Shown: piece by piece, positions 1 to 64,000 of the stretch
Numbering within the stretch: position 1 is the stretch's first letter
Layout: each line of letters starts with the position of its first letter
Source of the DNA: Phoronis australis
Lineage: Eukaryota; Animalia; Phoronida
Assembly: GCA_002633005.1 (NCBI GenBank)
Contig: NMRA01000017.1
Location: 12,463 to 76,462, forward strand
Reading direction: 5' to 3'
Length of the DNA stretch: 64,000 bases
Position numbers and translations under genes: made by a program
Notes under the pieces: generated by a model
What the model was told of the DNA's origin: nothing
The model's input: the letters and a program-made list of their open reading frames with translations, nothing else
Databases searched by the model: none

Positions 1-197
1 ATGCTGGGCTGTGGGGAAGTGTCTTGTCATGCTGGGCTGTGGGGAATTGCCTTGTCATGTTGGGCTGTGGGGGAAGTGCCTTGTCAGGCTGGACTGTATG
101 GAAGTGCCTTGTCATGCTGGGCTGTGGGGAAGTGCATTGTCATGCTGGGCTGTTGGTAAGTGCCTTATCATGCTCAGCTGTGGGGAAGTGCCCTGTC
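1..197. repeat. 28-bp minisatellite (ATGCTGGGCTGTGGGGAAGTGCCTTGTC), ~7 copies, probably continuing upstream of the window
   Basis: Units start at 1, 29, 57, 86, 114, 142, 170; explains the repetitive ORFs 11..274 and 24..209. Confidence 0.95.
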
Positions 198-446
198 AAT
201 GTCAGTTAAACCACATTAAGAGCTCCAGAGTAAGTATTTTGTCATTTTTAGGCAACAAATATGGCTCCCACTGAGTCTTTACTCCCTGCTTAACATTCTT
301 TACTGACTGCAAGTGTCTTAACTTCAGTGGGAGCAGTCATTTACAACCCGACTAAATTTACTCCAGTATCTAATTTACACCGACCCCTTCAAAATTTGGG
401 AATAGCAACCAGCGTAACATTTGATTCAGAGGCATGAGTATTTGGC

Positions 447-712
447 ATGTGTGCACCCAGGGGGGGCTCATGGGGCTTGAATGAGCCCCCCTCCCTTTTG
501 GTGAAATGGGTAAAAAGGTCCACCTCAGAGAAACAAAAAGTCCAAGAAAATGTGACAAAAGTCCACTAAAAAGGCTCAGATGTACAGTTCACAGACCTGA
601 AGGTTGTACCCCATTTTTTTTCTTTAGTCCTCCTGTTTTTTTGTTAGCAAAAGGTCCACTTTGTCAGAGATTCGAGCCCCCCCCCCCATGTTAAAGGCTT
701 TGTGCGCGCAAG
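447..712. mobile_element. Degenerate GC-rich MITE-like insertion
   Basis: CATGTGTGCAC..GGGGGGGCTC at the left and GAGCCCCCCCC..GTGCGCGCA at the right resemble the hAT-like MITEs elsewhere in the window; no clear TSD. Confidence 0.4.
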
Positions 713-1370
713 TTTGGGAACACTTAACCCATATGAATGTTCAACTTATACACCATCTTTGGCTTTAATCCGTTTAACCATAGATTTTTACTGCGGTGGC
801 TGTTACCCTGATTCAGTTGGAACGATGGCGCTTTAATGTGGATGCTTATCATAATGTTTATCATAATTATCTAAATAATGTTACTCTGCATCTTTACTCC
901 AGTTTGAGCATTGAGAAACCATCTAAAATTGTTGATTGTTATAAGATATTGTGGTTACAACTAGTCCTGAATGTCGATCAATTGGGACATAAAGTGTGAT
1001 TGTCATGGGTAAATAATGTCACCCAAGGGGTACTGAGACATCACGCCAGAACTAGCACACTTGGTTTTCATATCTCGGATTTACATTATACAGGAGTTTT
1101 CAAAATAGACTGGACAGTATCGAAACTCGGCAATGCTTCGTCGTGCAAAACCAGTACTAAATATTCATGATTTTTATTATTAGTAGAGTTTGTTTTAATT
1201 CTAGATAAATCTTGATAAAATGTGTTCTAGTGTTGCTCCATCCACGTTGTCATAATCACGACAATATTTGGCGCATAAGGCAAAGTCTTATTGACATGTA
1301 TTGGCCATGTAGCCTTCGAAGGCTTGTACTTATCAGATCGAACAACAACGCAATGTCCTTAAACTTATGA

Positions 1371-1721
<351 letters not shown>

Positions 1722-1839
1722 TAAATGCACATATTGGTACTTAAGTTGAATCCAAATTTCAATAATATATGCTTTCATAAATAAAAAGTTTACTCACTAC
1801 TTAGTCCTAGTAAAAATATGATCATGTTATTTCCTCTAG

Positions 1840-1922
1840 GAATAGATATGGTGTTCCTTAAGCAAGCAATATCACTGTGCCATGGAACTGTATACTCACT
1901 TCATAAAACAGCGACAAGAGAG
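1840..1922 (+). CDS. METTL5: METTL5 internal exon
   Basis: cctctAG acceptor, GAG|GTGAGT donor, phase-compatible; GIDMVFLKQAISLCHGTVYSLHKTATRE (conserved VYSLHK..TR). Confidence 0.95.
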
Positions 1923-1991
1923 GTGAGTTTTCTCCTCTTTTGTTTTCTTAATAGTCGTGATTTTTTGTCCAACCTGTCAGCAATGAGTTTA

Positions 1992-2587
1992 GGTGACCCA
2001 AGGTCTAATCTTTTTACTCAGTATCAAATTTTTGGCATTTTCTATTCTACTTTTTTGCAAACTCAAGATAAGTTTAGTTATCCTAAAGCATGATCTAGTG
2101 GTTCACATGGATAACTTTCTAATCCTAGTTTGCACTTAATGACCTCCATCAGTGATGCCCTAGTGCATAGTGGTTTACATGGATGACTTTCTAATCCTGG
2201 TTTGCGCTTAATGACCCGATCAGTGATGCTGTAGTGCGTGGTGGTTTACACGGATGACTTTCTAATCCTAGTTTGCACTTAATGACCCGATCAGTGATGC
2301 TGTAGTGCGTGGTGGTTTACATGGATGACTTTCTAATTCTAGTTTGCTCTTAATGACCTCCATCATTGATGCTCAAACTTTAGAGTTTTTACTCAAAATT
2401 TCAACTTTATACTTGAGTTCTTAGCTCAAATCTTGGCATCGTCAAATGCGAACTTGGACTTGAAACTCATTTGCATAATCCATAATGTACTCGGTCACTG
2501 AACAATAAACACTTATCTTGAGTTAGTACAAAAGTAGATGGGAAAATGAGTCTTATTTCGAGTAGAAAGATTGGATCTCGGCATCAG
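1992..2587. mobile_element. Degenerate MITE in a METTL5 intron, related to the Harbinger-type MITE at 52409-52809
   Basis: Left AATCTTTTTACTC...CTACTTTT...CTCAAGATAAGT is inverted to right ACTTATCTTGAG...AAAAGTAGA...TTTCGAGTAGAAAGATTGGA; the same right-end string occurs at 52721-52800. Confidence 0.6.
2096..2372. repeat. 71-72 bp minisatellite, ~4 copies, inside the MITE
   Basis: ACA(T/C)GGAT recurs at 2105, 2177, 2248, 2319. Confidence 0.9.
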
Positions 2588-3169
2588 GCAATCTACAGTC
2601 TGCCAGTAGTTAGCTCGGTCCCCACTATTGTCATTTGGATCGGAAATCATGGGACAAGTAGCAAATCATCACCACATTCTTACATATCCAATACAGCAAG
2701 ATTCCTTTATTACAGTGGATATTGATGAAAAATGATTGCATGTAGCACAAGGAGTATTCAAGACTCAAGGCTGTATTCATTAGCAAACTAGTTGGCTATG
2801 TTTCCAGCAGGTCGAGGACCAGTTGCCTGCTCATTTCTGAAACTCGGATGAAAATTTGTGACATCTGCTGTATAGCCTGTTCATAGACACCTAGTGGTAT
2901 TCATTTTGAAATGATTACTGGTAACAGGAAACTGCTGGTTGGTTCATCTAAATAATGGTTTTTATGTCTTGTCTTGTAATAAATGTCTCTTGGTTGTAAT
3001 CTATAATGTTCCAACCTGATAAGTTGTCTAGTGTTGTTTCATTTTATATCATCCAACAATGTTCAATAGTCAATTTTTATAGTAAAACGTCCCATGATAT
3101 GTGTGAATTTCGAATCTGTCACAAAAACATGAATACCGTTGTCACTAAAACGCTTAATCTGAACACTGA

Positions 3170-3415
<246 letters not shown>

Positions 3416-3959
3416 CAGTGTTCTCTATCTCTGTAAAGTACACCTATTGGTTGATTCCCTTAGTCCCTGAGGCTATAATCATGCCATCCTTATTATCAAC
3501 ATCAAGGAACAGTGTATGGTCTTGAATGGTGCTCATGCTGTTGTCAACAACGAAATGGTGCAACCTCTTTTGACTCGCAGTAGCAATGAGGTTGAATATC
3601 ACCCGAATCTCGATTATTTGTGTCAAGTTTGAAAAACTACAAAGAGTTTCTACTCTTGAAAGATGAGCTCTTTGTTTAGCAAAATGGACTTCACTTACAA
3701 ACTCTCCACAGTATGGGGATGAACTTTTGATCATGTACATGAATTTTGTTGCTCGAGTGGAGTTTTCTGCTGTCGAGAACATTGTGAAAATCCTGGTGGT
3801 AGTTGTTATTATTATCTATACTACTGAATAACTGACTAGGCTTTTGAGGAATGTTAGGCTTCATATCTAAAACCAACATATGAATACAACCTTGACACTG
3901 CATGCTAGGGTACTGCTCGTGGCACGTCCTGTATTATAGGCATGTTTTGGTTAATTTAA

Positions 3960-4333
3960 AGCTGCATTTTGCCGCTGTTTAGCTGACAGTGTTGAATTCT
4001 CCACCAAAGACCTTTGGGCTTAAAAACATTACCACACTCATACGATCTTGAATTTTTCCCAAATGAACCAGCATCTCCAGTCACAGACAATGCGTTCATG
4101 CGCCATTTTCAAATTCCCAATTTTAAGGTTGCCCAACCCCAATAAACTTAGCATCTTTTCTCGAGTCAGTGATTTTATGATGATTTTGTTAGTAACACAA
4201 CTAGAATTCCATCATGGTAACGAGTGTCATGGTAACGAGTGTCATGGTAACGAGTATTAGGAGACCAATTTGTCAGGATAAAATCCTTAATTCAGTTTTT
4301 GTTTCAAGTCATCCAAACTGACGAAATGCAGCT
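3960..4333. mobile_element. Non-autonomous TTAA-target (Kolobok-type) DNA transposon/MITE
   Basis: TTAA at 3956-3959 and 4334-4337; TIR AGCTGCATTT...AAATGCAGCT; internal 15-bp repeat CATGGTAACGAGTGT, about 3 copies. Confidence 0.8.
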
Positions 4334-4464
4334 TTAAGTATTTGATGTACTTGACCATGCTTTTCTTTGCCATCCCGAACTGCTTTGGTTAGCGAAAGGT
4401 TGGCTTAGTCCATGGTCACATATGTCAATCCCTACTTCCATGGATGTAGGTAAGATAAGACAGT

Positions 4465-4871
4465 TTACGTGTTATACATGTAGAACACAAGAAGTGCAGC
4501 CGCTATTGCCATTGTCATAGCCCTATCAGCCGTCACGACACCTGCCGTTCCTTTGCCAGTCACCCTGGTATAGCTGCAGTCACCAGTCGCGGTTTTGTTT
4601 ATTGAAGAAATATCGAATAAATATCTGTCCAAACTGTCTCCTCCTGTGAGTTTTTTCTTAGTATATTCCACACAGCTATCCACTAACAAAGTCTCTAGCC
4701 CTTTGAAGAAATCCATGCAGACGAGGATGCTCGCGCGTGGCAGGCTGTTAAACCACGTGTTATACTGACCCGTCTCTCTGTAAGTGCACGTGCTCACTCC
4801 CACGCGTTTATACGACTTACGACAGAGGTCATACTTGTTCTTATGGAGGGGATTGGTGACGTCATCTTCTG
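4465..4871 (-). CDS. Gene A (ZP-N/LDLa/GPI-type surface protein) exon 7: Cys-containing domain and hydrophobic GPI-type tail
   Basis: cattttcAG acceptor, phase 1; SEDDVTNP...STCTYRETGQYN...CMDFFKGL...MAIAAALLVFYMYNT*; homologous to gene B exon 29096-29496. Confidence 0.88.
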
Positions 4872-4969
4872 CTGAAAATGGTGTTTAATTCAATTACAAG
4901 CATAGGACCATGCTCAAAACGTCTACAACCAGTAAGCTATCATTTTGCATAGTCGGTCTTTGAATTTGG

Positions 4970-5330
4970 TTACGCTGTACTCTAGAAAATATCCAAATTT
5001 GTCTGACTTCAGCACGTTATATCTCAGAAATGGCTGATGGATTCATGTGAAACTTTCAGTACTATACTTCATGCACTGTTCCCCAAAATGTTGTTATGAT
5101 TTGTCCTTTTGTGTGAAAAACAATCAAAAATGGCATGGACCGAAAACTTGAACTTGAACATTTACTTATCGAATGAAAGTTGATCATGTCATTGATGCTA
5201 ACGCCGTATTGCGATGAATGTACCTTCGCACTTTTACTAAAACGGCATGGTCATGTGGCCCAATCACTGGAAGATTGAGAAAAAATGTTATGCGTTTTTA
5301 CATTGTCTAGATATTTATACTCGCGTAACT
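4970..5330 (+). mobile_element. Fragment of a dispersed Kolobok-type non-autonomous family (also at ~22650-23155, 31265-31660, 36017-36497, 45540-45675, 46268-46890)
   Basis: Shared core TATCTCAGAAATGGCTGAT..GATTC..ATGAAACTTTCAG; family ends GGTTATGTAGGAC/GTCCTACATAACC-TTAA are seen in other copies. Confidence 0.6.
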
Positions 5331-5733
5331 GCTTACATTGTTTCCCGTTGCGGGGCTTTAAAAAATCGATACCTTTGACGCAGGACATGGGTGTTTTTTA
5401 TTGGCATCACGTGACAGCACATTGAATTCTGTTACCTTGTATGCGCCTATTTAGACCCGTGCGCCGATATTTGAAGCTCAAGTAATACGTTTTACAATAA
5501 ACTTTTTCTCGACGTGTGTTGCCTAAGTGTGGTTTTACTCAAAGTTTCGTGAACAGAAGCATGCGCATTACTTTGGCTTCCGGCGCAGCTTCACATAATG
5601 GTGCAGTGCCTGGACGACAGTGCGCACGAGAGGGGCCTCCAATATTCTACTTTTGCATACATTTGCACACAATGAGTGAGTGAGTGAGTAAATTATATAC
5701 CGCATCACAGCGTACTCACTGGCTCATACTCAC

Positions 5734-5829
5734 AGGCCAGAAAGTCCTTCCGTAGGTAAGCGAAACCCCTGTATTCCAACCACTCGACCTTGCCATCTTT
5801 TTCACATTTCTCTATGTTGTAAGTACCAT
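5734..5829 (-). CDS. Gene A exon 6
   Basis: tttcAG / GTGAGT, phase 1-1; NGTYNIEKCEKDGKVEWLEYRGFAYLRKDFLA versus gene B GGYNIQVYKK...WIEYRGVSYFLKDQLS. Confidence 0.88.
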
Positions 5830-5917
5830 CTGAAATGAATTGGTCCAAGTATTGTAGGATAACATATCCCCGAATTTCACAACTGTTGTTATCATCATGT
5901 CTCACGGGTATGTAACA

Positions 5918-6554
5918 CATAGGCGGATTTAGGGCCCGCCCCCCCCCCTTGGCTGCCGCAAAAAAATAAAACAGTAAGAGCGTAGGGAAATGTTGAGTTT
6001 ATTAATTAATCCCGGTAATTAAAATTATACGAATGAAATAAGATTTAAATGTGTGCAGTTTTAGTGTNAAGAAAATTTACTTCATTTTTTAAAGAAAATG
6101 GAATCTGAGTGACGATGAAAAACAGAAGCTGCTGGAAAGATGTGTTTAATCGAAGCCTTAGTGAATCACTCAGAAACTCGCAATACTCTCTTTGTCAAAC
6201 CTTATCTTAAGACGATTTCCAAAGCAATCCCGTCATTATTGCCAACACGAAAAACGGATTTGGTCTTTTGGGCATTTGAAGACTATTTTAATTCCGACAA
6301 ATTTGTTAAGAATTGATGGCACAAAATATAAAACGTGTAATAAGCATTCCAAAAAGAAGTAGGTTTCGCGCGCAAACGCTGTGGACCATAAATAAGTAGG
6401 TCTCTTAGATAGAGATTTACAGTTAAGTCGTGGTGGTGTAGTGGTAACGCACGCGCATTCAATTCGCCAGGTCGTGAGTTCGAGTCTTAGGTTCTTGCAG
6501 TTTTTTCGCAAAAAGTTGCCCCCCCCCCCTTGTGATATCCTAGATCCGCCACTG
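5918..6554. mobile_element. hAT-like GC-rich MITE with a 6-bp TSD, carrying a tRNA-like segment
   Basis: TIR CATAGGCGGATTTAGG / CCTAGATCCGCCACTG; GTAACA duplicated at 5912-5917 and 6555-6560. Confidence 0.8.
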
Positions 6555-6764
6555 GTAACAGGTTATGTATTGTTTTCAATCGTGAGTTTGTAGTGCCGTA
6601 CACATGTCTTCGGGTGTATCAGACTAGTCAAGTATAGGTCGTCACGGCCCTCCAACCTTAGTAACGTTGTTATATGACGGCAGAGGAAGTCAGCGAAAAC
6701 GGCTCTTAAAGTCCAGGCCGCGTCCAAACTCCTTTTTCGTGTACCCCATCACTTGCCTACTTAC

Positions 6765-6923
6765 TTGGATTGGCATTACATCCAATTTCTCGCGAGTTTT
6801 TGTCGACACATCTCTCGACACCAGTCGTTGCGCCTGCGCATCTGACCATGGAGTTCATGCATTTATTTTTGTAGACGCAGAAGAACATGCCAGCGATACA
6901 CTCCCGAACAGTGCGGATGTCAG
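6765..6923 (-). CDS. Gene A exon 5: LDL-receptor class A-like 6-Cys repeat
   Basis: ttctAG / GTAAGT, phase 1-1; CIAGMFFCVYKNKCMNSMVRCAGATTGVERCVDKNSREIGC; 26/47 residues identical to gene B by hand count. Confidence 0.9.
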
Positions 6924-7412
6924 CTAGAACAAAATTAATTGTACATTTTCCATGTCGTCATCCACATCAAAACAGATTGTTGATTTATGTCGTTTCCAGT
7001 AGCGGTATCTTGAGAAGACCAAATGATAGGAATATGGAACATACGACATACAGCGGTTTATCATTCGCGCGCGAGAGCGTCTGTTGCTTGACCCAATTAC
7101 TAATTCTGGTGCACCAGACGGGCTAAACTGACCGGCAGAAAACAATCGATTTCTGTCATTAATGGACATTTCGGGGCGATGAACATTTTCGTGTGAATCG
7201 CCCAATTAGTCCTGCAGCGCGATGTTCTGGACTAGTCTGATTGCTAAATTAATGAAACTCACAGAAAGACCGAGCATAGTTAGACTACCTCATTATCTAT
7301 TTCAAAAGTGAGCGATCGAGTATTTCTTCTAGCCCTAGGTGTTGTTGGGAGTTCCTGGTTCTTCTGTGAAGACCTTAATGTCATGTAATAGGATGTCTTA
7401 AGTACCACTTAC

Positions 7413-7554
7413 CGAATGACACGGACTGTTGCCTTGGTGGCAGTTTGAAGTCGCACGTGACAATGAAATTTCTGTAACTACCTTTCGTCACAATGTTTGT
7501 TGACAGGTTGCCCATGTAAGCACTCATGTTGACAACAGCGACTTCTCCATTTCT
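7413..7554 (-). CDS. Gene A exon 4: second half of the ZP-N-like domain
   Basis: ttgtAG / GTAAGT, phase 0-1; RNGEVAVVNMSAYMGNLSTNIVTKGSYRNFIVTCDFKLPPRQQSVSF. Confidence 0.88.
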
Positions 7555-9922
7555 CTACAACATTTCACACGTGTCTTTGTCATTCGTGACCAGCACATAT
7601 GAGACTACAATAATGCATAACGTCATGACAACCCATTGTCGGGGATCGGAAACCCAACAAGCAGGTGATAGTTTTCAGAAAAAAATCTCCCTGTTTTGAA
7701 AGAACGGAAATTTTCCGGGAAAACGTCCGCGACATTAATGTGACATTCGGTACCTCAGTGTTGTCGCCCAGGCCGCAATATATGCCGAGTGTCACAATAC
7801 ATGCCGTTAACAACCCGGCACATATTCTCGCTCTCAGGGGGTGACGATATGTGTTGGGTGCGACAATTTACTTGTCACATTGTGGAGGCACATATTAACA
7901 TCCCTTACACTGAAGAGTCGTTTTTCACGAAGTCGCATTGTTGTGTACATGTGATCGCGCTGCTGTGGGTAGGCCTACGCGGTGACATGGGGTAATTCAA
8001 ACTTCAGTGAAGGATAGTCCCGGTACTATGAGATGGTCGATTCACGGACATGGATTGATGACCCAAATCTTGAGTAGAGGGATACCGAAAGTTTGAGGTA
8101 TAGTTCAAAACATGTTTGTCAAGGTCATCTTTGAGCAACATGGTTATTGTTAGGGCTCCCGTCTAGTGGCGCTGAAAAGCAACATGGCCGCGCCTGTGTA
8201 TGCTGTGGGTCCCTCAAAGTTGATGTTGCAAACGTTGCGGATAAAGGGTAGGCTTACTTTTCAACGTGCTTTGAGGGACCTGCACAGGGTTCAATAGCCC
8301 CTATAAGTCACACTGTAGTCCTGTAAAAAAAAATTTCCCTGTCTGCATTAAGCATCTATGTTTATTCTCGTCAATTTATTTCGTAAGAAAACAGAACTGA
8401 ACATACGTAGAGATAGCCATGTAACAGTCTTGGAACACTAACTAATCTGCACGTAAAGGGGTTGAGTGTGGGGATTGTTATACATCAGAGACATGGTACT
8501 CGCAGGAGGGAGTCTCTCAACATTCTTGGGTACACATGCAGGTGCCATATACTTTTGTCCGGGAGTGAGCCCCGAGACAGGCACACATGGCTGAGGTAAT
8601 AATACAATGATCTGTGTTTAAAATTTATTAGACAAAGTGATGTGTGGAGATTAAGTTATGCTCACATTTCTATATTTCTATTGTAATTTGCCACTTGCGC
8701 CGAGGCATTTTTCTCATTTGCTTGTCGATGAGCGATAATGATGTCGCTGTCGTTCTCTAATTCTTCCATTTTTGTATAGACAAACGGGTTTTCGCCCGGG
8801 TTTTCGGCACAAAAGTGTCTTTCCAATATTTTAAAAAGTTTGTATTTTCAAAGTTAAAAGTAAATATTTAGGTACAATTTCGCTTCGTATTCCGTATTTT
8901 GTCAGTTGTTCTGCGTCGACTACGCGCACATTTGGTTTACGATGGATCGTTAGCAAACCGCTGAATATCAGAACATTTCTCGTTGCACTGACCTTCCACT
9001 CAGAAAGCAATATTGTCCAATTTTGGAAGTTCACATCATATTTGTCCTTTTGTAAAGAAAAAATGAAAAACAACAGCTCACGAGCGCATCGTTGAATTTG
9101 TTATCTGTGAAAATGACATTTGGTCTACTTGTAAATGCTTTTCCTGTGGTTGAGCGAGGCATACTGCCACAGTGACGTCACAGTCGTGCATGTGCAGCAT
9201 GCGATATCTCTCAAAGTTGGACTTGAGTATCCCAGATATTAATGTTTGCAAAATCTACGCTCTCGCACACAAAGCTGACGTCAGGCGTGGTTATCATTAG
9301 GTGCGACCTCGTTTTTAGTTTTTTGGGCCTCCATTTGACTCTGGACCCGCCTGGCCATCTGGTAACATTGTGGGGCACCAATTTGTGTCGGTGTTCATCA
9401 TTGCAGCATATAATTTATTGCCACACTGGACAAACGTCACACAGGTGACAGTGCGTCTGTGTGTGTCGATGTAACGGCATATTGTCGCACTGGTGACAAT
9501 ATATGTTACAGCAGCGCCCCGCTTTGAAAGAGAGTCCAACATAGCGATACAAATGGGCTAATAATAGATTTTATGCACTGTTTGAAACCCTTTCAAATCC
9601 CGGCATTCAGCATTTTTGTGAAGAAGACAACGAAGAACCAAACTTTGACGATTGTCATTGACAACATTGACAATTTTGCTGAGAGGATGACACGTTTGAG
9701 CGTTTCATGAACAGTATATGAAACCTCACGTTCTTCTCTTGTCGCGCTTTTTATAACGTTTTGTTAATTTTCAAAGGTTTTACACCATCCTTTCCGGCCA
9801 GAATGTTGAACTATGGGAGAAAATCATTACTTCCGTTTCCGAGACCAACAAATGTCTTTCGAGTGATAAACGTGAAAAACGTTGTCTGGTTGCGTAGAAG
9901 CCGTTGATTGCATTCAACCTAC

Positions 9923-10140
9923 CTTCTCCACTACACCACACGTGTCAAAGAGTGGTTGGGTAATCACCAATGTCAAGGTGCTTTCGTGAGTTGCCACGCC
10001 TCCAGCTATGCACGGGTGATCTCGTCTTTCCATAGATCTGTTATAGCCGTCTGTCTCCAGTATTTTGTAACCTTCCCTCTTATCGTCTGTCATATATACC
10101 GTGATTTTCTTGTCGCTTATTGTCCCGCAAGCGTACGACA
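9923..10140 (-). CDS. Gene A exon 3: first half of the ZP-N-like domain
   Basis: ttccAG / GTAGGT, phase 1-0; VSYACGTISDKKITVYMTDD...HPCIAGGVATHESTLTLVITQPLFDTCGVVEK. Confidence 0.88.
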
Positions 10141-10809
10141 CTGGAATAACATCAAAATTTAAACTCATGGATCACAGTTATTGCACGATTTTATTGGAAC
10201 AAGATACCAAACCTCGTGTCTGCTCAAAAACACCAATAGAGGTGCGAAATGTCATTCCTTTCCTCTTTTATTAAAAGGAGTAATGCCTAGGTTCAGTCAA
10301 AGGCACTTTCTAACCCAACCCCGTCTCTCATTGGCTAATTGCAAACACGTAGCATCATGTAAAATTCGAAAACGTCGTCCTCGTTTGCAAAATGAAATAT
10401 AATGCCGGTTCAGTGAACGAAGAATTAATGAAATGTGTACTGGCACATACATGACAAGGAAAGTATTCCTTATCTATTTAACACCTGCCTGACAGTGCTG
10501 TGTTGAACATCTATGGTGATGACATAGGCTACAGCCGGTCTATTCGAAAACGTTGACTTAACTGGCGATTGTTTTTAACTATTGTAGGCCTAATCTGTCC
10601 TCCTCTCGGCCGTCGGATATTGGTTTTGTTGGTCAAACGATGAGTCGGTTGTAGAAATAATTAGCAACTCTGATCATTTTAAGGATTTAATTGAAATAAC
10701 TTAGTCTTGTAAGTTATTCATAACAAGGGCTAATTAACAGTTTAAATAGTAATCTCGGAGGGGACTTTGTGAAAACGTGGCCGACCGTGCCAAATACTGG
10801 ATTTTTACC

Positions 10810-10929
10810 CAGGGTCGCATCCAGGATTTTGAGTTACGGGGGATCAGGGCAGGGTATTAGCCAGGATTTTGCCAGTCAGACATTTTAGGGGGGCATGGCC
10901 CCCTTGGCCCCCATCTAAATCCACCACTG
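10810..10929 (-). mobile_element. Short hAT-like GC-rich MITE with 5-bp TSD TTACC
   Basis: CAGGG..GCATCCAG / CTAAATCCACCACTG ends; TTACC at 10805-10809 and 10930-10934; inverted relative of 20219-20380. Confidence 0.75.
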
Positions 10930-11300
10930 TTACCGACAATATCGGCACCATGTAATGCGCTCCAAAATTGTGGTTTTCAAGAAGAAAAAATGAGTTTGTG
11001 GCTACACTTTTGTTTACTCTTACCACCAAATTTAATATTCAAGATAGTCAACGAAAACGTGGATTCGTGAATTCTTGGTGGCATAGCGTTGATACTGGCA
11101 GCGCTTTCGTCACCTCATGAGGGCGCTGCGAAGGAAAATATTATACACCCCCCTACCCCCACCCACCATCCGGTCGACACCAGTTCGCGAGGCATCAACC
11201 CCTCTCGGTCACCACCCAGTTTAGGTCCGAGGTCGACTTACCGCCCTTCAGTACGCAGTTGACACTCGCTTTACCTCCGTCTGCACACACACCTCCCCTC

Positions 11301-11452
11301 CATTGGCGGCGCACCATAGGGGGTTAGAGGGGCTATAGCCCCCCACTTTTTTCAGTGCTACGCCGCACATGGTTTATATGCGGTGCAAGACAGGGGAGCT
11401 GAGGGGGCTTTAGCCCCCTCCCCCCACTTTTTTCAGTGCTGCGCCGCCCGTG
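11301..11452. mobile_element. GC-rich dimeric MITE (GGCGGCGCA...TGCGCCGCC); further copies at 17358-17518 and 19526-19717
   Basis: 9-bp TIR and an internal duplicated GGGGGCT..AGCCCCCCACTTTTTTCAGTGCT unit. Confidence 0.7.
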
Positions 11453-12139
11453 CATAACCTTAAAGTTTTCTGTTCATACATGTATAATATACATGGACTG
11501 TTTTGCACTACTTATACAAACAAATGTTTTAATTTATTGAATTTCATTGCTTGTAATTCATGGTTTATCCCTCTGGTGCCAGCCTTGTTATTACCGCTCA
11601 GGCCTCTCTGCAGTTTGGTTCTGACTGGGTGCTAATTTGCCCACCAGCCAAGTAAAATTGAAGGGATAAGTGTGTTTTACTCCATGAATGTCACAAATTT
11701 GAAGGTGTTGAACCCTAATTTTGAATTGGTGATAGTCACTTACAGGAGTCTTGGATTTTGAAAACCAGTTTGCCGTTAGTTCAGTGGAGAAACATGTTTC
11801 TCGAAACGTGGGACCTCTCCGTAAGTCATTATTTCCTTTGAAGTAAGTGGTTTTTGGTAATGCGAGTGTGGGATACCTTTTGAGATTTGTTCCTGTAAAT
11901 GCGATTGAGCAGGAAAACTTCTTGTTTGTGAACATTGGCAACAACTTGATTGCTATGGTGTCGGGGCGAGTCGTTTTACAGTAACCGTCGTATTGACTCA
12001 ATTCTGCCGCAAAATCGAATATAATCCAACTAAAATTCCTGTAACGTAGATTGGCAGCTGTGATACTAAAACTCATCCGCGCAAGTGACTACAATTGACA
12101 CTGCACTGCCGCGATACTTGTGCTGGCACAGTACTTTAA

Positions 12140-13102
12140 AGTGTATGCAACATGACTCTAGTACCTCAAAATAAATTTTATTATTATATCTTACTTGATT
12201 TCAGTGCCTTTAGTGAACAGCTCATAAAGAAACACGTAAAAATTGAAAAAATACTAATTATGTACAACGTCATGGGTTGAACCCAAGTCGTTCGGCACAC
12301 TGTTCGGATCAGCAACTAAGTGTATAGAGTGAAGTGAAAGTAAAGTATATTTAGCGTCCAGAAGGTTCGTAGAGGGATGAAAAGATGTGTTTGCGGAGGC
12401 TACAGCAACAGCAGTCAGACGGAGAACGTCTCGGTGTTCCGAAGGATGCCAAAGTTACGCAGTAGTGGCATCGCTTCGTGCGCCGAACGAGAGTGTGGGA
12501 CCTCAGCGTGGACCAAGCGATTCTGTCCGGGGCCACTCTGTGTTCTGCCCACTTTGAGGAGTCGTGTTTCGACTCCAATCAGAGGAGATGTTACGATGAA
12601 GGCCTGGTTCAATAAAGGACAATATTTACCATTCAGAAACATCGGCTCTTTATTCAGGATCGTCTGTTGGATGACTGGGTTGACTGGCCGAGCCCGAGGC
12701 CGCTTCTCTAGCGGGAGGATCCAGTTCGTAAGGCCTCAAAGTAGAAAAGTACGCAGCTGAAAACATATCAAACTCGTTCTCGCTTTCGTGCAACCCCATT
12801 TCGTCATCCTGGCCACCATTCTCGTACGTTTCTTCATAGTATTTGTTCATTTCTTGCTCATAATCGTTGTCACTTTCAAATTCCCTACTCTCCGCCGTTG
12901 TTCAATGCTAGTCGCTGATCTCTTGTGTTCAACCCATGATGTCACATGGCGGGAAATGTGAAAATTGGCAAAATTGAAAGAGAAATCAAAATTTCGAGCT
13001 AATGACACAAAATAATCTTGGATTTGGCTAAATTTCACGTCATACATTTAGTCTGTGGCCACCGGTAATTCGAAACGTGCAAAAATCCATGGTGTGTACT
13101 GT
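12140..13102 (+). mobile_element. Internally deleted Kolobok-like DNA transposon with a degenerate THAP domain (+) and a convergent KolX/P2X7-tail-like N-terminus (-)
   Basis: TTAA at 12136-12139 and 13103-13106; imperfect 15-bp TIR; with one frameshift and stops, 12377-12640 reads MKRCVCGGYSN...F(P)KD...WHRFVRRTR...LCSAHFEESCF (THAP); minus ORF 12650-12850 has an acidic stretch then RPYELDP. Confidence 0.7.
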
Positions 13103-14314
13103 TTAATGTGACATCCAAGTCTTAAGCAGACGGAACTTCATGACAACCTTTGGAAATGAGGTGTAAATGTAAAAGAGGAAACGGTATGCAACGAAAATAT
13201 TTTGGCATAACTGCTTTTGGGAATGGACGACGTAGAATGGCGGCAAAAATAAATTTGCATTTTAATGGCTTAGTTCCGCCTTTTTAGTAGACCATCCAAC
13301 TAGTGCAACTTAGGACTAGTGCGCGTTTGCAGTTGGGCACCATCGGAATAGCGCACTTTCGTACTCTAGTGAGCTGCTCCCGATCAGCCTTATCTTTGTT
13401 TTGACTATGAACTTTCCTGGATGGATAAAGACTTACAAGACGTTGTATTTTTCCTTTTCTTCATGGGCGCTTTGTGAACCATGAAAACTAAGGCAAACCA
13501 GCAAAATTCATGTTCGGCAGAGATTTTTTAAATGATTTTTCAAAATACCGAGGGAGAGAAAATAATGCAAAATTGTCACTGTGGTTTGCACTCTAAAATA
13601 TCGCACGTGCACTTCATACCAGACAAATCGCCACCCTTACAAACCAACTCGTGTTAGTTCAAAAGAATCGCAACATGAAACCGACCCTGTCGCAACAAAA
13701 TGGTCAGATTGTGTACGAAAACAGGCCAATGGGAAAATGTCAAAGGAGACCGATTATGTAGCCAGTCAGCCGTATTTTAGGAAAGAAGGCAGGCATATTT
13801 TCCGAAACAGTCAAACATTTTATGTGTTTTTCTAAACACATTTAAATTAGTGAATTTTTAAAAGAAACACGTTCTTTTTAATGTATGTAATTGTATCTCA
13901 CTGGTAAGAATTTTATTCTTCCATACTTATTTCTGATTAGGCAAACACAGTTTGTTAGAATTGTCCTTCATAATATTAGTTCCCAGCAAAATCAACAAAT
14001 ATCTCGATAAATGATAGTCATTTGAGTGAAATCGCGAGACCCGAAATATAATGCCTCGCCAAAATAAATCTTTACTTCAAAACACATTACATACGCATGA
14101 TAAAACGAGTCCGTCCGATTTTCAAGACATGCTAACCGTACCGAAAATACGGACATGGTTGTTCTTTTTTTGAATTTTTCCGAAAATACGCCAATGGACG
14201 TACTTGCTTTGGGGTGAGTCTATATTTTCGGAAATTTCTGGTTGTTGGCATTTGACGTGTACAATTGGTGACGTCGAACTATTCGTGACGTATTCACTTT
14301 ACAAATTCTGTAAA

Positions 14315-16729
14315 ATGAAGCCGGGAATGGCTCACAGTGTCATTCGAAACTTTATAAAAGTTACAATATTATGGTTTATCCACTTTATTTTGCGAATTAT
14401 GCTGAGAACAACAGAGAAACTTTACTCTGTTACGAGGAAATTCCCGCGCATTGTGTCTTTTGTCAACAAAGACGCCTCTGGAACCACGGCAGTGAATAAC
14501 GAGTGGTCAGAAGACACGTCTGACGCGTCCAAAACTGTTCACAAAGCAGAAGCTGACAATAAATTAATGGAATCTTATGTCAGGTGTGTAACAGATTTGT
14601 GTTGTCTTCTTGTGATAGCATCACGCCGCAAAAAGGCAAACACTGTCCGAAAATCAACGGACCTCACTGGGCATGTCACCGAGTGTGAAGTCGTGTGCGA
14701 AGTTGGAAACTCGACAAGCATTTACGAAGAAGACGCAAAATGTGAAAGAAACACTTCGGAGGAAGTGTCCCGCGATTCCACAGAGAACGACGAGAAGGTA
14801 AAACAGAATGTCCATGAAAATACGGATCTAACAAATGAACAGAAAGATCCTACTGATGACCCTGGTGTTGAAGGGAGAGAAGTCATGCAATTGAACGGTA
14901 GAAACAAATCGGGCGACGTCGAAGATGTTCAACAGGAAGTCATTCAGCCGTCAAGTACCACTGGGTTTGCTGATGAGGCTTATAGTGAGAAAAAAGTATT
15001 GAAATCCGAAAGCAAACCCGTTCAAAATGACGACTTAGAAGACGCCACACTGTCTGATTTTACTAAGACAACTGAGTCTACAGTTTCGAAGGAAGTGTGC
15101 CCCATTTCTACAAAGAAAGATGGGATGTGGAACACTAATGACCATCAAAAGACGGACCTTCCAAATTCAACAAAAGCGCCAATTGGTAACCCTGATGGTA
15201 GAGGGGGAGAAATCAAGAAACTGGATGACAGAAACAAACCGATTGACGTTGCCAATGTTCGAAAGGCAGTCATGCAACCGCCAGATATCGCTTGTTTCCC
15301 TGATGGTATGAAGAAAGTCTTGAAATCTAAAAGTAAAAGCGTTGAAGGTCACCACTTTGAAGACGCCACCAAGTCTAGAGTTTCTGAGGAAGTTTACCAC
15401 ATTTCCACAGACAAGGATGAATGGCTGAAGAAAAATGTCCATGGAAATACTGAGCTGCCAGAGTTACTGGCAAGTCAAATCCCTATTATTGCACCCGAGG
15501 AATAAAATTGCATTGAAATACGAAATACTGAGGAAATTCCTGCTGACGCCGAAGATTGTGATATCCATGGGTTACCCTACGGTGCAATTTTTTTCTCTAT
15601 TGAAATAGCTGCTTCAGATATCATCTGCAGAAGCTCTACATGTATGACTGATACTGGAGAGAAAGAAGCCGGTAAACTGGAATGCATAAACAAGCCAGGC
15701 TACGTTGAAGATGTTCGACAGGAAATCATACACTCGTCAAGTATTGTTGATTTCGCTGACAATGATGATAGTAAGGAGAAAGTCCTGAAATCTGAAAGTA
15801 TATCCGTTGGAAGTCGTCACTTGGACGACATCACACTGATAGATTTCAGTGATTCGACCGAGCCTACAATTTCCTCTGCGATTGGGGAAACTTTTACACA
15901 GGACTCACTACGATCCGTACCTGAGACTCTGTGCAGCAAATCTGGCAGCGTCGAAGGTAAAAGCCCAGAAGATGCAAATTTGCACAGCTTCGCTAAGTTG
16001 CCCCAAGATACCATTTCTTCTCGTACTGTAAATCTTTTAAAGTACACGTTAATAGATGAAACTGTTGAGAAGGACAAAATAAAATTTCAGAGCAGTGGTC
16101 TGCCCAGCAAGCGTGAAGACATGCCACTGGCACTGGACGATGTTAAACCTTCTAGTGTCACTACCTGGCCTCACAGTCACATTTCGTTTGTGACGTTGCA
16201 TTTTCAAACGAATATTGATATGTCCGTAATCACTAATGATGAAAATAATACCACATACCTTCAAGCTAAGAACGAGCCAGGGGAGGTTGATGATGTTCGC
16301 GTAGAGGACCGCAGACCTTTTGCAACGTTGCCTCAGTATGATTTTTGTTTTGCTGGTGGGGATTATTCAAAGGACACTGAATACAACGGTAAAAGTAAAA
16401 CAAGATTGCAAATTAGCAACAAGCCATACATAATTGATGGCATTTCTTCAGAAGACGACAAGACGTTTGTAGATGTGCCTTTAGATGCCGTTTCTTGTGA
16501 TTCAGAGGACATTCACAGAATTATCGGTGATTTTACGGATAAATCAAGTATTGTAAAACACGAAGGACTTTTCAAGCGTTTGAAATCACGATTCAGACGG
16601 AATCATCACGTGGTCAAGGTCTGTGCTGCTTCCTCTTTGCAGGCGCAAAGTTTCGCCTCACGATGGCGGCATTTGATGTGTTGTAGTGCTTGTGAAGACG
16701 AGAGAACCTATGCCAGATTACACGACTGA
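14315..16729 (+). pseudogene. Intronless ~804-codon orphan ORF (acidic, ~100-aa internal repeats) interrupted by a single in-frame TAA at 15503-15505; nested antisense in intron 2 of gene A
   Basis: ORFs 14204..15505 and 15644..16729 are in the same frame and 15506-15643 has no stop; the repeat motif NKxGxVEDVxQExIxxS...KVLKSESxxV...EDAT occurs on both sides of the stop. Confidence 0.7.
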
Positions 16730-17905
16730 CGGACAGAAGTATAAGCTCAATCTTGAGCGCCTTTTTAACACTTTTAACGTTTTTTATCATAAAATACGCT
16801 GTACATCGTTGTATGTTTCGGAATCATAAAGTCTCTGTGCTATGGACACATATTGAATGTAAATTGCACGAGAACAGGCAAAATAAATGAAAGTGCAGCT
16901 GCAATATTTATTTTAAGTGTGCTTAAGCTGAAAGTACGCTGTGTACTCTGTAACGCATATACTGTCAGTGTAATTAGACACTTCTCTTTTGCCGTCTATC
17001 TAGACTGACACCACGAGACAGGTTACACAGCCATCTAGACATTGCATGTCCAGATGAAAACTGACCAGTAGGCAGACTGTTCGAGGTTTCGATTCAATAA
17101 AAAGTCTGCCAAAATTGTTCGTTGTTAGAGGCATGTATAACGCAATCTCGTCGTTATATAGCGTAGCCAGCACACTAACTCGGGGCAGCTGGAATATCCA
17201 ATCGCGTCAAAATTCCGAAATTTCGATTAAAGCATGTTCATTAAAGACCCGGATTTAACTATCGTGTTTACTTATTGTCCACACAGCCTTTGCCGAGAAT
17301 AATCTTTTCAAATCGTCGATAATAACGAGCCCAGTTTCATTCCCAAAGTCTCTAATACATGGGCGGCGCACCATAGGGGCCTGGGGGGCTAAAGCCCCCC
17401 ACTTTTTTCAGTGCTACGCCGTACATGATCTATAGGTCACAGGGGGGCTGAGGGGGCTTCAGCCCCTTCCCTCCCCCCCCCCCCACACACACACTTTTTG
17501 CAGTGCTACGCCGCACATGCCCTCTCGAACACCTGTTTGCCCTCGACAACAGTTCTACTTCTCCCCTCTGGCCTTGGTTGTTTTACTTCATATAAATAGG
17601 GGGGGCTCATCACCATGTCCCCTGCTTCCTGCAGGCAGGTAATGATAACCGAGGTTGTCAAACCATGCATCGTACAAATAAAGAGACTCTCGGCCATGGG
17701 CCACTCGTCGTCTTCAAAATGCCCTTACAACCCAACGTTCACTTTCGAGTGAAATTTGAGGCTACGAAAATACCAGAGCTGTTCTCAATGCCCCTTGGTA
17801 TAAACGACACAGCGATGAGGTCTTGAACGTTAGGTCAGAACTTGATGATTGTTACTTTGTCAAATTTGCCAAATAGCATCCTCAGCTGTACCAGATCAGC
17901 AGGCG

Positions 17906-18508
17906 NNNNNNNNNNNNNNNNNNNNNNNNNNNNNNNNNNNNNNNNNNNNNNNNNNNNNNNNNNNNNNNNNNNNNNNNNNNNNNNNNNNNNNNNNNNNNNN
18001 NNNNNNNNNNNNNNNNNNNNNNNNNNNNNNNNNNNNNNNNNNNNNNNNNNNNNNNNNNNNNNNNNNNNNNNNNNNNNNNNNNNNNNNNNNNNNNNNNNNN
18101 NNNNNNNNNNNNNNNNNNNNNNNNNNNNNNNNNNNNNNNNNNNNNNNNNNNNNNNNNNNNNNNNNNNNNNNNNNNNNNNNNNNNNNNNNNNNNNNNNNNN
18201 NNNNNNNNNNNNNNNNNNNNNNNNNNNNNNNNNNNNNNNNNNNNNNNNNNNNNNNNNNNNNNNNNNNNNNNNNNNNNNNNNNNNNNNNNNNNNNNNNNNN
18301 NNNNNNNNNNNNNNNNNNNNNNNNNNNNNNNNNNNNNNNNNNNNNNNNNNNNNNNNNNNNNNNNNNNNNNNNNNNNNNNNNNNNNNNNNNNNNNNNNNNN
18401 NNNNNNNNNNNNNNNNNNNNNNNNNNNNNNNNNNNNNNNNNNNNNNNNNNNNNNNNNNNNNNNNNNNNNNNNNNNNNNNNNNNNNNNNNNNNNNNNNNNN
18501 NNNNNNNN
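17906..18508. other. Assembly gap (603 N)
   Basis: Run of N. Confidence 1.
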
Positions 18509-20104
18509 TTTGTTTTGCTGGTGGGGATTATTCAATGGACACTGAATACAACGGTAAAAGTAAAACAAGATTGCAAATTAGCAACAAGCCATACATAATT
18601 GATGGCATTTCTTCAGAAGACGACAAGACGTTTGTAGATGTGCCTCTAGATGCCGTTTCTTCTGATTCAGAGGACATTCACAGAATTATCGGTGATTTTA
18701 CGGATAAATCAAGTATTGTAAAACACGAAGGACTTTTCAAGCGTTTGAAATCACGATTCAGACGGAATCGTCACGTGGTCAAGGTCTGTGCTGCTTCCTC
18801 TTTGCAGGCGCAAAGTTTCGCCTCACGATGGCGGCATTTGATGTGTTGTAGTGCTTGTGAAGACGAGAAAACCTATGCCAGATTACACGACTGACGGACA
18901 GAAGCATCAGCTCAATCTTGAGCGCCTTTTTAACACTTTTAACGTTTTTTATCATAAATACGCTGTACATCGTTGTATGTTTCGGAATCATAAAGTCTCT
19001 GCTATGGACACATATTGAATGTAAATTGCACGAGAACAGGCAAAATAAATGAAAGTGCAGCTGCAATGTTTATTTTAAGTGTGCTTAAGCTGAAAGTACG
19101 CTGAGTACTCTGTAACGCATATACATGTACTGTCAGTGTAATCAGACACTTCTCTTTTGCCGTCTATCTAGACTGACACCACGAGACAGGTTACACAGCC
19201 ATCTAGACATTGCATGTCCAGATGAAAACTGACCAGTAGGCAGACTGTTCGAGGTTTCGTTTCAATAAAAAGTCTGTCAAATTGTTCGTTGTTAGAGGCA
19301 TGTATAACGCAATCTCGTCGTTATATAGCGTAGTAGCCAGCACACTAACTCGGGGCAGCTGGAATATCCAATCGCGTCAAAATTCCGAAATTTCGATTAA
19401 AGCATATTCATTAAAGACCCGAATTTAACTATCGTGTTTACTTATTGTTCACACAGCCTTTGCCGAGAATAATCTTCAAATCGTCGATAATAGCAAGCAC
19501 AGTTTCATTCCCAAAGTCCCTAATACATGGGCGGCGCACTATAGGGGCCTGGGGGGCTAAAGCCCCCCACTTTTTTCAGTGCTACGCCGTACATGATCTA
19601 TAGGTCACAGGGGGGCTGAGGGGCTTTAGCCCCTCCCCCNNNNNNNNNNNNNNNNNNNNNNNNNNNNNNNNNNNNNCCCCCCCCCCCCCCCACTTTTTTC
19701 AGTGCTACGCCGCACATGCCCTCTCGAACACCTGTTTGCCCTCGACAACAGTTCTACTTCTCCCCTCTGGCCTTGGTTGTTTTACTTCATATAAATAGGG
19801 GGCGCTCATCACCATGTCCCCTGCTTCCTGCAGGCAGGTAATGATAACCGAGGATGTCAAACCATGCATCGTACAAATAAAGAGACTCTCGGCCATGGGA
19901 CGCTCGTCGTCTTCAAAATGCCCTTACAACCTAACGTTCACTTTCGAGGGAAATTTGAGGCTACGAAAATACCAGAGCTGTTCTCAGTGCCCCTTGGTAT
20001 AAACGACACAGCGATGAGGTCTTGAACGTTAGGTCAGAACTTGAAGATTGTTACTTTGTCAAGTTTGCCAAATAGCATCCTCAGCTGTACCAGATCAGCA
20101 GGCG
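18509..20104 (+). repeat. Near-identical second copy of 16344-17905 (3' end of the orphan ORF plus flank); probably an uncollapsed haplotype
   Basis: Colinear with scattered SNPs and indels; the copies end and begin exactly at the gap edges. Confidence 0.9.
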
Positions 20105-20218
20105 AGTATACATGCATCGGACGATTAATTCGAGCATGGGAATTGGTGTCTTGGCAGAGGGCGCTGCGAGCAGTACAGTGGTATAAGCGGAAGCCTTTCA
20201 TTGCCGAGGTGTGCGACG

Positions 20219-20380
20219 CAGTGGCAGATTTAGAGGGGGGGGCAAGATGGCCATGGCCCCCTAAAATTCTACCAGATTACATTTGGCAGTTCGGGAGTGT
20301 GAATGTGACGGGCAAAATCCTGGATATTACTCTGACCTGCCCCCTCCCCGCCCTAACTCAAAATCCTGGATCCGCCTCTG
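20219..20380 (+). mobile_element. hAT-like GC-rich MITE
   Basis: CAGTGGCAGATTTAG / CTGGATCCGCCTCTG termini; GACG on both sides. Confidence 0.75.
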
Positions 20381-20384
20381 GACG

Positions 20385-21070
20385 AGCTATGTTGCAGAGT
20401 AAAACAAGATGAGGGTTGTAGAATATTGTCGTTTATTATGACGTAAGTAGTAAAGTAATAAAGAAGACTCTGCAAGATGGGCATAGAAAAAAACACCACC
20501 GGTGTGTATGTAGAAGTGTACTTAAGAGTGTAAGAAAAACAAAAGGAATTAAGAAAAGCCTGAAGGGCCTAACAGAAAATGTAAACTAAGAAAAATAATA
20601 AGCTCACTAAAGTCTGAAGGACCTCATAGTATATGTAAAATAAGAAAAAAACTCACACCCAGGATGGAAGGTGGGAAAAAGCTTACGGGATCTTGTAGAC
20701 AACGGGATAGGTGGCTGAATGAACTAGACCACGCTATACTGAACAAAGGAAACATGAGTGACCGACAGGTGTAGAGCAGAGAATTGTATGAATACGGAAG
20801 TCGAACCCGGAGGATATAAATAGAAATAAGTAATTTAAAATAAACTCTCAGGGTGGCTATAAAAATAAAAATGAAAAATGTTAAAGTAATGACGATGAAT
20901 TCATTTAACAAGTTAAGTATCGTTTAAACTAATCTATTTTGCCCGTAGTTTGCGATAAGCTATATTGCAGAGTAAAACAAGAGGAAGGTTGTCGAATAAT
21001 GTCATTTATTAAGACGTAATTAGGAATAAATGAAGAAGTCTCTGCAAGATGGGCATAGAAAAAACGCCAT
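20385..21070. repeat. ~115-bp diverged direct repeat pair (20385-20498 and 20957-21070) enclosing ~460 bp
   Basis: AGCTAT.TTGCAGAGTAAAACAAGA...CTCTGCAAGATGGGCATAGAAAAAAC occurs twice. Confidence 0.8.
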
Positions 21071-21395
21071 GATGGCAGTATGGGAATACTGACATGGCCC
21101 ATCCGTGGAAGTGTAACCCGGGAAATAACAAATGAAGATTTTGTCTACATAAACATATACAAGGAATGCGGTGTCCCTACCAAAAGGTTCTGCTGTCGTG
21201 GCAGGTCACATGAGGGCGCTGGAAGGAGTAAAGCGGAATAAGTGGTAGTCTTTAAAGGGCCCCTGTTGTATGTGCCAAAGGTTAACCAATGTTGGCTGAG
21301 TAGTTTATGTTTTATTCAGTCACCTCGGCGTACAGTGAAGTGATTGAAATAGTCCATGTGCGTTTGCTGTCATTTCATATATTTTTAAGACTTAC

Positions 21396-21420
21396 CTTTC
21401 AAGGAAAAGACTCTGGTTAC
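21396..21420 (-). CDS. Gene A exon 2: 25-nt micro-exon spanning the predicted signal peptide cleavage site
   Basis: ttttttcAG / GTAAGT, phase 0-1; VTRVFSLK; same length and phase as gene B 42088-42112. Confidence 0.75.
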
Positions 21421-22649
21421 CTGAAAAAACACGTTATAAGTCAACCGCAATCACATCTCTTCTATACGTTCAAAGTGTAGATTGCGTGGAAGTATAGATT
21501 ATACACAACAGATTTGCAACTCCGACATTTTCTTGCGTACTATCCTAGAGGAGACGCCACTCTCCTAAATTGTCTATTTCAGTTTCCGGTTAGTGTATTG
21601 TGACGGGAAATTCTCGTATCTATTTTGCTGTCTAGTACATCGAAAAAAAATTATTTCGGCATTTAAACGCTATTCAAAGTTTTCCAATGGTAGAACTGTT
21701 GGTATCGTGAGTACTTTTGGCAATGCTACTACCGACCACACAATAGCCGACGCCATGATTAGCAGACGACGTTCTTGCCGGAAATAAAACTAGCTAATTT
21801 GGCCAGCCTCCCGTTCAGTAACGCTAAAACTTTGCTAAAAAGCAAGACTTCGCGAGATTACTTGAGATATTGCCGTGTATTTTAAATGAAATCACGTGAC
21901 TTTGGTTAGATTTTAGGTAGGTCTTAGCGTTATTGAACGCACGCCAGGTTTCGCTAATGAATAATGACGTCACGGCGTGTGCGTAAGACCACAGATTTTG
22001 TCCATAGAAAGTACAGTGTATACGGAGTTGGCGGTCTTTGTACCATAGTCTATTGTGTAAGTAAATAGTTCGGGGTACTACTGTTCATGGTCGGAACTCA
22101 TACGCATGATAGGGGCATGTGCATAATTATGGCTCTGCAAGCGCATAAATACGAGCATGTACATGTAAAATAGATTTCATCCAGGCGTAGTACGGGCAAC
22201 TTTAAGTCATGTATTTTGCGCAGCTTCGGCAAGTCAAAACTGAAGATTGGAGTGGCTTAATATACACACAGTTCGGGCCTTTGTAACTCTCCCAGAGGTG
22301 GAAAAATACGGTGGGTCAGGTTTGATGGCAGTTGTGACGACTAAATGGAGAGTGACTGCCGGGAATGGCATTACAAGTTCCTCGAAGTTGTTTTGAGATA
22401 AAAAGAGCCTATTCATCTGAACTGCTCTATTTTTCCAGCATTTGGAAATGCTGCCATTTTGAAACCACTTCCTCTGGCTTGATCCCGCCGAATTTTTTGC
22501 TGCAATACCAATTGCTTGTTTTTTTACATAGTTTATGACTTTTTAGCGAGGTCCTAGCTTAGGTTCTAGCGTTACTGAACTCTACCCTGGTCTACGCTTA
22601 GAGATGCGCACGCATTTATTTCCACTGCCCGTGATAAGCCGGTTAATCG

Positions 22650-23153
22650 TGGCCAAATTTGAAACATCTTATCTCAGAAATGGCTGATCGGTCGTTCTCA
22701 TGAAACTTTCAGATAGAATGCTTTATACACTGTTAGCAAAAAGCCTGTTAAGGAGTGTTTTTAAAATGTCCCAGTTTGCTCGAGAGGGTATCAAAATAAA
22801 GTCTCCTAAGTTTTTAATGAAAACATTTAAAGTTGCATGAAACGAAAAGATAACCATAATTTAAAAAAGTATTATCTATAACAGCGATTTTAAGATCAAG
22901 TTTATCTTGAACATTTCAGATATACGATACTTGCTCTTGTTATTGGTGCTGTTGTTTTGATATGAATGTACTATTCTTTTTTGCTAAAAAGGCAAGTCAT
23001 GTGACCTAATTAGTGTTAGATTAGTACATAGTCAAAAATCAAATTCTACGAAATTTCTACTTTTTGAAAATGTGTACTTTTGCCGAGTTAAATTTATATT
23101 TTGTAGGTGTTAGGCTAATTGTACCGACTTGTGGATAAAGTCCTACATAACCT
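22650..23153 (+). mobile_element. Kolobok-type non-autonomous family copy
   Basis: Shared core plus the 3' end GTCCTACATAACC followed by TTAA. Confidence 0.65.
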
Positions 23154-23774
23154 TAAATTAATGTCTAAAACACGGGGCTAGTTTATGTCACACCTATAAA
23201 AAGTTTCCTGTGTAGTTTGTGAGAAAACAGTCCACCGCTCACCAGTTACAGATAAAATAATTATTTCATAGTCCCGTGTTTCACCTTAAGCAGCAAATGG
23301 AAATGATTTCATTTGTTTATTTAAGTGCAAAAACTAGCTTAACACGAAAGATTTTCTACTGACATGAACATTCTCAAAGTAATACATGTTGAATTAGTCA
23401 GCATATTGCCTATGAGACAAGATCAGCCAGTCTCCTGACATACATTAACTTTATATCTACATGAAGATGAGATACGACCTGTCTCGAAATGATACCCGCA
23501 TCCTGTAGTTGGTAACATTTCTTAATTTTATTTTGACATGAAGACTAGACATGATTTGCCTGGAAATGTAACTTTGCCTTCATGCACTCTGTTGCATTTG
23601 TATATTTCGCTGCACATTGAAGATCAATGATCATCCATCGAATTTGAGTGAATCGGGGTTGTTGCAAGTCAATTGACAACCATGTATTGTCTTGTATGAG
23701 CTATGAATTTACTACTTCATGTAGAACACTATTTGTTCCTTTATTTTGGTATCTTTAATATACGTTGAACTTAC

Positions 23775-23837
23775 CATTACAGTTAAGAGCACTGTGAAAC
23801 AAGTTATGACTAGCTTCTTTTGACTACAACGCTCCAT
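23775..23837 (-). CDS. Gene A first coding exon: signal peptide MERCSQKKLVITCFTVLLTVM
   Basis: tttcAG acceptor 4 nt before the ATG; ATG|GTAAGT donor, phase 0; hydrophobic core. A candidate 5' UTR exon donor (CAG|GTGAGT) lies at 24632. Confidence 0.75.
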
Positions 23838-26324
23838 TTTCCTGAAATTTGTAAACATCCATCAAGCTAGAATAATTTATACAGAAATATTTTTCCCACA
23901 GAGATACGGTGAATTGGCCATATATACTCGCATAATAGTAACCTGTTGAACTTGGTTGACCTTTCCTTTTACGAAATGACTTAAAAACACACTGCATGTA
24001 AAGAAAAATAAAGACGTGTTTCAAGTTAAGTGACAAACAATACTAGGGTGGATATAAAATAGTAAATGGGTCATCGTGAGAAAACGTTTTCAGGGTATGG
24101 CCTGCACCTGGTGACGATAGATGTTAGTGGCGTTTTTACCCTCCTAAGAGTTTTGCTCACCGTCGGCGCATCTTGCTGTAAGTGATCATGCTTCGTAGAG
24201 TGTATCATGAGTAAGACATATTAACCCAATTCCACCGGAAACGGAAGAATTTGTGGGATCAGTGGACACAAACTAAAATTTGAACAACTGATGGATTAAT
24301 AAAATGTAACTCACAGATATGTGAGGCACATTTATTTTAAATACAATTTCATAGACAATTACAATACCGTGTGCACGTTCATTCGATACGATGTTCGTCA
24401 GTTTGCATAGGACGTTGGCGTATATGGGGGAGAGCTCGGCTAGTTCGGCCCCATTTTCGAAAAAGTGGAAATTCAAGTCTCTTTCAGCTACTAGGTAAAA
24501 TCATTGAGGTTTTCTTGTTCTCGAGAATAAACATGGATATCTATTGCGAAATCTATGTACACGAAGAAGTAAGGGGTTGATCGTTATTCACATCAGTAAA
24601 GCCAAATCGCTATGAAATGATTAATACTCACCTGCAGTCAGTCGTCGTTTATCGGTAATAGTCTTACATGTACGTTTAAACGTCCCGTCCGTTGCCAAGC
24701 TTCATTTCACAAGAAAAAACTAACTTTTAGTACATGTGGATGGTCATAAACATAGGCTGTATTATCTGATAGTATGGTTCAACTCAGTCGTGTGCGGTAG
24801 ATAGCATCCTTGGGTGTTCACATTTTCACCTGTCGCGCTGTAAACCAAGCGGTCAATCGATATAAAACAGCAATTGCGAGTACAAGTTGACGTGCGTGTA
24901 AAATGACACATTGACTGTATTTATTATGCGACAAGTTTATTTATTTATTTTAAAACACCCGTAAGGGCGTTGTTATTTCTTCATGGGTCATTTAACTTCG
25001 TATCAAGCGTTGAGTCAAACGAGACATGTATTTTATTAGTGACAAAACTCGTTTGTCGTGTGTTTTGCACTGTTTCTCTTGTAGTGAAATGCGTACTTTG
25101 TTATAAAATAAGTTATATATCTAGTGTGGTTAGGTTTCTGTACTGATAACAAGCGCAAGCGCGTGCATCAGTACTTGCTATCAAGGAAACTATTCACGGG
25201 TTACTTTTTTGTCTGGTTACCAGTGCGATTTTATTTCCTGGTTTTATTTGTCACGATTGTGATATCTATTTTTGTAAACATGCTAATCAGCACGAGCGCG
25301 TATGCAGTTCACAATTCTCCAATTGTGTCGTTTCAGTACGGAGACTGAAGTGTACAGACTTAAAGTTATATACACAAAACTTTCATGTCGTGTTGGCACG
25401 GCGTTCCGCTACTTAAAAGTTGCGGGACGGGAGTAGTAAACAAGGCGTATAATTAATGTTAAAACAAATCACACTCTTTGATCCGCGTACGAAGAATCAC
25501 TATAATCCGCGTGACTTTGCGTTCCATAAAAATCAATTTTTCCCGCCATTGCTGCTACGTAACGCAAGGACGCGCCGCTTTGGGGATTTTCTGTACCCGG
25601 ATTAAAGATCAGAATTTTTGATGAATCAAATACGAAAAAACATGGATTAATGTACAATTGCCTCTTATTTCCGGGTCTCGCAACCAGTAACTTTAATACT
25701 TTGCTTTAACTCTCTCCAGTAGAAAACTTTTCATATTCATGACGCTCTCTAGTGTAATGAGAACACGAAAGTGAATTCCAGTTGATCCCGACTGGGATTT
25801 GGTGGACAGAACTTCAATTACTTCATAGTGATTCATTAATTTAAAAGCAGAGGAATAAAGTTCACTGCCATCCCCTCCCACTGTTGCTTTAAGTTCCCTA
25901 ATTTCTTTAACTTTTTGACACTAACTGGGATCGAAATTCTCCCGTTTTATTAGTCGCTGCCACTGACAGGCTTTGTCGCGGATAAGTGGAAAATGTATGG
26001 AACAAGATGTCCTTGTTCATTCATCCTTATTTCAAAAGGTTTGACTTTTTTCGCAAGACATTAGTACATACGACAGCACAGCAATGAAAATTTGTCGGCA
26101 TTATAATGACTGGAAAAGTGTTGACTAAATGTTTTTATACCGCATTACATGGGATCTGTAGGTGGCGCTGAATGATTGTCCACCAAAGATCTGATCGACG
26201 TCTAGTGGGTTAGTGAATTTCCCGTTTCTGACGTCCTCGATACACTTCGTTGGTGCAGCTTGGTAAGCAGACGTGCCTTTTATTTAAACTTTAGGGTGTA
26301 CAAAGCCACACATAGCCTTACACC

Positions 26325-26755
26325 TAATTACCTCACTTCTAAATTCAAAGCAGAAAGAGATTCAATACTAGAGCAAGTGTTTCTTGCTGCCTGATGCCTG
26401 ATAAACCTAAAAACAACTGCAGCAAAAGAACTTATGCCTACAGAGGTGCTGTAGCTTACAACGGGCAGGGCACTACCGTCACAAAAGCGCCCAGTGTCCA
26501 CGTCTTCAAACAGAAAGACTGGCACTTTGTGCGCGGTTCGGGACTTTAGGCTTCAGCTCATCATTATTTGCTCTATTTTATCTTATTTATTCATCTTATT
26601 ATACATATTATTTAATTTTTATAACTAATTTATGTCTTTTCAATCTAAGGGTACATAGCTGTCTGTATTTTACTTGAAAATCAGTGTATTCATTGAAGTG
26701 GTCACCCAGTCTTTGAAAGAAGTTTAAATAAATAAATAAATAAAATAAAATAAAT
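26325..26755 (+). mobile_element. CR1/L2-type LINE 3' fragment with (TAAA)n tail
   Basis: Reads ...LMPDKPKNNCSKRTYAYRGAVAYN...SVHVFKQ, like the CR1/L2 ORF2 C-terminus; AAATAAATAAA tail at ~26725-26755. Confidence 0.7.
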
Positions 26756-27425
26756 ATGGCGCGGCTATTTCGAAAGTTGCCTATCCAGGGCAGTCTGATC
26801 TCGTATCAAGTGTCCCTAGGTTAACGGTACAGTAGAGTAAAGTTTATTTAAAGTGCAGTTTAAGTTATAAACAAGTGAGCATGAGAACAAGTGACGGTTT
26901 CCGACGATGAGATTATGCACAAATATTTACAAACATAGCTTAGAGCCACAAGAGGAGATTCCGCTACCTATAGAGGGAGTACACGTATGAGATGAATTGA
27001 GAGAACATCCCACAGAGGTCGCAACTGTTACAGTGGAAGAGTCGTGAAGTATTCATGGATATCTGACTGAAAACTTCTCAGTGCACTGATGACTCTGTCA
27101 TTGTTTATGTACTATGGCTTTGAATAATTGGAGATGTCTTAAATTCATAGAAGTAAGACAAATGAACTTGTTGAGACTCTCATGAATACTTTTATTGGCA
27201 ACCAGGATTTGCTTACGTTTTTCCCAAAAGAAACGGGAATCCCTGAAAAACAACAAGGGAATAACGATTAACTTACACGTTTTGCTTATCGAACTATGAT
27301 TTTACTTTTGTTTGCACTTGCACTTAAACCAAAATGTGTATACTTAGAGATACATGTCCTTTGCATTCACCAATTTAGAACATAATCTAATTTTCAAGTT
27401 GATCCCTGCAGTCCTAGTTGATTAA

Positions 27426-27635
27426 AAGGATACTAAACCCGGTTTTGGCCTATTAACGGATATTAAAAACGACGTTCCCATCGAATTGTTTGAAACAGAA
27501 TAATTCTCTGTAACCCTCGACAGCCCTCAAAGGTTTGGAGGAAAATTTGAAAACTGGTTCCAATGTCTGCTAAACGGGCAAGCGTTACCTACGCTTTCAA
27601 AGAATTGCTCGCCGGCAAATGTGGGGAAAGACCAC
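27426..27635. mobile_element. Partial copy of the Kolobok-type MITE family seen at 48700-49601 (inverted, without the Penelope insert)
   Basis: TTAA-AAGGATACTAAACCC start; colinear with the reverse complement of 48860-48940 plus 49477-49601. Confidence 0.7.
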
Positions 27636-29095
27636 CTACTAAGAACCACAAAATCCAATCTCAGAGATAGGGAGTATGAACCTTTGGCTATTTCCAAATT
27701 GTATCTTTCAAGATTGACGCCAATACCTGCATCGGCAGCTGAAAAAACGACGATTGGTTTAAATCATCAAGACAGGGTTTATAATTATTTTAAGAACGAG
27801 TGCCTTCGGAAGTGACGTTCGCGGCCCGAATGATTTCCTGCCACATTTCAGTGTGAAGATTCATTGTGGACATCTGTTGATTGCATATTCTAACAAACTG
27901 TCGTATTTATTTGTCTTCGACGAGTATTCAGATTCACGAAGAATCCTAGATTGAACTAGAACTCAGTTGAGAGGCACTGTTTGATCTGAAGTGAGACGGC
28001 GACAACCAAAACGTATCACGTATATAGTGAAGCTGTGCTGGTTGTTGGCCTTGGGCCCTGCGGTGACTGTTCACACGCATGGGTGACGGCATCGCGGCCT
28101 CGAATCACTACAGTGGCAGCAGCTGGTGACGCTTCGGGTTTCAAAAAGCACTACCAGTAGGTGGCGGTAGAGTTGAGAATGGAACTACCGACACTGTGAC
28201 ATTCTTCTTCAGAACAGGTTGAGTGGGTATCTTCGTGATCTCTGCGTAAATGTCTTTTCGCAATCGGACGGTAACAAATGCTTGCCCCATACACGAAAGT
28301 TTTGCACCGTTTTAGTCGTAACGTGAACGGTCAACGCTGCGTTCTTAACACGAACCAGCCAACTCCGACGTATTTTCGCATCCACTGAAAACTTGTGAAA
28401 AGAACTCCTACAATGTTCGATAGCTCAGTGATGCTTGCATCCTTGTACGCAATAACTTCCAGACATACTGAATAATACTCAGAGAAAGGCAAATAACATT
28501 CTAACTTATTACAAGATGCCGTACAAAATGACACATCCGATATCAAGCACTGTTCAAAGTGTAGGGTATGTAAACAACGATGCAGGGGTACGACGTCCTG
28601 AGAACATCATTTCCGGAGTGGCGCAAGCATACTTTATCAGAACGAGGGGGTTGTTTAACTTGAAAGCTTACCTTGGATGACCAGAAAATCGTAATTGAAT
28701 CAAAATGCGATTACCTTCCCCAAAATAAATGACACAGTCTGATAAAGCTAACTTGTTTTTGTTATTTAATTTTTACCACTTCGAAATAATGGTTTCGTCC
28801 TTGTACAAGAAAAACAGGCACAAAACATTTTTAATTTTTACGAATATCGTGTGAAATTCTTTGCAAAATGAATTGCTAGTGTGGTAAAAATCTATTGTAA
28901 CCAAATGGCGTCGTTTTCGATATCTCCACTAGATTCAAATTCTTATAGTCTTAGTAGGTTCGAGATTATGTGTCCGTTTTCTTTTACGAGTGTGAAGTGT
29001 ACAGAACTCTGGGAACCAGTCTCAGAGTACTCTGGTATCTCGTACTCTTGGGGAACAGATCAGACATCTCTAACCCCTCTGTAGCAAACTTGGTT

Positions 29096-29496
29096 CTATT
29101 TTAAACTATAAACGAGTCCCACAGCAAACGAAATAACAAGCAATGTCGCGTGGCTGTTTAAATCGTCTGCCCTCGAAAACGCAGAAAAAGCACAATCAGA
29201 TCTACTTTTTTCGCTATCTTTCAGGCACACCTGGTGCACGTATTCTCTTCGTTTCGCATTTGTTGTCGCTTTACTCGTCATGTCCTTGCACATGTCAAGA
29301 AGGACAGAAAGTAATCCCTTGAAGTAATCGAGGCAGGAACTGCCCGTGGCTTTGTTGTCAGTGATAAGTGAATTGAAGTCGGCATTGAACTGACCCACAG
29401 TGTTGTACTTGCACGTGCTTGTGCCCGGGCTCGTGTAATTCACCCGGGCTTCGCTGTATTTCACTACAAGCGGTGGGAATCTTGGGTTCTCTTCGG
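29096..29496 (-). CDS. Gene B (paralog of gene A) exon 7: Cys-containing domain and GPI-type tail
   Basis: cattgcAG acceptor, phase 1; ...TSTCKYNTVGQFN...CLDYFKGLLSVLLDMC...SDCAF...ATLLVISFAVGLVYSLK*. Confidence 0.88.
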
Positions 29497-29559
29497 CTGC
29501 AATGAGATGATAAAAGTTGACAAGGTCTAACTGACTATTAGCAACGACAGACCTATTTA

Positions 29560-29970
29560 CCTTCTTCCTGCCTCTTCAAAATTATTTGAATAATTGCACA
29601 TGGCCAACTCTATGGCTGCTTCACTACAAGCAATCTTGTATAAACATCGATGTGACTTTCGGAAATTAAGATCTGCAGGCTCTACAGTACTCCAACTAAG
29701 TGACGGAGTTTAACAGATATCTGGGAAAATGGATAAACTGAGTACGGCACCCTCTTTGACCTTTCAAAAGCGTTTAATATAATAAACTGCAGTGTCTTAC
29801 AAGACGGACTTTAATTTTACGGTATGGTCAAATATTCAACCAATCGACTGCACCTCTTTATTTGGCAATTGCGCCTCCCCAAAAATTCACTATATTCACA
29901 AGTGTTTGTTTGCCCAATGATCTGTCTTTGATCCCCTCCTATTTTTATCTTAACAACCCCTAATAATTCA
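29560..29970 (+). mobile_element. Decayed CR1/L2 LINE reverse-transcriptase fragment
   Basis: With frameshifts reads STVLQL...FDLSKAFNII...FYG...GSVFDPLLY, resembling RT motifs DLSKAFD and QGSVLGPLLF. Confidence 0.6.
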
Positions 29971-30231
29971 TTTCTCGTGAGACAACACCTGGAAGTCCCC
30001 TGGCGGCCATATTGTTTCGGTAGCTGAAGCTAACACCCCCGCGCGTGACAAGCAAGTCCCATGAGCTTGGTCACAAGCAAAAACCAACTGTCAGCTCATC
30101 TCAAGTCTGGAAATTAGCTCCAGTTTGAGCAGGGAGAGAAATCAGATCGATTATATTACGGTAATAGGTTTAAATCAAAAGCGGTTCTAACACAAATGCG
30201 GGTTTATTGCCCAATTTATACAAGCACTTAC

Positions 30232-30333
30232 TCGACAGTTGGTCTTTAAGAAAATACGAAACTCCGCGGTACTCTATCCAAGTGATGTTCGGGTTACCGA
30301 ACTTTTTATATACTTGAATGTTGTACCCTCCAG
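30232..30333 (-). CDS. Gene B exon 6
   Basis: tttcAG / GTAAGT, phase 1-1; AGGYNIQVYKKFGNPNITWIEYRGVSYFLKDQLS. Confidence 0.88.
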
Positions 30334-30454
30334 CTGAAACAAATTAAGTTGGTTAGGTCAAAAAAGCATGATGGCTCTGGGGGGGTTAAGTCTTAAAACT
30401 GTTTGGGTGACGCACCCACTTCATAAAAGCTGAAGAAGGATTTAGCTAAGTAAT

Positions 30455-31145
30455 TAGAGAGGTTTCACAAAGCGACGTGAACGTGAATTATCACGCATAC
30501 TGAAGTGCACGCAAAAATGGGTTTTGCAAGAGCTAAATGTTTACGTGAACGTGAAAGTAAACGTGAACTGAATAACTGAGCTCGGGTGTCCAGTTATTGT
30601 AGGCATAGTACATGTCAGCTAGTCACTCTGCCAATGCAACTTCTTTTACGTGAAAAACGTCGTTTCTATGAACTTCTGCGAGAAATGGTTAAGTCTTAGA
30701 ATGCGCAATTTATTTGAAGTTTAAAATAAATAAATGCATGTAAAATAAGCAAGTAAAAAATTTAACAACACAAAATTATATGTGTTAAAACTCCATTCTA
30801 GTTCCATGATATCCAGCGAACCCCTGTAGAATAAGGATTTTTGAAAAGGTACTTTCTTGCAAATAAACTTGAAGAGCATTCATAGACAAAAAATTGTGTT
30901 CATTTTATACTGAAGCAAAGAAGAAAGATTGAGAACCCTATCAAAATAAAAATCATTTCGATGTCTCACCAAATAAGAAATGAAAAGGGCCGCGGGTTTC
31001 TCGTTTAAAGCAACGCGATTCTCTCTGTATTCGCGTACAATACTGGAACACAATCGGGATTACGTCACAGCCAACAATGGCATGTATGACGTGGTATTAT
31101 AAATGCGTGATAATTCGCGTTCACATCACTTTGCATCACAGTCTA
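30455..31145. mobile_element. Non-autonomous TIR element with TAG...CTA termini
   Basis: CAAAGCGACGTGAACGTGAATTATCACGCAT at the left is inverted to ATGCGTGATAATTCGCGTTCACATCACTTTG at the right; no clear TSD. Confidence 0.7.
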
Positions 31146-31834
31146 GAAATAATTTACAGAAATTGTCGCAGTAACTAGCAGTTACGTGTATATTTTTAGT
31201 GACATTTCCTTATTTTTCTGAAGCAGTTATGTGGAGCGTAAGACCAAATTCCTGACCAAGTTATGAGGTTATGTAGAACGTTCTTGACAAGTTTGCGGAT
31301 TTAGCCAAATATGTAGAAAACTGAATATTTTGAGTCGGTGAAAATGTTTACTTTCTGAAAGTAGAAAGCTGAAAGAGTGTGATTTTTAACTTTTTACCAA
31401 TATGCCATTAATTGGGTCACGTGACCATGTCTCTTTTAGTAAAATGTAGCAAAAAGAAAGGTTCATCGCAAAACAATTGTATCAATTACATGCTAGAATT
31501 TAATTTCGTGAAAAAGTCTTATTTTAATAGCCCCTCGTGTAACGGTGAAACAGCGTTTTGGAGAACAGCTCTTAAAACGTAGTATCTTAAAGTTTCATTT
31601 GAAACAGATGAGACATTTTGAAACACGGTGACCCAAAGTTAGCCAAACTAAGTGGAAATTGTGCCCACATTTTGAGAACCAGTTCGATGCCCGTTATTCA
31701 ATAGAAAAACTAGTTCCCAAAATGCGGTCACGTAATATCCTAATATTACTCACAATTTTACGGTCCTACATAAGCTACAGAATTGATTTGCCCAAAAGGG
31801 TTACGTCAGCCTTAGGTGTCGAATCAAAACTTAC

Positions 31835-31990
31835 CTTCATTTGCGTCGCAGCCCATCTCTTCATTGTTTGCGTTGACACATCTGTCTGGAACAACGCTTT
31901 TACCAGCACATCTGTACTGCGAGTTCATGCATTTATTTTTCTCTTGACAGAAGAATTCTCCAACCTTGCACTGCCTGTAGGTGGAGAAAC
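31835..31990 (-). CDS. Gene B exon 5: LDLa-like repeat
   Basis: cgtcAG / GTAAGT, phase 1-1; CKVGEFFCQEKNKCMNSQYRCAGKSVVPDRCVNANNEEMGC. Confidence 0.9.
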
Positions 31991-32266
31991 CTGACGGGAG
32001 GAAGGTGTGTGTACAATGAAATATCAAGATTGCGAAACTGTTACACTCGGTATACACCACCACGTACACCACTGACCTCAAGGTAAACAACTTTTACAGC
32101 GCATGCGCAACTGATTATGGAGTCCATAACTTGAAGCCAATAAAAATGCCGAGCTGCAGATTTGCTGTTTTTCTTGTATTGTCAACGGTCCTACTCTTAT
32201 CATCGTTACGTGATAAATTACAGGTAGAGGATCGAGTGTGAAAGGGAAAGAAGACTTCATACTTAC

Positions 32267-32390
32267 CGAAGACAACTGACTGTTCTCGGGGTTTGGAGAA
32301 ATCGCAGCTCAAAGTAAAGAAGCGGGAATTTTGGTGGAGCAACACCGTATCGTTTGTATGCACTGATATGTTAACTCTCACTATGTCTCC
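32267..32390 (-). CDS. Gene B exon 4: second half of the ZP-N-like domain
   Basis: ttacAG / GTAAGT, phase 0-1; GDIVRVNISVHTNDTVLLHQNSRFFTLSCDFSKPREQSVVF. Confidence 0.88.
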
Positions 32391-33128
32391 CTGTAACAAT
32401 CCAACCAGTAATAATTTGATGGACATGGATGATGACTTGAGTTGGGTGTGAATATGAAAGAGACGGTAATCCATGTGAACAAAAACCTTAAAAAGTGATT
32501 ATAACAGCGTCACACGACAGATAAACCAGAAAAATCCTATAGATGGCGCCATCAGCTCTCACACATAAAGTAACAAGGATGTTACCAATGATCAGCTGTA
32601 CCATATTTATCTCATTGGATGTTACAGCCTCGTCCCGAAGTCGTAAGATGGCGCTGATCGGTTTTATTTATTTGAGGCTTGTTGACGGAGGAGAACTATG
32701 ATGTTTTACGGAAATCGCAAGAATTCCACGAGTGTTATTGTGTACATGACCTCTAAAATTTGTTTAGTATAATACAAGAAGTCAAAATGAGCAGTTTTAA
32801 TGCAGCACTTTAGGTTTACTGCTCATTGAAAACGTGTTTGAAGGTTTCTTGTGTCGCTCTTGTCAGTGGTGAACGTCGTTCAGAAAAGATATCTTCTCAC
32901 CACGTGCTATCAAGCAGCCACGGTGACAAAACGCGTACAAGAATAGTTGTGTAGGTAATTCAAAGGGACTTATGAAATTATCTCTTAGAAGTAAACAATC
33001 CGTTGCGAAGTGTTTGGAGTTCTATTTAAAGTCTGTTATTTTCTTTTTGTGGCGATTTGTGAAAAATGATCCTGCAGCGGCCACATGCCGTCCGACTCAG
33101 TGGAAGGCTGGAATGGCTGATACTGCAC

Positions 33129-33363
33129 CAGAGGCGGATCTACGGGGGGTCAAGTTCCGAGCTGGCAGGGGGTTCAAACCCCCCTCTCCGGACAGGATTG
33201 AAAATAAAAACTGAAATAAATTTCGCCAGAAAAATGAAATCCGCTTCTAAAAACCACAAAAATGTTACATGGGAGAGAGAAACCTTCCCTCCGCTCGGTG
33301 CAACGCGACTCGGATTCACTCGAATCCTAAGCCCCCCTTACTGAAAACGTAGATCTGCCACTG
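33129..33363. mobile_element. hAT-like GC-rich MITE with 5-bp TSD TGCAC
   Basis: TIR CAGAGGCGGATCTACG / CGTAGATCTGCCACTG; TGCAC at 33124-33128 and 33364-33368. Confidence 0.8.
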
Positions 33364-33734
33364 TGCACTGTTTAAAATTGAACATTACCGAGACGTCCGG
33401 GCTTCCGGCCTCAAATCAGACTGCATCCTTATTGTATGAATCCTACTTTCCAATGACGTGGTTAGGTTCTATTCGTCAACGCGGTGATCGCACGTGATTG
33501 ATCACAATACCAGCATTTCGCAAAATATTGATATGATGCAAACTACTCGCCAGACGGCAGATAGGACGCTACTTTTAAGCGGCTGATCTGCCCTCGTGTA
33601 AAAATTGCAAATGTGAACACGGCATCAGCAGTTCTGGTCTCCCTCGCCTCAATTTCCAAGAAAAAGAAACAGACCAGAACCATTGTGCTATTTTCTTTGA
33701 TAGAATTATCTTCCGCCGGTTCGAGGCACCATAG

Positions 33735-35058
33735 GAAGATAAACCAGGAGGTATGCGGAGACGAAGCGAGATACGGAAGAAAAGTAGTTGAACTGAAGAT
33801 GAACCAGGAGGTGTGCGGAGAGGAAGTGAGATACGTAAAAGAAGTAGTTGAACTGAAGATGAACCAGGAGGTGTGCGGAGACGAAGCGAGATAAGGAAGA
33901 CAAGAGTTGAACTGAAGATGAACCAAGAGGTGTGCGGAGAGGAAGCGAGATAAGGAATAGAAGTCGCAGAGTTGAACTGAGGATGAACCAGGAGGTGTGC
34001 AGAGACGAAGTGAGATACGGAAGGGAAGTAGTTGAACTGAAGATGAACCAGGAGGTGTGCGGAGACGAAGCGAGATACTGAAGAGAAGTAGTTGAACTGA
34101 AGATGAACCAAGAGGTGTGCGGAGACGAAGCGAGATACGAAAGAGAAGTAGTTGAACTGTAGATGAACCAGGAGGTGTGCGAAGACGACGCGAGATACGG
34201 AAGAAAATTAGTTGAACTAAGATGAACCAAGAGGTGTGCGGAGACGAAGCGAGATACGAAAGAGCAGTAGTTGAACTGTAGATGAACCAGGAGGTGTGCG
34301 AAGACGACGCGAGATACGGAAGAAAATTAGTTGAACTAAGATGAACCAGGACGGGTGCGGAGACGAAGCGAGATGCGGAAGAGGCGTAGTTGAACTGAAG
34401 ATGAACCAAGAGGTGTGCGGAGACGAAGCGAGATACAGAAGAGAAGTAGTTGAACTGAAGATGAACCAAGAGGTGTGCGGAGACGAAGCGAGATACGAAA
34501 GAGAAGTAGTTGAACTGTAGATGAACCAGGAGGTGTGCGAAGACGACGCGAGATACGGAAGAAAATTAGTTGAACTAAGATGAACCAGGACGGGTGCGGA
34601 GACGAAGCGAGATGCGGAAGAGGCGTAGTTGAACTGAAGATGAACCAAGAGGTGTGCGGAGACGAAGCGAGATACAGAAGAGAAGTAGTTGAACTGAAGA
34701 TGAACCAAGAGGTGTGCGGAGACGAAGCGAGATACGAAAGAGAAGTAGTTGAACTGTAGATGAACCAGGAGGTGTGCGAAGACGACGCGAGATACGGAAG
34801 AGAATTAGTTGAACTAAGATGAACCAGGACGTGTGCGGAGACGAAGCGAGATGCGGAAGAGACGTAGTTGAACTGAAGATGAACCAAGAGGTGTGCGGAG
34901 ACGAAGCGAGATACGACAGAGAAGTAGTTGAACTGTAGATGAACCAGGAGGTGTGCGGAGACGACGCTAGATACGGAAGAGAAGTAGTTGAACTGTAGAT
35001 GAACCATGAGGTGTGCGGAGACGACGCGAGATACGAAAGAGAAGTAGTTGAACTGAAG
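33735..35058. repeat. 60-bp purine-rich minisatellite, ~22 copies, with a 239-bp higher-order repeat, in intron 3 of gene B
   Basis: Unit GAAGATGAACCAGGAGGTGTGCGGAGACGAAGCGAGATACGGAAGAGAAGTAGTTGAACT; 59-bp variants at ~34217, 34336, 34575, 34814. Confidence 0.97.
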
Positions 35059-36016
35059 TAAGAGAGGAGAAATATATTGGAAAAGGAATGCGTAGAAGGA
35101 GAAAGAGGAGGAGAGGAAGAAGGAGTCATAGGAGAAAAGAAGAAGGAGGAAAACAAGAAATATTTATTAGAATTTATTGACTTGGCGCTCAAAATACAAG
35201 CATACATAGAGCATCGAATGGAAGAGTGAAGCAATAGCAAGGATTGGGAACAGCACGGGTGTAGCACTCTCATACGTTCCTCATTAAAAATGCGTCTGGC
35301 CGGCAGCTAGCTCACCGACTGAAAAATTAATGCAGCACTCACAAATATGGCACCAGGATTGCAAAGCACGGTGCCATACTCACAACACATGGTTTACGCT
35401 CCCAAAAACACAGTTCGCCACATCAACTCGTGTCCGGACAAAAATACGGTTCACGAATTCCATGTCCGTGTGCCATAGTAAGTGAGCTGTGTTTGTGAAT
35501 CTAAAGTATGTTTTGCCTGCACGAAAAGCATTATTGAGTACGTAGAATGTGTTAGCGGTCGATGAACTGTGTTTAAAAGTGAATAGCAATGTTTACGTTT
35601 ATGTTTCGACAGCCTTGCTATCTCCGCAACTATAGAGACTTTAAACCAGCCTTCCGTCCAAAAGTGAACTTAAAAATTACGACAGTGACAGATTTAAAAT
35701 TGCCATAAACTTGTTCCTTGCTCTGGTGAGAAATGGTTTCATGTTAAGAAGTTATAGTTCATAATTCCTCTGCGTACAAAATGACCATCCGTGATAAGCG
35801 AACTTGTAGAACTTATCTCAAGCGACGAATTTACAGTTTATTTGAAAATTCTGAATCATCCCCTTCACATTTGCTAAAGAAGAGTTTGACACCAAACGGT
35901 CCGTAGTCGGGACCAGAGGTAGTTCTTCCGTGTGATGGGTTGGCAATGAAAGTGCATGATGGTAAATTGCGACTGAAGAAGTAGTGGGTTCAGAGAAATG
36001 ATACTTTTTGATATCA

Positions 36017-36497
36017 AGATTATGCAGGACCCCAAAAATGTCCACATTTGGCTAACTTCGAAACATCTTATCTCAGAAATGGCAGATCGGATTCAAATGA
36101 AACTTTCCGATATTAAGTTTTATGCACTTTTCTCCACATACTGGCAGCAGTTGCGCTTAAATATTCCACTTTTGCGTGAAGGGCTCAACTAGGACTTTTT
36201 ATGATTTTCATGAAAAAAATCAAAAGTTGAATCAAATGAATCTAAACAATAATTTAGAAACTATCACAGCGTCTTGAGAATTCACGTTGAATATTAGGAT
36301 CAATGAAATTTGGTCATGCCTTGAATATCATTGAATGTACCTTTGGTTTTTGCTCAATTTTACCCAAGATACGTGGTCGCGTGACTCATTCAATGGCAGA
36401 TTGATTTCACACAGAAAGCAGAGTGTCTGTCAAAAATATTATTTTATAAAATCTATACTTTTATAGATATTTGAGTCAGTCTTGTCCTACATTACCC
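36017..36497 (+). mobile_element. Kolobok-type non-autonomous family copy with both ends
   Basis: GATTATGCAGGAC ... GTCCTACATTACC imperfect TIR plus the shared core. Confidence 0.6.
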
Positions 36498-36697
36498 CCA
36501 TGCAACGCCAGCCTTGAAAACTACTTATTTCATACGACAAGTACACTGTAAGCTTTTCTTAAAACATGTGATAAAAGAATAAAACGATGAGTTAATGGGT
36601 TGCCTCAAATCAAAGTTTTACCATCGCTCTCTAGATTTATTCTAGTTTGCGATTTCGGTATGACCTACTAAGCGTTGCGTGAGTGTAAAAAAAATAC

Positions 36698-36909
36698 CTG
36701 CACTTTAAAGTTACACTTGACAAAATCTTTTTCATAGATAGTCAGCACAACACTGTTATCGTGTGAAGCTGTGCCCTCAGCACTGCAGATGGCGTGGTGA
36801 GTTGCATTAGAATAGCCTTGGGTTCCAATGGTAGTTAATCCTTCATTTTTATCGTCCACGAGCTTCACTGTCATAGACTTCGAGTGAGTCGAACCACAAG
36901 CGTAACTGA
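36698..36909 (-). CDS. Gene B exon 3: first half of the ZP-N-like domain
   Basis: tttacAG / GTATTT, phase 1-0; ISYACGSTHSKSMTVKLVDD...AICSAEGTASHDNSVVLTIYEKDFVKCNFKVQ. Confidence 0.88.
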
Positions 36910-38859
36910 CTGTAAATAATATCAACATTGTCATAAATGCACAGTAACTAGGAAACGCTTAATAATGATGTTCCTTGTAGCATGATTCGTTGAGCACGAC
37001 AATAACCGTCCCTCGATCACCTTATCTGACGTCGTCTTAGCTCTAAACATACTGATCACAAGTTGTTGCCACATTACATGATAGTTTTTTTTTTCAAATC
37101 CAACAACGTAGTGTTTACATGTTAAATCATTTTCATACGTGGTTGCAACATAGCACTACATAATCTTCTACAGTTGCACAATCAGTCTGGTGCTCTGAAT
37201 AAAGTCAATTTTATCCAGAATCAGAGGCAATCACTAAACACTTGTAAATCATAGGGCAAACTGGCAGGGAAACAGGTCTGTTCAATAAAAATCAGACACA
37301 TAACTTGAATCCTGTGAGATGACTACTTTTACAGTATAGGAGGCGCTGGCGTCAGACGATTGAGCTAGATGATGATGCTGCAACACTGCATATTTTGATT
37401 AATTTTCGACTTTTTTACTTTAAGGTCTGTAGACTTTCTTCAAAAGCTTATACAATGAAATAAAAAATACTTCCTGGGTTTCGGAAAGGATTCACCTTGT
37501 AGAAAATCAACCAACAGTCTGTTATACAAGTCTAGATAGCAGATAATTCGGGTGACTCACATAGACACCCTGAAACTCAACATAGTTCCGGATGTAGTAA
37601 CGTACAGATGGGTAAGAATTTAATTTAAAAATAACTGGTTTTCACTAAAATCTAATTTTACCTTAATATTCGTAATTTTTGTAAACTTTAATTCCAAATC
37701 GTCTGCTTCTCTCTCGGGGCAGGCGATGAAGATATACTTCATGTGTGACGTCAGCACAAGTTTTGCCCATCTTATCAACCGCACCCACTTTCTTTGCCAA
37801 TTGATACCCAGTAACGTATTTTTTACTTGGTGAAATGAAATTTCTCCAAGTCTGTTGCTTTGTCATATAATTTGTTCTTTGTTTGTTTTTTTTTTGTTTG
37901 TTTTTGTCTCTATGTTCGCTCGTTAAAGGTCGCACTTCTTATCCGATCAATGTGGAATTAACACACAACATGTGTATCGTGAATGGCTCGAAGACTGTTG
38001 TATTTAGTTTAAATCGGAAGCACGATGGCCATGTGTCGGCCATTTGTTTTTTCCGTGACTTACCATTCTGGAGTTATTCAAGAATTCCCGATGACTGCTC
38101 TCCAACTAATTGGGTTTTCTCCCGCATCTTCGGTGTCCTATGACGGATCTCTTAGAAATTTGATATGTGAACAGATGGTTTCAAGCGCTATTAGCATTAT
38201 GAAATCCGTTTCTCGCTACGGCTTACGGTTCTCTAGATTTTCCGCTTTGATGACTTCTTTTATTGGCTTATTTCAAATTGCACTTTATAGGCCTATCATA
38301 TTCCTGCTAGAGATCTCATTTTTTGCCTGATCGACATGAAATTGAATGTAGTGTTTGATATCCAGTCGATAGCTCGAGGACATAAATTTGTGGGCGAAAT
38401 TGGACCGCCATTTTTAAATAACGTTTGCGAAGCTCTAACTCCGCGATCCTTTGACCGAAACGTTTTAAAGGAGAATGCCACCCGATTTAATTAGTCTTTT
38501 TCGTCGTCTTAATCGGTCTATATCCACATTGCCTTGCATACGGTCGACCTTACCTTGCCAAGAGGTGCTGCGTTAACCTATGAGGAAGGTGAGAAACCAC
38601 GCTAGCGACGTCAGTGGTTCATATGCAGAGTGAATGCCGCTATGTTGCCGTGCATCGTTCGGGCTTGTCCGAACTAAGCAGCTGCGAGGAAAGCGGGTAT
38701 ATCATTTTTTAACTTCCTCAAGAGTTCGAAATGCTAAGGAAGTGGCTCATGGTAGTGAAGAATGAAATGTACGCTGTAAATAGCAAGTGTGAGGACGTGA
38801 AACATATCTCCGTGTCTGTGGCCTGCAGACGTCGACAGTGCCTGACGAAAGCCGGCTTA

Positions 38860-39030
38860 CCAAATAACTCCATACGTTCCGTTGTCTGAGCTTGTTCACG
38901 GCGCCTCTCTAGTATTTCTTCATCACTGTATTCCTGTTCGAATTGATAGCCTGTAAAACTTAACGATCCACCTGCGAAGTCGGGACTGATGAGCTCTAGC
39001 TCGTCCTAAGTCGGGATTGCGAGTTGCCAT
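38860..39030 (-). mobile_element. Possible Kolobok KolX N-terminal remnant
   Basis: A minus-strand frame reads ...TGYQFEQEYSDEEILERRREQ, like the PYxFEPEY motif of KolX/P2X7-tail-like transposon proteins. Confidence 0.35.
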
Positions 39031-41149
39031 GTTGGCGTTAATTACTGAGCGTTCTGTTTCAAAATGAATTAATCTCACCCTGACCAATACTTATATAAAA
39101 CTGAAACAAAGTCTGTCTCATTAGATGCAATTTGTAATGCCTTTGGAGTGTTCGTGAGTGCAAATGATTTGAGAAGCCAGCAATGAATAAATCACTGCGT
39201 TACCGGCTTTAGGTGCAATAAAGCTAATTGACGGGACACCTAGGCCGTGTGAGTTCATGCTAATTTAGTGTTGCTGGCAGAAACTGTTGTGAAACAACTC
39301 GATTTCCATCCCACGGTCAGGTGTTAGGGGAATCTTTATTTACATTTACATTACTCAAATAATGATTGTCAATGTACAACTTCTAGCCTGACGTTGCTGT
39401 GGCCAAAGCGGAACCTGAATTTGCGACCCCCGACGAGTAAGTAGATTTGCAGTTTCGTGGCTAATTCACCAACATAATCAGGTGCACATTACTTTGGCTC
39501 ACTAATATAATATTTTCTTGACTGGAAGTTTAGTTTCCACTGAACTTTGTCTGGTTTATATTCGTGATGTCTGATCAGTTTCCGAGCCACTGGCGGGGAT
39601 AACGAGTCAATCCGGCCGGTCGCGACGGACCTTATCATCGGGCTCCGAGCCACTGACCAGGCTAACAAGCGTTCTGTGTTTAGAACTCAAAAAATCACAA
39701 GTTTAAACAACACAGATCTAGGTTCTCCTGTCTGTATCTCACGGAAAATGCAGATCCCAAACTCCTGCTACGGGCCTTAGTGGCCTGCCGAACTTTGTAG
39801 TCTACGGTGTGTCCAAATACCAATAAATCCGTAACATCGAAATAAAACAACACGTTTTTACAAGAAATCGGTGTATTTTTAATGGTTTTACATCGAAGTT
39901 TGATGATTTATTGGTGTTAAACGATGACTTCAAGCGATAAGCTGACACCAGTAACCCGTGTTGTGAACTGCGGAACAGACTGCGTGGGAAACCGATGACG
40001 TTATTGGATAATTTCAACACCTCCGTCCGCCGTCAGGTGTCAGGTAACGCAACCGTACGTGTCGTTATGGAGTAAAACTACTCGATCTAAATTGATACAA
40101 ATTAGGTTGTTTTTTGGGTGGCATGCTCCTTTAAATTTGATATGTAAATTGATCTCCTCACGGGCTATCTACAATGCGGGACTGGTTTCTCCACTTACGA
40201 CTTACCCATCTCCAATTATTCAGGATTGACTGCTTAGATGACTGTTCTTTCATTGACTGATTCCTTAAATGTGCATTTTATGTTTTATTATTTAGGTTGG
40301 TGTGACAGACGTTGGGCCGTGGTTTTTGGTATTCTTAGTTTCGTCGTCGACCTCACCTTTAAATATTTATTCGATTTCGCCAAGTATCGTTGCTCAGAAC
40401 GCTTTCATTTTTTTAAATTACACATTTTGTATTGATCCCGATAATGCTTTTAAACAGCATCCTCATGATAATAGAATACAAAATTTCACCGACTCTGCGT
40501 TTACTTTTTTATTCATGTTTCCTGGTTCATACATGATGACGTCAAACATGAGTCCACTGGCTTTTATCACCTGCCCTCTCCTTGGCTGTTTCACTTTTTT
40601 CTACTCTTCGTCTACCATCTTGAATACCTTATTAGGTACAGTAAACATACCAATTTGCGTGCGTTTCTTTTGTAGGAAGAGGGGAGAGTGCACCCTCTGG
40701 ACAATCCAATATTTTTCGAACAATATCGACTGGGTTGCTAAAGATTGCATTTATTCCCTCTTCCAGCATATTGTCACAAACTCGTTCGTTTTCTTCCTGA
40801 GAACCACTTAATTTATGCTCAATTTTGAGGTAAACTGTAAGATGCCGTTGGTCTTGGTTAATATCCGCTAGTTCGCAAGGTCAACCACGTTTTCACGAAG
40901 CCCATCCCAGGTTCAATGTTAGTAAGCCGTTAGCCCTGGATATAAAGAGAATTCAAATATTTCAGTTATTTCAGTTGTCTTTAAGGTTTTATTCTCACTA
41001 GATTAACATGTTCAGACTAGGATAAAGAGTCGTTAACTATTATTCCCACAAACTTATAAATGTTTTAACAAAAGTTAGGTTTGACTGTTTATAGTAAACT
41101 ACGGAAATAATTTCTGTTTTTTTCTAAGGGGAGTGGAATATCATGTCCG

Positions 41150-41600
41150 AAAAAGTTGTTTTTTTAAAGTTTAACGACCATGCGAATGTGTCTGCTAGCT
41201 GTTTATTGATTTTGAGTTTCGTTGACTGAAGGTTTTGTAAACGAAGGTGTGTGTATAACATAGATATCATCAGCATACATGATAATGGTCCAAGAGAAGT
41301 GAATTTGTCGACGTCGATTAATACGTAAGTAAGAAAAAGAGGGGGACCAGGGCTAGATTTTTATGGCACGCCTGTGATGATAGTTGATTTTGGGAGGGGT
41401 AATCGTCAAATAAACATATTGCTGTAGATTGGTTAACTATTTTTTGAAGAATAAATGCTCCACTCCAGTTGTACCGAAAGATGAAAGTTTCTGGCACGAG
41501 ACCACGGTCTATTATGTCAAAGGCACTTGAAAGTCAAGATTCAAGGGAGAAAAATTAACTTCATAAAAGTTCAGAAAGCTCATGTTTAGTTGCACCTGCT
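41150..41600 (-). mobile_element. Decayed CR1/L2 LINE reverse-transcriptase fragment
   Basis: Minus strand: SAFDIID...TGVP..SSPGPPLFLTY...IMYADDIYVI (YADD catalytic motif). Confidence 0.75.
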
Positions 41601-42087
41601 GCCCTTTTCAGTCGCGTGATTTCAGCGAGGGTCCGTTTTATGAAATTGTACTGAAAATGACTTCAAAATGATCTATCTGTCTGTTGAATCAAAACTTGGG
41701 TATGAGTAACCAGGTATCTTAACTGCGATCCACAGATGCAAGAATCTTGTGAGTAAATCTGGTGTGGAAATATGTTTAGTTTGTAATGAAAGGCGATATC
41801 TCGCGACGTCTTACGTGATCTTGCGTTTTCGCAAGGTTTTCGTGTTAACAGAAGGCAACCTTGATCATTAGATAAATTATCAACATTTTGCCCGAACGGG
41901 GATCTGCACTAAAATACCTTTGCTGACAGCCCAAATCACACAGTTTTATCAAATGCGTACCCCGTGACACAACGAACAATCGAAACAATATATCCACCAT
42001 TTTAAATAATTTCCGTTCAAGCGAAGAAAAGACAAGAAATTGTGACCCGAGGACATCCGTGTTTTTTCAATACAGAATCATACTTAC

Positions 42088-42112
42088 TTTTTACGCCAGT
42101 GACAGTCTTGGC
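42088..42112 (-). CDS. Gene B exon 2: 25-nt micro-exon
   Basis: tattttttcAG / GTAAGT, phase 0-1; AKTVTGVK. Confidence 0.8.
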
Positions 42113-42699
42113 CTGAAAAAATAAAAAAGTCAACAAACTGTTGATTAATGAAATAGTCACACTTCTATCGTACATAAACTTGACATATCTATGCTCACCT
42201 CAGGGATCATTTTGGGGAGAGCCAAAGGGCTTTTGGCGCAAACAATCAGTGACGCCACGGAGTGCGTTCTTGTCACTGAAGCCGAGAAATCATATTGAGT
42301 GTGGAATGAGTTGGGGTCCATTTAATCACGGGCGGTGGTTTAAATAAAACGTTTATAACGTCTGTACAACCACAAAAACATGCCAGGGCACCCCGATATG
42401 CATACACGGTAGAAAAAGTTGCTGACTCATAAGTTTTCCAAATCGACCCATTGAAGGTTCTGCGTGTTAACTGACCAACATCGACGTTTTTTTTATCTCG
42501 AACTGAACCCTGAGTTGTAACGTCAACATTTGAGCGTTGGGCAGCATAGTCGACCACTAATTATTTCTAAATAATGCAGCAACTTGATTGTAGTGAAACT
42601 TCTTAAGTTTTATGTACAGAAATCATGAAGTTCTTGGAATGTCATACTATTCGGAGATGATGAGCCCGCCAACTGATAATACCGCCATGGCAAACTTAC

Positions 42700-42750
42700 T
42701 ATGTAAAGTACAGCGACAAGCAAAACTAACGTAGACTGGCGAAGTGTCAT
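42700..42750 (-). CDS. Gene B first coding exon: signal peptide MTLRQSTLVLLVAVLYI
   Basis: tcttcAG|CC-ATG; ATA|GTAAGT donor, phase 0; hydrophobic core. Confidence 0.8.
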
Positions 42751-45700
42751 GGCTGAAGACAGAGGCAGACGAAACTTCTTCGACGATCTACAACCAATAA
42801 GATCATAATGAATCAGTGAAGCTTTTTGGCATGTTATTGTCACCTTAGAAGTATATTGCAGTATCGAAATCTATAAGAAAACGCGGATCTGGAGCGAGGC
42901 TCCCCTGCTCGACCAGTTTCTATTGCAGCTTTGGAGGAATATCAAGTGCCCCCTACGTACCTAAGCCTATGTGTAACCTCTTTGGACTCGATTCTAGATC
43001 CACGATTGTGGACACGCTGGTTCTGATGTTTCTCACAGGTTGCTGAGCGTGCGAATCTACAAGGAAGTTACTCGATATAATCTGATCTTATTGAGGCGTA
43101 TATTTTATTACGAGCCTTCTAACAATACTGCTTGTAGAGCGTGTCACGCAGAGTTGGACTGCGGGTAATAACTGTCGGTTGGTTTGTATGGTGTACGAAA
43201 CTAATAATGCTGTAGTTCACCTATTTCAAGTGTTATAAAAACTAGACTCCACACCTTATCACAAATGAAAATGATAATTCTTACACAGTTTCACCTCGAA
43301 CGATTCCTGCCTGCTAAGACTAAATCGATTTTTAAAAGAAACTTGAAAATTAGGAAATCGAGCAAGGTTAATGCATCTCATGTTTTCTGGAACATATAAT
43401 TGATATAGGTTACTACTTTTGTATCTTGTCATCGACATTTATTAAAAAGTTCCGACCATGATTCTGTGTCTCAAAAAGAATAAATGTTACATCTTAACGT
43501 ATCTGTGAACCTTGTTTACAAAGTTGTGCTTATCTGCAAATATCTTAAATTTTGTTAGTCTACAAAGTATATATTTTCTGAAAGGTGAATAAATTTTCTA
43601 ACAAAACTTATTATTCTTATTCACTTATCTTTGTATTTTCACGACATATGCGTTTTTAGTAAATTAGTAAAAAATTGACTTTGAACAGAGATTTTAAAAA
43701 TATTGTTGCTCCAGTCATATTGGTGTTTTTCCAACTTGTTGATAACGACATTTTCAAGGGAACCGTGTGTCAGATTTTTGAACATTTTGAGCAAAAATGG
43801 ACGTACTCTTGATTTTTGAAGGCTTCGTTCCGAAAAACTCAGAATCCAGCCTGCAACCCCCGAGGTCGCAGTGTCACGCTTTGCTGGCGGAGCAGAAACG
43901 CCTCGAGAATTGGCAGTTTATTGTATGCGTATTTTTTTAACTGAACTTGATTTCATCGAATGTGTGGTAAACAACGTTGAAAAATTGCGACTTGTAAAAA
44001 AATCACCGTCTTACACACTGCGTATTTTGTTGCTCTGGTCAAAGCCAATAATTGCCCGAAGTCAATCGAGTCCAACAAAAAAACCAAAAGTGCGTTTTGG
44101 CCGAAAAACTTATAATGTTATATTCTTCTTACTAGAGATTAATTCAATAATACAATGTAAGATGGTGATGAGAGGCAGTAAAAATTTGGAGAATTTTTTA
44201 TATTAGGTTCAAACTACAGTTGCATTCAGGAAGTCGACTCCACCCCCTCCCTCCCCCTCCCAGTCAAATGCTTCCTACGCCTTTCCTTGTCTCCCTATAA
44301 TTATCGCGCGTAACCCTCCATGAGCACCTGCCACGTGTTTTATTTATGACCAATGTGTGCAGGTGCACGTGGTTCAAACTAGTCACACATGCATTCATTT
44401 CGTCATTAACAAAATAGTTCTCAAGTCTAGTATTTGTAAGATATATGAAATGACACTTAAAAAGGTCATCGTAAATGTTTTTGTTATCTTTTATTTCTTT
44501 GGTTTGTTTTGGTTAGATAAACAACATAGTTCAAGCCTTCGATCCGCATCTGTGGAAGAATATCATAACAAGAATGACCTGCTTTGCCGAACTCGTCGCT
44601 GCAAGAAAAGACATATTGTGAAGGGATTTTTCTTTCATAGAACACCTTTAACTTTTTGTTGTTTACCGGCAACGCTCGCAAAATCTTAATATTGCGGTTC
44701 ACAAGCAATAGTGCGTTTGTCTAGATTGTTTAGGAAGGTCACACACCAATATTCCTGAATAGATCCCAATCATATCACTATCGACGCCATGTATGAAGTA
44801 GACCTCTTATGGGGGTGTGTTGGCAATAAAATTGTTGTAGTTTAGCTCATAGTTTGATCCTAGGTCGGCTTCTAGTTTCAACACTTCGGCCATTACGTTC
44901 TTCGGTCTTTTTCATGCAACCGGACACTGACCTGCTGTTTAACGGAGCGTTTTAATGAAAGAATGTTAGTGCGGGTGGCCAGAGTTTCTATAGGAATACA
45001 GTAGTAACAGTCCGTACACACAATTTTCAGGTAATCGTTTTCAATATCTTCCAGTGCGCTCACTCATTGCTTTTATGGTAGCAAAAGATTTGAGAGTACA
45101 GAATGTGGGAAAACCTTGACTAACCACAGGTTGCGGTCGACGGGTATTCCACACGCGGCAAACTCGCAGCACGTGCTCAAGTTTATGTAGGAAGAACCAA
45201 CAAGTCTGCATTCCATCGAATATCTATAAAATTGTAGAATTTACCCCCAGTAAATGTATATATTTTCTGAAATTAGAAGACCCGTAAAATTTGATTTTTG
45301 ACTTTATAGTGGATCTCAAATACTTGGGTCAGGTTTAGTAACATTCAACATTTGCAACATTATAACGGACTCCACCACATGACCAACTTTCGTTTGATAG
45401 AACTGTTCACAATAAAATCTCAGAAACGCGTATCAGTTTTCTGAATTACCCTTTAGCTTTAGTTTTACGCAGTTTTTTTCATGAAGTTGTAAAAGTGCTA
45501 TTTCTATAGCGACTCGTCCAAAAGTGTAACAGCTAAAAACAATTTATAATTGCATTTTTGAGGACAGTTCATCAAAACATATCTGAAAGTTTCATATGAA
45601 TCGGCTGTATATCATTTTTAAGATATGATGTTCCAAAGTTAGCCAAATTTGATCATTTATCTTTGGTCCTACGCCACAAACCAGTAGCTTTGAGGTGTTG

Positions 45701-46267
45701 GTTACACGAACTTCACTTCTCGCTGGGATTAATAGCCTCGGCAAATTTTTGAAGTAACACAAGTAAATTCTGGTGGAGACCATTCAAGGAAATACTGATC
45801 AAACCGCTTACCTGGGCGCTCCCTGGTTGCTTCTTTCGTCGACAAAAAATCGAATAATGGCTATCCTGCTTGATGATCAGGTGATATAACGAACCGCCGC
45901 TTTTGCGTATTGTATTCACTTGTATTGTTGTTACCTATATCTGATTGTGCACGTTTCAATCTCTCGTTGTAGTGGATCTATTGACCTGAATCGACATGCT
46001 AAATCATTCTGTCTATTGACGCCAGACCGAGATTGTGTAAAAAGAAATACAAAAATAGTAGGTTATTTACATATAACTTGTGTTTAAATATAACCAACTA
46101 TTTATAAATATCAAGAACTGACAATTTACCAATTAACGTTGCCACCGAGTATGAGGACAAGGATTTTAAGAGCAGCATTAGTTGATGAGAATTGTAGGGG
46201 GATTTCGTGGAAGGCGGAACACTAGAGTTCTCGTGATTTACGTATAGGTACTCTTTAAAACTTCTTA

Positions 46268-46890
46268 AGGCTCTCTAAGATCCTAGAAAAATGTCCACTT
46301 TTGGTCAACTTCAGAGCATCATGTCTTAGAAATGGCTGATTGGATTCCCACGAAACTTTCAGATACTATGCTTTATGAGCTGTTCTCTAAAATGAACGCT
46401 CACTGCGTGAACAAAGCTACTTGTTCAGGTTTAGCCAGAGTGTTACTAAAATCGAGAATACAAACAGTATTCATTGGATGTATAGGGTTTCATGATTTTA
46501 GGAATTGTCTGTAAAGCGATCCACTTTTGCATGAGGGGCTATCTCAAAGTAGGACTTTTTATGTGATATGGTATACCCGGAAATGTTTAAAAAGGATCAA
46601 AAGGAAACGAAGCGAGAAGCATTGTTGAGATTTAATCTTGAACATTAATATCGTTAAAAATTTGGTCAGGTCATTGTCCTCGTTGTTTTGCTTTAAACAT
46701 ACCTTTCTTTTTTGCTAAATTTTCCTAAAATCCTTGGTCACGTGAACTGATATACGGCAGATTAGTATGAAGTCAAAAATGAAATTCTACGGAAAATATA
46801 CTTTCAGAAAACATATACTTTTGCTGAGTTAAATTCTTTGGTTTTGTAGATATTTGCCTAAATGTACATACTTGTCGATACGGTCCTTCA
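46268..46890 (+). mobile_element. Kolobok-type non-autonomous family copy
   Basis: Begins after TTAA; has the shared core; its 3' end runs into the 42-bp tandem repeat. Confidence 0.6.
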
Positions 46891-47000
46891 TTGTATATAA
46901 CCGGTCGTGCAACCTAAAGATAAGGTCCTACATTGTATATAACCGGTCGTGCAACCTAAAGATAAGGTCCTACAATGTATATAACCGGCCGTGCAACCTA
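46877..47000. repeat. 42-bp tandem repeat x3
   Basis: GATA(A/C)GGTCCT(A/T)CATTGTATATAACCGGTCGTGCAACCTAAA at 46877, 46919, 46961. Confidence 0.92.
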
Positions 47001-47373
47001 CACTAGTCGGGTCCGTGCCGCGGTTGAAGCCGGCTAACGAAGTGGTTGAAAATACATGATATATTTAACGAATACCAAGGTTAGAAATAAAGACAGTTTA
47101 ATCAGAAATTCTGTGCATGAAGCATGAATAAAATCATGCTAGTTGTCCACCACTAAAGACCTACGTTCTGTAGACCAGAGTCTAAATTTTTACAAAAGTA
47201 CCCCGATTCCTGGCGTTCCGATCCGTCTTTGACCAAGTTTTCACGAATAACGTACGTTTTGCCCTGACACTTTAGAAAAAATAAATAAAGGGGTGCTATA
47301 TAACAAATGTTTCAGTTCATCAAAAATCAATAAGGCACTAAATTCAAGCACTTTTTGTAAGTTTATTTTTGGA

Positions 47374-47633
47374 TTTGGCACAGTATTGAGTGCGGAACAT
47401 TAAAGTCCCACACGAGGCCGACATGTAGTGATCTCGATCACTACCAAACTCACCACATAATGTTATTGGTTTGATTTTTTTATTTCTTGAAATTCATGAT
47501 TTATTTAGGTCACTTAACTAGGTCAGGCAGAAACTCTACCAACATTCTTTCGACTTTTCAAATATCAACCAGTAAGTTGCTGTACTCAGTATTCACAGAT
47601 CAAATACCTGTGTGAGACTAACACTGTGCCAAA
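47374..47633. mobile_element. Small TIR element (MITE-like)
   Basis: TTTGGCACAGTATTGAGT ... ACTAACACTGTGCCAAA inverted ends. Confidence 0.45.
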
Positions 47634-48942
47634 CACTAAGGGACCATTATCACACATGTGGAGAGAGACCAGACACGGATATTTGATTTGCGTTACTCAG
47701 TTGATTTTCCAATGGAAGAACTAGGTGAAAACAAAATTTATCGAGCTAACATAGAAATGGCATGGGTATTAGCGGTAATGAATAAATTTCCATCATTTTT
47801 CCATAAAATCGTTTTTCTTCAGGCAAATTACACCATGCTGCGAAACAGGAAAATGGCGGACCGTCCATGAAAAAGACTGGGTTGCAACGGAAGTGGGAAA
47901 CCACACGTCTTGCTCCCAGATGTACAAGAGTATCTGCTGCAAAAACTGTTGTGCTTAGTTGCGTTTTCAGAAAAAAAGCCAAATGTAGACTTTTGTGGCC
48001 TACCTCCCGATCAGAGAAGTAGCTTTTCAATACAATTCGTAAGTATTTTTACCAAATGCTACATAAGCCAGGTTTAATGTGTTCGTCAACTGTACTTTTT
48101 GACACGTCCCATCCGAATCACTTGGTCACATCATGTGACAAGAAAATAAGAATTAATGCTTGCTTTTTGTGTGCGCTAAATGGTACACCTCGATTTCGAA
48201 CAAACTTTTGAGCCAGGGAACATCCAGTAAGTGTAGCTTATTCAATAACGGCACGCCGCCTACTGATGGCGAAATCCGAAATATTTCTCACACTATTTTG
48301 CGTGACCTTCTAGCGAATGATTTACGAACTGCTTTCAACTATAAGGTATGTCGTGTGCATATTCCGTATGGTGACCGTTAAGCGTCCTAACTTTAACAAC
48401 ACAACCAGGTCAAAAGTAATACCGGTGCACAGTTTGTAGAGTAGGCCTTGTAGTATATTAATGCGTGAGTGTTTAATTTATATATTGCCCATGTGGGCAG
48501 GCTGTTTCAAGAAGAATTTATCAAGTTGACTTCTCAGTGACAAAATAAGTCTCCGGATGGCTTGACCTGTTCCACGGAATCAGCCCGGCTATGACTACTG
48601 AAAAGTCAGAAAATTTGCATACAACTAGCGAAGCGCAAAAGACAGAAATCGGCAGTCAAAACAATTGTTTTTCTGTGTTCAGCCTATTGTACCACTCAAA
48701 AGGATACTAAACCCTATTTTGTTGATTACCACCAGTCTTCGTTTTGTCACCTGCTAACTTGCATCATTGACGTTAATTCATTTTCTAAGTTAAAAGACAA
48801 GAATTTACTTAAAACTCATACACGCTGTCACATGATTGGACATTATGGCTGGTCTTTCTGGTGGCTGGTCTTTCCCCACATTTGCCGTGTAATTCGCTAA
48901 AAACGTAGGTTACGCTTGCCTGTTTAGCAGATTTTGAAAGGA

Positions 48943-49462
48943 TCTCCATGATAGCAAGTAACAGCATATGTTCACGAAAACAACAACGGATTTAAAACTT
49001 GACATGTTTCGGTGTCATTTATTAAACACCATCCTCAGAAGTCATAATACAGTGGCCACCTAGCTAGGCCCAGCAACAAGTAATGAAGCACAGATACAGT
49101 CAGTTACAGGGAGTGACAATGAACTATACCAACAATGACAACCTGTGGTGTGTCAGTTGCCTATTGAGATTGGGCTTGCACCAACTGATATGTAAAGCCT
49201 CACGAATTTTAAGCTCCTTTGTTGTTACTGCCTGGTCTATTATTGCAAAGTCATTGAAAGAGCACTGCTGATAACAATGATTGGAGCTCTGCAGGTGAAT
49301 ATTTACATGTGAATTACTGTCAGAATTTAGATGTTCCTTGGTCCTGGTTTTCAAATGGCGAACAGTTTCGCCTATATAACTGGAGCCACATCCAGCACAG
49401 ATAAATTTGTATACAACCTTGGACCGTAGACCCATAGAAATTTTGTCCTTAGGGTTAAATAA
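48943..49462 (-). mobile_element. 5'-truncated Penelope-like retroelement (GIY-YIG endonuclease, ORF 49124-49435)
   Basis: VVYKFICAGCGSSYIGETVRHLKTRTKEH...LKIREALHISWCKPNLNRQ is the PLE GIY-YIG domain; 14-bp TSD AGATTTTGAAAGGA at 48929-48942 and 49463-49476. Confidence 0.93.
48996..49043 (-). ncRNA. Minimal type I hammerhead ribozyme in the Penelope 3' region
   Basis: Minus strand GACUU-CUGAGGA-U-GGUGU(UUAAUAAAUG)ACACC-GAAA-CAUG-UC-AAGUU: complete core, stem I, stem II, palindromic ACAUGU stem III and GUC cleavage triplet. Confidence 0.85.
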
Positions 49463-52408
49463 AGATTTTGAAAGGACTTTTTAAGTTCTCGTCCAAACTT
49501 TTGAGGGTTGTCAAGGGTTACAGAGCATTATTGAGAAAACTGGATGGGAAAGTTGTTTTCTATATCTGTTAATAGGCCAAAATCGGGTTTCGGGTATCCT
49601 TTCAAGAGAAACCTAGCTGCTACGGTCTCCTGTAATACGGGGTAATACAGAACAATGAGCCTCAACTCAAAAACATGGGAGTGAGTAACCCTATTGTGTG
49701 TATTTACTCGTTGGTCTGATCTCCGATAAGATCCGTCGTTTCCAGTCTGACTGGCCGAGGCTGAGCTGTTAATAAATAAAAGGTACGTTATAAACTGTTT
49801 AGACATCAACTTTTGGCCGGCGCAACTGACACGGAGCAAGATCGGTGTCAAGCGGCAGGTTTATACAGTAACACAGTTCACTAACTGCAGCAAGACGGAA
49901 GTTGTAGGCTGGAGAGTCGAACGCACATGCGTATGTTTATAAATGGCGGGAGTTGCAGAGACAGAGAACCCGTATGTAGTTCATTGCACGGCAAGCGCAG
50001 TAGAGATGATCCTTTCAAACTTGCCCCAGTTTCGCGTTCAGACATAAAATTGACACGAAGCAAGATGATCGAACGGGTGGCAAAAGTTGTCACCGCGGTG
50101 TAATTTGTTCCAGGTCAGTCCTGTTCACACACATTTTGCGCTAGATCACATCTCGTTCCGTGTCAGCTGATAGGTGTCAACTTTTGTAGTGCAAACGGCA
50201 CTATAAACTAATAATAATTAATATTCCGAATTCCTTAACAAATGCTGATCGTGTTTAGTCTTTTTTGAATCTCTAAAATCGCTTAACTACAACCGAGGTC
50301 TTTATAGTCCAGTCATTCTAGGGCTCCAGAGGGCCCAACCCAGAAAAAATTGCAACAGAAGGTTTTTTTTGCATAAATGACATCTTCAAACATCCCTTGG
50401 TGTCAGAAAAAAAATCTACCGAAATCAGAGTAGCAGAAGTCGGTTTTTCAAGATGGCGGAAAAAATGGCCGACAAAAACGGTGTTTACTGTTTTCTGGCA
50501 TATTACTCTTATGTAACAGCTAAAAATAAAACAATAAAGTTTGTCATTGGTTATATACTTTTCATAACAGGCATACCAATCAAAAGATGCCAATTTTCAG
50601 TAAAATAAAACCAATATGGCCGACAAGATGGCGGCCGAAACGGCAATTTGGTACATGTTGCAAGATTTCTTTTTATATTTTGCCCTGAAAATGGCAAAAG
50701 TTTTATTCTTTTGTAAGTTAGACAATTTAAAATATCTGGACATTACAATTCGTCACTGGTTTGCGAGAAAAAAATCAAGATGGCTGACAAAATGGCCGCC
50801 AAAATGGCTGCCAATTCACAAACCCCAATTTACCGCATTTACGTTCTGCAAACTTTGTTTGTAACCTGATACGCATTTACACAAAAACATTTTACAATCT
50901 ACAGTCACGGTTAATGAGTTGATTGTTTCTATAATTTGTTTTTAATATTTCGATACTAAATGTGGAATTTTAATCACATTTTAGATTATATAACATAAAA
51001 GTTGGTGTGTCTTTCAGAAAAGGCTTTAGTTAATTTTCATAATAAATTTCACAAACTCAATTATTTTTCTGAAAAATATATTCATTGAGGTATCAAAAAT
51101 AATATTTGTTAGAAAAATATGTTATTCTGCTGTAGTTAATGGCTTATTCATTACACAAACCCTTAATAAAATTGGGCAGGAAGTGGTTTTTTTTTCTCTG
51201 CTATTGGAGATATTATTAGTTGTTCCAAAGCATCGATTTCGTCTGCTGCTGGCATGTATGGAGAATTTGGGTGCTGATTTCACCTGAATTTGATGAAATG
51301 CCAATAGGATTGTGTAACAAAAAGTTATTAATTAAATTTTAATAGTTAGGACTCACCATTTGTTTAATATGCATGCTTTTTATGAACATAGGTAACTGAT
51401 TTTAGAGGAAATTAGTGCCAGCAAACAAAACGACAATGATCTGCAGTCACTTGTTCTTAGCCAGGCTTGGAAGATTTCATACTGAGATGAGCTTTCTGGG
51501 ATGTATTGGATACGTAATGTCAGGCACAGGGCTTCAAGAAGTTCTCGAGACGGTGCATGCATCAAACAGTGTGATCCTTATATTTAATGGAAAAAGTGTG
51601 GATAGAGCACTGAGGGGGCATATGTTGGTAGACTCAGCACTTAATGCTATAAAAGCCAGAACATTCAAAACCCAACTTCCAAATATTGACAGATCAAAAA
51701 ACGCAAATCCAAAACCAATGAAGAAAGAAATTCAGGTTCTTCAAAAATTCCAGGAGTCCAGAATGTCACGAAAACAGAACACACAGATTCCATGCCAAGA
51801 GGTGGAGCAGTTCAATGTTTGTACAAAAAATTTGGCCCGTCAGAATATGGAGACAGATTCTTCAGACATCCCAGACATTCCAACTGATCACATAACTAGC
51901 CATTTTCTTCCGATTCTGAACCTTGGATTACAGTGGAATGCCCTCACGAGAGTTCACTTCTGGCTTCCGACCTACTGCCATTGGTATATTCAAACAAGAC
52001 TGAATCAGATTATATCTTCAGAATTCGCAGTGACAGAGAATAGTTCGTCAGAAGAATCAATGGCCAGTGATATTCTTCATGATGATTTGAGAGCTGATCT
52101 GAAGCGGTATGATGATCTTATTGCTGGCATGACGTTTGTGTGTGACGATGTATGCTCATCGGAGTGTCTTGTGCGTATCCATAAAAAATGGAAGCACATA
52201 AATCAGACTTGAGCTTGCAAAGTCCAATCATTAGTCTTTGGCTACATTATATGAAGCAGAAATAATGTCAGATTGGGAGCTTCACCTAAAAGCAGTTTCT
52301 GAAATGTTGCCTTACTTTGCAACTGCTGGTCACAACTGACTTAATGCAAAATCTTCATACATACAGTATACTTGCAGCAGACATAGCAACTCAAAGACAC
52401 CAGTCCAG

Positions 52409-52809
52409 GGCCCGGTCTCTAATCTTTGTACTCGAAATGAACTTGAAACTATTTTTGGCAATTTCTCTGCTGCTTTTGTGCGAACTTAAGATAATTGGTT
52501 ATCAGACTGTGCTCGAATACATTATAGTTTATGCATAGGAGTTTCTATTTCAAGTTTTCCCTTGAAGACCCTTATATCCGTGCTACAAACTCGAGTAAAA
52601 ACTCTAAATTTCGAGTCCAAACTCGAACTTATTCCTTTAATATTGGGTTTACAAGCTGTGAACTAAGGGCAATAAATTATCTACGTAAGTTATTGTGTAC
52701 TCGAGCATAGAGTTATAGACACTTATCTTGAGGTCGCCCAAAAGTAGAGTAGAAAATGCCAAATCTAATTTCGAGTTCCATTTCGAGTAAAAAGATTGGA
52801 GACTGGGCC
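52409..52809. mobile_element. Harbinger/PIF-type MITE nested in the Academ ORF
   Basis: TIR GGCCC(G/A)GTCTC(T/C)AATCTTT(G/T)TACTCGAAATG; 3-bp TSD CAG at 52406-52408 and 52810-52812; excision restores LKDTSPDVYGQHTIRQSDRFW. Confidence 0.88.
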
Positions 52810-55068
52810 CAGATGTCTACGGCCAACACACCATAAGACAAAGTGACAGATTCTGGGCAGGCTTGTCATAATGAGATATGATCTGACTTGTAATTGAACA
52901 AACGCTCATGAAAAGTATTAAAACAACAGGTTTAACTAGAGGTTGCGAAATGGGAGATATACAGAGTGCACCATGGCTGCTTTCCTTGCCGGAACGCTCA
53001 AGTATAAATGGTGCCATGCAGACTGTGACAAACTTGAGTTGTGAAACAAGTAAGCAGCATAAAGAATATACCCAGGCAAGACAGTTGCGTGACGGCAAAG
53101 ACATCCGCAGCCTTGTAAAATTCCTCCACAACAGTAACCCATTTTAAAGAGATACATTACAGAACATCGCCACTGGTGTGACTGCAGGCACATGCGTCAG
53201 GGCCGAAAATGCCAGAGAAGTGGGGAAAAAGGTTCACTTGTCTATGGAGGGGTCAAGTGTGAAAGACTTCACTTTCAGAAAGAAAGACAAGGTTGTGGCA
53301 ATGACAAGTCAATCAGTTCATGCTGCTAATAGTACTTTTACACAAGTGGATCCACGACTGCTATTTCAGCGAATCCTGACAGCTGCAAAACACAACAGTG
53401 AAAGTTCAGCAAGCCTTTTGAAGTTTTAGCTGTGTGTTGGTTCCCCTGCTCTTTTTGATACATCTGGTCTTCCCAGAGTCGCTAATAAATCAATATGAGC
53501 TGATGCACTCCGGGTCCAGTGGGGGACTACCTGAGCATTTCAATTTCCAGTAAACACGGTGATGCCTGTAATCGACAGCGGTTCTCTCCTTCACCGTATT
53601 CCATGGCCTAGAGGTGCAACGTTTCAGTCATTTCTTAGAGGTTATGTGGATTACATTAGCAAGTGCACCCTGCCTTAAGAGTTGTTTTTGTTGGTTACTG
53701 AGATGGACCATCAACTAAAGATGTCTCTCATGTTCGAAGACTGGGTGGGGTGGTTGGAACTGAAGTTCACTTCAATGGTGACATGGTGATCAAGTAAACA
53801 GGGAACATTTTTGGCCAAGAGCAAAAACAAACGATTCATTCACTTCTTGTAAAGTTTGCTAGGAAATGCTGGTTGCACAGTGGTACAATCTAAAGGTGAC
53901 GCAGATGTTTTAATTGTAGAAACAGCAGTAGAGAACGCAGCACAAGGTCCAACTACCCTTATTGCAGACGATACAGACTTGTTGGAACTTTTGCGTTACC
54001 ATGCTACTTCACAACAAATTCCAATGTTCATGTACTTTGATAAGAGGAACCAAAGCAAGAGGAGAGTCTGGGACATCAAGGAACTACAGTTGTCTCTTGG
54101 TGCCGAAAGTTGCGCAGTTTTGCCATTTACGCATGCAATAGGTGGTTGTAATACAACATTACAGCTGTTCGGTATCAGCAAAGGCTCTCCCATTCAAGAA
54201 ACTGCGTGATCGAGAATTCTGCAAAAACTCTAGTAAGAGTATTCACTAGACACATGCAGCTGAAGCAAGACATATTTGAAGCTGGTAGGAGTTGTATCTG
54301 TGCTTCGTGGCGGTACTGGCTCCGGAAATTTGGATGATTTGCGATACAGGCGATTTCTGGATGAGGTGTCAGACTAACCACAGTCCAAATACAGTCATTA
54401 TCACCAACTTCGGTAGCTAAATTCCATGCTGCCGGCCAGGGACATATTATCAAGAGCAAGAGCGGTAAAGTTTCCGTGGCAGTGGCCTAGACTCGCTGTA
54501 TTGGGGATGGGTGCTGGCAGGTGGAAATACATTCCCACGACGACGGACCAGTCAGCAGCACCAGAGAACCAGCTGAAAGTAGTGAGATGCTCGTGTAAGA
54601 CCAACTGCAGTTCCAAGAGATGTACTTGCAAGAAGTTAGGATTGCAGTACACGGTTGCATGTGGAGAATGCCGTGGTTTTAGTTGCAGCAATTCATTCTC
54701 AGTTGACAGAGATTAGTTGTGTAAATACTGGTTGATTGAGTATAGATTCACTAGCATTTACAACTTACTGGAAGTGACACAGACAGTGTGGATAGTATAT
54801 CACTGAATTAATTGCAGAGAGTTATTTTCAATACAGCACATTTTTTCAGGAGGAGAATGATCCTTATCAGTCCAGGCAAACCTGATGTTTTTACCCAAAT
54901 CAGTTATTCAGTAAACCATCTTGAAAATAGTCGTCCTAATCATCAAGAGCCAGACAAAAATTATTGTAATGGACGTGCTGACCTAAAAAATTCAGGATAT
55001 GGCGTGTCTCTGGAATCTGAAGTTCTTACACGAAGCAACTATTTGGTGGCCATCTTAGAAAATGATTG

Positions 55069-55686
55069 AAGTAATCAGAGCCAAACGCAATGAGTCTAAA
55101 TGGATTAGTCGACCCAGAAAACCTGTGATACAATGTTTGAAGCAAGACGCACTAATCTGTTTGTACGAAGTTGTGCGATTCAAAATAGTTTTGGAGGCCA
55201 TCTTGGAAAATGGCTGATGGTGTCACCACAGCCATGCAAAACTTTTCCAATGGATTTGTTGACCCACAAAAGATAGGTAAACCTTTTTGAATTTTTACTC
55301 TATCACATTCCACTCTCGAGTTATAATGATCATCTGCAAATCTGGAAGCCATTTTGTCTGCCATCTTGGAAATGGTGGAAGTAATCATTAGTGCCAAATG
55401 CAATGAGTCTCAATGAATTAATCGACCCAGAAAACCTATGATGCAACGTTTGAAGCAAGACGACACATTAATCTGTTCGTGCGAAGTTGTGCGACTCAAG
55501 TAGATTTGGCGGCCATCTTGGAAAATGGCGGACGGTGTCACCACAGCCATGCAAAACCACTACCAATGGATTTTTGACCCACAAAACATAGGTAAACCTT
55601 CTTGAATTTTTTCTCTATCACAATCCACTCTTGAGTTATAGTGAGCATCAGAAAATCTGGCGGCCATTTTGTCCGCCATCTTGAAA
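55069..55686. repeat. ~310-bp tandem duplication in the Academ right subterminal region
   Basis: AAGTAATCA..GCCAAA.GCAATGAGTCT...GCCATCTTG copies start at ~55069 and ~55379. Confidence 0.85.
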
Positions 55687-56838
55687 AACTAACTTCCGCC
55701 ACTCCGATTCCGGTAGACTTTTTTTTCCCACTAAGGGTTGTGAAAGGATTTGATTTATGCAATAAAACCTTCTGTTGCAATTTTTTCCGGGTTATCCGCA
55801 GAATGACTGGACTATAATTTAGGCAATCTATTCTGTCCAAACGCGCATTATGAATGCATTGAGTTTGACTGTGCGGCCGGTGATTGGGTGCAACAGCTCT
55901 TACTTTTCGTAACGTTTACACCCATGATACAGATACACCACTCTTATGTCAGATCCAATTCGTTGTTTGTTAACAGTATATGCGACTTTAATAACGATCC
56001 GCTGTAAGTCAAAGCTAAGGTCACGTGGTTCCTATATATGCTACGATTTTCCCTCTCATTTAGTTAAACTGATTACCTCAGACCGTGCAAATATGTTTTT
56101 GATGATGTGTTTTGTAAGAACGGAATATGAAATTCAAACTACTGGTTCTCACAACTGGTCATAAAGGCCATCGGTAATGATGGAAGGAGGTCGATTGTTT
56201 GAGCTTATGCAAAAAGGACCGGCTACGACCGAGCAAGCGACTTTTAAAGAAACGGTCCCCTGTGATCCGTTCCTCGGTGATACGTACGATTTTGGATAAA
56301 TCCAGAACTAGTGGTCCTCAAACGTGCACATCGAAACTTCTTTCGAAACGAGCGGGTGGAGCGACTTTTCTTCACTGAACACACCAGCTCGAGACTTCAT
56401 CTCGACTTCTCGGCGTTAACGCTTGCTGTAGTACACTCCCAAATGAAGTAAAATCAGTTCATGGAACAAGTCCCAATGCCGATAACATGCTTATTGACAA
56501 ACTGGGAGCACATGACCTCGGTTACCATCATTTATTCATTGTTAATATTGAAAGCCTGTAACTAGAGTAGTTCTGCTGGAAGCCTGTTGTCATATCGGAC
56601 AAAAAACTGGGCGCAGCAGTTAACAAAGGAGACGGGTGTCAGCCTGGTGAAGCCATTCAATGGGAGGAAACTCTAATCAGACCTGGTTTCATAACGTTCC
56701 ATCGACCCCGTTTCTTGGGAGAAAAGCCAGGTCAAGCAAGGCCACGCGAAATCGTGACTCGGGAACAAAAGGCGGTGTTTCGGTAGTATGCTCAAGAGCT
56801 TACCAGCGTAATCTTGCAAAATAGCAGCTACTGCACAT

Positions 56839-56990
56839 TGTTCGGTGTGGTTGGATGATGAATTGTGGGATAGAACTGAACTGTGTTCGGTGTGGTTGGA
56901 AAGGTCAATTATTTCATAGAACTGTACACTGTTCAGTGTACGTGTGGTTGGAATGGTGAATTGTGGGATAGAAAGAAGTGCACTGTTCGC
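56839..56990. repeat. Imperfect ~45-55 bp tandem repeat x3
   Basis: GTGTGGTTGGA...ATAGAA recurs three times. Confidence 0.6.
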
Positions 56991-58779
56991 CACAAGGCTA
57001 GTGTATTGCGCCGATGGAACGGAGCCATTGCCTCATATTCGAGGTCATATGCATTTTGGCGTTAACATTTTGTTGTGTACAAGCCACCTCGCTGAACTCC
57101 TCAATCTGCATAAGTCGTCACTTTTTCTTGTTCTCGTTTACGCGCCCATATATTTACAAGTAAAAGTCCGCGGTTAATACGTCGTTTTAAAGTACTCGCA
57201 CAAATATGCAATCATGCTTTGATACATGCAGACATGAGGCGAGATCGCCATACCGTCTGTTTAAAAGTCTGTGTTGTTTAATTTTATCATCAATTATCTG
57301 AACGAATTTGACTGTCTGGTACAAAATGTGTACTTGGCACCTAAAAATGTTTGCCGTGGATGTCCGTCCATTATCCTGGAAATGATTTTGCGCCAACAAA
57401 TATCCCCTAAGGTACTCTTTCACAAAAAGTGGCGTGCTCTTTCAGAAACATGTTTTTCGTATCACATTCAGTTGTGATGTCACTGGAAGCGGTTATACCA
57501 ACTTGCTTTCCCTGTGTCGGCAGTTTAGCTACTCTAAGAGTAGTACGGTAACACCGTGACTTCCGTTGACAATTCATATGGTTCTTTTTAGTTAAGCATC
57601 AAAATTGAGAAAAAATGACATTTTGCCACGTTTCACATACCTTTGTCCATTGCTATTAGCAATACTAGCAGCGAAATAAATGCATCAGTCTCCCACTGTT
57701 GCTATCGTCAACTCCGCCTTCCGCCAGGAATCGCATTATCTACAAAATGAGAAAAACGAGAAGGGTTGACAGACATGTCCATCATTTGTTTCCAGAGAGG
57801 GCGCTCTTCAGAAGCTAATGTTTGCACTCTGTAATAGTTGTCTTCTTGGATGTAAAAATTTTGAATCAACTTGATTTGGAAAATTCGTGCGTGTCAAGTT
57901 TTCTCGGACTTTTTCAAAGTATGGTAAGGCTCCCGTTCTCTAAGACAAGTTTTCAAACTCAGCCCGCCTAAAACGAGTGTCCATAGTCTGGAAAAATTCG
58001 GCATTGGTAGTAGTTGACAAATGTTCCATTTTTAATCTTAGTTTGTCAGTCTTCTATTTATGTTACGTTGGTTCTTATTATTTTGGACTGAACTCGGACG
58101 AAGGCAACTGTATAGTGCCTACCGCCTTGACAATTACCTTTAGAACAAATACCTTTGCGATTTTAAAACAACCCTGTTCAAAACAACGCAAAACATTATG
58201 ATAAAGATTTTAATTTGAGAGTTGTTGAAAGAAGATATTGCGGACATTGTTCGGCGGCTGATTTATCATATTTCGTACCAAAAACTAGCACAAACAATTG
58301 TGGCTCACGTGAGCGCTGTTTACATAAATTCATTAAATAAGCATTAGAAAGTGTTAATTGCTCCCCTTCACTATGACGGAAATGGACATTAGGCAAAATC
58401 ACAATCCGGAAAATCAGGCCTTGTCTAAGAGGAAAATCAACAAAAATCAAAGAGGCCGATTTAATTTACATTTTCACGTTTGCTTTATCGTCTGCCAAAA
58501 CAACACTTTGTGGAAAGTCAATCTTATCATTTCAATTTATTTAGTGTCCTTTGACTCAATAGATTTCAAATTTACGTTTGTTCAGGTAAGTTCTATACAC
58601 GAACGCGAAGGTAAATAAAGATGTTGTCTTCATAGCTGCGGCTGCTCTTTTGGAAGTTGGCAAAATATCTGTATTTCACTCAAATGTTGTTTACTTGCCA
58701 CTTAAGTGTACTTTGTGTGAATGATTAGTTTACTGTGTGCTACCGTGTTTCCTTCCCTTGACGACAATAATCATTGGTC

Positions 58780-58980
58780 TATTTCCAAAATCCATATAAT
58801 AATTAATTACTATTCCACCATTTACGGGTCAAGTTCGAGTATAAAATCGACAACAGGCAGTGAAAATCTCGTCTTTTTCCAAGGGCGTATCTGTCAAAAT
58901 GTTCACAGGTGTCCTTTTGCTGTCTTTTGGAGTGACGCTCACAGCGGCTTTTTCTTCGATAGATTCTTATACTGAACTGA
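58780..58980 (-). mobile_element. Possible pogo-type transposase C-terminal remnant
   Basis: A minus-strand frame reads KRTPVNILTDTPLEKDEI, similar to the ILTDTP motif; weak support. Confidence 0.25.
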
Positions 58981-60505
58981 CGTGTAAGTGTTTGCTTTTA
59001 GTTTTAATCCTGACTACTTTTACTTTTACTTTATATATAGTTGAAAAAACAAAGCTTTGTTTATGTATTATTATTATTATACGTATACTTGTAGAGCAAG
59101 TCCTGAATATTCATTGTACTACTTTTACGATGTAAGCTTTTGATTTGATGTGTTCTCGCGTTGCTTAGGGATTTGGTTTATGAAAAGTGACCAAGACTTA
59201 AGGGGAAGGAGCAAGATGAAAATTTTTTAGATTATAATTTGCGAAGTCACATGCATGACAAACAAGCCTGAGGCCAGCGTTACAGTTCACCAGCAGGTGG
59301 GCCCCTTCTGTAAATCGTAGATTCGCGTCATCTGACATTATGAACAGACGACATCTTCGATCAGTTGATGCGTGTCGGTGGTGGCTGCACCAGCAGCCCA
59401 GCTATTTACACGTTTCAGTTACCAAAAGGCCCTGTGTCAGCCAAAGAGACCGTAAGAATGATACCATTGTTGTCCAAGCAAAACATGACATTTTTCAGAG
59501 AAATTTCGGTTTCCCGATTATAGACTATCGGTGAGGTTTACAGAATTCATTGCCAAAGCAAAATATGACACTTTTCAGAAAACTTGAGCCATAAAAATTA
59601 AATTGTTGGTTCTAAAAACTCAATTTGTTTGGCAAGGAAATGAAAAAGCTTCCTTAATTTATTAAAATGTTTTTGTGTCAAAATACATATAAACTATGTC
59701 TGAAGAAACAACGACTTATTTGGTGTTTATACGCACTCCTTGACCATGTGAAATATGGAAATGATTTCTTTTCGGACATTCAGTAGGTTTCCACGCATAC
59801 AGTTCGTAACGCCATGCTGACGACTGACGCAATTTGCGCTAGACTCCTGCTATAAGGTCAGGGTTGTTGTCAAAAACACAAGATTGTCGGTAAATATTGT
59901 GAACTGGCGGCCTATAGGGTGAGTCTATACATTCCGTGGGGATAGGTACAGGCGCTATGATCCTTTTCTTCATTGTGCATTCCAGGTACCTAAGGTAACC
60001 TTTTGATTTGCAAAATTTAGAACAGGTTTTGTTCCATTTGAATATGAAGCTGAACAGGTAGTCCATTATGTTCGCACGCATGAGGTATTGAGTCTTTTTC
60101 AGGTGCAGAAAAGATTGCTAAGGTAGCCAGTGGCGAACCATTCAATGCCAAATGTGATTGTAAGGAAGACGTCAATCAACTGACTCCAACCAGGCTAATG
60201 TAAGTTGCTACAAATATTGTCTTAATGTAGGTTTGCTTCAATTTTATCACCACAGGCCACAACCCAACAAAAGTGTTACGTTTTCATCATGTGTGAGCGA
60301 CCGGTGCTCAGAATAGCGTTCCGTGCGTTGATCGACTGATCACCGGTTCGAGTTCAAATAATTTGTTTTATCTCGACCGAGCGTAAACAAGTCAACTCAA
60401 ACAAGACTCCAAACGTAATGTCTGTTCTAATGTTCTAACCAGTGCTGTGAACCATTCACTTGTGATGGTTGAGTTCTTAAGTAAGTTAAACCACAAGGAT
60501 TGTAA

Positions 60506-60568
60506 CTTCCATTTAAATAGATTTCGTCATCCTTACTGTAAGGATGACGAAATCTGTTTAGATGGAAG
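60506..60568 (+). repeat. 63-bp near-perfect palindrome/hairpin
   Basis: 31-bp arms around a single T at 60537; two mismatches, both T:G on the + strand. Confidence 0.92.
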
Positions 60569-61547
60569 CCATGACAATGAAGTGACTCGTCAAAGATGAC
60601 GCGCATACATCATGCTTCATAGAACCACTACACCTCTCCCTTACTATGAAGTTTTTCTGTAGAAACGCTTGCTATTTTCCTAGCCCTTCTTTTTCCAATT
60701 CATCACGCTGTTTTCTCTCTAGAAAAGCAAGATCTCGCGAGATTCCGCGATATAGTTAGCTTATCGTGCATCTTCAGTGGCTAGATTTTTCTGGCCGCGA
60801 GACAGTTTTTGAACACGAGTCTTCTTGGATTATGCGGGCCATTTTTATTACCCGTTGCCTTGGTAATCGCTAATATTGTTGCATTCTGGTAGGCAAACTG
60901 TGGTTCTATGATGTACTAGTCTGAACTTTTTTCTTTGGTACTGTATGGTGTAGAATCGTCCTATTACCCCCATAGCGCGGTCGAAGCAGCCCTATGCGTT
61001 TTCTCCAAATCGGCCCACGCAGATTGCGGAGTACCACACACTTGCTGTTGAGACTTACCAGCTCCTTTAGCCTGTTTACCTTGAGCAGTATGAGAAGGTG
61101 AATGCATTAATGAATCTAACTTACATCGAGTTTGAGGAGTATTGGGAAACTCATTGGGTGATTAGCAAGACACCAGTGGGCTATGCCTTCATAATTTTTT
61201 TTAAAATTTTATGGCCGCTTTTGGAGGTAACAGGTGTTGCCTTTTACGAAATTGTTGCATTTTACGGCGTGTCAGTCTATGCCCTTCGAGTCCGTTTAAC
61301 TTCAGTGCCTACACCACCCCGTTCATGTGAACACGTTTACCCGATGTGTGTATTTGCCTTCAAATGAGCGACAGACATTTTTTCAAAATCCTGGTACAAT
61401 CCGATGCTGGATTTCCAGAGAAAACAATGGTGCGTTCTGTAGACTCAAGAACCTGTGCGATTTCCCCCCATGCATAGCAAGCGAAACATATGATCACGCA
61501 CTAGCTTTACTAGCGAGATTCTTGCGTCTACAGAACGCAGACTAAGT

Positions 61548-64000
61548 GAGCCATTCTCAATGAATCGCGACAATTCGACACCTGAGACACTCGATTTCAA
61601 GTATCTTCATATGGAGCTAACATATTATTTTTTCTTAGTTTAACATATGAATAATAAGTTTTGAACATTTTCTTCAGCTCAGCAAGTGCAGTTATAGAGT
61701 TCTTTTGTTGTTTTATTAGAGCAACAAGATAATTTACTTGAAAACTGAAATTCGCGTTCGTTGGGTCAATTTTCGCTTTAGTTTGTAATCAATTTGACAA
61801 CAAACAATCTCATTGTGCAATTTTATCAATCAGCATGCTTGGTAAAACCAAGAAAAACATCTCTTAGTATTTTCTACTTTCTTGTGTATTCTTCATGGAC
61901 ATATAAAATTAAACTTTTGAATTAAAATTTTTGCTTTTTTAAAACTGGTCGTTTGTTTATAACGATGTTTTATAAAAACAGGTGCCGTGGTGTTTGCACT
62001 TTTCTTAATCTTCATTAGGAACTATCGATCATTCAAAAACTGGTAGCCAATATCCGGTAACGTGATGACTAAGAAATCCTGAAGTGAATTTAAAAACGTC
62101 TCGTAAATGGCACAAGATGTCCCGTAAGTGAGGGGCAAGTGATAATGTGACGTTGGTTATTATTTCTGACCCCCAACACTTCAGGAAATAACTTGTATGA
62201 AATAATGACGGATAGTATACGTATTTAAGGCTATTTCTTGTCACCTGTATGAGTTGATGTAACTGATTATGTAATAAAAATGGCAACAGATTATATTTCA
62301 AGCGTCCGTGTTGCAAGAAGGCACATGGAGACATTTGTAACACAACTCACATGTACATGTACTGGTAAATCCAAAAGTTTGCATTCAACATTTTTACAAC
62401 ATCTGCTATACAACTGTGCCTGACATATAACACGTCAAAAGCCATGTCCCGTAAATGACGACTTAAGGTAATTCAAGCTTTGACAATTAATCTAAAGACT
62501 GTTAAGGTTAAAAACCTTTTCACGGCAATGTTAACTTGGCTTTAAAATTCATTAGGAGAAATCAAGGTAGTCCAGCAATTCATCTGACGCCTTGAACGCT
62601 CTGCGGCTCTTCCCAGCAGGTGCTAGGTCCAGGACGAGCTTCAGGATGTCATCTTTCCGGAGCCAAATCTTGTTTCCTTCGGTCACATAAGCAATCCACT
62701 CATTTTACTGGACGGCTGCACGAAGTTGACTTCCACAGGCAAATCGACATCATCTGTGTCCACGACTTGTCCGAGATATCATCGACCTTCATATTTACAA
62801 ACAAAATCGCTTTGCTTCACTTATATATTGACTTCTTTGGTCTCAGCTAAAACTCTCTTGTCTTTCGACTTTTTGTACTTCTGTCAGTCCTGACACTGGT
62901 ACGAAAGACCCGTAAGTCGTTCAGTTTCTGTTCTAAGCCATTCGTCACGAAGTTGTGCCTTTTTACGTGCTCCGTAGACTATTCTTTCATCCGCTGCGAC
63001 TTGAATTTTGGCATTCTGCAACACAAACAAAGGTGACAAACTCTAATTAATAGGTATTAAATAAAATGAAACGATGTCATCACTATTTTTGCAAGGTCAG
63101 CTGCATTAAGTTATGTATCGTCACACATAATAATTCAATTACTACTTAAAATGAATTTAATTTGAGTGAAAATAAAACAAATCACTTACGGGACACTGAA
63201 TGTCATTTACGTGACAATTTTTTACGAGAACTTATCAAGACCAACGTCAAGCAAATTCTAATCAAAGCATGTTTTACAGGAAGCATTCCGTCACTTCTTT
63301 TAGTACGTTAATAACAACCTTAAAACATGCCAATTAGAAAAGGGAGATTACAGAAAACTTACCCAAACGTTCTGCTGACTTCTTTAGTGAGTATTTTCAG
63401 ACAGTATCAAAGTCGGCTGAAGCGCAAGTGCTCGTTCTTGAAAAATTGACCTACATTCATGTCACACATGCCAATAGTAAGTGAAATTAATTGGACTTGA
63501 CCTAATTATAAAATTGTCGTCCCGTAAATGAAGGCTCGTAAGATAAGCAACCAATTTCAAATGCCAAAATTTTTCCTAAATGTCCGCCATTAACTTTCAA
63601 ATCTGTGCATTGATTTCGCACATCACCATAGCTTTGTAGAGTTATTTTAGTTTCCACATCTTCATTTTAACCAACGCACTATTGTTGAGTTTATGCACGT
63701 CTCGTAAATGATTCAAAAAAAAATTCCACCGCGCTTCTTGAAAAGCAGTGCCATGCAGCCACTTTCAGATGAGGCAAAGGTTTAAATAAAATTAATGCAG
63801 TCGCCGTTTTTTGTGTAATACAAATTATTGATCGCGAATTTACTAAAATATCTCTTGAAACTTTTTTTTACAAAAACACGCCAATGAGATCTCGTAAATG
63901 ATTTGAGATTTGGCTTCACTCAGTAAACATGGTGCTAATTAAAATTTATTTTTTGTTCATGAAAAACGTTGACTTTCTCTTTGAATATGTCTCACTGAGT
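61548..64000 (-). mobile_element. Internally deleted DNA transposon remnant (tentatively Sola2-like), running off the window
   Basis: GAG-initial left end; repeated TC(C/T)CGTAAATGA motifs; minus-strand 62553-63015 joins MPKFKSQRMKE to a Tudor-like transposase tail (FVCKYEGR*YLGQVV..VEVNFVQP..KIWLRKDDILKLV..RRAFK). Confidence 0.5.

What the first reader, a model, noticed from the sequence alone, without database searches (positions are those of the whole stretch)
4465..42750. Tandem pair of genes encoding an unusual single ZP-N + LDLa-like + Cys-domain + GPI surface protein
Seen: two 7-exon minus-strand genes splice with canonical GT-AG sites and identical intron phases (0,1,0,1,1,1) into open frames of 369 and 356 aa. 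The exons are pairwise homologous and none is complete in the ORF track. Each has a signal peptide, a ~105-aa beta-rich 4-Cys module (SYAC..C..(T/K)C..CDF), a 6-Cys LDLa-like module, a Cys-containing C-terminal domain and a hydrophobic terminus with no cytoplasmic tail. Established: ZP-N has a 4-Cys pattern, polymerises or binds gamete ligands (abalone VERL repeats), and usually pairs with ZP-C. Inference: this is a ZP-C-less, GPI-anchored, divergent paralog family whose architecture I do not recognise. It is a candidate gamete-recognition, matrix or biomineralisation surface receptor.
Basis: partly seen in the sequence, partly recalled or inferred. Interest (0 to 1): 0.8.

Follow-up and report, generated by a model that had tools for sequence, protein, structure and literature searches.

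The report
Orphan pair of ZP-like surface proteins
Two neighbouring, spliced and expressed animal genes encode related proteins for which no relative was found; they are predicted to be lipid-anchored at the cell surface, with a likely egg-coat-type (ZP-N) head and an LDL-receptor-like module missing most of its calcium-binding residues, and they likely tether outside matrix to the membrane rather than build filaments.

Summary
Both models rebuild as described: 356 and 369 aa, GT-AG introns, phases 0,1,0,1,1,1, 39% identical. RNA supports 6 of 6 coding junctions of the lower gene (two through one contig only) and 3 of 3 tested in the upper gene. The lower gene has an extra non-coding first exon. 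The upper gene is over 100-fold deeper in one of three raw-read runs, where the lower gene is weaker.

The LDLa-like module is supported (E 0.004 to megalin, six Cys), but both copies have lost most of the calcium cage. ZP-N is plausible, not proven: Cys spacing (37/24/34; 39/24/39) is close to chicken ZP1-N1 (37/21/34), but the strand-F Tyr is missing and single-exon folds were uninformative. No ZP-C was detected. GPI anchoring is read from the tail by eye.

No homologue appeared in three word searches or a scan of 1.84 billion representatives, all with single exons. ZP-N-only proteins and ZP+LDLa proteins are in print; this combination was not found. The scan had not noted it on other DNA. 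Nothing here points to gametes or biomineral. Verdict: real orphan paralogue pair, new variant of a known kind, moderate interest.

The parts
42700..42750 (-). Gene A coding exon 1: start codon and hydrophobic signal-peptide-like stretch
42088..42112 (-). Gene A exon 2 (25 nt), end of predicted signal peptide
36698..36909 (-). Gene A exon 3: first part of ZP-N-like module (Cys30, 67, 91)
32267..32390 (-). Gene A exon 4: end of ZP-N-like module (Cys125)
   Evidence: E4/5 junction 154 reads in X4
31835..31990 (-). Gene A exon 5: six-Cys LDLa-like module, calcium cage degenerate
   Evidence: both junctions in RNA
30232..30333 (-). Gene A exon 6: start of unassigned C-terminal domain
29096..29496 (-). 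Gene A exon 7, coding part: unassigned Cys domain (5 Cys) and GPI-signal-like tail
27252..29095 (-). Gene A 3' UTR, about 1.85 kb
   Evidence: X1 contig and stranded X4 reads; AATAAA at 27196
24632..24857 (-).
   Evidence: joint 23840/24631 in the X1 contig and in 8, 6 and 2 reads
23775..23841 (-). Gene B first coding exon (ATG at 23837), signal-peptide-like
21396..21420 (-). Gene B exon 2 (25 nt)
   Evidence: loose end at 10142
9923..10140 (-). Gene B exon 3: first part of ZP-N-like module (Cys34, 73, 97)
7413..7554 (-). Gene B exon 4: end of ZP-N-like module (Cys136)
6765..6923 (-). Gene B exon 5: six-Cys LDLa-like module, calcium cage degenerate
5734..5829 (-). Gene B exon 6
4465..4871 (-). 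Gene B exon 7, coding part: unassigned Cys domain and GPI-signal-like tail; second acceptor at 4868

Best explanation
These are two old, expressed paralogous genes whose products are predicted to be GPI-anchored surface glycoproteins that likely hold a single ZP-N-type, immunoglobulin-like head away from the membrane to bind an extracellular-matrix partner, and so would tether or cap matrix at the cell surface rather than polymerise. Shown: the genes, their splicing, their unequal expression across runs, the Cys patterns and the loss of most calcium-cage residues. Inferred: signal cleavage at about the end of exon 2; a GPI anchor near Ser331 (A) or Gly342 (B); a ZP-N fold for exons 3-4; a disulfide-held, calcium-free role for exon 5; a stalk or second binding role for exons 6-7. 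Guessed: the partner (most simply a ZP-module filament of the apical matrix) and a division of labour between tissues.
For: Gene structure and RNA. Constraint after an old duplication: dN 0.72, dS 2.57 near saturation, ratio about 0.28, and only three short intron matches between the two loci. Hydrophobic stretches at both ends only, no residues for a cytoplasmic tail, small-residue omega candidates with a short spacer, and 5 N-glycosylation sequons in each. Cys spacing of exons 3-4 is 37/24/34 and 39/24/39, against 37/21/34 for chicken ZP1-N1, read from the Cys numbers in PMC6626044. Four Cys placed at random in 112 residues come that close in 0.18% of 200,000 draws, and within a broad ZP-N window in 0.5% (windows set after seeing the data). 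No Pfam ZP family hit exons 6-7. Both ZP-N and ZP-C are needed for ZP filaments, and isolated ZP-N proteins are proposed to attach to growing filament ends (PMC7737619).
Against: The ZP-N strand-F Tyr (PMC6626044) has no counterpart: the residue nine after Cys3 is Val in A and Glu in B, and A has no Tyr between Cys3 and Cys4. No Pfam or PDB sequence hit links exon 3 or exon 4 to any ZP-N, though half-domains are weak queries. No partner, tissue or location is known. The GPI call used a hand rule, not a trained predictor. Isolated ZP-N can form filaments in vitro (PMC1479692).
Confidence: 0.4

Rival explanations
1. GPI-anchored co-receptor or accessory subunit: the head and the LDLa-like module present a ligand to, or tune, a signalling receptor or ion channel, in the way the single-LDLa protein NRAP-1 gates NMDA receptors.
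For: Small size, one LDLa-like module followed by an unassigned, partly helix-patterned domain, no cytoplasmic tail, and run-specific expression. NRAP-1 is a secreted protein with one LDLa plus a novel helical domain (PMC11531325). The LDLa exon is the most conserved part (52% against 38% overall).
Against: NRAP-1 needs its calcium site, which is degenerate here. No sequence link to NRAP-1 or any co-receptor family appeared.
Confidence: 0.2
2. Gamete-recognition protein: the isolated ZP-N head binds a partner on the other gamete, as the isolated ZP-N repeats of ZP2 and VERL do.
For: Isolated ZP-N repeats regulate sperm binding (PMC6626044). Amphioxus egg-coat ZP proteins carry LDLa (PMC3543715). 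Gene A is 112-132-fold deeper in one of three runs. In the rows shown, 3 of 5 coding differences between RNA and window in gene B change a residue (57 rows were not shown).
Against: The tissues of the runs are not known. Gene B is expressed in 4 of 4 runs. There is one head, not a repeat array. The paralogue comparison shows constraint, and five differences are too few to mean anything.
Confidence: 0.15
3. The N-terminal module is not ZP-N but another small disulfide-held beta-sandwich, and the proteins are generic lineage-specific surface antigens or adhesins.
For: Missing strand-F Tyr; no profile hit to ZP-N.
Against: Four conserved Cys at ZP-N-like spacing in both copies, the first at the predicted mature start and the last in a terminal hydrophobic strand followed by an aromatic residue.
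Confidence: 0.2
4. Self-polymerising matrix subunit that is shed from its anchor and stacks through ZP-N; or a biomineral matrix protein.
For: ZP-N alone formed filaments as a fusion in vitro (PMC1479692). A basic cluster sits at the same place before the tail in both proteins (residues 305-307 in A, 306-308 in B) and could be a cleavage site.
Against: Native filaments need ZP-C (PMC7737619), and none was detected. The basic cluster is not an RxxR furin site. Both proteins are net basic and the LDLa has lost its acidic cage, unlike acidic mineral-binding proteins (own knowledge).
Confidence: 0.08

Closest known systems
ZP-N-only proteins: PLAC1, OOSP1-3, Drosophila Papillote and CG16798, C. 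elegans F55A4.10 (PMC1479692)
   Same: Signal peptide, a single four-Cys module of about 90-105 aa, and no ZP-C.
   Different: Here the module is followed by an LDLa-like module, an unassigned Cys domain and a GPI-like tail. No sequence link was detected, and the fold is unproven.
Isolated N-terminal ZP-N domains: chicken ZP1-N1 (PDB 6GF6), ZP2-N1, abalone VERL repeats (PMC6626044)
   Same: Cys spacing 37/24/34 (A) against 37/21/34; position at the mature N-terminus.
   Different: No strand-F Tyr, no repeats, and no C-terminal ZP module.
Amphioxus egg-coat proteins BbZP2-5 (PMC3543715)
   Same: ZP-type and LDLa-type modules in one secreted invertebrate protein.
   Different: BbZPs have a full C-terminal ZP module and a vWFA domain; here there is a ZP-N-like head first, no ZP-C and no vWFA.
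LDLa (complement-type) repeats of megalin/LRP2 (2I1P), CD320 and LDLR
   Same: All six Cys align; best E 0.0042.
   Different: The Asp after Cys4 is Ala and the Asp before Cys5 is Arg in both genes; DxSDE is replaced; the Cys4-Cys5 loop is about four residues longer than in the megalin repeat.
Uromodulin and alpha-tectorin (GPI-anchored ZP-module proteins; PMC7737619, PMC13361971, listing of PMC6881170)
   Same: Predicted GPI anchor on a ZP-type extracellular protein.
   Different: They have ZP-C and a cleavable propeptide and form filaments; these parts were not detected here.

Membership tests
ZP-N domain | Four conserved Cys over about 90-105 residues at ZP-N spacing | tested here: met
   A 30/67/91/125, B 34/73/97/136; chicken ZP1-N1 32/69/90/124 (PMC6626044)
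ZP-N domain | Disulfides 1-4 and 2-3 | not testable with these tools
   Needs mass spectrometry or a confident model of the spliced domain
ZP-N domain | Tyr in strand F next to Cys4 | tested here: not met
   By sequence offset: Val (A) or Glu (B) nine after Cys3; no Tyr shared between Cys3 and Cys4. The register is not confirmed by a structure.
ZP-N domain | Ig-like fold with E' strand | tested here: inconclusive
ZP-N domain | Profile match to a ZP-N family or solved ZP-N chain | tested here: inconclusive
   No hit with exon 3 or exon 4 alone; the whole domain was not scanned
Full ZP-module proteins | ZP-C domain after ZP-N | tested here: not met
   No Pfam ZP hit on exons 6-7 at E up to 1 or 10, no PDB ZP hit, and an LDLa-like module directly follows the head
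LDLa repeat | Six Cys in about 40 residues at LDLa spacing | tested here: met
   Gaps 6,5,6,9,9 in both genes; megalin repeat E 0.0042, and 7 of 9 listed PDB hits are LDLa-bearing chains; Pfam PF00057 E 0.064 for A only, under the cut-off
LDLa repeat | Acidic calcium cage with DxSDE motif (PMC7605860) | tested here: not met
   Only the last Glu is kept in both genes; A has NEE and B has SRE where SDE stands; the two upstream Asp are Ala and Arg
GPI-anchored proteins | N-terminal signal plus C-terminal small-residue omega site, spacer and hydrophobic tail with no cytoplasmic part | tested here: met
   Hydropathy and hand rule; no trained predictor was available
GPI-anchored proteins | Anchor attached in cells (PI-PLC release) | not testable with these tools
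   Bench test
NRAP-1-like proteins | Calcium-binding LDLa with DxY/FDE motif and no anchor (PMC11531325) | tested here: not met
   Motif absent, plus an extra N-terminal module and a hydrophobic tail

The most novel reading that the evidence does not exclude
A lineage-specific family in which ZP-C has been replaced by a calcium-free LDLa and a domain of new fold, making a GPI-tethered, single-head ZP-N protein that caps or anchors ZP filaments (or receives a gamete ligand) at the membrane. The two paralogues would serve different tissues and give a compact test of what isolated ZP-N domains do.
Probability: 0.2. Interest if true: 0.7.

Novelty: new variant of a known kind. Interest (0 to 1): 0.45.

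Why it matters
PMC7737619 states that the role of isolated ZP-N domains in non-egg-coat proteins is an open question and suggests that they cap growing ZP filaments. A small, membrane-tethered, one-head example with a paralogue of different expression would be a clean object for that test. The calcium-free LDLa-like module kept in both copies, and the 140-residue domain with no detected relative, may be structural novelties. If the head is not ZP-N, this is an ordinary lineage-specific surface protein pair of modest interest.

Tried and rejected
Homologue searches, all with single exons: A exon 7 against proteins of 232-2000 aa, 0 of 276 candidates; the exon 5 pair, 0 of 26; the exon 3 pair, 0 of 79; B exon 7 by phmmer against 1.84 billion representatives, 0 at E 0.001. 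The word searches are weak evidence of absence. Exons 4 and 6 were not searched this way.

ESM Atlas: B exon 3 gave no usable hit. A exon 7 gave two unnamed, mostly mollusc clusters at 0.76 and 0.75, below what shuffled proteins often reach; a lead only.

Metagenome scan: one locus, L001, from 269 pattern matches; it lies in an off-frame reading of a bacterial sulfur-metabolism gene region and was rejected as chance.

PDB sequence hits of exon 3 to proteasome alpha (E 0.84), exon 4 to a glycosyl hydrolase (E 0.0017, two short stretches) and exon 7 to NR5A zinc fingers (E 0.034) were rejected as chance: they are short, lack the matching Cys pattern and make no sense for a secreted protein.

No whole genome is held, so family size outside the window is unknown; tblastn found no third copy inside it. 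No RNA holder was listed by index; the evidence comes from laying the runs. A longer first exon for B from the ATG at 23858 was rejected because RNA places the acceptor at 23841. Exons 6-7 as a hidden ZP-C were considered and rejected: no profile hit, and a helix-like stretch between two conserved Cys.

Literature searches for the combination found nothing relevant (open-licence library only).
Full report
OBSERVATION. Self-comparison of the window showed five homologous exon pairs on the minus strand, and a scan for signal-like and micro-exons gave the rest. Gene A: 42750-42700, 42112-42088, 36909-36698, 32390-32267, 31990-31835, 30333-30232, 29496-29096, 356 aa. Gene B: 23837-23775, 21420-21396, 10140-9923, 7554-7413, 6923-6765, 5829-5734, 4871-4465, 369 aa. 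All 12 introns are GT-AG with phases 0,1,0,1,1,1. The proteins are 38.8% identical over 312 columns, E 5e-67, and no third copy lies in the window.

EXPRESSION. Four public runs (at most four samples, two studies; tissues not given) were laid on 20400-33400 and 3000-11000. For gene A, 3 of 6 junctions were covered and all 3 were seen, with 154, 103 and 114 reads in X4 and 0-5 in X2 and X3, on the expected strand. Depth over the last exon was 207.7 in X4 against 1.57 and 1.86, from 11-13 million records per run. For gene B all 6 coding junctions have support. Four have raw reads (E1/2 8/9/2, with a short side of 21 letters; E4/5 22/33/0; E5/6 20/17/0; E6/7 14/15/6 in X2/X3/X4). E3/4 has only an X1 contig, and E2/3 only that contig's loose end. 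The contig's numbering puts exon 5 at 679, as the model predicts. RNA adds a non-coding first exon to B, a second acceptor at its last exon and a long 3' UTR to A. The paralogues are expressed unequally: A high in X4, B higher in X2 and X3.

EVOLUTION. Between the paralogues dN is 0.72 and dS 2.57 (near saturation), a ratio of about 0.28; the LDLa exon is the best kept part at 52% identity. The introns share only three short matches. This is an old duplication under constraint. Five coding differences between RNA and window in B, from the rows shown (57 rows were not shown), split 3 replacing and 2 silent, too few to interpret.

ENDS. Each protein has one hydrophobic stretch at the start and one at the very end. 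A hand rule finds small-residue omega candidates followed by a short spacer and a hydrophobic tail of about 16 residues, best at Ser331 in A and Gly342 in B; each has five N-glycosylation sequons. A GPI anchor is therefore predicted, without a trained predictor.

EXON 5. A profile of the two copies finds a megalin LDLa repeat at E 0.0042 with all six Cys aligned; 7 of 9 listed hits are LDLa-bearing chains. Pfam gives PF00057 at E 0.064 for A only. LDLa modules are defined also by an acidic calcium cage with a DxSDE motif (PMC7605860, passages; PMC11531325, passages). Both copies replace the Asp after Cys4 with Ala and the Asp before Cys5 with Arg, and keep only the last Glu of the motif. So the module is LDLa-like in its disulfide frame but likely binds no calcium.

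EXONS 3-4. The four Cys are spaced 37/24/34 in A and 39/24/39 in B. Chicken ZP1-N1 has Cys 32, 69, 90 and 124, that is 37/21/34 (PMC6626044, passages). Random placement gives such a fit in 0.18% of draws, or 0.5% for a broad window; the windows were set after the fact. Against this, the strand-F Tyr that the same paper lists as a ZP-N feature has no counterpart, and neither half-domain hits a ZP family or structure. The whole domain spans an intron and was not folded or scanned; the exon-3 model was too poor to use. I put a ZP-N-like fold at about 70%. I call the module ZP-N-like and do not file it as a ZP-N member.

EXONS 6-7. About 140 residues with four Cys shared by both copies. No Pfam, PDB, word-index or full HMMER hit explains them. 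ZP-C was not detected there.

WHAT IS KNOWN. ZP-N without ZP-C is an established class: PLAC1, OOSP1-3, Papillote, CG16798 and others (PMC1479692, abstract and passages). ZP proteins with LDLa are known from the amphioxus egg coat, with vWFA and a full ZP module (PMC3543715, passages), and a 2026 review mentions LDL-receptor domains as ZP add-ons (PMC13361971, passages). The two ZP-N disulfides are described for nematodes in PMC7456536 (passages). Four searches for this combination gave one irrelevant paper and three blanks in an open-licence library; no supplements were read. The scan's earlier notes hold no look-alike sequence and one unrelated full-ZP finding. Two notes on this genome call the organism an invertebrate, one of them likely marine; I did not test that.

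MECHANISM. [quoted passage not shown] With no ZP-C, no RxxR site before the tail and no cytoplasmic tail, these proteins are best read as anchored binding heads: secreted, GPI-linked, presenting one Ig-like head to a matrix partner, with the two copies used in different tissues (0.4). Rivals are a co-receptor or channel accessory protein (0.2), a non-ZP beta-sandwich antigen (0.2), gamete recognition (0.15), and a shed polymer or mineral matrix protein (0.08). The genes, splicing, expression contrast and Cys patterns are shown; anchor and fold are inferred; the partner is a guess.

VERDICT. A real, expressed pair with no detected relative and an architecture I could not find in print, built from known kinds of parts plus one unassigned domain. 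New variant of a known kind; interest 0.45. Folding the spliced head is the step that would move the score most.

Noticed in passing
window 1371-1721 (+): Exon of a methyltransferase gene (Pfam MTS, E 9e-6; NPPF motif; METTL5-like from recall), converging on gene B.
   Followed up: partly
   Followed up: partly
window 16344-17905 and 18509-20104: A 1.6-kb segment present twice at 96.7% on either side of a 603-N gap: likely two alleles assembled in tandem, or a recent duplication.
   Followed up: partly
window 33735-35058: 60-bp minisatellite, 22 copies, in intron 3 of gene A. One plus-strand frame of the unit reads as an open 20-residue repeat, but stops and shifts limit open runs to about 60 aa.
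   Followed up: partly
window 4868-4871: Tandem acceptor at the last exon of gene B, used both ways (14 and 10 reads in X2; 15 and 2 in X3), giving isoforms one residue apart.
   Followed up: yes
window 31902-31921 and 6848-6867 (approximate): The only exact match of 12 nt or more between the two coding sequences is a 20-nt stretch in the LDLa exon, where synonymous divergence is also lower (dS 1.0 against 2.6): strong constraint or an old local conversion.
   Followed up: no
genes A and B, exons 6-7: B has two extra Cys in the C-terminal domain (211, 251; a likely private disulfide); A has one extra, unpaired Cys (314) that could allow covalent dimers.
   Followed up: no
window 49127-49480 (-): GIY-YIG-like stretch (E 1.6e-4, just under the Pfam cut-off), probably a retroelement remnant.
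   Followed up: no
window 51406-52212 (+): 268-aa open stretch with no Pfam hit; it looks like a transposon remnant (impression only).
   Followed up: no
window 6765-7554, run X4: In X4, gene B exons 4-5 have almost no depth while exons 3 and 7 do; this may be read filtering, a divergent allele or skipping.
   Followed up: no
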